From Ostrea edulis (Eukaryota): DNA of 64,000 nucleotides. The stretch spans positions 18,724,001 to 18,788,000 of the forward strand of contig NC_079172.1 of the NCBI RefSeq assembly GCF_947568905.1. Direction: 5' to 3'. The position numbers and the translations under genes were made by a program. The notes beneath the pieces were generated by a model. That model was not told the origin of the DNA and made no database searches. It saw only the letters and a program-made list of their open reading frames with translations. Below are positions 1 through 64,000 of the stretch, one piece after another (positions within the stretch are counted from its first letter, which is position 1; the number at the start of each line of letters is the position of its first letter).

Positions 1-1228
1 AAGTTGGTGCATCTTGAGCCCTTGAAACATATTTATAAAAAAAAGTAGGTCACAGTGACCTACTTTTTGAATTTTACAGATATTCAAATTTCACATTTTC
101 AATTTTAGATGCATATTTTGGGCACTGTAAAACCTAGGATCATCAAACTTTGTCAGTTGATGCGTCTTCAGTCTTCGGTTTGTGTCAACCAAAAAGTAAG
201 TCACCATGACCTACTTTTGGTATTTGACAGCTAAATTACTATATTTCAGACGCTATTTGACCTACAATCATCAAACTTTGTCAGTTGATGCATCTTGAGT
301 CTTCGGAGTGTATCGACCAAAAAGTAGGTCACTGTGACCTACTTTTGGCATTTGACAGTTATATTTATATATTTCAGTCACTAATTGACCTACAATCATC
401 AAACTTTGACAGTTGATGCATCTTGAGTCAACGGAGTGTGTCGACCAAAGAGTAGGTCACCTTGACCTACTTTTGGAATTTGACGGCTATATTTATATAT
501 TTCAGATACTATTTGACCTACAGTCATCAAACTTTGTCAGTTGATGGGTCTTGCATGTTCGAAAGGTTTCGACCAAAAAGTAGGTCAACTTGACCTACTT
601 TTGGAATTGGACACCTATATTTATATATTTCAGATACTATTTGACCTACAGTCATCAAACTTTGTCAGTTGATGCGTCTTGCATGTTCAAAGGGTGTTGA
701 CCAAAAAGTAGGTCACCTTGATCTACTTTTGGAATTGGACGGCTATATTTATATAATTATCAGATACTATTTGACCTACAGTCATCAAACTTTGTCAGTT
801 GTTGGGTCTTGCATGTTTGAAGGGTGTTGACGAAAAGGTAGGTCACCTTGACCTACTTTTGGAATTTGACGGCTATATTTATATATTTCAGATACTTTTT
901 GACATACAGTCATCAAACTTTGTCAGTTGATTGGTCTTGCATGTTCGGAGTTCGCTGACCAAAAAGTAGGTCACCATGACCTACGATTGGAATTTGACAG
1001 CTATATTTCAATATTCAGATACTAATTGGCTTAAAATCATCAAACTTTGTCAGTTGATATTTCTTGGGTTCTCAAAATGTGTAAACCAAAAAGTAGGTCA
1101 CATTGACCTACTTTTTTTGAATTCTTGGGATTTAACTAAAGATTTAGAATACTAAGAGGCTAAGAATAGAAATGGTGGGGTTGTACAATTTATCAGAAGA
1201 GCGATTCTAGGCCCTTGGGCCTCTTGTT
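1..1228 (+). mobile_element. 3' part of a Helentron-type non-autonomous element (HINE) with an internal 128-bp tandem repeat (~8.5 monomers)
   Basis: GTAGGTCAC recurs at 45, 196, 324, 452, 580, 708, 838, 966, 1093 (128-bp period after the first unit). Each monomer has the hairpin AAAAGTAGGTCA-nnn-TGACCTACTTTT. It ends in the family-typical terminal stem-loop AGGCCCTTGGGCCTCTTGTT (1209-1228), like the termini at 21929, 27605 and 45108. Confidence 0.8.
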
Positions 1229-1400
1229 TTGTTGAGTTATGGCCCTTGGAGTTGAGAAAATATCACTTTCCACACTTTTTTTTCGTCATGCTTTCAGATA
1301 TTCATTTGATATTTGGTGCATTGCTTTACCATTACAAGTTACAGATCATGTTTGAATTTTGTTCTGGTCCATTGATTTTCTTGGACAGAGAAAATATGGA
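1229..1400 (+). repeat. degraded Helentron-type internal repeat fragment
   Basis: GAGTTATGGCCCTTG...GATATTCATTTGATATTTGGT... wording is typical of oyster HINE central repeats; no termini seen. Confidence 0.4.
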
Positions 1401-1501
1401 ATTTGAATCTATCAGTTATGAGATTTATTCAGGGGGTGTGATTTTTCCTCTTTTCAGAGGAAATCCTCGGATTTGCTCAATTTTTGAAAAAATTAAACAC
1501 T

Positions 1502-2226
1502 CAGTGATTGGGATAAGCACGCGCCCTGCGCCATAGTCGCATTAAATCAAAAAATGGCACATAGAATATCGAAACACTGCGCCGTTGTGGCGCACATCGT
1601 CGATATACCTAATTTGAGCTTTTCCCCACTGACTTCGTAGATATACGAACTTTTCAACTTTTGAGCTGATCCCCCAATTAATCTATATCGATTAAGTGCT
1701 TGAAAAATCTTTATCGCTGTTAATACTTTAGTAATAGTACAACTTTACGTTCTTTTAAGCGCAAGTATGACTTAGATTTCCTCAGTGTCTAATCAAACAG
1801 TAAAAGGTTATCTGATTGGTTAATACTGTTAAATTGCAATTTTAATACGCACGGACTGGAGATGCCACGGAAAAAAATTCTTAAGCCTGACAAAGGCAAA
1901 CTGACTTTAATTTTCACCTTAATGATCAGCCAGTACTGGCAGTAGACACTGTAGGAGCAGAAGGAGACGATGACGCGGACAATCACGATTAGAATCCTTA
2001 CTTTAACAAAACGTAAATTTAACACAAATAATAAAAGTAAAGTTATCTATGGCATTGCAATCTGTCAGTAGTGTTTAGATTATAATTTACAGGTCTCTAG
2101 GACTTCGTCCTTTTAAAATGTCTCATAAAAATTTCAATATGGCGCATTCATTTTAGAAATGTCACATTGACACTAGCTGGTAACGCACCATTGTCACATT
2201 AAGCAATTTGCTTATCCCAATCACTG
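1502..2226. mobile_element. MITE / non-autonomous DNA transposon with 18-bp TIRs
   Basis: CAGTGATTGGGATAAGCA (1502-1519) and its exact reverse complement TGCTTATCCCAATCACTG (2209-2226). CACT lies directly on both flanks (possible 4-bp TSD). No coding capacity. Confidence 0.75.
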
Positions 2227-3269
2227 CACTCTGGATTTGATCTAAAGTGGCAGAAAATTATATTTTTCCAGGTAGGGTGAGGTGTTTTCCTCCCTTTTGG
2301 ACCAGTTTTCCTCTGATTTCTGAGGAATTCAGTCACATCCCTGTTTATTTAATGGGACCTGGTTATTCTTGTGTATAGACTGTTAATGTATTATTCGTGC
2401 AGAATATTATGCACATGACTTGACTTGGGACAGGTAGGGGACATTTATTGTTGATTTTAAAAAAAATGATATTCAAAAATCCTTAATTAGCATTGTAGAG
2501 TATTATCTTGGAGAAGTTTTATGACAGTAAAGTTGGTACAAAATAGACATTAGTAGAAGAGATTGTTGCTACACAATACACTTACAAAGTACTTCTACTA
2601 TGAAACATGTTGACTGCAAAAATGTTGTAATACTGAATGACTTTCTGAAATTACATAATCGCTTACATTGGAATGGAATGACAGAGAACTCTTAGTATTG
2701 TATTGCCTGCTGCTACCTCTCAAGTACGAATTCCGTAATCTGCGGTATGAAAGACGTTTAAAGAAATGTGAATTTAGGGTCTACAGGGTTACTCCGTTCA
2801 GAACAAGTAGATACTTTGTTATTCATAATGATATGCAATTAACACATTAAAATTAAAACAGTTGAAGTTTTTGTGGCATCGCTTGTATGTGAGCGGATTA
2901 TTATGCAAGGTCTGCAAGTTCATCTCTCTCTGAGCCTCGTAGCTTCAATGGCTCTAATTCTGACTTAGATTTTATAGCAAGAACACTTAGAAAATGAATC
3001 ACTTTTATCGTTTTGAAAATGCTGTGTAGATTATGTACTTAATCTTGTGATGAAAAACAACAGTGAGAAACTAAATTTATCTGCCACCAATGATCAATAT
3101 AAAGAATCTTTATTTTTAATGTGATAATAAAATTTCTTGTTGAATCACTTGAGATAAGTCTAAAGAAACAATGTCATTTGTTAGTTTCTATCAACCTAGT
3201 TTTCTCTAAAAAAAAAAAAAAACAACAATATTTAAGACTAGCTTATGTACAAAATTGTTTACAGCATTG

Positions 3270-3720
3270 TTTTGTTAGCACATCTAAGTGAAGAGTGGAA
3301 TGAGCTATTGCCAGCACAAGGCATCTGTCATCTGTATTTCCATGTGTTTAAACATTTTAAATTTTAATCTTCTCCTCTCAAATAACTGCATGTCAAGTAT
3401 TCAAAATTGGAAATATGTTGTCTTGTGGTCTTGAAATGTCAATACTTTTTGGACCCTTTGGCCAATATGGCGAGTGTGGCATCTGTTTGACTGAGACGAA
3501 ACTTCTCTAGAGAGACTGCATGGTAGCTAGGCCACCAAACATGATACAATTGTGTCTCTTTTGGTCCTATAGAAGTGTCGTTATTTTCTGCAGTGAAGTA
3601 AATTCCAGCATGGCCACCATGGCAGATGATAAGCAGAGACAGCTAGAAAACATAAAACATGAGTTTCTATAATGGTCATGAAAAAGTGTGTGGTCAGAAT
3701 TCTGAAATTATTTCAAGACT
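3270..3720 (+). mobile_element. degraded 5' portion of a Helentron-type element
   Basis: TTAGCACATCTAAGTGAAGAGTGGAATGAGCTATTGCC...TCTGTCATCTG resembles the TTTAGCTCACCTGAG...GTGAGCT left end plus GTCT microsatellite seen intact at 26022. Confidence 0.45.
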
Positions 3721-3824
3721 TTTTTGACCGGTTAAGACAATTTTTCTTCTTCTTCAGAACATACAACATACACTCCTGAGGTGTGGAGATTGGATGGTTT
3801 TGATTAATCATTTTTGACCCTGGT

Positions 3825-4527
3825 TATTTAACTGATATCCACTGAAGAGTAAATGACCTGTCTATTTAGCTGATATCCACTGAATAGTAAATGACCTGTC
3901 TATTTAGCTGATATCCACTGAATAGTAAATGACCTGTCTATTTAGCTGATATCCACTAAATGGTAAATGACCTGTCTATTTAGCTGATATCCACTGAATA
4001 GTAAATGACCTGTCTATTTAGATGATATCCACTGAATAGTAAATGACCTGTCTATTTAGCTGATATCCACTGAATAGTAAATGACCTGTCTATTTAGCTG
4101 ATATCCACTGAATAGTAAATGACCTGTCTATTTAGCTGATATCCACTGAATTGTAAATGACCTGTCTATTTAGCTGATATCCACTGAATTGTAAATGACC
4201 TGTCTACTTAGCTGATATCCACTGAATTGTAAATGACCTGTCTATTTAGCTGATATCCACTGAATTGTAAATGACCTGTCTATTTAGCTGATATCCACTG
4301 AATAGTAAATGACCTGTCTATTTAGCTGATATCCACTGAATTGTAAATGACCTGTCTATTTAGCTGATATCCACTGAATTGTAAATGACCTGTCTACTTA
4401 GCTGATATCCACTGAATTGTAAATGACCTGTCTATTTAGCTGATATCCACTGAATAGTAAATGACCTGTCTATTTAGCTGATATCCACTGAATTGTAAAT
4501 GACCTGTCTATTTAGCTGATATCCACT
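3825..4527. repeat. 38-bp minisatellite, ~18.5 copies
   Basis: Unit GCTGATATCCACTGAAT(A/T)GTAAATGACCTGTCTA(T/C)TTA. CTGATATCC occurs at 3832, 3870, 3908 ... 4516 (18 periods of 38). Confidence 0.95.
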
Positions 4528-4580
4528 CAGCAGAGTGTTCTTGTAGGTGTAGTTAAATTTGAGATGAGATGTGGGAAAGG

Positions 4581-4880
4581 TTTAGCTCACCCGAGCTAAA
4601 GGTTATTGTGAGCTTTTCATATCAACATTTTTTCGTGTGTGTCTGTCTGTCCATCTGTCTGTTTGATGTTTGTTATGCATACACATTTCATTTCCATCTT
4701 CTCAAGAACTAATGGGCCAAACATCGTAAGATAAAAGTTCTATTCAAATGAATGTCCATTCCACGAGATGATTAAAGAAAATGTGAAGATAGGATGAAGG
4801 GTTTAAAAGTCTTATTATCAAGAGCCATTGAACCAAAAAAAAAATCAAAACTTGGATATAAGCTTCCTCACATATTGCAT
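4581..4880 (+). mobile_element. 5' fragment of Helentron-type element
   Basis: TTTAGCTCACCCGAGCTAAAGGTTATTGTGAGCTTTTC left end followed by a (GTCT)n tract and a degenerate Cg170-like unit. Confidence 0.65.
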
Positions 4881-4897
4881 AATGGAAAATTCATGTA

Positions 4898-5080
4898 CAG
4901 GTAACTCTCATTAGCTCTAACTTCGTGGTCTCGAGAAGTGAAATCATGGTCTCTGGTTTTTTCCCCTCTATTCTATATAACTAAGCAAATTTACTCTCTA
5001 TCTCTCGAACTTTTGATCTTGAGAAGCGAAATTTAGGTCTCGTGAAACATATTTCATTGTTTTCATTCTTGATAACTTGA
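4898..5080 (+). mobile_element. fragment of TA-flanked Tc1/mariner (pogo/Tigger-like) MITE
   Basis: TA|CAGGTAACTCTC start resembles the TIR of the complete element at 52265-53183; TCTCGA(G/A) subrepeats; no right TIR. Confidence 0.5.
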
Positions 5081-5151
5081 TGTGATAGTAGCGTATACAC
5101 ATATTTAGTGGTTGTAGCATATTTCATTCAAGAAAATCATATTAGATACAT

Positions 5152-5560
5152 TTAAAGGAGGTACTCTACATCGTCATAATGGCTGACTTCCATTTAAAAC
5201 ATGAATGAAAATATAAGTTTCAGCAATATTTGTCTATATTCATTTAAAAAAAATTCACCTAGCTGAGTAGCTCAGTAGGTTAGCATGTTGACTGCTGAAC
5301 TGTAGATCGTGGGTTCAAGTCCAGCAGGGGCTTTAAATTTTTTCCTAATTTCTTTGTACTAAAACTGCATTTTTTGACTAAAGAAAGTAAATTCAAAAGT
5401 TTTCAATTTCAAAATATTGTTGTACATACACTACCCACCATAAATAAGTATACACATAAGCTTTTTACACATTTTGACATGAAATATATTCAATATAAAA
5501 GAGAGCTGAATTCACTGTGTATAACTTTCAATTTATCTCAGTAAAATAATCAGTAAAGGG
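5152..5560 (+). mobile_element. truncated TTAA|AG-terminal (Kolobok-like) element carrying a tRNA-derived segment at 5262-5331
   Basis: Starts TTAAAGGAGG. Contains an A-box-like TAGCTCAGTAGGT (5268-5280) and a B-box-like GGTTCAAGTCC (5312-5322). Matching right end not found; superfamily is inferred from the termini only. Confidence 0.5.
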
Positions 5561-5715
5561 TACAACTTCAATATAGGGGAAAAAATAATGGACATTTAAT
5601 GTTTTTGGTGAAGTCTGTTAAATTGTGATATTGATTTATCTACTGTGAAAAATCAAAGGGTCTTGTAAAAATACACACCAAATTCAAAAATTCAGAAAAT
5701 GAAGTATTTTAATAA

Positions 5716-6850
5716 AAAACTAGTTCTAATTGTAACGGGGACCGTTACAGATGTTCCCCAAACCTCCCCCAATTAAAAAGTGATGTCCTTGTGAATCTAT
5801 AGGAAAAAATCATTTTATTTTAGCCTTTAATTACATGTAGTACGTTCAATATGGTCATTTCAGTACCAAGAAATGAAAGAAAGTGTTGCACGTGCATACA
5901 CGCGCACGCGTGTATGATTCCGAATTTTTGTTGATGTCGTTCAACTGGCATTTGTATCATATACCCACAGTATGAATTTCATAACGTTTCCACCAAATAT
6001 AAGGAAGTTATAGCGATTTTAAAATCGTCCAATCAGAAATCAGCACACGTGCATGTACGTGCTGAGCAGTAATTCTAACCACAGCAATTTGTAAGGAGTA
6101 CCAAGATACATCTAAACCCCTAATATGAATAGAATTTGATGAAAAACAAAAACGTTATCGTCCTTTAAAAATTGAACATTTAAAAAACGTTGCACGCGCA
6201 TGCGCGTGTGCGTTGGCATTTTTTGTTACATCAACATATAGATACACATATTGTCTACATATGCTGTGAATATCATCTCATTCGCTTCATAAATAAGATA
6301 GTTACAAACGTTTTAGCATTATCCAATCAAAATGAAGCGCACGTGCATGCGCGTGCAAATTGGTAATTTTGACCATGTAAATCAGTTAAGGGTCTCAATA
6401 TATACCTATGATATGAATTTCAAGCCATTTCAATGAACAACAAAAAAGTTAGACTGATTCCAAAGTTAGCGTACAAATTTTGTAATGCGCGTGCACGCGC
6501 ATGCGTGCGCGTGCTGGCAAAATAACTATTATTTTTCATATGTACAAATGATATACTATCATCCTATTTAGGTTTTATATCGCTTCCTTCAATATTCTGA
6601 TTTTCCATTTTTTGTACCAAAATTGCAATGCACGTGCGCGCGCGTGCATGCACGTGCAAACAAAATGACTATCACTATGCACATCTACAAACGCTATACT
6701 ATCATCCTGGAAAGTTTCATATCGATCCCTTTTGTAGTTTCTGAGAACACTACCGGACAAAAAAGTACCGGAGAAAAAGAATAATAATAATAATAATAAG
6801 AAACAGAGTAAAAACAATATGTTCCCAAACTTTGTTTGGGGAACATAATA
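5716..6850 (-). mobile_element. Helentron-type element with divergent ~150-bp internal repeats
   Basis: Terminal hairpins GTTCCCAAAC-TTT-GTTTGGGGAAC (~6821-6844) and TGTAACGG-GGA-CCGTTACA (5731-5749); (ATA)n microsatellite at 6780-6799; six GCACGCGCATGCGCGTGC-like palindromes spaced ~150 bp apart. Related left ends at ~34975, ~35440 and ~43750. Confidence 0.7.
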
Positions 6851-7103
6851 AGGATATAAAAAGTTAAAAGCCTAATGTCATCTATATATATGTAAGAATT
6901 ATGTATTTTGCATTAAAAAAAATCTGTATCAATGATGTAACATATTTTATATGCGCAAGTAACTTATTTTGGTGAGTGTATACTTATTTATGGTGGGCAG
7001 TGTATCCTCCAGTTTTCATCCATATCAAATTTCTCTGGTGTGCATTCTTCCTTAATTGGATTTTAAATGTTTAATGTACATTTCCTTCAATCTTTTGTTG
7101 TAG

Positions 7104-7154
7104 ATATTTATGAACAACTTAAGTTTAACCTCTACCAAGATGATGCTGTTACAG
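7104..7154 (+). CDS. PSMD1: 26S proteasome non-ATPase regulatory subunit 1 (Rpn2), internal exon: (D)IYEQLKFNLYQDDAVT(G)
   Basis: TTGTTGTAG| acceptor, |GTATGG donor, 51 nt, phase 1/1. Matches the human PSMD1 segment DVYDLLKTNLYQDDAVTG. Confidence 0.93.
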
Positions 7155-7378
7155 GTATGGTTAATCATTTCATCCTTTTTATTTTGGGTCAGATTCAAAT
7201 AAATGCAAATTTTCCTAATATATATATGTGTATCACTGTATATAAATAGTAAAAGGATTTTTTTTTTCAATATTTACATTATTCTCGATAATATAATTAG
7301 AGGGATATTTTAAGATAAGTGTATTCTCAAGGATTGAAAACATTGGTTGATATTGCTTATATATCTGACTGTATCTAG

Positions 7379-7455
7379 GTGAAGCAGCTGGCATTGCTAT
7401 GGGACTGGTCATGTTGGGTACCAAACAGTCCACAGCCATTGAGGACATGGTGGCT
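7379..7455 (+). CDS. PSMD1: PSMD1 internal exon: (G)EAAGIAMGLVMLGTKQSTAIEDMVA
   Basis: TATCTAG| acceptor, |GTAAGT donor, 77 nt; frame continuous with the flanking exons. Matches human [26 protein letters not shown]. Confidence 0.96.
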
Positions 7456-7529
7456 GTAAGTTATTTTTACATCAAAGTACTGAGAGAATAAAAATGAGTA
7501 AGGTAGTTGCCTTGGTGAGATCTTGCTAT

Positions 7530-7710
7530 GTTTTATACACGTGTATTCCTTTTGAAAAGATCTTTCTTTAGGTAGAATTTTCTTTGACCTCTTGACATTG
7601 GAATTTGACCTACTTTTGAAAAATGTTAACCTTTGCCATAACTTTTGAATGGTTAGTACTAAGGTTTTTATATTTCACATGTGTTTTCCATGTGGCAAGA
7701 CCTGTATCTG
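7530..7710 (+). repeat. fragment of Helentron-type internal repeat (same family as 42834-43230)
   Basis: Shared AACCTTTGCCATAACTTTTGAATGG...TATTTCACATGTG...GGCAAGACC wording. Confidence 0.55.
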
Positions 7711-7883
7711 CATCAGTGTTTTACAAACACATCTTATAAATTTTTTTGGTAAAGTAGTGAATTCTACCTGATATGATCAGATCTTTTAAGGTATCAGTAG
7801 TTTTAGAATGTGATGTTTTTTGGTGTTTGCACCCATTAACAATTTTACATTTCTTAACTATTCTTTTTTCCTGTATTTCGTAG

Positions 7884-8099
7884 TATGCCAAGGAAACTCA
7901 GCATGAGAAGATCCTGCGAGGTCTAGCCTTGGGGATTGCCTTGACGATGTATGGCCGGCTTGAGGAGGCAGATGCTCTGATTGAAAGCCTGTGTATGGAC
8001 AAGGACCCCATCCTTAGGTGGTCAGGCATGTTCACCATCGCCATGGCATACTGTGGTTCAGGAAGTAATCAAGCCATTCGCAAACTCCTACATGTTGCA
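7884..8099 (+). CDS. PSMD1: PSMD1 internal exon: [72 protein letters not shown] (PC-repeat region)
   Basis: TTTCGTAG| acceptor, |GTAAGC donor, 216 nt, phase 0/0. Near-identical to human PSMD1 [72 protein letters not shown]. Confidence 0.98.
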
Positions 8100-8296
8100 G
8101 TAAGCATAACGTTTTTAGGCCAATTTTTCTTTTTAAATTGGTTTACAGATTTCAAAATTTAAAAATCCGTTCGGAGGAGGTAAAAAAAAAAAAAAGTTCA
8201 AATGACAAAATGTTAATAAAATGAACTTGATTTGAGGTCAATGTTTTATTATCAACTTTAATATTCTCTTCACTGTCAACTTCAGATGGTGGTATA

Positions 8297-9030
8297 TAGC
8301 AACTATTGTGCACCTTGGCAACAATGCTGTTTCCTTCAAAAATGTTATTTGTTTATTAAATTAACTTTCTATCATTATCAAATGTCCATTGTTTATCGTT
8401 TAGTTATGTAAATCCCAAAATAAAAGAACCACATCGTTTTTCCATTCAAAAGATGGCATCCATGACGTATATAGGGACACACTAATCACCTGAAGTACTA
8501 ATATCCTGACTGACCTTACCAAGCATATATTTTGTCTAAAAATTTACTTTTAAGTTTTAAAGTCTTATTTATGAAGTCAATTAAAGTTATAAATAAAATT
8601 CATGAACCCTATAAACATTTATTCAAAAATTCTGAATTTTTATATAGGTCAGATCAATTTATTGTTGGTAGTCAACAAATTTTATACAATAAATGAATTC
8701 AATAATGTTAAATATGTTTTCAACCTCCTTCAATATATGAAGAATTACACATATTAATTATGAAGAATATTTCTTTAAAATTCATTAATAAGAATTTAAA
8801 AGTGTATCCTCAGCAAAATGTATGCATGGTAAGGTCAGGTTTAGGTGATTAGTGCAACCCAACGTACGTCATGGATGCCATCTGAAAACAAGTGTTTGTT
8901 TTTATTTTGGGATTTACATATCTAAATGGTATGCAATGCATAACTAATGCTACTTAGAAGTTATTTTCATAAACAGATAACTTATTGGAAGCAAAAAGCA
9001 TTGTTACTAAGGTGCAGAATAATTGTTAGC
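8297..9030. mobile_element. fold-back MITE with long imperfect inverted arms
   Basis: Paired segments: TGCACCTTGGCAACAATGCT / AGCATTGTTACTAAGGTGCA, ATGTAAATCCCAAAATAAAA / TTTTATTTTGGGATTTACAT, and AGATGGCATCCATGACGTA (8451-8469) / TACGTCATGGATGCCATCT (~8864-8882). Confidence 0.75.
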
Positions 9031-12000
9031 ACCGGCTGAAGTTGACTAATATTCCACACATGAATATTATGGACTGTCCCAAGATTTCAACAGAGGCGTC
9101 TGTCCAAATATCCAGTCCAGCGGAATCTATTTTCTTTTCTTTCTTTTTTTTTTTTTTTGTGAAAAGGAAAAATTACAGCGTCGGAAATATAAAAAGAAGT
9201 GAAAAACCATTTAATTTTTTTTCCAACATCCCAAAAAATCAGTGCGTAGCATCCGTAAACCAACTCTATAAAAAAAAAAAGGCCTTATGGTTTTCTCTTT
9301 GTGGCACACAACATGTACTGCTTGACAAGCATGAAATTTGTAAAATGATTTTTGCGGTCACTATTCATGTGATTTACTGTGTATGTTGGTCCATGAATTT
9401 GGTAGTGGAAGACACAGGAAGTTCTGCTGCTTAGCCCATTATGCATGCATGTTCAGGTTGGGTGGGTGGGTGCCACAGGCCATGATTCAGTATAGAACAT
9501 CAACCCAGTTTGTCTGGTTTTTTCTTTGCAAGTGACAGAGTAGAAACATTAAAGACATGCTCTGTGTAAGTCACTTAGCAAATTCATTCTAATGGAAAAA
9601 TCATCACTTGAACAATAATGATAATTATCATGGCATAATTTTCATGGTCAATCACCATTAACTGTTCATTTTTCCGGACCAATTTAATGAATGAGACACC
9701 TGAGTGACATAGATCTTTCTTTATTTTACTATGTTGTGTAAGGATGTTGTCCGGGCCATAAAATGAAGGACAAGTGAACTCATTTCCTCCACTCTCTACC
9801 AGCTCTTATGTGTTGCTCTACATAATGGAGAAGATAAATTGGGGTTATTGGAAATCATGTGCTGCAAAGAACTCACGTCATGCATAATCAATGGGGGAGA
9901 AAGAGCCTTATATAACTCATAAATATTCATTATTCCAATATGGTATAATCTTAAAATTTGGACTTTTTATGTGTTATGATTATGGTCATTATATCCTAAA
10001 GAGTAAAGATCATGGATTTTATTTAAGTCTGCCTGTCCACAGCTATAATCTTGGTTATAACTTTTGAGCTATACAAGATTGAAAATTTGTAATTGATAAA
10101 TTGAAAGGTCAAAGGTAAAGGCAAAGTTCATATGTCAAGGTCAGAAGTCAAATTTTAAGCAGGTCATCCTCTTTAAACCAAACAATTTAAAGACTTTATA
10201 TTTAAGTGAGTGATTATTCAAGGTCAAAACTTTGAAGGGTCAACAAATTAGATCGAATTACTGCAGGAGGATATTATTGCCATGTTTGTCATTTTAAAAG
10301 AAAATATATCTAAATACAGATTGAACTGATGTTAATTTGAATTCTCTCTGTTGTTGTCTAGCTTTCTGTATGATGCGTTCTTAATAACATAACTTAATTG
10401 TAGATTGTAACAATCCTTATCAGCTAACTGTTCCATTGTCCTCAACAAATATTTGTGGTTTATGATTTATTAGAAAGATGTATTGTGAAATTGTGTATTT
10501 CTTCAAAATTAAAGAAAATATGATTTACCTTTTATTTTGAAGAAATCTAATATATATAATGTCAGATGTTGAGAGTGAAGGGTTACTTGTTAGCTGAAGA
10601 AAAACAGCCATTATGAGACATTAATATTGTTTTGCAAGAATGCAGTGCTCTCTATAAATACATCAGATCATGATGTGTCAGGGGATCAGCTTAGTGCAGG
10701 ATTTGATATAGTATGCTGTAGCTCAAGAAAATTGTTCAATCGTGCGGCACTAGCAGGCAGTACATGTCATAAAGTCTAGGATTTTGAAACAAACATGTCA
10801 CTTTTATTTGGATTTAGCTAAAAATCTAGAATTGGTAGACAATCCCAGTAATTAAATTTTGCATGAGAATATCTTCCATGAAGAAGCAGTTTGCTTGAAT
10901 CGAACGTGAGTTGCCATAAGCCGAAAGAGGTGTCAGGGATCTCATGATGGGTTTTTACTACATTTTAGTACTTTTTCTTGTCATATAATCTGATTCTATG
11001 TTGGTAATTTGAGCTGTTATACAGAGGAGGCTTTTAAAGGTGAACTCTTGCTTCAACTAATGACAGAGCATAAGAGAATTAAATGTCAGGAAAATGATAC
11101 AAGGATTGTCTCTTAAAGGGAGGTTAATATGTCATCATTTGTTACTTCATCGGATTTATTGTTCTCTGAGGGATAACAAAACAACTAGATTTGTTTCTTG
11201 CATAGATTCTTCTGATATCCGGATTTTGTTTACAACCTCAATTATATAATTCCATATTACTCGTTATGAAACTGTATCAACCTTGATCAATATGTAGATT
11301 ACACAAGTACCGACATATTGTGATTTTTTTAAAAACACTTTGGATTTGTATCTCAGACTGGTGAATTCTAAAGAGTTTTGAAATTTTGTTAGTTTCAGAC
11401 AGATGTACAAATTCCAATATATTTTAATTGTAACACTCTTTTCTGATAAATATAATAGTTGCCATTACAATTTAATAGTGTTTGACAATTATATTTGGTT
11501 AAAAAAAAACTATATTGTTTGATCTAAACCTTAGATTTCTTAGAATTTGTGTTACTGTAGCTATTGTTAATGATTAATCTATATTTCAAAACTTCGATAC
11601 ATTTCAGAATCTGTAAACTATCTATGATAGGTATATATGCACCTTCATACAAATCAGTACAGGACGTTAAATATTGTTTGTAAATAGGTGAATAATTCTT
11701 AGAAAATCGTGAAGATATGTGTATCAGGGGAAGAAAAAAGACAGAACATAAAAAAGAGGGAATCTAATTATTGCTTTGCAGGTGAGCAGGGAGTTTTCTG
11801 GTTTTTAGGGATTGCAGAGAGTGGTCCCTTGCTGAGGCCAAGTGAACTCTTCTCGTAGGTTGAGGAAGGTGTCTGTATTGTTGGGTTGATGTGATTGCAT
11901 TGTCATGTTGCCGTGATAAACTTCACAGGAGACACAGCTTGTAGAGATTAGAGAGAAAAACTTTACACTATTCATTATGTTTGTATGCTGTTTTGATATC

Positions 12001-12370
12001 ATTTTATATGTTTCTGTGATGTGTTCAATTTTACATGCAGAAAGAAAAATAACAGCATGGATGTTTAACAGAGAGGGGATTATATCAGTTAATTGTATAT
12101 GAGCAAAGATCTGAGTGATCCTTTCTCATATTTCATTTGACTTTTAGCTGATTTCATAATGCAACAATGAAATGCTGGTTATTAAAACTTTGTAACTTAG
12201 AGAGCATTTAGCTCCCCAGTATAAAAACACTGAAAAGGCCACGACACTGTTGGTTATTTAAACCTCAAATTTTCAATGCAACCTGCGTCTTTATCAAGAG
12301 ACATATATGTATTACATAAACAAATATCACATTCTACACACTACAAAAAATGAAAAATATTAATGATCTA

Positions 12371-12542
12371 CAGGATATAGGGCTCACGACGGGTGTGACT
12401 GGTCGACAGGGGATGCTTACTCCTCCTAGGCACCTGATCCCACCTCTGGTGTGTCCAGGGGTCCGTGTTTGCCCAACTCTCTATTTTGTATTGCTTATAG
12501 GAGTTATGAGATTGATCACTGTTTGTTATCTTCACCTTTCAT
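12371..12542 (+). mobile_element. solo 3'-terminal segment (172 bp) of the Penelope-like retroelement seen at 48017-48782
   Basis: Highly similar to the reverse complement of ~48017-48190 (GGGCTCACG...GGGGATGCTTACTCCTCCTAGGCACCTGATCCCACC...CTTTCAT). Confidence 0.85.
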
Positions 12543-13600
12543 TGATAACAGGAAAAACACACTAATGTACTGAATGGGGAAAACTGGTTGTCTTCGTAGC
12601 AAGCGTGTCTACAGACGATGGTGTCTCGAGTTTGTACCATCATCGGGTCGGGATGAGAATACAAATATTTTTTTCAAAATTATAGAAATTGAACAAAATT
12701 GGAGAGAAAACTTTCAAAACAATGTGACGGTGAAATAAAATGATGGGACGATAGTGATTTAGTGTGGTTAAGTTACAAAAGATTATTTGGTATTTAATAC
12801 CATTGTGGATTCGGATATGGTAAACAGTGCCGATAACGAAAAATAATATGATTACTGCAAGAACATGATTAACAACAAAATGAACATAATCAATTAATAA
12901 ACAAATGAATCTCGCACTAAAATCACCAATCCAAAAGATGAGTGGGAGAGAAGTTTAGTAAAAAGATACTGAACTAATTTTCAAGGTCAATACATTTTTT
13001 TTGTTTTTTGAGGTACCCGGTAAAAAAAAACTAAAGCCGCAATACTACAAAGTAATATCAAATCAGAGCTTTATGAATCCATACTTATGAATATTTCTAA
13101 TAATGTTTTATCATAGTGTAGAAATCTAAAGATGATGTACTAGTTTTCAAGGTCAATGCATTTTTCTTTTCCCGTTTCAAGGTCAAACAAATTAAAGCCA
13201 CAATCCTGAGACCAGAATATGAGAAAGAGAGAGAGAGATGTATAAATGGTACTTGAAATGGAAGTTTTGAAGGTCATACAATAGTCGCAATTTTGGGAAT
13301 ACTCATTATGTTTAAAATAAGGAATTCAAGATGCAGAGAGAAAGAGCACAAAAAAATCCTGGATGCATAGTTTGAAATCATTCCGTCCAGGCATATGAAT
13401 CTAGAATAAATCCTTAGCTTAATTAGTTTCCACTATTCACCCAATGAGATATTCTCTGTTTTATGATTGGTGGAAATACATTTTGTTTCCCTCGTTGTAA
13501 GGCTCTGTAAATTGCATAATTCAAACTTTGATGTTTTACTAAATCATCAGGAGTCGTGTGTCACAGTGGGAAGGTCCTTTAGTTCTTGTCATTCTTTTAT

Positions 13601-13682
13601 TTTTAGCTCACCTGATCTGAAGTGAGCTCTTCTGATCAAAATTTGTTGTCTGTCGGCATCATCATAAACTTTCACATTTTCA

Positions 13683-13773
<91 letters not shown>

Positions 13774-13838
13774 ATTCCTCCTTCAAGGGGGAGATAATCA
13801 CAAAAATGCAAAAGTAGGGTGGGGTCATTTAAAGATCT
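13601..13838 (+). mobile_element. 5' fragment of Cg170-type Helentron-like element abutting the PSMD1 3' splice site
   Basis: TTTTAGCTCACCTGA...GTGAGCTCTTCTGATC left end; collinear with 26022-26275 through AGGGTGGGGTCATTTAAAGATCT. Confidence 0.85.
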
Positions 13839-13852
13839 ATTTTCTTTTTCAG

Positions 13853-13917
13853 GTCAGTGACGTAAATGATGATGTGAGAAGAGTGGCAGTCACCTCCCTT
13901 GGGTTCCTATTATTCAG
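13853..13917 (+). CDS. PSMD1: PSMD1 internal exon: [21 protein letters not shown](R)
   Basis: TTTCTTTTTCAG| acceptor, AG|GTAGGT donor, 65 nt, phase 0/2. Matches human [22 protein letters not shown] (residues 607-628). Confidence 0.96.
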
Positions 13918-14059
13918 GTAGGTTGATAATTCTCAACCTCCCCATTTTAAGAGAATGAGGATGGGCCAATTTCTCTCTCCAATTTTTACGATCTACATGA
14001 TGACAGGCTGGTACTGATAAGCTACTGTCACTTTTACCCCATCCAAGGATGATACTACT

Positions 14060-14640
14060 TTTTGGGTCACCTGAATGACTCGGATGAACTATTGCTGTTG
14101 CTATTTGTCTGTTGTCATCCGTTGTTCGTCGTGCATTAACAAGTGAACAGTTTTGACTTTTTGATAAGTAGATCTACCCATCATTGGAACAATTTGGACA
14201 GAAATTGTAAATTTCAGGACTCCTGCACCCCAGGGGCCTAAGGGATGGGACAAAAACTACAATAAATTGACCTATTATGAAAGCTAAATGCATAGTCAAG
14301 TAGAACATGAAGGTTTCTACCAAAATTGTCAATTTTATGATTCCTGGGGTAGAGGTTCTGACTCCAGGGCAGGGCCAAACTTGTAGTGCATCTTGTGTTA
14401 ATGTGTAACTTTTCCAAAATTGTAAATTTCATGGTCCGAGCTAAGTGTAGGGGTTTTGGTACTAGGTTGGAACCAATATGGTCATAGTGATTAAATATGT
14501 TGTGTTCACAATTGAACATCTTTAACTTCTTCTTGATAACTTCCCTTCCAATTTTTTCAAATTTGATACAAAACATCTCTGGGACATGGGGGACATAAAT
14601 TGTGGAAATGCTTACATCATCATAATAATGTGGAAATGTT
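14060..14640 (+). mobile_element. 5' portion of a second Helentron-type family
   Basis: TTTTGGGTCACCTGAATGACTCGGATGAACTATTGC left end, GTC-rich tract, and internal CTACCAAAATTGTAAATTT...CAGGGCCAAA units shared with 19980-20422, 21040-21929 and 56350-57156. Confidence 0.65.
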
Positions 14641-16284
14641 TACATCATCACAAAAATGTGGAAATGCCAATGTCTGCAAAAGAATGTAGAAAGGCAAGAG
14701 TATAGAAATGCTAATGTCTTTGTCAGTACCAGTGATAAAAAAGCTGTTTATGTATATAGCAGTATTCCAGACCGATGGTAAACTAGAATTTGCATGAAAC
14801 TCAAAGGAGCGATGAAATTTTGTTGGTACTGTGTCTGGCATATTATTGTGTATTCATACTAAACACGAGTATGGAAAGCTCCCCGCGTTCTGGTCTCTAA
14901 CCTCTATTTGTTATATCTGAGTGACATTCCATCAATATGTGGAGAACTAATTGTGCATATAATGTATGTATACTAACTTAATGACACAAACAACCATGTG
15001 GTGAGGATTTCCTGGTGACTGACCACAGTAATGAGATCTGTCAGAGACTTCTCTCTCTGTTCTCAACAGATATCAGCTGTTCTGGTGCAGGCCAAGTGTG
15101 AACTTTTCAGACGGTCAGGTTTGATGAGGGAAACAATAAGTGAACCCAAACCTTCATAACTTACTTTTATCAATGCCATAAGCAACACATTTGCATATCC
15201 TTGTGGACTTAAAAGTACATGAATGTATAGTCATATTATATATATATATATATTAAAAGTGTATGAAATTTGAGAAAAGCACTAAAATACATGGAAGCAT
15301 GCGAGATTAGATATTGAGTGTAAAGTTCAACTTTGATTTATCCCAACTATCAAAATTTTCAAGATTGAAAACTATAGGGTAGTTTGATAATGATATAGTG
15401 CTGGAAATAGAGTATAATTACATTATGTGGCAATTGCATGATATAAAAAGAATAAGAACCTCTGTAGGACTCCGAACATATACGATACGTGTTTCATAAT
15501 ATATATTACATAATATATGTTACATGTTGAATGACAAATGAAATAAATACAGACAAGTGATTTTATCATTTCGATGTATGTATCCAATGGATTCTTTATG
15601 CAAATTAATAAAATACATTATTATACTTTCATGTAAAATACTCAAATCTGATTGTTTGAGAAGCATTTGAAAAAACATATTGTTACCCTCTGAGAACAGA
15701 AAGCACATGGTCCAGGGTAATAGTATCTAGCAACAGATGATATTATAAAAAATTATCACATGTGTCAAATTTATGCACATACGGTTCGCCGTAGATTGTT
15801 AGACAACGTTGTTTGAGTGTTTGTAATAAACGCACATACCCGCATTGATATATCAAATATCGCATGACAGTGATCGATCAAATGTTAACAGACATAAATC
15901 TTTCTGCTTTGTTGTTTATATAACATTCAGTACAATAAAACAAATATTGCATGTAGTTGACATGTTTTCTCAAGTTGAAAATTTTCAATGTTACCCTCAA
16001 CTACATGCAATATTTATATACTGTTTATCTTGGACAAAATTTCAATCATTGATGAAAAATATATAGATTTTTCTATATTGCATCACTTTTAGCATGTCTG
16101 GATTATGCATATGTTCTACTAAATGACCTCCATTTCTTTCATCAATAGTGGAAATTCACTTCTTTTTCCACAATATTGGCATACATTCTTTCATTTTCTT
16201 TTTGAGTTCATCCAGTCACTATGGTTTAGAATTGTCGACCCTGGGTCCTGTTTTACCAAACAACTTACGACAAAATTGCAAGTG

Positions 16285-16565
16285 TTAAAGGGACCAATTC
16301 AGGGTTTTTGATTTATTTTTTTTCATTTTTGATGTTGAACATTAAAGATATAACTCATTTAATGTTGACAGCCAAAATTTTGACCTTCAAAATGCAGGGA
16401 TAAGAGCAATATTTTAACCTTAACTCTGTGTTATGTAAACAAAGACTTGAGTCTTTTTATGTTTACAAACAAACCATGCAGTATGATGTTAATTTTTTGT
16501 GAAACCTTTTGAATTATTAAAAGTAAAAACAAATTTGGGGGAGAATCGTTAATCAGTCCCTTTAA
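16285..16565 (-). mobile_element. internally deleted TTAA-flanked (Kolobok-like) MITE
   Basis: TTAA|AGGGAC ... GTCCCT|TTAA termini; the body is the reverse complement of the right third of 17202-17725. Confidence 0.75.
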
Positions 16566-17201
16566 ATTGTATTACACAGTTATTAGTTTGAATGAATAAA
16601 AACTTTTCTGAGCTAGGCTTTAATTTTCAATTTAATTTTATCTAACTATTTTGCATTTGAGTGAATGATCTTACAATAAACAGGAAAATTCCTTTGTGTA
16701 AAGTTGTCCATAATTATATTCTTTTGAGAAACGCGTCCCTGTCTTATAGGAACCCCCAGAGAAAAAAGGTCTGATGGGTTGAAGTCTGGTGAATGAGGAG
16801 GCCAAGGACTATTGGTTCTTTAGGATATAACTTGTCCCCCAAACATTTCCTCCAACCAGTTAAAAACTGTAGGCTGTTGCTCCATCTTGTTGAAACCAAA
16901 TGGATTTTAGATCACCATACTTTCTGCGCAAGTTAGGCAAGAATTTTGTTCTCAACAAGTGGTGATAACACAGAGTTTGCTGTAGTGGTTTCTCTGCATG
17001 TTCTCAATCAGGAAAGGTCAAATAACTCCTTGTCATGACTACTTAACGCCGCCCACATACTTAGTTTTGAAGGCTTTTCTAGATCAAAATCTGGTTTTTT
17101 GGTTGACACATTCTGTTAATCCAAGTAAAATATCCAAATTCCCTGAAAAATGTCATTCCCATGTTACAGCTAGCATCCATCTTGCAAATTCAACTCAGTG
17201 T

Positions 17202-17725
17202 TTAAAGGGACTGATTCACGATTTTATCCAAAATTTTGTTTTTCACTTTAATGATCAAAATCTACTGTCTAATATGTTTGAAAGATTTCACATGAAAATT
17301 AAGGTTATACATCATCACAGAAGCTCATTTTAGAGAGTTTATTATTTGTTTTGTAAACAAAGATTGCGATATGTTATTGTTTACGGAATTTTCAAAAGAA
17401 ATGGATATCGATCTAAGTATTATTATATCTTTCATTTTTCAAGCATTTTTGGGGTGAAAAGTGTCATCTAAAAGTTAAAATTTGTGACTATGCAAAATTA
17501 AGATGCATTATATTACAAAATCAATATTTCACTTGTTTGTTTGTTTACATAAAAAGACTCAAGTCTTTGTTTACATAACACATATTTAAGGCTAAAATAT
17601 TGCTTTCATTCATGCATTCAGAAGGTCAAAATTTTGGCTGTCAACATTAAATGAGTTATATTTCTAATGTTTAACATCAAAAATGAAAAACATTTTTATC
17701 AAAAATCGTGAACCAGTCCCTTTAA
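17202..17725 (+). mobile_element. TTAA-flanked (Kolobok-like) MITE, 524 bp
   Basis: TIRs TTAAAGGGACTGATTCACGATTT / AAATCGTGAACCAGTCCCTTTAA; no ORF. Confidence 0.85.
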
Positions 17726-19979
17726 TATCTGATTCTTTGAGAAATTTTGTAGGTTGTCGATGTTGTATCATTTAAAGTTCTATATAAAATGATTGATTCC
17801 TGATAAGTTTGGGCAATTTGTGTTGATGATACAGTTTTACGATATCAGCCCATTGTTCCATAAATCCATTTTGGAAATATTTGAAATATATGACCTATAA
17901 CAAATAATTTTCCCAACTTTTCCCACATGGATAAAAATTCAGGATTTGGTAGTTGAATAGATATACATTTTGTATTAAAATTATGATAGATAAGAAAAAC
18001 ATTTTCACTTTAAAATGTAACAAATATTATGAAACATCCTGTATTAACAATGGATTACCAGTCCGATGTACACCTTGAACCGCAGAATATGTTAAAAAAT
18101 TGCTGACAGATTTATTCCTCCTGCTTACCGTGCCAGATAAAGGATAGACTCTTCAATCTAAAACGGGGTGGGTGGGTGTTGGTGTTTATGTCCCATTTGT
18201 AATCCACAACATTAGTTTTTTCTTCCTCTAGATTAAAAGAGTATATGATAGTATGATGGCGTAGCTAAGAACCCTTTTGAGTCCCTTTACTTTGTAATGA
18301 GAATCCAGGCGATACAGTGGCAGGAGACAAATTTCCCTCAGAAATTCAAAAGACAACGATAATTTGATAACGAGAAAATGTAAAAAATCTATTTGCCCTG
18401 CTTTGAAAGGCAATCCCCCCTATAAAACAACTTCTTGATAGTTTATGAATGAACATGCTTTGAAGAAGCCTGCTTTGCGTACGTGTCTCAATATCCTTGG
18501 GTTATCTTCAGAAATATTGGATGTCTGCGAAAGATTTTTGTGATTTACATTGATTTGACGTGTAGTAAATCAGAGTTTTGATAACGCATTGCAAGAGTAC
18601 AAATATTACATCACAATCTCAGAGTTTTTTTCTTTCCAAGAATGAAAGGATTAGATTAGATACTGTTTTACGAGTAATCAAGCCTAAACATTCAAAAAAC
18701 ATGAGGATGATTTCCTTCTCTCTTTTTTTCCGCGTTGTGGATGGAATTTGTGAATGGCAATTGGTTGATTGCATTTTGTGACGTTAGATTTATATAGGAC
18801 TTTAATGGAGTTATCATTTTGATTGTTGTTTTTATCAGCCAGTTTTAAGAACCTCAATTCACAAAAATAAATGCAAGTTGTGGATGTATTATCTTTGAAA
18901 TGAATCAGAGTTAGATAGGGCACTATTGAACAGATAAATGTCATGAATTCATGGGTATCAGAAATGAAATGAGCAAGTAAGAATTTTCATCTATTAGTAC
19001 ATGACTAATCATGAAAGTTGAGTAATGCTAGCAGTTCTATACTAGAACATTTGAGAAATGCCTGAGGACTTTGAAAAGAAAGATTTTTAGTAGGTTGAAA
19101 AAAGAGAAAGATAAATAATAGAATCCTCCATTAATTCAAGGGTGGGATTGGGAAATTCTATTGAGGAAATTTGTAGTTCAGGATGATCAAGGCTTTGCTG
19201 AGTTCTACCCTTACCAATATATAAGAAGCCCTGTGGCACACAGTTGCTGCAAATTTGTAGTGCACCTAATTTGCGGTGCATTTGCCACAAGGATATTTTT
19301 CGTATGTAAATTTTTTCTCTGGCAAAAAAGTTTGCGGTAAATTGTTGAATTGATGAAAAGATTTTGAGCTGTTGATTTCATTCTACTAAGATGCTACATT
19401 TCCTGAGGATGTTTTATCTAGAAATTCCCATTACATTTTGAATTGTTCCATTGGTTTGTCAGTGACTACATCATATAGAAAGCTTGTGCTTGCTTTCAAG
19501 GTTCTGAAAAACATGACACCAGAATATAAGTGTCAACCAAGTTAGTACTTGAACAACAAAAAGTAGTATATTATAAACAGTCTTTAAAGGTATCGTTTAC
19601 AATTGTATGGAATCAGTTGCCTGAGTATTTTAGTAAAATTCTGGACAGTTCTGCTATTTATATTTGTCAACTCCTGAATTTTGAAGCTTGAATAACCATT
19701 GTTTGACAGAGGTATAATTATTTCTTTCTGCTCAGTGGTCAAACTTTTTTCTATGAGGAGCCATCATTTCTATGCAGATGACAAAAGGTATAATTCAGAA
19801 ATAAACATAACAGTTGTAAAAATTTAGAAACTTTTATTCAATTAAAATTGAATTTGATAGGAATGTGTTTTAAGATGGAATTTTCCTTTCAACTTTCAAA
19901 CGGACATGTTTATACAAAGGACACTGCCTTTTGCAAACTCATTCATGGCCAACTACTGTATATGCAAGCATCTTCAGGT

Positions 19980-20422
19980 AGTGCAAATTCAAGTTTGTTC
20001 AATTCAGGGGCAAAGGGTGTAGGGTGGGGCCAAAATGGTCATAGGGACTTTGTCTTTATCATTAAAAGACTTCTTCAATTTTGCTGATACCGTATAAAAT
20101 AAATGGATATTTAGGAATAGCAGAATGTACATGTACCAAAATTATGAATTTTGCAACCCCTGGGGTTCGACAGTTGAGGCAGGTCCAAATCGTCATATAG
20201 TGTTAATATAACATTACATGTACATGTATATTATGTAAAGCCTTTCATCAGTAAAGGCACTTTCTGGAGCCTTTGTGGTTTAACTTCAGGACACACATTG
20301 TCTTATACTGCGGATGAATATTTGAATTTAGCTTTATAGATCAGGAGAATTTTGCTTGATTTCATAGTCCTTCAGGCTAGTGATATCCTTGGGTGACCTA
20401 TAAGGCCTGTGGGCATCTTGTT
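19980..20422 (+). mobile_element. 3' portion of Helentron-type element
   Basis: Ends GGGTGACCTATAAGGCCTGTGGGCATCTTGTT; collinear with 21500-21929. Confidence 0.65.
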
Positions 20423-21039
20423 CTGAATCCGCCCCCACCTTTATCATAACCCATATTATAGCCTCATGCAAACTGAAAACTGTCAGCTTCAAATGATTTC
20501 ATTTGTTGTCTTAACAAAATCAATATCGGATGTCCGAAAATTTTCGGAAGTTTTTACCCCTCCCCCAAACTTTGAATTCACATTTTTATCAGACATCATT
20601 CTTATTATCTCGCCACTAACAGAGATTAGTTCATATTGTTTGATATAATATGATATGATACTGTTAAGAACTGTTATATTGGTGAGGAAATTACTTTTTG
20701 ACAGCATTACCTCTCAATTGATTGAGATATGTGTATCATATAACATCACGAACATATAGAACTGGAGTCACATTCGACCATGTGTTAGATGTGTCTAGTT
20801 TCATTAGCACCTGCTTACCAATCGCCCACTGTCAGTTCCAGCTATGTATAATGAAATAAAAAAAATCATTTGGTAAACCAGCCATCAGTCACCTAGTGAG
20901 GCTGTGTCTCTGCACATTAATTACTGATGTACATTACTGCATGGGAAGAATGAAAATTGTTTAGTGAACTGCAATCAGCCCTTTACCAAATAAATTCCAT
21001 GATCCATGGAGTAGTGGTTTTGGTATTAGGGTGGGGCCA

Positions 21040-21929
21040 AAATGATCGGTGTTTGAATGTGTTAACAATTTAACATTTTTAACTCCTTCTTGATAACTGC
21101 CATTCCAATTCTTTTCAACTTCGTTATGAAGCATCTTTCGTACAAGGGGACATAAATTTTACATTTCAGGACTCCTGCACCCCCGTGGCCTTAATTGCAG
21201 GGCAAAATCTGCCAAATGTTTACCAATTTTCAAAAGTCATCTTCTCTACAATTGTATATCTCTAAGAAAACTAAATACATAGTAATGTAGAATATGAGGA
21301 CCTCTACCAAAATTGTTCTTGATCCCCAGGGTGGAGGTTCTGACTCCTGGGTGGGGCCAAACTTGGTATATATAGTGTATATGTGTAAAATATTCGAATA
21401 ATATCCTTGTTGCTATTGATACTAAATTGAAACTAAATGAATATTTAGAAGGAGTAAGGTAGTCTTCTACCAAAATTGTAAATTTCATAATCTTAGGGGT
21501 AAGGGTTTAATGGTTCCAGGATGGAGCCAAAATTATTATAGTGATTATTGCCTTTATCATTTGAAAGAATTCTTTAAGTTTGCTCAGATACAGTATAAAA
21601 ACTACATGCATATTTAGGAAAAGCAGAAAAAGATACCAAAATTTTAAATTCCACAACCCTAGAGTTAAATTGACTCCAGGACAGGTCCAAATTAGTCATT
21701 GTGTTTATGTTCCATATATTATGTAAAGCCTTTCATCAGTTAATAGGCACTTTCAAGGACATGTACATTAAGGTTTTAAGAACACATCTTTTTTTTATTC
21801 ATTTGCTGAATCTTGGAATTTAACTTCGATATTCAGAACAGGAAGTTTTTTCTAGATTTTATAGCCCTTGGTTCTAGTGATACTTTTAACTAATACTCAG
21901 GTGACCGATAAGGCCTGTTGGCCTCTTGT
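21040..21929 (+). mobile_element. Helentron-type element, 3' two-thirds
   Basis: Internal repeats as at 14200-14500; terminal CTCAGGTGACCGATAAGGCCTGTTGGCCTCTTGT stem-loop. Confidence 0.75.
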
Positions 21930-22133
21930 ATTATGCATCAAACCAAAGCACAGTTTACATTTTGAAATCTCTTATTTGCAAACAAAATACCTTTTTTTAT
22001 CAATCCAGAAAAAGCACAAAAAGTCATAAAAGTTCATATGAAATAATTGAGAGCTTGTATGAATCTTTCGATGGTGAAGTTAAGGTGCTTACACCTTTAA
22101 CAAGCCATGAAATAAAATTTTGGTGTAATGAGC

Positions 22134-22960
22134 CAGAGTTGTTGAAATTTTTAAATCACTGTCAGACATTTGGTCTGACAGAGTTAAAGATTCCGTCAGA
22201 CCGGACAAAGTTTTGTCAGACCAGATACATGTACCTTGTATTGCATAAAAAGAACAAAGAAAAAAGAACTGCACCAAAATGCCTTTTATTGTATCTCCCA
22301 CTCATAATATCCAGCCAAATATGGTCAGTTTTCCAACCATCTTGGAACTCCAGAACAACATGGAAGCCTTCGTAATTCTCTAAGTGGTCCAGGTTCAGCA
22401 TTTTTTCTTTTCTTAACAAGTTGTTTGTTTGTTTTCTGCCCCGTCAGAAATTTTCCCCTCATAATGAGACGTGACCAGCTGTAGGTGAAACACCACAAAT
22501 TTAGACCTATGCTTTGTACTTTGACTCAAGGCTGTTCTTTAATGTGTAATTTAAAACCTGCCGCAACATTGGAGGTCATATCCGAAAGACCTGTAACTCT
22601 CATCTCACTGCTAAATGCCGAGTGTTTGGCGAGGATATATTTAAATCTTAGGTTTGACGTGGCCATAGCACAAACATAACTCAAACTCACAACCTTCCAG
22701 TTACGAAGCGAACGGTCTACAACTGAGCTACCACGACCAGTCTTTTCTTCCTGGGTAGAGAACCTTTCATAAATTTGATCGGCCATTCGGCCATGTTTGA
22801 GTGACCTTCACTTGCGCATCTCGAACCCGAGCTCTAAAATAATCGGATCACACCCGATATTTTCAAACGGTCATTTGGACCAACATTTTCTTGAAATTTA
22901 TCGGTCCAGCGAAAATTTTGCCGGCCTTGCTGACAGGACCGACAGTTTTCGACAACTCTG
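22134..22960. mobile_element. hAT-like MITE interrupted by a SINE
   Basis: TIRs CAGAGTTGTTGAAA / TTTTCGACAACTCTG; near-TSD AATGAGCC vs AATAAGCC (7/8); GTCAGAC/GTCCG subterminal motifs. Confidence 0.6.
22421..22740 (-). mobile_element. tRNA-derived SINE
   Basis: The - strand head CTGGTCGTGGTAGCTCAGTTGTAGACCGTTCGCTTCGTAACTGGAAGG has an A box and a tRNA-Thr(CGT)-like anticodon loop, with a damaged B box; (AAAC)n tail at 22421-22432. The 3' body is shared with 28090-28300 and 57358-57476. Confidence 0.8.
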
Positions 22961-23214
22961 AATAAGCCACCTTAATGAGTATAATGTAAGAAGGCTGCAG
23001 AATTATTTGTCACCCCTTTATTGTTTGGGACACATCTATGTACAGCCCAAAATTGTGAAGTAATTCTTAACAAAGGATGATTTTTTGTGTTCATTGATTT
23101 TTGGAGAAGATAAGTCTTGAGTTCACTGACTTGATTTATGGAAAGTTGAACTTGACAGGTGTCTCATGAATTAATACAAATATCAATTACTCACATATAA
23201 GAAGGAATATTATA

Positions 23215-23400
23215 CAGTTATTGACTACATATTCCAAGGACAACAACTGTTTTGTTTGGCCCGAGAACAGATCTGTTGTCCGAAGCCGTAGGACGTAGCT
23301 GTAGGCTTCGGGCAACAGATCCATTCCAGGATCAAATGAAAAAGCTGTTGTCCGAGGACACTGTCTATAACTATTTTGTTACACACTTTCATTTTTTACT
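23215..23400. mobile_element. end of an unclassified palindromic MITE-like repeat
   Basis: 17-bp hairpin ATCTGTTGTCCGAAGCC (23271-23287) / GGCTTCGGGCAACAGAT (23304-23320) nested in further imperfect inverted segments. Confidence 0.5.
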
Positions 23401-23487
23401 AGATGCACATAGTTTGAAGTTGAAATTTTAAGAAGACAGTGAGCTTGTGTACATTCATCAACACATTAACTAGTTAAAAAGAAAACA

Positions 23488-23683
23488 TGCCCAATATCCT
23501 GATTAATAATTATATTTTACGTGCCAATATCCTGATTAATAATCAATAATTATATTCTACGTGCCCAATATCCTGATTAATAATCAATAATTATATTTTA
23601 CGTGCCCAATATCCTGATTAATAATCAATAATTATATTCTACGTGCCCAATATCCTGATTAATAATCAATAATTATATTTTAC
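23488..23683. repeat. 41-bp minisatellite, ~5 copies
   Basis: Unit GTGCCCAATATCCTGATTAATAATCAATAATTATATT(C/T)TAC starting at 23521, 23561, 23602 and 23643, plus a shortened first copy. Confidence 0.93.
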
Positions 23684-24719
23684 CTGTTTTTGTTCTACGT
23701 TTTCGTATAATTAATTCTGTATTTTATCATCAGTCAAATCAGTGAACCTCGCCATTGCGTAAACAAAGCAGCATACCAAAAATCATGTGACTTGTGTAGC
23801 CAATAGAAATAGGACAGACTATTGCCCATAGACCACGAGTGTGAGAGTTGGTTTAACAGTTCAAATGTTGGTTCTAAATCGTGTTAGTATTATCGACAAG
23901 TTCTTCAGCAAAAGCACTATTTGTAATATGTTTTATTTGCTTTTGCAATAAACACTTAAGTATCAAGTGATTTGTTATGGGCCCTATTTCTGTCATTATA
24001 CTGCATATGAAACATATTACTTTCAGGACGTCATCACTCTATGTTACTATGAAAATCTAGTATTTCTACCTGGTATTTTTATAAAGGGCACAGGAAACAA
24101 GTATTGTGTATATTACTCTTCCATGTGCCTGCATTTGTCAGATTATGTAGATAGTACCCAATTTTTGACTCACCAAATTGAAGAGAAAAGTCGATTAATG
24201 CCTAATATGTTCTGAGGTTTGATTTCAGATCTATAGTAACTTCAAGATGTTATCACTGTGCATACCCCTGAGACTCCTGTAGTTGTCAGGGTGAAGATAG
24301 AGATGTGAAACATCATTATAACTTGGTTAGCCTTCCACTTTCTTCATTATTTTGGTGTATATGTTTTCGATTCCAATGCTACATTGCTTTGAATTTTCTT
24401 GCTAGAATTGAGGTGGACTGATAGTAATTTAGGGTTCTGTACAAATGTTTTAGAAATTACCTGAAGGCACCTGTAGATACATAACAGAATAGCTCTTTCA
24501 AGGTTTTTTGTAAATTACATCTGTTGGAGGCATTAGATGGGAATTATAAGGGTAGTGTACTTTTGTAGATGATCAAAGCACTGGAATTTTCCCAGCATAT
24601 GAAATTCATAAGATCTTCTAAATTTTAGTCATCAATTGCATTTTAAGCTAATTGATCCTCATCCTAGTCAATAATTACAACTTTTCAAACAATATGTTTT
24701 GTTATGTTGTTTTATAATT

Positions 24720-37878: not shown

Positions 37879-39555
37879 TCTGATATTAGGTCTCACTTCA
37901 GCATGGAAGGTTAGAACAATGTGAATTACCGCATTGTGACATGGTTATAATATCCTTTCATCACATGTTGATAAAATCAAGTTAATTGCTTCTGTGCTAT
38001 TCCGATGAAGATTCACTCTTTCAGTCACTCCAACTAGCTCCTTGGAGTAAAGTTTATTGATAATGCCAGGCTCGGAGAAAGCTTAGCTTGTAAAGCAGCA
38101 TGATGGGAACTTTGCAGGGACTTAGCATTAGAACTGAGTCATCTTAGTTAACACTATTCACAGTGATTCTCTGAATCCATTGATTAAATATCCACCAGGT
38201 GCTCTTCAGTTATACCTAGGATATTGGGTCATTATTGGTTCCTACAGCATACATGTAATATGAACGCATACACTACATGGTGAATATGATATATTCCGTA
38301 ACAAAGAAGATCAACAGTTTGTCTGTTTTCTCACTTGATCATACATTTGGTACCATATCTTCTGTCCTTCACAAGTGATAAAAAACCCTCTCTTATCATT
38401 TGCTTCCTTTCATCCCTCCAAGAACTCTGAGTTCTGGTGCAGACAGACCGGAACTTTTTAAACTTTATTACCATGACTTCAAAACACAGACAAATTATTT
38501 TGATCCTCATCCCTGGGCCAATATTTTGATGAATTTCTAAGGATTCGGAACTGAGCAATTTCTCACAGCTTGAAATTATATATTTATCCTTGGATAGATA
38601 AGTGTCCAAAGTTCAACAACCATTGCATTATTTTTGGAGCATCGGTCAAAATTTGAACGGCTTCTGCCCCTCCCTCTTTGGATCATGTAACATCTTAAGT
38701 CAAAATCTTAATATTATTTGCCTGCAAATTAAGAGTTTCAGTTCAAAAGTAATGAACATCTTGCTGATGATTGAAATTTTGACTTTAGTCCGAGTTTGTT
38801 ACGTGATCCCTGGGTCAGGTTTGCTTCATTGCCGGTTGAAAATTAAAGAAACACTTTAGTTTAAATACCAATCGGACTATATACCAAATTATATATCAAC
38901 ATCTGGAAATGTTAGCACCACTCTATGTTAATTTTATACTGATGAAGCCATTATAAAGAATGTATATATTCAGAAGAAAGAAAAAAAAAATGCTCGCATG
39001 CAGATGCAGGATTTGTCAAATCAACCTAATATGTATAGAAGGGTATCTGATTATTTAGTAGATGAAGTCCTGTACCTAACTTACTGGCTATACAGATGAA
39101 CCGATTCACCCATGGCTAAATATTGAATACCATTATTGCTATCTTTAATATCAAAGTGCCTTTCACAGGCACTAGTTATTGATTGACATATATACTGTTT
39201 AATTTGTGTGCAAATGATACAGTATTAATGTCAAAAAGCCATAAATATTTCGGAGAAATTCGTTTAAATGTAAAAATTAATTATTGAAAGAATATCAAGT
39301 TTTGCTGAAAGAAAAATTTGTATATCATTAAATGGCTATAGAATTTGAGCAAGAAATCTTATTCTCTATTTGCTTGGATGATTATTAAGGGGGAAAAAAG
39401 ATAAGTTTATCTATAATTTATGATATTGATTATTAAAATCATTGTATGGCTCGGCATGATAGGGTTAACATTATTTGTATATAGTTAATTCTCATTAAAA
39501 AGCCTCCTTTTGTGATTCCATAAATGATGTAATTCTATAGCAGGATATGTATGTA

Positions 39556-40838
39556 CAGTCAAACCTTTATCAAGAGACAGTCCAACGGAGAATCAAAAAA
39601 CGGTCACATATGACAGGTGGTCTCTTAATACAGGTTGCTTATTTTTTGCAGTAAATGCATTTCACAAATAATATACAGATTGTACAATGGAGAAAATAAA
39701 TATACATGTATTTGAAATTCATTATTAAGAATATCAAGAATGGTTTTAATAATTGTGAAATAAAATTGATAATCAAAATTTATTATTCATAAAAAATTAC
39801 ATGTAATCTGTTTAAGTATGATAAAATTTACATGCATTTCATATTACATGAGATTTAGATCTCATTTATGAAATGCATGCAAATTTTCTAAAACTTAAAA
39901 CCATTTTGTTGTAAAGAGTATTTATGTATAGCCTACTTGTAGCTGAAAAAATGCAGTGCTTCTTTGGTGGTAAGAGCAAGTGATGAAATGTTGCATCTCC
40001 TTTCGTACAATGCTAGAAATGTGGTTTTCTTTCAAATTGAAAGACATTCAATAAATCACAATATCCATTGTGCACAGCAAATCTTTTAACTTTTGAACTA
40101 ATGCAGACAACTTTCTTGAACTCGGATGTGTCAAACACTCGGGATATGTCGAAGTGAGTCGCTATTGATTCCATGGTTCTGAAAACCTTGGGTATCTCAT
40201 ACAGGAAGGTCACAAATGCTTCAGTTAATTTCAGTCCCTAGCACAATATTTACCTGATTTATAATTCCAGTCATGTTAATTTTCAACTCTGATGAACATA
40301 ATGGTATACCGGGTGGGAGATTTCATATCCTATCTACCCCACATATCTTAAAGTCTGTCAAAATTCTTCGAAAATAGCCTTGACTCCCTGATCCTTGATT
40401 TTGTTAAATAAACAAAAACTTGGGTTTTGTTAATGAACCCCACATGACCCTGCATGTTGATTTCCCGTTAACCAATTGATAGCTTGGGTATAAGAATTTA
40501 TTCAAGTTCTGACTAAACAAGATCATCGGCAAACTATTACCCATTTTTTAAAACGAAAGTGTTAGGTGCGATACTTCCCAGAATTGTCATGCTCGACCGA
40601 AATCAGAAGTAGGAATTGCATTGTAATTGAAAAATATACAGTCGTTAAATACTAGCTGGTAAAATTTAAATTACACAAATACGTTGAATAGGTTGTAAAA
40701 AATCATGGTTGTTGGTCGCTTCAGACAGGTGGTCATTTAATACAGGTACAATAGATAGGGTAACGTCTTGGGGGGGGGGGGGGGGGGGGGTTGACTGTCA
40801 CATGACAATACAGTGGGTCGCTAAGGCAGTTTTGACTG
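39556..40838. mobile_element. TA-flanked non-autonomous Tc1/mariner (pogo/Tigger-like) element, 1283 bp
   Basis: TA|CAGTCAAACC ... GTTTTGACTG|TA; subterminal ACAGGTGGTC..TTAATACAGGT near both ends. Confidence 0.7.
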
Positions 40839-40948
40839 TACATGCATTTTCATTTTAGTATTCATTTATCACACATGTAAAGTGTTGACAGAACAGAACT
40901 AGTAGACATTATACAAAAGATTGAGAGAGAGATATGTCGACAAATATA

Positions 40949-42383
40949 CAGTGGAACCCCGTTATTACGTTTTCCATTTTGTCACGATAAAATAACGTAA
41001 TACCGGGGGCAACGTAATAAACGTTCCCAGTTAAATCCGTTAAAAATATCATTTGGAAATTGTATATCGTCCGTTGGTACTCCGTGAAGGGGTGTGTGAA
41101 TATATCTTTACTGTTTCTTTGTTTAAAAGACTATGATACTTTGTTTTATTTACATCTTATCTTTAATGTCCGTAATTCTTCGTGTTCTTATCCCTTTTCT
41201 TTAATTCGGTGTAGGATACATAAGGATGTTTTGATAAACGTTGCTTTTTCTGCATTCGTTTGGACCGCCATTTTGTTCAACTTTAAAACAATGCGTTCAT
41301 GTAAATTTCTCTCAATAACTCGTTCCGGTTCGTATTCAACATTCGTATTTAAAAAATAACAAAACATCGTTTTTATTAAGTTCTCTAATTACACAATACA
41401 CAACACAATAAAAAAATCCCACCCCAAAAACAACAAAACTATAGACACAAAACGCACACGATACCCGTGTTGGGTATCGTGTGCGTTTTGTGTCTATAGT
41501 TTTGTTGTTTTTGGGGTGGGATTTTTTTTTGCACACTTCTCACCAACGATAAACATGCACGGAGAACAATTTAAGCGCAATCCACATAAAAAAAAAATAT
41601 AATGATGCACGAAGATTTCATTTATAACGCTAAATGATGGCACTAAAATCACGTGCGCTTCAAGGGATTTTAAAATATTCACTGAGGTAAATGCCGTGCA
41701 CAAATCGGCCGATAGATTGGTGTATGTATGGACGAGATTTACGAACACCCAAGCTGCATGTCCAAACAACGAACAATTTTTTTAATTGAACACCTTTAGT
41801 GACCTATGTCCAAGCAGTTACCCAAGCGGTTGTAACATTGCTACGATAAATTTTGTCTTTCTTGTTTGGTACCAAAGCTGTCCGTGAATAGAGTTTTAAT
41901 AGCGAAGGTAATAACACTATGCTGAACACGCAGGTGGTTGAGAAATTATTTCTTTGATTATCAAAATATGAAAAATGAAGTAAATTTCATAAAGTACAAT
42001 TTCTAAATAAACATTATTTAATTGTTTATCACTGGCTTCTATACGGGGTATTCACCTGTATTGATGTCGCTAGATCTATGGAAGCGTGATCAGTCAAGCG
42101 TCTCTAATCCCCAAACAGACCAGGAAATTTACGTGGTGACTGCCTCAGGCAGTCAAGGTGTGAATGGCTTATTATTTTGAGAATCACTATTGAATAATTA
42201 AGGGTTTATTACGTTTTTGTCGGAATATTTACAACGTAATACCGAGTCCCGGCATTTTAGGACAACGTAATAACGAGGTCTATTTTATATAGGTTTGTTA
42301 AGAAATGGTTTTGTGCTTTGAAATTCCAACGTAATATGCGGACTAACGTAATAAAGGGAGAACGTAATAACGGGGTTCCACTG
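40949..42383 (+). mobile_element. TA-flanked non-autonomous pogo/Tigger-like element, 1435 bp (copy 1)
   Basis: Perfect TIR CAGTGGAACCCCGTTATTACGTT / AACGTAATAACGGGGTTCCACTG, TA on both sides, ACGTAATA subrepeats. Full-length inverted homolog at 59437-60859. Confidence 0.92.
41410..41528. repeat. perfect 57-bp inverted repeat with 5-nt spacer
   Basis: 41410-41466 is the exact reverse complement of 41472-41528; spacer GTGTT. Confidence 0.97.
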
Positions 42384-42833
42384 TATCAGCCTCTGTAATG
42401 TGACAATTAAATGCAAAGTGCATGTACAGGTGAACTGAATATTGACTTCTTTCAGTATCCTTAATTAGATCAGTTAATATAAATAAAGTGGAAAAGTTCA
42501 TGTAGTTGCCATAAAATGAATGACGTTTTTCTGCTGATGTCATTTAATGATTGTCTATTTGGGTGGGTAATATATTGGTTACTGAACTTGCATTGTCATT
42601 CGGCTTGTCATTTGCAAACTCAGAGAAAGCTGTGAAATGATGATTCTGTTGCCTTGGTTATCCCATATTACAGTTTATAATTTTGCTTGTAAAAGCTGGT
42701 CACATAATTAAAATGCTTGTGTGGAAAATAGATTGATTTAATTAGCATATATACATACCAACATCATGGCTTTCTGTTTAAAAACCTTTGTTAAAATCTT
42801 TTACAAAATTCAAGAGTTGAATTCGTTTGTACT

Positions 42834-43230
42834 TTTTTATGCCCCTAAATCATTTTGGGGCTTATAATTTTTTGTCTGTTTGTCTGCAAAAACTTTAATC
42901 TTGGCCATAACTTTTGAATGGATGGTCACTTTCATATTCTACATGGTATTCCGTGTGACAAGAACTTTCATTTGGTACCTAAATTTTTTACTTTGGAGTT
43001 CGACCTACTATTGTAAAACTTTAACCTTGGTCATAACTTTTGAATGCTTGGTGCTAGGGCTTTCATATTTCACATGTTGTATTCCTTGGGACAAGACCTT
43101 TCTTATGGTACCAAAATGTTTAACCTCCTGACCTTGCAATTTTACCTTCTCTTGAAAAACTTTAACCTAGGTTCAGTTTTTGAATGCTAAGTGATAGGGC
43201 TGTTATGTTTCTCATGTGTTTGTCCTGTTG
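42834..43230 (+). mobile_element. 5' part of Helentron-type element with AAACTTTAACCTTGGCCATAACTTTTGAATG repeats
   Basis: TTTTATGCCCCTAAATCATTTTGGGGC left hairpin, GTCT tract, three degenerate internal units. Confidence 0.65.
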
Positions 43231-43744
43231 AAATATGATAGGTTTTTTAATGACAATTAAGACATTGGTAAATGTAAGTATGTACACGTAATAGTGTTTG
43301 AATAATTGTATTTAATGTTGTGGTACTTAATCAGAGCAGTTAATGCATTTAAGTTGTATATGAATTTGATTTGATTTGACATTTCTACCTCTTTTTCTAA
43401 ATCACTAGTCTTTTGTGCGTATCTGGGTAATTTATTAACGATCTTGATGGTGATGTTAGCAGCTGTATTCAGGACATAGTTTAATAGGTTGTTTAATTTT
43501 AGACAGTGGAATGTGTGGGCCGATCATGCACAATGCATGAGAGTGTCATCTAATTTGATATAAGATTAATGAAGCAGTTTCTGTGTACATTAAGATTTGC
43601 AGTGATTTGACTCCCAATTATGAGTGCCTTTTTAAAAAAATGTATATGCAAGTGAATCAATTTCCAGAATTTCCATGATTTTTATTCTAATACAGGTTTC
43701 AATAATACATATCTTGCAATATTAATTTAATGAAATCAGTGAGC

Positions 43745-45108
43745 TAATTGTTAAGTCTCCCAAACGAAGTTTGGAAACTTGTTGTTTTTGCTCAGTTCTT
43801 CTTCTTTATAATGCTTCCAGACTTCTTTTTCAGAACTGCTTCTTTCTCGTGCCTAAAACTGTCAGACACCGTTCTCTGTAACCAGTTGATAAAAGTATTA
43901 GGATATGATAGGCCAATGTATCTAGATGTGCAGAAATGTTTTTGTTTTCAGATTGAAGTTGGCTGGGATACATTTTGGGGGGGGGGGGGGGGGGGGGGGT
44001 CAAATGGGGGTGGGGTTTAACATAGAACTCTATGGGGAAATAATTATTCCAAAAGTCAACAGATATAACTTGGTAAATATGATAAAGTCCTGGGGTCTTC
44101 GGAAATGAAAAGAGAATGACAGGGCCTACAAAATAGTATCAAGGTTAAGTGACTCCAATGACCTTAACCTCTGACCATGAACATAAAAACTTGTGTAACA
44201 TTTAAACCAGGACTAATAGCGACATGGGATCTTCATAAATGGCAAGAGAATGACAGGACCTACAAACTAGTATCAAGGTCAAGTGACTCCAGTGACCTTG
44301 ACCTCTGAACATAAATTTGGTATTACTTAAGAACTAGGTCTGATAAAGAGATAGGATCTTCAGAAATAATAAAAGGATGATGGGATCTACAAATTGGTAT
44401 CAAGGTAAAGTGATTCCAGTGACCTTGACCTCTTATCTTGAACATACATTTGGTGTAACTTTAGAACCAGGATTTATAGAGACCTGGATCTTTGACCTTG
44501 ATTATAAAAACTCGTATAACTTTAAAACCGGGACTGATAGAAAACATGGGATCATCAACAATGATGAGAGGATGAAGGGATCAAAGTTTTACATGCAAAT
44601 ATATAGGAAAAATCTTTTAAAATCTTCTCCACAAGAACCACTGGGCCAGGAAAGTAGAAATTTACATGAAAGCGCCCTGACATAGTGCAGATTCAAGATT
44701 GTTCAAATCATGGCCCTGGTCGTAGGATGGGGCTACTATAGGGGATCTAAGTTTTACATACAAATATATAGGGAAAGTCATTTAAAATCTTCTGAAGAAT
44801 CACTGGGCCAGAAAAGATTCAAGTTTGTTCAAATCATGGCCCCTGTGGGTAGGATGGGGCCACAAAAGGGGATCAAGGTTTTACATACAAATATATAGGG
44901 AAAGTCTTTAAAAATCTTCTGAAGAATCACTGGACCAGAAAAGTTTACATTTACACAAAAGCTTCCTGACGTAGATTCAAGTTTGTTCAAATCATGGCCC
45001 CCAGGGGAAGGATGGGGCCACAATAGGGAATCATAAATTTACATACTAATGTATAAATTTTTTAGATATGGGCCAAGGTGAGTGATGTGGCCTATGAGCC
45101 TCTTGTTT
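43745..45108. mobile_element. compound block of Helentron-type remnants including Cg170-like monomers
   Basis: Left-end motif CTCCCAAACGAAGTTTGGAAAC at ~43757; TCAAGGTCA...TGACCTTGACC repeats at 44130-44440; Cg170-like units at 44570-45050; right end AGGTGAGTGATGTGGCCTATGAGCCTCTTGTTT. Confidence 0.7.
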
Positions 45109-48016
45109 TAAGATTGTTAGCTGTAACTGAAAAGGTTGATAATTGCTACATATATTTATTTTATCGAAGATGCTGGAAAGTGAATATTTTCCCCTTGGTA
45201 GTTTTTTACTATTTAAGACATATTGATCAGGGAACTGAAGACATTTTATTTAGCTTAATTTGCCCATGTGCATGTAGCTGTCCCCTGTAGATGTCCTGCC
45301 TTAAGGTCCAATTATTTGTGCATTGTATGCCATCAATTTACACCAGCTATTGATGTCCATGTTGTCACTGGTAGACAATTTGCATTCACAGATTGCTATG
45401 ATTGAACTATGTACAACTTTGGTACAGCCACTTTATGTAAATTTAGATCTCCATCCAGATTACTTTGGTAGAAACTTGGTCAATGATTTAATAAGCATGC
45501 ATGCACGAGTTGCCTTTTTGAAGGGTGATTATAAAGGTCTTAAACTGCACTATACCAAACTATATAATCATATAAAGGTGTATGTGAATGGAGACATTAA
45601 GCATGATCTATAGGCAAAGCAGACAATTATAACTTTCAGGTGAAAAAGATTCTTGCCTGTATTTGCTTCAACTCACAAATGATATATTAAACAATTGTTA
45701 TTTTTCTTTCATTCTATTTCTTCTGCAAACCTCGGGTGATATTACTTAAACTTGTTCGCAATGGCAAGCATAAAGGACACACCTAGAGCTACTGTTTAAC
45801 ATTTTACCTTGAAGCTGCTAAATGACCTTTGTACTAGATATGAGTGCATGTTCAGTGTAATAAAAAAAAAGATTGCAATGTAGCAATTTCCAGAATTGAC
45901 TTTACAATGTATGTTTGTTAAACACAATCTGGCCAATGTTACAATGTGTTTGTGCAAGTCATACATTACACTCGTGTTGGGGGGGGGGGACGGAAAAATC
46001 ATATCTATCTGCATGAAAGCAGATACTCTGTATCATAAGTTCATCTTATCAGAAATCAGGAAAGAATTTCTTGTGTTTTGCATTTAACACAAGAATCATT
46101 TTATTTTCTCTTAATATTAAAACTTTTCATTTTAAGATAGTAGGTTCACAAATAACATGAATTATCCTTATATATGATATTCCTAAATTGACTGTGAAAT
46201 GAATTTATTCCGCAGAAGACCTTTAGAAAATTTGTTAAGATTTCAGTAACATCTTTGATAAATACTATTGAATTCCATATACATGTATCACATTGAAAAT
46301 CATGTAATCACGATATAAAAACATCAATTAAGAATGTGAACAATAACACTAAATAAACCAATCATTTATGTTGAAACAGAACGCAGAGCTATTATTGAAA
46401 GTTACAGATAGCTATCGGACCAATATACTTTAGCAAGGTGTATTGAAATTACCTACATATCATTCGCAAATAAACAATACAAATAGATATAATAAGTAAA
46501 CGTGGTCTTTCCGGAATTTCCGCCCGCCATCTTGGGATGATAGTAACGACCAGTTTAATACCAGTGAATATACAAATCTGTATATTGTACTGCTTCACTT
46601 GGGAGAGGTCTATACGTAGGTGATGTAATGAGGCCTCGATGGGGAGTTTGAACCCGGCCTCCATACAGAGACGTAGAAAATTTCAGGTCATCATGTGATA
46701 GCTTTTATCCAATCAATTATCTACAAATTTGTCTGAAGTGGGATAGATTAGTTTGGCTTTAACTTTTTGCTGACTATAGTTGATGATTTCAATAAAATAA
46801 TTGTGCATATCTTTCAAAATATGTGAGTTGGGTTTTTTTTTTTTGGTTAAGTTTTGTTGAAGTTAATGGAAAATGAAACACACTTGTTGAGTTAATATAT
46901 AAAGCATGTTCAATGAGTAAGATTGATATGTTCTTTGAAAAGACAAATATCTATTTTCACGACAAAATGTCATGAATTTAGAGCTCTGAAAAAATCTTGT
47001 CGCGAGCAAAATTTAAAAGTTGGCATGTTACGTAACTGCTTCTACGTGCATTGTGGCACTAGCACTCTAATCTGTTTTAAAAGATAAGCTTTTTACTAGC
47101 ATACACTGGATATTACATTGGATATGTGGAGGGTTTTACTCAAACAAACTTGGAGGATCCAAGAATCAGCAGATTACAGAATTTGTTGTATTATAAAATT
47201 GACAAAATATGTCAAATAACTTTTGAAACTTCAAAAGTGCATGATTTTTATAAAACTTGCATTTTAGTGAGAGTTGATGTACATTTTCCTATTCTCCTGC
47301 TTTTGTCAATACTCGGCTAGCTGGGTGAGGGAAGAAAAAGAAATGCAACTTATAAAAAGATTACCATTGAAATAGAGTTATCTCTCTTGGACTTGAGCTA
47401 CTTGCTGGTTCAGTATTTTTCCTTAGTATTCTACAGTAAAACTTGGGATTATTCTTTTGCTCTTCAGCAGAGAAAATGAGCCTTGACACTACTGCACAGA
47501 GAGAGCACAAACTTGTACAGAGTAAGCAGTAAATTTTATAATATTAAAGCTTTTATGGAGAGAATATAAATATTATGAGCTTTAATTAAAGCTTAAATTT
47601 TGATATTGGAAAAGAATATTGTGCTGCTAAGACAAATATTAAAAATGCATGCATACATGCCAATTTTTAAGAATCCCCATGGGGGATTTTGCCCACAGCG
47701 ACCTTTTTTCAAAGTGTTAAATTCGCAACATTTTGTCATGAAAATAAATACTTGTCTTTGCAAAGAAAATATCAAAATTAATCTAATCATTGTACATGTA
47801 TCATATATTAACACATCAAGCATGTTTGCCCATTAATTTCCAACAAAACTAAAAAACAAAAAAAACACTTTGAGAGATATACATAATTATTTTATTAAAA
47901 TCAACTATTCAGCAAAAAGTTAAAAGTAAACTAACATATCCCCTCCAACAAATAAGTTACATATTATTAAATAATGCTTAAAGTTGTATCCTTTTACCCC
48001 ATAACATGACTGGACT

Positions 48017-48782
48017 ATGAAAGGCGAAGATAACGAACAATGATCAATCTCATAACTCCTGTAAGCAATACAAAATAGATAGTTGGGCAAACACGGACCC
48101 CTGGACACACCAGGGGTGGGATCAGGTGCCTAGGAGGAGTAAGCATCCCCTGTCGACCTGCCATACCCGCCGTGAGCCCTATGTCCTGATCAGGTAAACG
48201 GAGTTATCCGTAGTCAAAATCAGTGTGCCAAGAACGGCCTAACAATATTGGTATGAAACATGTCAGACAGCATTTGACCCAATGATAGGTTGTATTGACG
48301 AACTAGATCGTTATAACGACCATAGAATTTGCGAAATGCTGACTTCAATCGAGACTGTTGAAACCCCTGTACCATCAACTTGTTTGTCAGTAGCTTGCCT
48401 CGATTTAAAAATTGACCATACGCAGAACAAGCTCTTGCGTATCGAATCAGTTGAGAGATATAAACACCATATGCAGGTGATAATGGAATATTGCTACATA
48501 AATATGGGAAGTTGACGATGGAGAAGCTGAAATCATCCCATTTGTCATACAGTTGAGTTGTCAGTTTGCCGTTAATGTCTACTTTCAATAAAATATCCAA
48601 GTATGAAGCAGAAGTGGACGACTCTGTGGTGTCTTTTATTTCGAGCTCACAGGGATATATCGAATCGACATATGAGTGAAAGTTATCATTGTTAATAGAC
48701 AAAACGTCGTCGATATATTTAAATGTTGAATTGAAGGCCACAGCAAGAGATTTCTTCTCTCGTATAAGTTTTGGAATAAATA
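48017..48782 (-). mobile_element. 5'-truncated Penelope-like retroelement: C-terminal half of RT (YIDD, thumb) plus 3' UTR; probably Naiad-type
   Basis: Open frame FIPKLIREKKSLAVAFNSTFKYIDDVLSINN...YLDILL...LYDKWDDFSFSIVNFPYLCSNIPLSPAYGVYISQLIRYARAC...; YIDD Tyr codon at 48717-48715. The ORF stops at 48220 with no C-terminal GIY-YIG domain, which fits the N-terminal-endonuclease PLE clade (inference). The ORF-track N-terminus (MFTDSK...) is flanking DNA. Confidence 0.75.
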
Positions 48783-49927
48783 TATCAAAATCTAAATTAA
48801 AGCACATGCATTTAGTTCTGACTGCAAAAACAATCTTGCTGTCTGTAAACATGGCCTTGCAGATCAGTCTGGTGGAACAATCTGCATTGCAACCAGAAAA
48901 GGAGTGTTCTGCCCTGCCACACAGTTTGCGAACAAAACCTTTGCACCCATGACATCTGAAATGATTATCTCTAATCAGAAGTAGAAAAAATCATCAAAAT
49001 ATGTTTTTAGTAGTAAATTACTTGCTACTTGCTAATATCAAATTCAACATTATAAGTTAACTGGCTAAAGTACAGACTTTTGGGGATTACGTATCATAAA
49101 GTCTGTTAAATACTAGGCCCCCTATAACTTTATGATACTTTGCTATAGATTTGGATAGCCTTTATCATTATAACTGAAAAAATATAGTTGACGTACCTAT
49201 TGCATATCTTGGATGCTGTCAGCCATCCCGAAAGGCGAAAATTTCAGGGAATGCCTGATTGTATGGCGGTAACACTATCATCACTGTCATTCACATTTGT
49301 ATAAAGAATTATGTCAATTTGAAATACGTCTTCCTGATTACTTAGTATCAAAACATGCTCCTCACTGTCCAATAAACACCCCCAACATGAGAAAACCAGG
49401 TAAATTACACCACTCTGATACCACGCGACACGGGTAAACAGCAGCAATGGCTGATTATTGTCCCAATTTCCGATACAAAGAAATGATACGGGGTTTCAAA
49501 TTCAGGTTGGAAATCAGGGTTTGTTGTTGTTAAACGGGAAATATTTTTAGGAAATCGGGATTTTGGGTTATTTTTGTAATTCCGATCAGGATTTGTCTTT
49601 TCAACTGCTTCAAATCGGGATAGTTAGCATGTATGTGCATGAATGAGTTATTCAGTTTGTCTGCACACCATTTTGTGTTATTAACACAATTTATGTAAAA
49701 ACAAACACAAAAAATTGTTCAGTGGTGCATGAACAACACACAGTCCCCTTCCTCAATGTGGAATATACACTGTGAAATAGGTGTTTGTTAACATTGCAAT
49801 ATAACATAGGGCTCTATATAACTGCTATTTATAACTGCAGGGCTGTAGATACATGAGATTCAAACATTGAGGTTTGATTAAACCATTAGTAATTAAAATC
49901 ACCCATAAAGATTAAAGATAATATGTT

Positions 49928-50411
49928 CCAGATATGACCAATCGATCAGATCAGTAATCAATCACTAATCGATAGTAATCAAACACTTGTCGATTGATTA
50001 TATTTACTAATTGATAAAACTCGCCTAAGAGTATGATCGATTACATTTCGATCGATCATACTTGTAAAATCAAAGAACAACGACACTCTCTCTCAATGAT
50101 ACTACTTGTAATTAATTCACACCTAGTTAGGTAATGATAACGCAACATATCTAAAAGACTCAAATTTATAACCTGAATGTTCAATAGCTGGAAAAGTTAA
50201 TAAAATTCAGATTTACAATTAGAAGTCTCATCACCAGTTACATTTACAATATCTATAATCATATGTAAACTTTTGTTCTTTGATTTTACAGCTATTATCA
50301 ATCAGAAATCTATCGAAATGTAATCAAACTCTTTGGAGAGTTTGATCAATTAGTAAAGGTAATCAATCGACAAGTGATTGATTACTGATCTGATCAATTA
50401 GTTATGTCTGG
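49928..50411. mobile_element. long-TIR MITE with apparent 6-bp TSD
   Basis: ~150-bp imperfect inverted arms (CCAGATATGACCAATCGATCAGATCAGTAATCAATCAC / GTGATTGATTACTGATCTGATCAATTAGTTATGTCTGG); TATGTT on both flanks. Confidence 0.75.
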
Positions 50412-52264
50412 TATGTTACAACAAGTGTATTTCTGAGTCAGACACATATATGTTGTAATATTACTGACTGAAGTCTTTTGGGAGCATATTAGCAAAGTAA
50501 TGCTGTCTGGCTACCGTAGAGAAATTAGATTTTTCCTTCATGGATTTTATGTAGTCTGTTTTGTAGTTAATGTGCAGGCTTAATTGGTTTTTACGAGCAG
50601 AGGATTAGGAAATTATAGTTTGGCCTTAAATGTGTAGACTGTCTGCTGCTACCAGATGCATGGTGTTCTGTCTTGATGAGCCCTTAACTCAGTTTGAGGA
50701 AATAAAATCTTGAAGAAACTGCACAAGACAAGAAAAAATCTTGAAATTGCATGAGACAAGAAAAAATCTTGAAACTGCACAAAATATAGAAAGAAACGAT
50801 AAAGGACATATCGCATGTTACTAAACTTTTGAATTTTTGTAGCAAAATTAATTCTTTGCATGCCTAAAATGACCTTAAATGTGTTTTAAATAAGAAAATT
50901 TGCGTAATTTTTTAGTTTGAAAATGACAAGATTTAAATCTTGCGATATTCATATTTTCTCCCTGTATTTAAAGCGCCATTATGTGCAACATCACGACCTG
51001 GAGCGGGAAGGTTTGAAAACAGCTAGCTGTTCACCATTTTATAAATGGACTAGAATTATAATCTACTAAAAAAGCCAATTATCATGTTAATGGCTTCTAG
51101 GTAACATTGCGTTAGGGTGTTTTGCGCCAGCAGTTACAAGTACTAGCTGTTAGAAGAAGGGACCAAGACTGACTTTTTAAAAAAAAAATTGAAGGAACCC
51201 TCCTTCCTGAGGTGTGACGCAGCCTTCCAAATTCTGTACAAAATGAAATAAACAAATATGAACATATTGAATGAATATACAGTATCAAATGCCATATTGT
51301 TGCACCATACTTTCGTATGGATATAAGTGGTAGGCCTATAGTTAATAAAGAACAAACCCATGATTAATAAACAAACACATGACTGGTAATGATGATTATC
51401 AAAAGATAAATTAATTTTCTTGGTCTCCATTATATATAGACTTAAAATTCCTGAGAAATATTAAAATTACAATTTCATATTTGCTACTGTACTTTTCAAA
51501 AACATCAAAACAAATTTGTTAATGATATAAGCGATGGATGTAAACAGAGTCTTTATAGGTAAGAGGAATTTCAGTAATAGGCCTCTGTGCTTTCTTTATG
51601 TATCCTGTTATAGATTTTCAGTTTAAAGGTAGATAACTTGAACCTACTTTGTGAAAATTGAGATAATTGTCTCTAATTGCTAAAATCTCGGTAAACCGAC
51701 CACCCCTCTAAACCGTTGGGGTTTTTTTTTTGGTCCGAGAGCCACCGGTTTAGAGAAGTTTCTCAATTATTTCTAGGGCTATGGCTATTATGAGGTCAAT
51801 AAGGCACGAGTATTTTTGTAGATGTAAGTTGTTAAAGGTATAAATCTAACAGAAAACATTAACATGGCTCATTCATTATGAAGATAAGTAAAATTACACT
51901 TAACCAATCCAACTTTAAGCATTGCGTATTTCAAATTGTTTACTGTTTATTATCATCCGGCCACCATATTGTTTTTTACATACTGGGTATTTTCAGCATG
52001 CAACCCCAGCAAAATTGAGTGAAAGTAATTGTATATACGTTGTTTTGTTTCATTTGGTTTAGATAATTCATATGTAACATATGAATGATTTCATTTATTC
52101 GTGTAAAATATCTGAAATAATAATGTATACCAGTCTGTGTGTTTAATATCAGAGTTATTTTTCTTTCCCCCTCCTTCCTTCCTGTCTGCTTCCTTATTAA
52201 CCATTTAGAAAGTGTTAGAAAGCAATTTTTCATCTCCATATGATGGTGGTTTTTTTTTAAAATA

Positions 52265-53183
52265 CAGGTGACTCTTGATAATTCAAAGTTCAAGGGACCT
52301 AAATTGATAAAACTTCGAGAGTTCGAAATTCATAAATTGAAGGTCCGCCGGTATGGTTAAGATTTTATAGTAACCGGAAATGTTTACCAACAAGATCATA
52401 TCGTTTTGACATGTTTTCCTTCATATTCGTCAGGTATTCGTCAATATAAAAAACCTTATTTTGCATTTATAAAAACATTTCAAAGTTTATGTATTTATTT
52501 GTTTTTTAATCATGCTTAGATATAGCTAGCATACAAAACCAAATTCCGATGAAGCTTTACTATCACAAACTAAACAAAGCACAACATTATGTCGCTTTAC
52601 CCATGCAAAGCAAGAATTCTAACGAATGAGTAAAACAATGTTTTAGAGTAACTTTACACAAAGAACAAACTCGAAAAATTTAACAGTCTGTAGATCTCTA
52701 AATTATGTATAAAACTTACTCTCTCGTTGTCAAGTCAAAACAAATTATAGATTTTATTCATAGTTGGATTATTATAATACATAATTTTAATCAAGACACA
52801 AAACCCCAGTGTAAGGTGTAAACTGACCAATTAGCCAATTATATACTCCAGTGTGTCATCTCCACAAAGAGGCACAGTGGATGTTTCAACTATGTAAACA
52901 CCTAATTACCACTCCAGCATTCAACAAATCCGGGTAGGGTCCAAGCGGAAATTAGTACACGCTTGGGTAACGATGGGTATATGCTACCACAACTTCGAGA
53001 GATCGAGAGTTAAAAACAATGAAATGTGTTTTACGGGACTCAACTTAACTTCGAGAGATCAAGAACTTCGAGAAATCGAACATTCGAGAGATCGATAGGA
53101 AATTTACTTTGTTATGTAAAGAAAAAATGGGTACCATGATTTCACTTCGAGAGATCGAAGTTCGAGCCATCGAGAGTCACCTG
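52265..53183. mobile_element. TA-flanked pogo/Tigger-like MITE, 919 bp
   Basis: TA|CAGGTGACTCTTGAT ... ATCGAGAGTCACCTG|TA; TTCGAGAGATCGA subterminal repeats. Confidence 0.85.
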
Positions 53184-53269
53184 TATAGGCCATGCATGAA
53201 TAGGTTGATATGGTGTATTGGTCAACACAAGCGAAAAAAAAGTATTGACCTTATTACAGAAAATTATGG

Positions 53270-54712
53270 TAATACTCAGGTGACTGATAAGATGTGTTGT
53301 CTTCAGGTAGTGCAGATTGAAGTTTGTTCAAATCAATGCCTCGGGCCACAATATGGATTCATTTACATCGGAATATATATATATACATATATAGAAAAAA
53401 TAATGTAAAATCTTCTGGGAAAAACAGGGCCGTGATTAGTATGCATCTGTCAGAATCATTGTTAAAATCTTTGTCAATATCTCCAATTGAAAATTTTCTG
53501 GTGAGTTCATTGCAAAATTGCCAAATTATAAATCCTGAAAATAATAACCATTGTCATCTCAAACATGAGTCAGGTGTTCAGTTGAAAGTCTATCAGCTAT
53601 GATATGATATGATAGCTGCGGCAGCTGATAGAATGATTATGGTCAAGCCCTCGTGTAAATAATGCACATCCTCAAAGTTTGCTTAATTAATTTCTTTGGA
53701 AAAAATGCATGGAGCACCCCCAAAATTTTCTCAGAAAGAAAATGCTTGCCCTATGTTTATTTCACATAAAAAAGATAATGAAATGAAATAAAAATTCATA
53801 AATGAAAATGATAAATTAAAATGAATTTCTGTCTTATATTGCATGCTGATGTACTTTTCGTGCTAGCATACTTGAATATATAAATAAACACAAGCCTATC
53901 TGTTGTAATATTGTATCACACTGCTCTGGCTATGTGCAATTAATACGATGTCTTTCATTCAATTGAACACATTTCTAAACAGCTATCAAGATCACTTGAA
54001 CTTGGCTATCCCGTGTGTGCTGAGGTATGGCTGGTGATCGACTTAAGTACACTTGTACCAGAGAGTCAGTCTGCGGATTTTTTACAGAGTACTAGATTAA
54101 AGCCTCCAAGCATTCCAATACGCTATCTGAGTAAAATTGATATCCCTAGTTAGAAATGTTCTCAAGAACCACTGCAGTCATGATTTGTGAGCATTCCAAT
54201 GAAGTGTAGACTCATACTTGATCAAATCATATTCCATGGGACTAAAATAGGGATTTAAAGTTTTACATAAAAAATGTTTAGGAATCATATTGTTATGCAA
54301 GCTTTCCAAGGTGTGTGGATTGAAGTTTTTTTGGGGGGGAGGGGGGTGCTTCAAATTATGGACCCTGGGGTTACTAGGATTGGGAGATAATTGGGGAACA
54401 AACTTTTATAATTCATTAATAATTTTAATAATTCATGAATAAAGGGTAAAAAGAATTTTTTAAAAATATATATATAATTATATATCTTTTTCGGAACAGC
54501 ATGACTTTGTTAGGAATATTAATATCAATTAAAGCACTCATGTGTTGTGGATTCAAGTTTGCAGGTTAAGTCATGACCTAGGTCATAATTCGGAGTGAAA
54601 ATTGATCTGGGAATAAGGAAGTGGAATTTTTTTTACATGTTTAAAAAACTTCTAAAGATATACCAGGACTAAAGTAACTCTGGTGAGTGTTATGGCCCAT
54701 GGGCATTTTGCA
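53270..54712 (+). repeat. old Helentron-type / Cg170-like remnants
   Basis: GTGCAGATTGAAGTTTGTTCAAATCA and CTCAAGAACCACTG fragments; decayed right end TGGTGAGTGTTATGGCCCATGGGCATTTTG at ~54682-54711. Confidence 0.5.
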
Positions 54713-56349
54713 GCTTTCATATGTGTAGTAACCCCCAAATCTGAAAAATCCAGCCCCAAGTTACCCATCATGTTATCCTTTCTGCAGAAGCATTGGGGCT
54801 TTCAGATTACAGAAACTTATTTGACTGTAAAGTTTTCAATTCAAATAACTTTTGATGTCTTTGAGATGTAGCTTTCATAGTTGAAAGATGGATTTGTGAA
54901 TACTTACAAATTTTCTACTACTCTTGCTATTGTTTTGGCACTTGGTATTATTGGAAGAAGAAAAAATGAAGGTTATCCAAGTACTTTTTCTTAGTATTTG
55001 TTATGATGGTTGTGTACGTATGATTAGGTATTCATTTACAACAAAAGGTTGCACTAATTTCATTCTTATTAGAGACTAGAGTTCATTCACATCCTTTACG
55101 CGGCTTCAAGAATTTCCCATAAATAATTCCAAGGATAACTCTAACTGTTTTACATGCATACAGTTTTTGTGTTTTGTAGCCTGCAGGAAGTGGGGTTTTA
55201 TGGGGAATAAGATCAGTACTGGGTAATAACAAACTCAAACAGAATAGAGGCTACACTGGAGTGTAAATTTATCTCCTTAATAGTCCTGGAGTCCCACAGC
55301 TTGGATTTGTGCTTTGCGATCTCTTGGAATTGTAAACAGTGATTGGGGAACTTTGGGTCCTGTAGTCTGTTGATTTAATTGTTCTGTTGGTTATACTCAT
55401 TAAACTTTGGTTGCAAGGTTAGAAAATGTAAACATTTTTTTGTTCTTTTCTCTTTCACAAGTCTCTGTTTTTATCTTTTCAGTCTGAGAATAAACTTCGG
55501 TGAACTTATGTAAGCTTATGATCATCTGTAAGATATTACTGTAATGTTAGAATTCAATGTCATTTTACAGAAAATCTTTTGATAGTTTGTTCATATAATT
55601 CTCAGCATCTAGAAGAAAAACAAAACATATTCTGATTTGCCTGATTCTTGTAATTTCTGAGAAAAAGTTTTGATGACCATTATTTGCCGACACTTGTATG
55701 ATAGTTATATCACACAAGCTATCAGAAGGTAATATTCTGAATAAGAATAGACGAGGTAATGGACATTTATCTTGGCTATAACTTTTTAATGGAGAGACAG
55801 TATAGAAGCTTGATTACACACTGTCACAAAAGTTGCTGATGATTAGAGAGTGTGTGATATAACCTTGAATTAATGTCAGTTGCTCAAGGTCACAGTTACT
55901 GGTAAACTAATCAGAAATGTCTGTTCTAAGCTACTGTAGACGTATTTAATTTTGTTGTTTTTGTCATGAACACAATTTCATGTGAATTAATTTTCGTTGT
56001 TTGTGATTACTTAAAATTATGTATTAAACATACAAAGTATAAACAATGTCGCTTATCCGCAAGACTTGTTTAAACAATTTAAAAATATGATACGATACCC
56101 ACGTACGCCATTTATAAACCATTTGTTCGACAAAGCGTAATGTTGTTACATGTAGCACGTATTTACAAACAAATCCTCACTAGGTGATCCATGTAAGCCT
56201 TGGTCATTAGATTGTTGTACTCGAGCCATTACAATGTTGAAACCGTTTATATTGTGTTCTGTTCATCAATTTCGTTGATAAAATTCGTGAAGAAATCAGA
56301 TATATCGGTAAATACAAGGCTCGTGTCCTTTCCCTGCTCAATATAGGGA

Positions 56350-57156
56350 TTTTGATACCAAGGTGTGGCCAAAATGGTCATAGTGATGTGTCTGTTAACA
56401 ATTTTCCCTTCCAATTCCTTTCAAACTTCAAATGAAGCATCTTTAGGACAAGGAGGACATCAGTTGTAAATTTCAGGATTTCTGCACCCCTGGGGCCTTG
56501 GGGGCGAGATAAAAACTGCCCAAAATTGACCAATTTTCAAAAATCCTTTATCTACAACTACACACCTGTCAGAAAAACCAAATGCATAGTCATGTAGAGC
56601 AGGAAGGCCTCTACCAAAATCGTAAATTTCATGAACCTCGGGATTTATGTGTAAAAGAGTTAGATCTAAATGGATCTTGGTACCAAAATTGTAAATTTTG
56701 TGATCCCAGGGGTAGCGGTTTTGGTTCCAGGATGGGGCCAACATTATTATTGTGATTATTGTCTTGATTAATCAGTTGAAAGACTTCTTTAAAGCTGATT
56801 TCTTCTTTAATTTTGCTGATACTTTATTAAAACTAAATGCATATTTAGAAAAATCAGAAAAGGGTGTGCCACAATTGTGAATTTCGCAACCCTGGGATTT
56901 TGACTAGGGGAGGTCCAAAATAGCCATAGTATCAATATGACATATAATTATACTATATTTTGTATAGTCTTTCATCAGTTTGGACACCTTTGGGGGTATT
57001 TGTAAGAACACATATTGTTTTATACTGCTGCTGAATATTAAAATTTTGCTCAGATATCCAGAACAGGAAAATTATTCTAGATTTTATAGTCCTTGGGGCT
57101 AGTGATGCTTTTAATTAAAGCTCAGGCATCTGATAAGGTCTCTGGACCTGCATGTT
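56350..57156 (+). mobile_element. Helentron-type element, collinear with 21040-21929
   Basis: Shared internal units and a decayed right end CTCAGGCATCTGATAAGGTCTCTGGACCTGCATGTT. Confidence 0.7.
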
Positions 57157-57214
57157 GTTTGGTTTTAACATGAAGGAATACTGCAGTATCATAATATGTA
57201 TGTCCAGTGTTTCA

Positions 57215-57334
57215 TATTTTGCCTCAATTTCTTTTGTAGGTAAGTTTTCTCAATGTGAGTTTAGAAGAAAGGTCATAATTGAAAGTTATCCACCTTTCTT
57301 GACATTTTAAACAGATTGTCAAAAGCAGGTAAGA
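57215..57334 (+). other. candidate recursive splice site and 89-nt RS-exon in the long PSMD1 intron
   Basis: ATTTTGCCTCAATTTCTTTTGTAG|GTAAGT (junction 57239/57240) followed by a second donor CAG|GTAAGA (57328/57329). Motif evidence only. Confidence 0.45.
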
Positions 57335-57357
57335 TCTTATCTGTCTTCAGAATTAGA

Positions 57358-57476
57358 GATTGATTGATTGATTGTATCTTGCTTAACACCCCTCTCGAGA
57401 ATTTTTCACTCATATGGAGACATTACCAAGACCGATGAAGGGCTTCAAATTTGGGCCTTTGCTCGGCGCTTACGGC
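57358..57476 (-). mobile_element. 5'-truncated SINE 3' end
   Basis: (GATT)n tail followed by GAGAATTTTTCACTCATATGGAGAC...GGGCTTCAAATTTGGGCC, the same body as 22440-22520. Confidence 0.75.
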
Positions 57477-59436
57477 ACATATAATGGTACATATTGCGCC
57501 CATTGGAAGGTTATATAGTATGTTTTTATTATAAGATGTTTGTTTTTTTTTACATTGATTAGTAAACGCGGCAAAAATGTCAGGAGTTGTAGAACTTTAC
57601 TTTGTTTTGTATCATATGAATAAGGGAATTAGGCCAGCAATTTATTTACTGGTCTTTTGAATTTTCATATCTATTCAATATATGGTTTAACTTTTAATTT
57701 GTGGATCATAGGTTTTAATCTTGCAGAATTTGATTTTTTTTAATGTATAACATTAAAATGTATACCTTTGCAAGAGTTTATGCAAATTCTATTACATAAA
57801 CTCAATATTACATGAATGCAATACTTTCCTTTTTTGGTTCTCATATATCTCCTTAAACCTCCCCCAATAAGACATCCATAGTTGAGAAGCAAAATGCTTA
57901 CAATATGCTCATCTTCAAGTTGTTTACAAAAACTGGGCGCCACCAGATAACTGAAAAAATTGTTGAGTGTAGCGGAAGACATCAATCAATCAATCAACAA
58001 AGGCCATAGCTTTAAGACTGAGAGGATCGAGTCAAAAGGACTTGATTATATTTCCTTAAAACTGACTAAGTTCAATAACATGTTATTTTCTCAAAAATTG
58101 AAGGAAATCATCATCAATGCCCATACAAACAATCTGTAAAATACGAAGGTCCTCACTTGAAAATTGTGCCAGACAAATTATGTACCCTCCTAGAGTGACC
58201 CACAAATAAGCTACACAGCAAGTTTCAGCTTGGTATGTTACAGATATGAAAATAGACACAGAAAACCCTGAATGGACGGACGGACAGACATCGCTGTACC
58301 ATAATACATCCCATCTAAAGACATGATACATTGTATTTCATAATTCAGTGTGTAATGACATTGACAGCATCTTCATTTTGTTTCCTGCAGAATATACATG
58401 GTGCTTGTATCACTTTTTTGTCTGTCTGTCAGTCTGTGTGGAGATACACTTGTAGGCAACACAATGATCCTATGAATTCCTTGTGTAAATGAAGAAAGAC
58501 TACTTTTATCACATGGTTAATCATGGCAACTTGAAAAAGAATTTACAAGAAGCAGCCCAACATGGTGTTATCAGTGAAGGTGTCAGTGTGTCTGTGTTGT
58601 GGTGATGTGATGTGAGGCTGGATGGGCACAGTAACAGACCACCCATTTACTTTCAGATATATTGAGAATCAAATTATTGTGCATTGTTCTTCCTAATGAT
58701 ATTTAATCTATAATGAAAAGATACAGAATATCTCTGTGTGTATTTTACACTGCAGAGGATGAAGATTTCTGGAGCTTATTGTTTTTGCAAGCAGGGTCTG
58801 TCGGCTCTTATGTCAACATCTTTAACCACGATCACTGCTTTGAGCTATACAGGAATGACACCTTTATGAAATCATTTTCTGTCCTGCTTTGGTGACTGCA
58901 TTTGTTAATGGGAAAGGACTATGTAGCTTCATTTTATTTTTTTTTACTCCTTTTTCAACTTTGCTTATTATTTCAACTTTGGTATTATAAATATTTTTAT
59001 TCTTTGAAACCCTGAATTAAAATAAAAAATAAAATACAGTACTAATGATAGAAACACAAATCATTATGAATCTCACACCTCTAATTACTGAAATTAGTCA
59101 TTTTGGGTCAGCTATGGAACACAGGATGAGATGTGACGATTATATAATTAGGTTTAATTACCAATGCATGCCAAATGCACATTTTGTTGTTATATCGATT
59201 TTCATTACAGGGAAATGAATATCATCATGTTATATTTAGATTCCAACATTATTATTGGTATGAAAAACTTTAAAATGCAGTGATTCATTTGACAATAATT
59301 GGAAATGACATGACAATGCCACTGATATAGAGGTCACAATACCAGTCTGATTATGTTAAAAGAAGCATCAAAGGCTATTCCATGGCTGTTCCAACATGTT
59401 GACTAATGAACAAGAAGACTACTAGAAATTGGATTA

Positions 59437-60859
59437 CAGTGGAACCCCGTTATAACATTTCCCCTTTATTACGTTAGTCCGCATATTGCGTTGGAATTTC
59501 AAAGCACAAAACTGTTTCTTAACAAACCTATATAAAATAGACCTCGTTATTACGTTGTCCCAAGATGCCGGGACTCAGTATTATGTTGTAAAAATTCTGA
59601 CAAAAACATAATAAATTAAACTCCTAATTATTCAATAGTGATTCTCAAAATAATAAGCCATTCACACCTTGACTGCCCCAGGCAGTCACCTTGTTTTCCT
59701 AGTCTGTTAGGGGATTAGAGACGCTTGACTGGTCATGCTTTGATAGATCTAGTGACATCCATAGGGGTGAATGAATACCCTGTCTTGAAGCCAGTGATAA
59801 GCAATTAAATGATGTTTATTTAGAAATTGTACTCAATAAAATTTTCTTCATTTTTCATATTTTGACGATCAAAGAAATAATAATTTCTCAACCACATGCA
59901 TGTTTAGCATTGTGTGATTGCTTTCGATATTAAAACTCTTATTTACGGACAGCTTTGGTACCAAACATGTAGGACCAAATTTCTCGTCTCACAGTTTAAA
60001 CAGCTTGGGTTGGCTTGGATATAGTTAGGTGACTAAAGGCAGTGTTCAATTTAAAAAATTGTCAGTTAGTTTGACATAATAGCTTGGGTGTTGTTAGATC
60101 TCATCCATAAATACGCCGATCAAACTGCACAGTGTTATCGGCCGATTCGTGCACGGCTTTTAGCTCAGTGAACATTTTAAAATTCCTTGATATTTTTGTT
60201 AATGTGCATGTGATTTTAGTGCCATCATTTAGTGTTATAAATGTGATCTTAATATTAGTGCATTATTATTTTTTAAAAAGTGGATTGCGTTTGTTCTCCG
60301 TGTTTATCGTTGGTGAAAAAGTGTGTATAAGTGTTAGATATCGCGTGCATTTTGTGTCGTAGTTTTGTTGTTTTTTGGGTGGGATTTTTAAAATTGTGTT
60401 TTATATCGTGTAGTAGACATATAATTTAATAAAAACAATGTTTTGTTATTTTTTGTTTTATGTACAAATGTTGAATACGAAGCGGAAAGAGTTATTGAGA
60501 GAAATTTATATGAACGCATTTTGTTAAAGTTGAACAAAATGGCGGAAACGAAAGCAGATAAGGAATGCTTATCAAAGCATCCTTATGTATCCTACACAAG
60601 AAATAAAGAAAAGGGATGAGAACATTAAGAATTACGGACATTTAAGATAAGATGTAAATAAATCAAGTGTCATTTAAACAAAGAAACAGTAGAGAAATAT
60701 TCACACACACACACACCCCTTCACTGAGTATCAATGGAAGATATGCAATTTCCAAATGATATTTTTAACGGATTTCACTGGCAACGTGTATTACGTTGCC
60801 CCCAGTATTACGTTATTTTATCATGACAAAATGAGAAACGTAATAACGGGGTTCCACTG
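59437..60859 (-). mobile_element. TA-flanked non-autonomous pogo/Tigger-like element, 1423 bp (copy 2, inverted relative to 40949-42383)
   Basis: Same TIRs and TA flanks; the body is the reverse complement of copy 1 along its length, roughly 85-90% identical by eye. Confidence 0.92.
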
Positions 60860-63416
60860 TATTACCACGACACCTATAAATATATCACATAGAACTAACT
60901 GGGTTTTTTTTAAATCCCACCAATGTGCCTGGTGAGTACAGTCAATTTCAACCCGTTTTCAGGATCTTTATTTGGAAATTTATACTGGTATGGTGATACC
61001 TCAAGCCCTATAGTTTTATTTTTGCTTTCGCAGTCCAGGTGGTATTTAAGTTTCAAAATAATGTCCTTAGAACAAAAGTTAACAATGTGAAAAGAAACTC
61101 GATTGTACTAAAAATAATGAGACGAAAGGACAACAAAAATATAAGAGAATTAGGAAATAATTAGATTTCTGTAGAGAATGTGTAACTGCTAACATTCACC
61201 CAGGATTTTTTAGTGAAGGAAGCTGTGTAGCAAATTCACTTGTTTGTATTGCTCATTAAGAGGTTAATGAAAAAATCAGTAGGAGAGTGGATTGCTCCAA
61301 AAAGGTGATTTGTTGTACAGACAAATGTCATAGTTTCATGTAATCATTCATATCTTCATCTACATGATTTGTGTTTATCATTTCTATACCTTCCGATTAA
61401 CACATGTATTAATATCTAATATTTACACAGGTAATATGATTGATGGTTTTGAAGACAATGGTCCTTTCCTTTTTCTTGCTTCTACCTTAAATCTCTCTGT
61501 TGCAACCAATCTGCGATATCTACTGTGGATTTAGAATTCTATGTATCTACTCCCCAATCATTTGACAGTATAGCTAAATGTTAATTTAAACAATGACAGC
61601 ATGTGGATTTTCAAATTTAGTTAGATTTAGATCTACTTCCTATTGTTTTTCTTTTTCACCTTCAAGGCATCAGTTCTTTCCTAGCAACATTGGTTGATTG
61701 GGGGGGTTTAATGCCGTATTGGCAATATTTTAGCTATTTTATGGAGGTTAGCTAAATAAAGTATGATTGGTTTTGAAGAGTGTTGTAGCATAGGAGTTAA
61801 ACAGAATAGATATACAGTATATATAGCAATAGTATCGTTGTCACCTCATTTCAGTACTTTCAGTACTTTGATTTTTAATAAATTTATTGAGTTAATCATA
61901 ATACTGTGCAACAGTGTGTAGCGAAAGACGCCAAAAGATGACCACTTTTAAAACAAGCAGAGATCTTTTGTAACTGTAATGTTTATAAAAGAAATCTGAA
62001 GGATCCCAACATTATCTCATAATAAGTGGTATCTCTAGATATTTTATCTCATTTTAAATGAAGTCCACTGTATATTGATTGAGTTGAGAAATCATGTACG
62101 TTAAGTTATTGCGTAAAAAAAATATCCGTTCTATAAATATTTGAAGTGCATAGAAATTCTAATGTTATCAGATTTTCATCCCACTCTCAAAGCAATTACT
62201 GATAAACACTGTGTTTTTTCAGATTGTTTTCATTGACTTTCCTCTCAATTTACTTATTTCTAAGTATTTTGTTGATTCAGATGTGTTTGTGAATTACTTT
62301 TGATTAACATTGATTGGTTAGACATGTTGCAAACTTCATTTTACCTCATGTGGATTCTCTTACATACAGGAAGTCGAGAAGAATTATCTTTTATCTTGAT
62401 TTGTTGTTCTGAGGGGATATTTTTTTGCAATAAAAAGAGATGTGAAATAGACATTTTCTGATATAAAATTTTTCTCAACTTTACAATGAAAATGTGAAGA
62501 ACAACAGTATAATGGGGAAAATAACAAGTAATTGAAAACTGTTGAAATAAAGTACTACAGTGGAGCTTCGTTAATCTGGACACTTGGGTTCCTTGCAAAT
62601 CATCAGTAGGATGGTTAACTGATTGCATGTATCTTCATATATTTGTAATCAATGTGCTTGCTTCTTTGATATGTGATATGAAATACACATTAACAGTTTT
62701 CTTTTTTACCATATTTTCCCGAATATGATAAGTAGTTATGTTTAATATGCCCACCCCATCCCATTTTGCGTCTGATACACAGTATTAACAGAAAGAACAA
62801 AAATTCTAAAACATATTGTTTGGTTATTAAGATAGCATGTCATTTACATTGAAACATGCATATTCAGTAAAACAAATACATTTTTGATCTGAAATGTTTA
62901 TTCTATCACAGCTCAGGTTAATCAACTCATGAAGTATACTGTATATAAATTTCAAGTCTGTGACAAATATATTGCAACAAGTATTTGAAGCACTCTCTGT
63001 ATTATTGTACATTTATTTTAGATAGGACAATTATGACAGTACATAAATTATATAATATACCAAAATGAATAATCATAAAACAATTAAGAGACAAAAATTC
63101 TTAAGGACAAAAAAAAATGGATGTATGGGTTGATATCAATTTTATGGCTTAATTAGTTTGGTTTTAATAAGTACAAAAGTACAAAATTCCTTAAATGCTA
63201 GGGGACTTCATTCTTTTAAATCTTCATTTTTTAAAATTCTATTGTCAAAAGTTATTGAAATCTATAACAAATTTTCCCCACTGTACTTATAGTCATTTAG
63301 AACTCATGGGAATGCATTATATTCCATATGGTAATTTGTATTCATTTTACTCATAACAACATGAATTTAGTTTTCATTTTCTAATAAAGTTTGTTTGCAG
63401 AACTCTTGATTCAAAT

Positions 63417-63510
63417 GATCGCATAGGATGAAACTAAGGAAACCAGTCTCAGTTCCGTCAATAGATCGCATAGGATGAAACTAAGGAAACCAGTCCCAGT
63501 TCTGTCAATA
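63417..63510. repeat. 47-bp direct tandem duplication in the 3' UTR region of receptor paralog B
   Basis: GATCGCATAGGATGAAACTAAGGAAACCAGTC(T/C)CAGTTC(C/T)GTCAATA twice, at 63417 and 63464, with two mismatches. Confidence 0.9.
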
Positions 63511-63618
63511 GTTACTAGTTATAACATCCTATATGTTCTACTGTTTCCAACTGCTGCTGGTCGTAATCCACAGTGCTGATTATCATCGCCTTTCTCCATT
63601 TTGTTTTTATTGCAACAT

Positions 63619-64000
63619 TTAACATGGCGTTTCACACTTATCAATACTGTTGTTGGAGTCTGATCCGTTGTGGTAAAAAGACCCATTACTGACCATCCAG
63701 CTCTGGACTCTCTGTTTCCTCTGAATACGGTCATAGCGACACAACAGTAATTTCTTGAAGGTCATTTTGAAGGTCTTGTTAAACATGGTGTAGATAATTG
63801 GATTCAGGGTACTGGACACATACCCCAACCAGTTGAAGGATGCATACAAAGCTGCTTTAAAATTGCAGTCTTGACAAAGCGGTGTCATGATGTTGAGAAT
63901 GAAGAATGGAGCCCAACACACAACGAAGATGACGAATACAATTCCTATGACTTTAGAAGCCTTCTTCTCAGTGTGAACATCATCTAGCTTCTGAATATGA
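63619..64000 (-). CDS. HTR2: second 5-HT2-type serotonin receptor (paralog B), partial: end of ICL3, TM6, TM7, C-tail; 5' part lies outside the window
   Basis: Frame open from the window edge: HIQKLDDVHTEKKASKVIGIVFVIFVVCWAPFFILNI...FNWLGYVSSTLNPIIYTMFNKTFKMTFKKLLLCRY...CETPC-stop. EKKASKV, CWAPFF..N6.55 and FNKTF..LLCRY are 5-HT2 family signatures. Confidence 0.85.
   Translation of the reverse strand, partial: HIQKLDDVHTEKKASKVIGIVFVIFVVCWAPFFILNIMTPLCQDCNFKAALYASFNWLGYVSSTLNPIIYTMFNKTFKMTFKKLLLCRYDRIQRKQRVQSWMVSNGSFYHNGSDSNNSIDKCETPC

What the first reader, a model, noticed from the sequence alone, without database searches (positions are those of the whole stretch)
13853..64000. 5-HT2 receptor genes nested antisense in the same PSMD1 intron as human HTR2B: an apparently pan-bilaterian nested locus
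Seen: PSMD1 exons stop after a 65-nt exon ending in phase 2 of the Arg in LGFLLF-R; no further PSMD1 exon appears for >50 kb; two 5-HT2-type genes lie on the opposite strand in that gap. Established: human HTR2B is nested antisense in a large PSMD1 intron. From memory, that intron follows c.1883, which is phase 2 of Arg628 after a 65-nt exon, i.e. the identical position (to be verified). Inference: the nesting predates the mollusc-vertebrate split, HTR2B marks the ancestral 5-HT2 locus, and something has preserved the arrangement, such as shared enhancers, open chromatin from the housekeeping host, or antisense coupling. I do not know whether this has been reported for molluscs.
Basis: partly seen in the sequence, partly recalled or inferred. 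Interest (0 to 1): 0.9.

Follow-up and report, generated by a model that had tools for sequence, protein, structure and literature searches.

The report
Serotonin receptor genes nested in PSMD1
In this oyster, two serotonin (5-HT2-type) receptor genes lie backwards inside one intron of the proteasome gene PSMD1, at exactly the codon where a bird keeps HTR2B and a starfish keeps its 5-HT2 gene. The arrangement was therefore inherited from early bilaterian animals, although amphioxus and an annelid have lost it.

Summary
The window matches the Ostrea edulis PSMD1 protein at 100%. It carries four PSMD1 exons on the + strand. The last (13853-13917) is 65 nt, matches human residues 607-627, and ends after two bases of the Arg codon. 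RNA contigs splice 8099>13853 and continue past 13917 into (R)TPEQCPQVV, which is not in the window.

Receptor A (37878-37587 + 31801-29520, 857 aa) and the last exon of receptor B (63619-64000+) lie on the opposite strand. Both fall inside a strongly supported 5-HT2 clade.

In pigeon the same 65-nt exon and the same phase-2 intron (28.5 kb) host HTR2B. In the starfish Acanthaster the same intron (14.5 kb) holds an unannotated, intact 5-HT2 gene. PSMD1 also encloses two opposite-strand GPCR genes in a gastropod and a horseshoe crab, where the intron and receptor type could not be checked.

"Pan-bilaterian" overstates it. Amphioxus and the annelid Owenia keep the intron (about 210 and 480 nt) but it is empty.

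No evidence supports active preservation; passive entrapment in an essential host gene is the simpler explanation. I rate it a new member of a known kind, like synapsin-TIMP. Other first-stage readers of this scan noted the same locus in this and the adjoining window.

The parts
7104..7154 (+). PSMD1 exon (..DIYEQLKFNLYQDDAVTG)
   Evidence: ag|..|gt boundaries read. tblastn with O. edulis PSMD1 P0336.
7379..7455 (+). PSMD1 exon (G-EAAGIAMGLVMLGTKQSTAIEDMVA)
7884..8099 (+). PSMD1 exon, matches human residues 535-606
   Evidence: E 5e-39 to human PSMD1. 100% identical to P0336. The donor at 8099 is used in RNA contigs.
13853..13917 (+). PSMD1 65-nt exon ([21 protein letters not shown] + AG of Arg). 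It matches human residues 607-627 and is the last host exon before the nest.
   Evidence: RNA joint 8099>13853, and a loose end behind 13917 encoding (R)TPEQCPQVV. Pigeon has the same 65-nt exon with the same phase.
13918..64000 (+). Host intron of PSMD1 (phase 2, inside the Arg codon). It runs off the window end.
   Evidence: No downstream PSMD1 exon is present in the window. The annotated O. edulis gene extends to about window coordinate 119162.
37587..37878 (-). 5-HT2 receptor A, coding exon 1 (N-terminus, TM1-TM2). It ends ..VELF + G, a phase-1 donor.
29520..31801 (-). 5-HT2 receptor A, coding exon 2 (TM3-TM7 with a very long third intracellular loop, plus the stop codon)
   Evidence: The joined CDS gives 857 aa, the length of the annotated nested product. 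Placed in the lophotrochozoan 5-HT2 clade at 100/100.
63619..64000 (-). 5-HT2 receptor B, last coding exon (end of the third loop, TM6, TM7, C-terminus). The gene continues beyond the window.
   Evidence: Placed in the mollusc 'short' 5-HT2 clade (100/98), next to Sinonovacula 5-HT2-3. Annotated as a 540-aa product at window-equivalent 63619-72609.
37879..38467 (-). Block conserved with Saccostrea just upstream of receptor A's ATG (likely 5'UTR or promoter)
   Evidence: blastn of the window against Saccostrea locus L001; the match is collinear.
33155..34866 (.). Two collinear conserved non-coding blocks (33155-33402 and 34668-34866) inside receptor A's own intron
28385..28679 (-). Conserved block downstream of receptor A's stop codon (likely 3'UTR)

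Best explanation
This is an inherited, homologous nested locus. The bilaterian ancestor already had a 5-HT2-type receptor gene in antisense orientation inside one specific PSMD1 intron: the phase-2 intron that splits the Arg codon of ..LGF(I/L)LF-R|TPEQ.. (human Arg628).

The oyster keeps that state with two tandem paralogues. A is the long lophotrochozoan type. B is the short type that is sister to insect 5-HT2 genes. Vertebrates keep one guest, HTR2B. Starfish also keep one.

Host and guest are independent transcription units. PSMD1 is spliced across the guests, and each receptor has its own exons and flanking conserved blocks.

The most likely reason for persistence is an inference, not something shown here. 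It is structural entrapment. A rearrangement that separates the genes needs two breakpoints inside this one intron, or a retrocopy of the guest. Any other break destroys an essential proteasome gene. The receptors' own regulatory DNA inside the intron would add to that inertia.

Retention is not obligatory. Amphioxus and Owenia have emptied the intron, and it collapsed to a few hundred bases.
For: The donor and acceptor context is identical in five phyla-level lineages (..TTC AG|gt...ag|N ACN CCT GAG CA). The intron sizes and contents are:
- oyster: more than 50 kb, two guests;
- pigeon: 28.5 kb, HTR2B;
- Acanthaster: 14.5 kb, an intact unannotated 5-HT2 gene;
- amphioxus: about 210 nt, empty;
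- Owenia: about 480 nt, empty.

The guest is always on the opposite strand.

Two opposite-strand 7tm_1 genes lie inside PSMD1 in Ostrea, the gastropod Babylonia (one of them matches A-type P0035 by length and contig) and the horseshoe crab Tachypleus.

All sequenced guests fall in one 5-HT2 clade, separated from D3, alpha-1, alpha-2 and 5-HT1A-like receptors at 100/99. Their best solved-structure matches are all 5-HT2A/B/C.

Oyster A, pigeon HTR2B and the starfish guest share a phase-1 intron right after TM2 (..F|G..).

The host is expressed and spliced across the nest.

In seven further species PSMD1 and a 5-HT2 gene sit on contigs of identical length: Lineus, Tubulanus, Bradybaena, Mya, Mactra, Patella vulgata and Babylonia.
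Against: - The human exon table itself was not examined. Equivalence rests on pigeon DNA plus human protein numbering. It also rests on papers that assign one SNP and one CpG to both PSMD1 and HTR2B (PMC5562334, PMC7579899).
- For Tachypleus and Babylonia, neither the intron nor the receptor type (apart from the Babylonia 855-aa gene) could be checked, because no DNA was returned.
- The next oyster PSMD1 exon was not seen, so B's presence in the same intron is inferred.
- The outgroup sampling of the tree is limited.
- Nothing here measures selection, so 'passive entrapment' versus 'regulatory constraint' is unresolved.
Confidence: 0.75

Rival explanations
1. The nest is ancestral but actively maintained by selection. 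Host and guest would be functionally coupled. Possible couplings are receptor enhancers interdigitated with PSMD1 exons (a genomic regulatory block with PSMD1 as bystander), permissive chromatin from a constitutively transcribed host, or antisense transcriptional interference that sets receptor levels.
For: The arrangement has survived in at least three phyla at the same intron. Collinear conserved non-coding blocks lie around and inside receptor A between Ostrea and Saccostrea. Cis-regulatory constraint is the published general explanation for ancient microsynteny (PMC3514665).
Against: The conserved blocks lie next to or inside the receptor gene, not among PSMD1 exons. Amphioxus and Owenia lost the nest yet keep a normal PSMD1. 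Lingula has an intronless A-type gene with no host called over it. No expression, chromatin or contact data were available.
Confidence: 0.2
2. Convergence: 5-HT2 genes entered PSMD1 independently in molluscs, echinoderms and vertebrates, for example because this intron is large and tolerant of insertions.
For: The distribution is patchy, being absent in amphioxus and Owenia. Large introns do collect insertions.
Against: The same guest family sits in the same orientation in the same one of at least 21 host introns, at the identical codon and phase, in three phyla. The intron is small when empty, so its large size is a consequence of the guest and not a cause. The guests share their own intron position.
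Confidence: 0.03
3. Artefact: a truncated PSMD1 pseudogene copy, or a misassembly that places receptor genes between PSMD1 exons.
For: None beyond the fact that the window ends inside the intron.
Against: RNA contigs splice out of 13917 into the next PSMD1 exon. The annotated 981-aa product runs from RPN2_N to RPN2_C. An independent assembly of another oyster genus shows the same nest.
Confidence: 0.01

Closest known systems
Vertebrate PSMD1-HTR2B nested locus (human chromosome 2q37; checked here in pigeon)
   Same: Same host orthologue, same 65-nt exon, same phase-2 intron in the Arg codon, and a guest of the same receptor family on the opposite strand.
   Different: The oyster intron holds two tandem paralogues (A long type, B short type), whereas vertebrates hold one. 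The oyster guest has one coding intron where pigeon HTR2B has two. The oyster intron is more than 50 kb against 28.5 kb in pigeon.
Synapsin-TIMP nested locus (PMC2825198; Pohar et al. 1999, cited there)
   Same: A guest gene lies in reverse orientation in an intron of an unrelated host. The arrangement is conserved from invertebrates to human, has lineage-specific losses (nematodes) and has lineage-specific guest duplications inside the intron.
   Different: The genes are different. In that case the host is tissue-specific and the guest is broadly expressed. Here the host is a housekeeping proteasome subunit and the guest is a neuronal or peripheral GPCR.
Ancient metazoan microsynteny and genomic regulatory blocks (Irimia et al. 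2012, PMC3514665)
   Same: Unrelated neighbouring genes stay together across phyla.
   Different: That model explains linkage by enhancers of a developmental gene lying in a bystander gene. No such enhancers are shown here. Whether this pair is in their list could not be checked, because no supplement is held.
Cholinergic gene locus (VAChT inside the first intron of ChAT; from general knowledge, not checked here)
   Same: A deeply conserved nested pair involving neurotransmission genes.
   Different: That guest is in the same orientation as its host and shares promoter and function with it. Here the guest is antisense and functionally unrelated to the host.

Membership tests
5-HT2 receptor family (receptor A) | Closer to 5-HT2A/B/C than to any other aminergic receptor of known structure | tested here: met
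   The top 29 PDB sequences are all 5-HT2A/2C/2B (201-173 bits). The next is D2 at 148 bits. Exon 1 gives the same ranking.
5-HT2 receptor family (receptor A) | Falls inside the clade of vertebrate 5-HT2A/B/C and invertebrate 5-HT2 receptors, to the exclusion of other amine receptors | tested here: met
   The 5-HT2 clade has 100/99 support. A lies in a lophotrochozoan subclade at 100/100 (quick tree). The outgroups were limited to D3, alpha-1, alpha-2 and 5-HT1A-like receptors.
5-HT2 receptor family (receptor A) | Shared gene structure: a phase-1 intron immediately after TM2 (first extracellular loop) | tested here: met
   Oyster ..CTC TTT G|gt, pigeon HTR2B ..TTA TTT G|gt and starfish ..ATT TTT G|gt. 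That other amine-receptor families lack this intron is from general knowledge and was not tested.
5-HT2 receptor family (receptor A) | Binds serotonin and signals through Gq | not testable with these tools
   The sequence shows the TM3 Asp (..WVTTDVL..), DRY and NPxxY motifs. No pharmacology is available.
5-HT2 receptor family (receptor B) | Phylogenetic placement in the 5-HT2 clade | tested here: met
   The 127-aa fragment groups with an oyster-like partial protein (99/96). It lies within the mollusc short 5-HT2 clade (100/98) with Sinonovacula 5-HT2-3 and Mercenaria, and that clade is sister to insect 5-HT2 (94/94). Only 27% of the alignment columns are filled.
5-HT2 receptor family (receptor B) | Best matches among solved structures are 5-HT2 | tested here: inconclusive
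   5-HT2A, 5-HT1B and D2/D3 all score 63-65 bits on the TM6-TM7 fragment.
PSMD1 / Rpn2 (host) | Orthologous sequence and full RPN2_N - PC repeats - RPN2_C architecture | tested here: met
   (human residues 535-627). The annotated 981-aa product has all domains and its exons are 100% identical to the window.
PSMD1 / Rpn2 (host) | Transcribed and spliced across the nest | tested here: met
   Joint 8099>13853, and a loose end at 13917 that reads into the next exon.
Ancient conserved nested gene pair | Same intron (position and phase) of orthologous hosts in distant phyla | tested here: met
   Oyster, pigeon and Acanthaster have occupied introns. Amphioxus and Owenia have the same intron empty.
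Ancient conserved nested gene pair | Guests are orthologous or co-orthologous and in the same relative orientation | tested here: met
   The guest is on the opposite strand in every case.
Ancient conserved nested gene pair | Present in all three bilaterian superclades | tested here: inconclusive
   Lophotrochozoa and Deuterostomia are shown at intron level. For Ecdysozoa there is only Tachypleus: two opposite-strand 7tm_1 genes inside the PSMD1 range, with the intron and receptor type unseen.
Ancient conserved nested gene pair | Universal among bilaterians ('pan-bilaterian') | tested here: not met
   Amphioxus (11-kb gene) and Owenia (12.5-kb gene) contain no receptor.

The most novel reading that the evidence does not exclude
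The nest is functional, not just a frozen accident. Constitutive PSMD1 transcription through the antisense 5-HT2 genes, or enhancers shared within the intron, would set where and how much receptor is made. That coupling would have been selected for more than 550 million years. The lineages that emptied the intron would have rewired 5-HT2 regulation, for example through retrocopies such as the intronless Lingula gene.
Probability: 0.12. Interest if true: 0.85.

Novelty: new member of a known kind. Interest (0 to 1): 0.6.

Why it matters
The locus gives a positional marker for 5-HT2 orthology that does not depend on sequence, across phyla where automatic names are chaotic. The same oyster-type gene is labelled dopamine D2-like, octopamine-like, tyramine-like or 5-HT2A in different genomes.

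It shows that HTR2B, not HTR2A or HTR2C, sits at the ancestral address.

It also adds a clean, base-exact example to the very short list of nested gene pairs conserved across Bilateria. Natural 'knock-outs' of the nest (amphioxus, Owenia) sit alongside occupied states, which makes the question of passive entrapment versus regulatory coupling of nested genes testable.

Finally, it exposed an unannotated 5-HT2 gene in the Acanthaster assembly.

Tried and rejected
- Literature: nine searches combined HTR2B, 5-HT2, serotonin receptor, PSMD1, Rpn2, nested, synteny and microsynteny. They found only SNP, CpG and expression tables that list both genes. Two apparent hits concerned PSMD14 and Psmd11. 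No supplement of Irimia 2012 is held.
- The ESM Atlas search with the B fragment returned only generic rhodopsin-type clusters.
- PDB ranking could not classify the B fragment.
- No orthologue of B was among the first 107 receptor hits. It was found only in the third protein search.
- Look-ups of the Mizuhopecten receptor and Ptychodera PSMD1 failed because they are not on record.
- The Saccostrea locus holds no PSMD1 exon and no B exon within 10 kb of receptor A. It therefore confirms the nest but not the intron.
- The misassembly or pseudogene reading was rejected by RNA and by a second genus.
- Convergent insertion was rejected on the identity of position, phase, orientation and guest gene structure.


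Full report
WHAT IS IN THE WINDOW

The window contains no N. Its PSMD1 exons are 100% identical to the Ostrea edulis PSMD1 protein P0336.

Four PSMD1 exons lie on the + strand: 7104-7154, 7379-7455, 7884-8099 and 13853-13917.
- The third exon aligns to human PSMD1 residues 535-606 (E 5e-39).
- The fourth aligns to residues 607-627.
- The fourth exon is 65 nt, flanked by ag and gt, and ends with the first two bases (AG) of an Arg codon.
- In human numbering that is codon 628, position 2, or nucleotide 1883.

A sensitive tblastn with the C-terminal 345 residues of P0336 finds nothing in the rest of the window.

RNA-derived contigs from two public runs contain the joint 8099>13853 (GT..AG, with the whole 65-nt exon on one side). 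They continue behind 13917 as A ACC CCT GAG CAA TGC CCT CAA GTG GTA, which encodes (R)TPEQCPQVV. This is exactly how P0336 continues, and the sequence is absent from the window. The donor at 13917 is therefore real, and the next exon lies more than 50 kb away.

THE GUESTS

Receptor A lies on the minus strand in two coding exons: 37878-37587 and 31801-29520.
- Joined, they give an 857-aa open frame. This is the length of the first nested product in the NCBI annotation of O. edulis.
- Both exons hit Pfam 7tm_1.
- Against all solved structures, the best 29 sequences are all 5-HT2A, 2C or 2B (201-173 bits). The next is D2 at 148 bits.

Only the last exon of receptor B is in the window (63619-64000, 127 codons, running off the end).
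- On that fragment 5-HT2A, 5-HT1B and D2 score alike, so the window alone cannot name it.
- It has no orthologue among the A-type hits.
- It is 67-69% identical to short mollusc receptors, including Sinonovacula '5-HT2-3'.

A careful maximum-likelihood tree of 45 sequences (a 64-row quick tree agrees) gives these results:
- A 100/99 branch separates a 5-HT2 clade from D3, alpha-1, alpha-2 and 5-HT1A-like receptors.
- Oyster A lies in a lophotrochozoan 'long' subclade (100/100).
- The B fragment lies in a mollusc 'short' subclade (100/98) that is sister to insect 5-HT2 receptors (94/94).
- The outgroup sample is limited. The PDB ranking, which covers all amine receptor classes, points the same way for A.

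THE NEST IS REAL

The O. edulis annotation gives PSMD1 a range of about 150 kb. It has two opposite-strand 7tm_1 genes, of 857 and 540 aa. Their coordinates map onto the window to the base with an offset of 33562. This places A at 29520-37878 and B at 63619-72609.

In another genus, Saccostrea echinata, the A orthologue lies inside a 983-aa gene that runs from RPN2_N to RPN2_C on the other strand. A truncated copy or a misassembly is therefore excluded.

That B shares A's intron is very likely, because no PSMD1 exon lies between them. It is not proven, because the next exon is outside the window. Another first-stage note on the adjoining window (s1-274694) makes the same claim, and I could not test it.

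THE SAME INTRON ELSEWHERE

Pigeon PSMD1 (955 aa, locus L004) has an exon at 19158-19222.
- The exon is 65 nt, encodes [21 protein letters not shown] plus AG, and is followed by gt.
- The next exon starts at 47784 with G ACT CCT GAG CAG TGT.
- The 28.5-kb intron between them holds a 463-aa opposite-strand gene.
- The last exon of that gene scores 308 bits to human 5-HT2B, against 167 bits for 2C and 166 bits for 2A.
- Exon size, codon, phase and orientation are therefore the same as in the oyster.

I did not see the human exon table. For the human nest itself, two papers list a SNP and a CpG as belonging to both genes (PMC5562334; PMC7579899).

In the starfish Acanthaster planci the intron at the same site is 14.5 kb, the largest in a 30-kb gene. 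No gene is annotated in it. tblastn nevertheless finds an intact two-exon aminergic receptor on the opposite strand (L007, about 16278-16015 and 15094-14025).
- Its best 29 PDB matches are all 5-HT2 (171-154 bits), followed by 5-HT1A at 147 bits.
- It groups with Patiria and Asterias '5-HT2-like' proteins in an echinoderm 5-HT2 clade (98/96).

The splice context is the same in all five species read..TTC AG|gt ... ag|N ACN CCT GAG CA.

Oyster A, pigeon HTR2B and the starfish guest also share their own phase-1 intron directly after TM2 (..TTT G|gt).

At the level of gene ranges, two opposite-strand 7tm_1 genes also lie inside PSMD1 in two further species:
- the gastropod Babylonia areolata (855 and 785 aa, host range 231 kb). 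The 855-aa product matches A-type P0035 by length and contig;
- the horseshoe crab Tachypleus tridentatus (691 and 479 aa, host range 243 kb).

No DNA was returned for these two. The intron, and for Tachypleus the receptor type, remain unchecked.

WHERE IT IS NOT

- Amphioxus PSMD1 is 11 kb and Owenia PSMD1 is 12.5 kb. Neither has a nested gene or any receptor-like sequence.
- Both still have the intron at the same codon and phase, but it is only about 210 and about 480 nt long.
- The Lineus A-type receptor has the same two-exon build, but no host gene is called over it and no PSMD1 exon lies within 10 kb. It sits on a contig of the same length as Lineus PSMD1.
- The Lingula A-type gene is intronless and lies at a contig end.

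The arrangement is therefore ancient and widespread, but not universal.

HOW IT MOST LIKELY WORKS

Shown:
- The host and the guests are separate transcription units on opposite strands.
- The host is spliced across the guests.
- The locus is homologous between mollusc, echinoderm and vertebrate.

Inferred:
- The bilaterian ancestor had at least one 5-HT2 gene in this intron.
- A tandem duplication into A and B types is older than the mollusc-insect split, because B-type includes insects. It may explain the two guests in Tachypleus.
- After the vertebrate genome duplications, only the HTR2B copy kept its host.

For persistence I favour passive entrapment. A nested gene can leave only by two breaks within the same intron or by retroposition. 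Any other break would inactivate an essential proteasome subunit.

The receptors' own control regions lie inside the intron. Collinear Ostrea-Saccostrea conserved blocks occur at 28385-28679, 33155-33402, 34668-34866, 37879-38467 and 39108-39295, and these add inertia.

They are also not supported by anything measured here, and the clean losses in two lineages show that the coupling is dispensable. When the guest is gone, the intron shrinks to ordinary size. The intron's great length is therefore a consequence of the guest, not a pre-existing property.

COMPARISON AND NOVELTY

Deeply conserved nested pairs are a known kind. The textbook case is TIMP, which lies in reverse orientation inside synapsin from cnidarians to human, with lineage-specific losses and guest duplications (PMC2825198).

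The vertebrate PSMD1-HTR2B overlap is visible in any genome browser. I found no paper in the library that reports this nest outside vertebrates or notes the identity of the intron. Large microsynteny lists such as Irimia et al. 2012 may include the pair, but their supplement is not held.

I rate it a new member of a known kind. It is solidly documented and useful as an orthology anchor for 5-HT2 genes. It is also useful as a natural experiment on nested-gene retention, but it does not change concepts.

Other first-stage readers of this scan flagged the same locus in this window and the adjoining one (s1-287579, s1-274694).

Noticed in passing
L007:14025-16321 (Acanthaster planci, minus strand): An intact 5-HT2-type receptor gene lies in the PSMD1 intron, but no gene is called there in the collection's annotation. 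An N-terminal-looking ORF (16076-16321, MSTAPSISSPTLPLNATPP..) is in a different frame from the TM1 exon ORF (15976-16278). This suggests a frameshift or sequencing error, or a different start. The locus also contains 797 N.
   Followed up: partly
L002:1462-3927 (Lingula anatina): The A-type 5-HT2 receptor is encoded without any intron (821 aa contiguous). It lies at a contig end with no host gene called over it. It may be a retrocopy, which is one route out of the nest.
   Followed up: partly
Babylonia areolata proteins P0028 and P0396: Besides the nested pair inside PSMD1, a second A-type gene (1029 aa) and a B-type gene (614 aa) both sit on another contig of 40,932,569 bp. This looks like a duplicated A-B pair whose host copy may have been lost, mirroring vertebrate HTR2A/2C.
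   Followed up: no
window 13853 (acceptor); L005, L006, L007: The intron upstream of the 65-nt exon, between ..LLHVA and VSDVNDD.., is present in oyster and pigeon. It is absent in amphioxus, Owenia and Acanthaster, where HVAVSD is contiguous.
   Followed up: partly
window 12368-12566 and 13562-13850: Contig word depth is enormous in all four runs, up to millions, which indicates highly repeated elements. The second element abuts the PSMD1 exon and creates the spurious 99-aa ORF 13622-13921, which fuses repeat sequence to the exon. Related repeat ORFs occur at 14238-14576 and 56460-56744.
   Followed up: no
window 1-1100: A tandem array with a period of about 128 bp lies in an upstream PSMD1 intron. 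It is visible as a repeated translated motif, PTVIKLCQLMGLACSKG.DQKVGHLDLLLE.
   Followed up: no
window 48220-48852 (-): A 210-aa ORF with no Pfam hit lies between the two receptors. It resembles ORF fragments of mobile elements common in bivalve genomes; that resemblance is from memory.
   Followed up: no
window 8027 and 8048: The RNA contigs of runs X1 and X2 (organism A) differ from the window at these two exon positions (C>A and A>G). The DNA-like runs (organism B) match the window. This probably reflects a different strain or a close species.
   Followed up: no
window 57372-57488: This stretch matches Saccostrea L001 22945-23061 at 73% but out of collinear order. It lies next to the site that another reader called a recursive splice site (s1-287647). 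It may be a repeat or a moved conserved element.
   Followed up: no
(database names): Orthologues of receptor A carry contradictory automatic names: 5-HT2A, tyramine/octopamine receptor-like, dopamine D2-like, D(2) dopamine receptor-like and octopamine receptor-like. Crinoid members of the echinoderm 5-HT2 clade are named D(2)/D(3) dopamine receptor-like.
   Followed up: partly

What the first reader, a model, noticed from the sequence alone, without database searches (positions are those of the whole stretch)
63619..64000. A second, divergent 5-HT2 paralog in tandem within the same host intron
Seen: same strand as paralog A, with its stop 25.7 kb upstream of A's ATG. TM6-TM7 are clearly homologous but well diverged (CWAPFFILNI vs LWTPFFTVNI; WLGYVSSTLNPIIY vs WMGYTASLANPIIY), with unrelated C-tails (ETPC vs HSPL). 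Inference: an old tandem duplication that happened inside the PSMD1 intron and was retained, giving an intronic serotonin-receptor cluster independent of the vertebrate 2A/2B/2C expansion. B looks closer to the typical protostome 5-HT2 tail (FNKTF..LLCRY).
Basis: partly seen in the sequence, partly recalled or inferred. Interest (0 to 1): 0.7.

Follow-up and report, generated by a model that had tools for sequence, protein, structure and literature searches.

The report
Second intact 5-HT2 receptor nested in PSMD1
The window's edge holds the end of a real, intact second serotonin 5-HT2 receptor gene that sits in tandem with its ancient paralog inside one intron of the proteasome gene PSMD1, an arrangement that is older than molluscs and probably dates to early bilaterian animals.

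Summary
Window 63619-64000 (minus strand) is the TM6-TM7-tail end of gene B. B continues beyond the window as an intact two-exon, 540-aa receptor (G000:C9:18787619-18796609).

- **Family.** B is a 5-HT2 receptor. Its best solved-structure matches are 5-HT2C/2A/2B, all key binding and activation motifs are present, and it falls in a 100/100 5-HT2 clade.
- **Nesting.** B and paralog A lie head-to-tail, 25.7 kb apart, antisense in one 73.7-kb GT-AG intron of PSMD1. They share the same phase-1 intron. They are the only two close 5-HT2-type matches among the scored candidates in this oyster genome.
- **Age.** A groups with insect '5-HT2B' and B with insect '5-HT2A' and nematode receptors, while vertebrate 2A/2B/2C form a separate clade.
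- **Conservation.** Abalone keeps the same B-then-A pair inside PSMD1. Single 5-HT2 genes sit antisense in PSMD1 in limpet, brachiopod, nemertean, hemichordate and skate. In a sea urchin the gene lies directly after the same PSMD1 exon.

Whether the split predates deuterostomes is unresolved. First-stage notes on this same genome had already flagged the nest (s1-287390, s1-274694). No note on other DNA came up in the two look-ups made (by place, and by the word 'PSMD1').

The parts
63619..64000 (-). Gene B (5-HT2, B-type), 3' part of coding exon 2: end of ICL3, TM6, TM7, helix 8, C-tail ETPC and stop. Exon 2 continues to window-equivalent 64862 (L004 1862). Exon 1 is at L004 9231-9609 (G000:C9:18796231-18796609), outside the window.
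29520..31801 (-). Gene A (5-HT2, A-type) coding exon 2: TM3-TM7 with a roughly 470-aa third intracellular loop, plus stop. Acceptor AG at 31803-31802.
37587..37878 (-). Gene A coding exon 1 (N-terminus, TM1, TM2). Donor GT at 37586-37585, phase 1 in a Gly codon, the same position and phase as in B.
7884..8099 (+). PSMD1 (Rpn2) coding exon (..[15 protein letters not shown]). The 5' boundary is approximate.
13854..13917 (+). PSMD1 coding exon (VSDVNDDVRRVAVTSLGFLLF-R), the last exon before the host intron. Donor GT at 13918-13919.
13918..64000 (+). Part of the 73,679-bp PSMD1 host intron that lies in the window. The full intron is G000:C9:18737918-18811596. The next exon ([21 protein letters not shown]..) starts at 18811597.

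Best explanation
Window 63619-64000 is the 3' end of gene B, an intact and almost certainly functional serotonin 5-HT2 receptor gene of an ostreid oyster. B has two coding exons separated by a 7.4-kb phase-1 intron and encodes 540 aa. It lies 25.7 kb upstream of, and on the same strand as, its paralog A (857 aa, giant ICL3). Both are antisense inside one 73.7-kb intron of the essential proteasome gene PSMD1. Shown here: B's intactness, its 5-HT2 family membership, its position in the same intron as A, the shared intron position and phase, and conservation of the B-then-A pair inside PSMD1 in abalone. Also shown are single 5-HT2 genes nested in PSMD1 in limpet, brachiopod, nemertean, hemichordate and skate. 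Inferred: a 5-HT2 gene was already nested in PSMD1 in the bilaterian ancestor. It duplicated in place by DNA-level tandem duplication before the Ecdysozoa-Spiralia split. That gave an A lineage (insect '5-HT2B') and a B lineage (insect '5-HT2A', nematode 5-HT2-like). Molluscs kept both copies in the nest. A breakpoint in the intron would break an essential host gene, so the nested genes are positionally locked. B most likely binds 5-HT through D3.32, S5.43, F6.51/F6.52, N6.55 and Y7.43, signals through Gq/PLC, and uses its C-terminal E-T-P-C as a PDZ-type scaffold ligand.
For: Gene model: the exon-1 and exon-2 ORFs, GT-AG boundaries and phase were read. The junction leaves exactly one Gly between the exon products, as in the annotated Crassostrea angulata ortholog. 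Pfam 7tm_1 positions 1-46 fall in exon 1 and 50-260 in exon 2.

Family: phmmer against solved structures ranks 5-HT2C/2A/2B at 190-150 bits, ahead of D2 at 148, and exon 1 gives the same order. The alignment to 5-HT2C shows D3.32, DRY, GS..AFFIPL, WxPFF..N and NPxxY conserved.

Orthologs and paralogs: orthologs are 87% identical in Crassostrea/Magallana and 83% in Saccostrea. A and B were the only close 5-HT2-type matches in the own genome. No extra copies or fragments occur in the 143 kb around them.

Host gene: PSMD1 exons were mapped.

Tree: the rooted IQ-TREE run had 101 rows and 208 columns. Support was 100/100 for the 5-HT2 clade, 96/92 for the A-type clade, 99/97 for the B-type clade and 100/99 for vertebrates. 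Adding TM1-2 columns gave the same groups.

Synteny: searches show nesting. Searches show the urchin gene directly after the same PSMD1 exon.

Other shared characters: the TM2/ECL1 intron position is shared in ten of the eleven genes examined, from eight phyla. The C-terminal [ST]-x-C/hydrophobic motif is shared by the B-type clade and deuterostomes and is absent from the A-type clade.
Against: Expression is inferred only from sequence conservation and from full-length orthologous products found on short assembled contigs of 2-3.5 kb in Crassostrea/Magallana.

The AU test rejects a spiralian-only duplication only marginally (p 0.047, lnL difference 17.3). The base of the 5-HT2 clade is a polytomy, and neither 'A+B protostome clade' nor 'B+deuterostomes' is rejected.

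The A-type gene is not nested in a nemertean. The B-type gene is not nested in a spider. The Lingula A-type gene is intronless and sits at a scaffold end. The two-gene nest is therefore documented only in molluscs.

Untranslated 5' exons of B are unknown. Ligand and G-protein coupling are inferred from residues only.
Confidence: 0.8

Rival explanations
1. The duplication is lineage-specific (molluscan or spiralian). Under this view the grouping of A with insect 5-HT2B and of B with insect 5-HT2A is an artefact of unequal rates, because A-type proteins are fast-evolving with huge loops.
For: The AU test only marginally rejects spiralian A plus spiralian B as one clade (p 0.047). The two-gene nest inside PSMD1 was seen only in molluscs. 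The tree uses only 208-276 columns.
Against: Each of the two clades contains both Ecdysozoa and Spiralia, in roughly species-tree order, with 96/92 and 99/97 support under a site-heterogeneous model. The clades recur when TM1-2 columns are added. An independent character agrees: a C-terminal Cys/PDZ-type motif is shared by mollusc, nemertean, spider and insect B-type proteins and is absent from A-type proteins. Lingula and nemerteans each have both types.
Confidence: 0.12
2. B (or A) did not arise in place. One copy is the ancestral resident of the intron and the other moved in later by segmental transposition, so the tandem look is secondary.
For: Outside molluscs the two types were found together in the nest in no sampled genome. 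A is outside PSMD1 in Lineus and on another scaffold in Lingula.
Against: A and B share strand and order, are adjacent with no other receptor exon between them, and have an identical intron position and phase. The same B-then-A order occurs inside PSMD1 in abalone. A and B types sit on the same contig or chromosome in several bivalves and gastropods, a nemertean and a wasp (contig lengths). Secondary insertion of a second 5-HT2 gene into the very same intron is far less parsimonious than tandem duplication. Retroposition is excluded because both copies keep the intron.
Confidence: 0.08
3. B is a decaying or non-functional duplicate (pseudogene), or belongs to another aminergic family such as D2-like dopamine receptors, as some database names of its orthologs say.
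For: Some orthologs are named 'D(2) dopamine receptor' by automatic annotation. No expression data could be obtained for this species.
Against: B has an uninterrupted 540-codon frame, canonical splice sites and all activation and ligand-binding motifs intact. It is 87% identical to orthologs in another oyster genus, and orthologs occur across bivalves, gastropods and cephalopods. 5-HT2 structures outscore D2 by about 40 bits. B falls inside a 100/100 5-HT2 clade, separate from nine other aminergic-type receptors of the same genome.
Confidence: 0.03

Closest known systems
Vertebrate HTR2B nested antisense in PSMD1
   Same: A 5-HT2-family receptor gene lies antisense inside the PSMD1 gene. This was shown here for a skate HTR2B. 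For human it is indicated by a SNP annotated as intronic to both HTR2B and PSMD1 (PMC5562334). The TM2/ECL1 intron position is the same, and the protein ends in a PDZ-type C-terminus.
   Different: Vertebrates keep one receptor in the nest, with 2A and 2C elsewhere. The oyster has two in tandem. Vertebrate 2A/2B/2C form one clade separate from both oyster genes. Whether the vertebrate host intron is the same one was not tested. The skate gene has an additional coding intron.
Arthropod 5-HT2A (5-HT2alpha) and nematode 5-HT2-like receptors (SER-1 type)
   Same: B falls in the same strongly supported clade (99/97) as proteins named 5-HT receptor 2A in Stomoxys, Cotesia and a spider, and as nematode receptors. 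These proteins share the C-terminal [ST]-x-C or E-T-x-hydrophobic ending. The honeybee alpha and beta receptors are functionally characterised 5-HT2 receptors, and 5-HT2 receptors couple to Gq and raise intracellular calcium (PMC3855752).
   Different: The insect proteins are much longer (about 680-1090 aa) with large N-termini and loops. The spider gene examined is not nested in PSMD1. The pharmacology of B is untested.
Annotated mollusc 5-HT2 paralogs (e.g. Sinonovacula constricta Sc5-HT2-1/-2/-3; Crassostrea '5-HT receptor 2C-like')
   Same: B's orthologs are already predicted in public oyster, scallop, mussel, clam, gastropod and cephalopod genomes. The razor-clam survey places all three Sc5-HT2 genes on one chromosome (PMC10603676).
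   Different: In the text passages checked, that paper does not describe tandem order, nesting in PSMD1, or orthology of the paralogs to arthropod 2A/2B. Heterodont clams have an extra B-type copy that oysters lack.
Ancient conserved microsynteny and nested-gene pairs (Irimia et al. 2012, PMC3514665)
   Same: A developmental or neural gene is kept next to or inside a housekeeping 'bystander' gene across phyla.
   Different: The main text of that paper mentions neither PSMD1 nor HTR2B, and its supplements are not held. Here the constraint proposed is physical nesting in an essential host gene, and the nest carries a tandem pair.

Membership tests
5-HT2 receptor subfamily (class A aminergic GPCR) | Complete rhodopsin-family 7TM domain | tested here: met
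   Pfam 7tm_1 matches exon 1 at profile positions 1-46 (49 bits) and exon 2 at positions 50-260 (159 bits).
5-HT2 receptor subfamily (class A aminergic GPCR) | Aminergic and activation motifs: D3.32, DRY, CWxP, NPxxY, and the ECL2 Cys | tested here: met
   TADVLMC, SLDRY, CWAPFF and NPIIY are read directly from the sequence and align to the same positions of human 5-HT2C.
5-HT2 receptor subfamily (class A aminergic GPCR) | 5-HT2-type orthosteric residues (G5.42-S5.43, A5.46, F6.51, F6.52, N6.55, Y7.43) | tested here: met
   GSVCAFFIPL, PFFILN and WLGY align column by column with GSFVAFFIPL, PFFITN and WIGY of 5-HT2C. The residue numbering comes from general knowledge of the family.
5-HT2 receptor subfamily (class A aminergic GPCR) | Closer to 5-HT2 than to any other solved aminergic receptor | tested here: met
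   The top 29 distinct chains are all 5-HT2C/2A/2B (190-150 bits). The first other receptor is D2 at 148 bits. Exon 1 gives the same order.
5-HT2 receptor subfamily (class A aminergic GPCR) | Phylogenetic placement inside the 5-HT2 clade against outgroups | tested here: met
   The 5-HT2 clade has 100/100 support against nine other aminergic-type receptors of the same genome. The quick tree with TM1-2 columns gives the same result.
5-HT2 receptor subfamily (class A aminergic GPCR) | Family-typical intron between TM2 and TM3 (after the ECL1 Gly) | tested here: met
   A phase-1 intron sits in the Gly codon in both B and A. Protein-to-genome mapping puts an intron at the same place in limpet, abalone, Lingula B, nemerteans, spider, urchin, hemichordate and skate. 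Phase was read only for the two oyster genes.
5-HT2 receptor subfamily (class A aminergic GPCR) | Binds serotonin and couples to Gq/PLC | not testable with these tools
   This needs heterologous expression with a calcium or IP assay.
B-type protostome 5-HT2 clade (insect 5-HT2A/alpha, nematode 5-HT2-like) | Clade membership with ecdysozoan and spiralian members | tested here: met
   A 44-row clade has 99/97 support. The spiralian-only alternative is marginally rejected (p 0.047).
B-type protostome 5-HT2 clade (insect 5-HT2A/alpha, nematode 5-HT2-like) | C-terminal [ST]-x-C or E-[ST]-x-hydrophobic ending | tested here: met
   B ends ETPC. Gastropods, cephalopods and a nemertean end ES-x-C, a spider ends STMC, and nematodes end ET-x-L/I. 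Among 38 A-type proteins only one ends in Cys.
Receptor nested in PSMD1 (HTR2B-PSMD1 type locus) | Coding region wholly inside one PSMD1 intron, antisense | tested here: met
   The intron spans 18737918-18811596 with GT-AG ends. B's CDS is at 18787619-18796609 on the opposite strand. PSMD1 N- and C-terminal domains lie on either side.
Receptor nested in PSMD1 (HTR2B-PSMD1 type locus) | Same host intron as in deuterostomes | tested here: inconclusive
   In the urchin Diadema the receptor lies directly after the exon ending ..LGF..FR, the same exon that precedes the oyster host intron. In the skate and hemichordate loci no PSMD1 exon fell within the 10-kb flanks. Human was not examined.
Tandem gene duplicates | Same strand, adjacent, same exon-intron structure, no other family member between | tested here: met
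   The same order occurs in Haliotis rufescens, with B at 1892059-1908506 and A at 1777584-1814666, both reversed, inside one PSMD1 model.

The most novel reading that the evidence does not exclude
The 5-HT2-in-PSMD1 nest is a bilaterian-ancestral locked locus more than 550 million years old. The protostome 5-HT2alpha/5-HT2beta split arose as a tandem duplication inside that intron. Molluscs are so far the only sampled animals that still show the ancestral two-gene configuration, while other lineages let one copy escape or lost it. If the split turns out to predate deuterostomes, vertebrates would have lost an entire A-type 5-HT2 lineage.
Probability: 0.55. Interest if true: 0.65.

Novelty: new member of a known kind. 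Interest (0 to 1): 0.5.

Why it matters
Gene B itself is ordinary. It is a conserved serotonin receptor that automatic annotation already predicts in related oysters.

The context adds three things:
- It gives a positional marker, independent of the tree, for orthology among invertebrate 5-HT2 receptors. Their nomenclature (2A, 2B, 2C-like, 'D2-like') is visibly chaotic in the databases.
- It links mollusc paralogs A and B to the arthropod 5-HT2B and 5-HT2A lineages. That matters for transferring pharmacology between model insects and aquaculture molluscs, where 5-HT is used to induce spawning.
- It provides a clean example of a nested gene pair held in place across most of bilaterian evolution, with a duplication inside the nest. 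This makes the 'locked by an essential host gene' idea testable by surveying where and how copies escaped.

Tried and rejected
- **Reads evidence.** No reads were laid and expression is untested.
- **PC_rep scan.** The Pfam PC_rep scan of the own genome did not pick up the PSMD1 repeats on contig 9. The middle exons were found instead by motif search in translated frames.
- **PSMD1 exons in other loci.** tblastn of four oyster PSMD1 exon peptides against the eleven fetched loci hit only the urchin locus. 'Same intron' therefore could not be checked in skate, hemichordate, limpet, abalone, Lingula or nemertean.
- **Rooting.** AU tests could not decide between a protostome-stem and a pre-bilaterian duplication. 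Adding TM1-2 columns did not resolve the basal polytomy, and that careful run did not finish, so the quick tree was used.
- **Alignment.** The first MAFFT --auto run timed out. It was replaced by HMM-anchored blocks of TM3-TM5 and TM6-H8.
- **Literature.** No paper in the held library describes 5-HT2 nested in PSMD1 outside SNP tables. The supplements of Irimia et al. 2012 are not held. Goulty et al. 2023 does not discuss 5-HT2 subtypes in its main text.
- **Insect locus.** The Cotesia 5-HT2A look-up found no record.
- **Intergenic ORF.** The 210-aa ORF at 48220-48852 has no Pfam match.
- **Rejected readings.** Pseudogene, other aminergic family and retrocopy were all considered and rejected.
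- **Spliced models.** The joined proteins of A and B were not sent to any search or fold. All searches were exon by exon, and annotated full-length orthologs served as proxies.
- **Human sequence.** None was fetched or compared.

Full report
**What is at the coordinates.** On the minus strand, window 63619-64000 reads as the end of a class A receptor. It covers the end of the third intracellular loop, TM6 (CWAPFFILNI), TM7 (WLGYVSSTLNPIIY), helix 8 (FNKTFKMTFKKLLLCRY), a short tail ending ETPC, and a TAA stop. BLASTP of A against B gives 45-54% identity in the transmembrane blocks, with E-values from 1e-21 to 1e-29.

**The rest of gene B.** The window is G000:C9:18724001-18788000. I fetched the adjacent DNA.
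- B's exon 2 runs from L004 1862 to 619. It is preceded by a polypyrimidine tract and an AG.
- Exon 1 runs from the ATG at L004 9609 to 9231 and is followed by GTAAG.
- The 7.4-kb intron splits a Gly codon after its first base. The product is 540 aa with no stop or frameshift.
- Gene A has the same structure. Exon 1 is 37878-37587 and exon 2 is 31801-29520, with the same Gly codon and phase, giving 857 aa with a roughly 470-aa third loop.
- The exon products of B and A align to annotated full-length orthologs (Crassostrea angulata, Saccostrea echinata). Exactly one residue, a Gly, lies between them, so the junctions match independent annotation.
- Pfam 7tm_1 is split as expected, with positions 1-46 in exon 1 and 50-260 in exon 2.

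The joined proteins were not sent to any search or fold.

**Family.** Against all solved structures, B's exon 2 matches 5-HT2C, 2A and 2B first (190-150 bits). D2 dopamine follows at 148 bits, and 5-HT1 is lower. Exon 1 gives the same order. The residue-level alignment to human 5-HT2C shows the following conserved:
- D3.32 and DRY
- the ECL2 cysteine
- GS..AFFIPL in TM5
- WxPFF..N in TM6
- W.GY....NP..Y in TM7

In the oyster's own genome the only close relative of B is A. The next best hit is 28% identical. No further receptor exon or fragment lies in the 143 kb around the pair.

**Host gene.** PSMD1 (Rpn2) lies on the plus strand.
- RPN2_N exons are at 18697140-18701844.
- Two middle exons lie in the window, at about 7884-8099 and at 13854-13917.
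- The next exon starts at 18811597 with [21 protein letters not shown].
- A further exon lies near 18821290, and RPN2_C is at 18837602-18839641.

The intron from 18737918 to 18811596 has GT-AG ends and is 73,679 bp long. It contains the whole coding region of A (18753520-18761878) and of B (18787619-18796609), both antisense. PSMD1 resumes 15 kb beyond B's ATG. Untranslated 5' exons of B remain unknown.

**Relatives and tree.** B has orthologs of 542 aa in Crassostrea/Magallana (87% identity) and in Saccostrea (83%). This marks the genome as an ostreid oyster outside those genera. Further orthologs occur across bivalves, gastropods, cephalopods and Lingula. A has orthologs in Saccostrea (65%), other molluscs, nemerteans, annelids, Lingula, rotifers and a mosquito.

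An exhaustive representative search with B added arthropod, nematode, echinoderm, hemichordate and vertebrate sequences. I named these through cluster look-ups.

I built HMM-anchored blocks of TM3-TM5 and TM6-H8 (208 columns). The tree was IQ-TREE with a site-heterogeneous model. It was rooted on nine other aminergic-type receptors of the same genome. The results were:
- The 5-HT2 clade has 100/100 support.
- The A-type clade (96/92) contains millipede and insect proteins, including ones named 5-HT receptor 2B in Cochliomyia and Cotesia. It also contains rotifers, annelids, nemerteans, Lingula and molluscs.
- The B-type clade (99/97) contains nematodes and chelicerate and insect proteins, including ones named 5-HT receptor 2A in Stomoxys, Cotesia and a spider. 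It also contains a nemertean, Lingula and molluscs.
- Vertebrate 2A/2B/2C form one clade (100/99).
- Ambulacrarians form a weak separate group.

These groups meet in a basal polytomy. Adding TM1-TM2 columns gives the same groups (quick tree).

AU tests gave the following:
- 'A+B protostomes form one clade' is not rejected (p 0.31).
- 'B plus deuterostomes form one clade' is not rejected (p 0.30).
- 'Spiralian A plus spiralian B form one clade' is marginally rejected (lnL 17.3 lower, p 0.047).

The A/B split is therefore independent of the vertebrate expansion. It most likely predates the Ecdysozoa-Spiralia split. Its timing relative to deuterostomes is open.

**An independent character.** B-type proteins end in E-[ST]-x-C or E-[ST]-x-hydrophobic.
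- Oysters, mussel and scallops end ETPC.
- Gastropods, cephalopods and a nemertean end ES-x-C.
- Heterodont clams end ESQL.
- A spider ends STMC.
- Nematodes end ET-x-L/I.

Deuterostome 5-HT2 proteins end in S-x-V-type motifs. A-type proteins have no such ending. From general knowledge, such endings are PDZ ligands in mammalian 5-HT2A/2C and in C. elegans SER-1. That B's ETPC acts this way is an inference.

**Synteny elsewhere.** I used the gene tables around exact-match proteins.

| Species and gene | Arrangement |
|---|---|
| Patella vulgata, B-type | Antisense inside a full PSMD1 model |
| Lingula anatina, B-type | Antisense inside a PSMD1 model |
| Tubulanus polymorphus (nemertean), B-type | Antisense inside a full PSMD1 model |
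| Haliotis rufescens, A and B | Both antisense inside one PSMD1 model, B upstream of A as in the oyster |
| Saccoglossus kowalevskii (hemichordate) | Antisense inside a full PSMD1 model |
| Amblyraja radiata (skate), HTR2B | Antisense inside a full PSMD1 model |
| Diadema setosum (urchin) | 3 kb beyond the last exon of a truncated PSMD1 model |
| Lineus (nemertean), A-type | Not nested |
| Spider, B-type | Not nested |
| Lingula, A-type | Intronless, at a scaffold end |

In the urchin, that last PSMD1 exon is the one ending ..LGF..FR. This is the same exon that precedes the oyster host intron.

- Saccostrea
- Sinanodonta (locus tags 018488 and 018490)
- Mya
- Dreissena
- Babylonia
- Tubulanus
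- Cotesia

The TM2/ECL1 intron is at the same place in all examined genes except the intronless Lingula A. This excludes retroposition as the origin of A or B.

**Interpretation.**
- Shown: B is an intact 5-HT2 gene. It lies in tandem with A inside one PSMD1 intron. The pair is at least as old as the bivalve-gastropod split. A single nested 5-HT2 gene is present on both sides of the protostome-deuterostome divide.
- Inferred: the ancestor gene was already nested, it duplicated in place before protostomes radiated, and essentiality of the host gene keeps the nest intact.
- Untested: ligand, G-protein coupling, PDZ binding and expression.

**Literature.**
- A razor-clam survey lists three 5-HT2 genes on one chromosome. 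The passages I checked do not mention tandem order or nesting (PMC10603676).
- A human SNP table annotates one variant as intronic to both HTR2B and PSMD1 (PMC5562334).
- Honeybee work defines arthropod 5-HT2alpha and 5-HT2beta (PMC3855752).
- I found no paper in the held library describing the nest outside vertebrates, or the tandem pair. This is not proof of absence.

**Verdict.** The gene itself is ordinary and already predicted in related species. The conserved two-gene nest is a modestly novel comparative-genomic observation. First-stage notes on this same genome (s1-287390, s1-274694) had flagged the nest. I tested that claim for non-human species and agree with it.

Noticed in passing
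window 63100-63400 and 63411-63504: The DNA just 3' of B's stop is a dispersed repeat with dozens of copies at 69-87% identity on many contigs of the genome. It includes a 47-nt unit present twice in tandem. It is probably a short non-autonomous mobile element in or next to B's 3' UTR.
   Followed up: partly
window 48220-48852 (minus strand): A 210-aa ORF lies between A and B and contains a Y-I-D-D motif reminiscent of reverse transcriptases. It has no Pfam match and is probably a decayed retroelement fragment.
   Followed up: partly
L014:1462-3927 (Lingula anatina scaffold LFEI02000984.1): The Lingula A-type 5-HT2 gene is a single uninterrupted 821-codon exon at the end of a 98-kb scaffold. 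Every other 5-HT2 gene examined keeps the TM2/ECL1 intron. This could reflect intron loss, a retrocopy, or an N-terminally truncated model that starts inside TM3.
   Followed up: partly
L019:14798-21783 (Diadema setosum OZ188206.1): The annotated urchin PSMD1 model (639 aa, no RPN2_C) stops exactly at the exon that precedes the receptor. The annotation has probably split PSMD1 at the nest, and the receptor is likely nested there too.
   Followed up: partly
proteins P0002-P0332 (C-termini): A C-terminal cysteine preceded by [ST]-x is shared by B-type 5-HT2 receptors of molluscs, a nemertean, spiders and insects. It is absent from the deuterostome sequences examined and occurs in only one of 38 A-type sequences. 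It is a possible clade marker and an unusual PDZ-ligand variant.
   Followed up: partly
proteins P0080, P0099, P0083, P0101, P0119: Heterodont clams (Sinonovacula 5-HT2-1, Mya, Mactra, Dreissena, Mercenaria) carry an extra B-type paralog that oysters lack. This points to a later duplication within bivalves.
   Followed up: partly
database names: Orthologs of A and B are variously named 5-HT2A-like, 2C-like, D(2) dopamine, D3-like, octopamine or tyramine receptor, or alpha-2B adrenergic by automatic annotation. The names are unreliable guides to family.
   Followed up: yes
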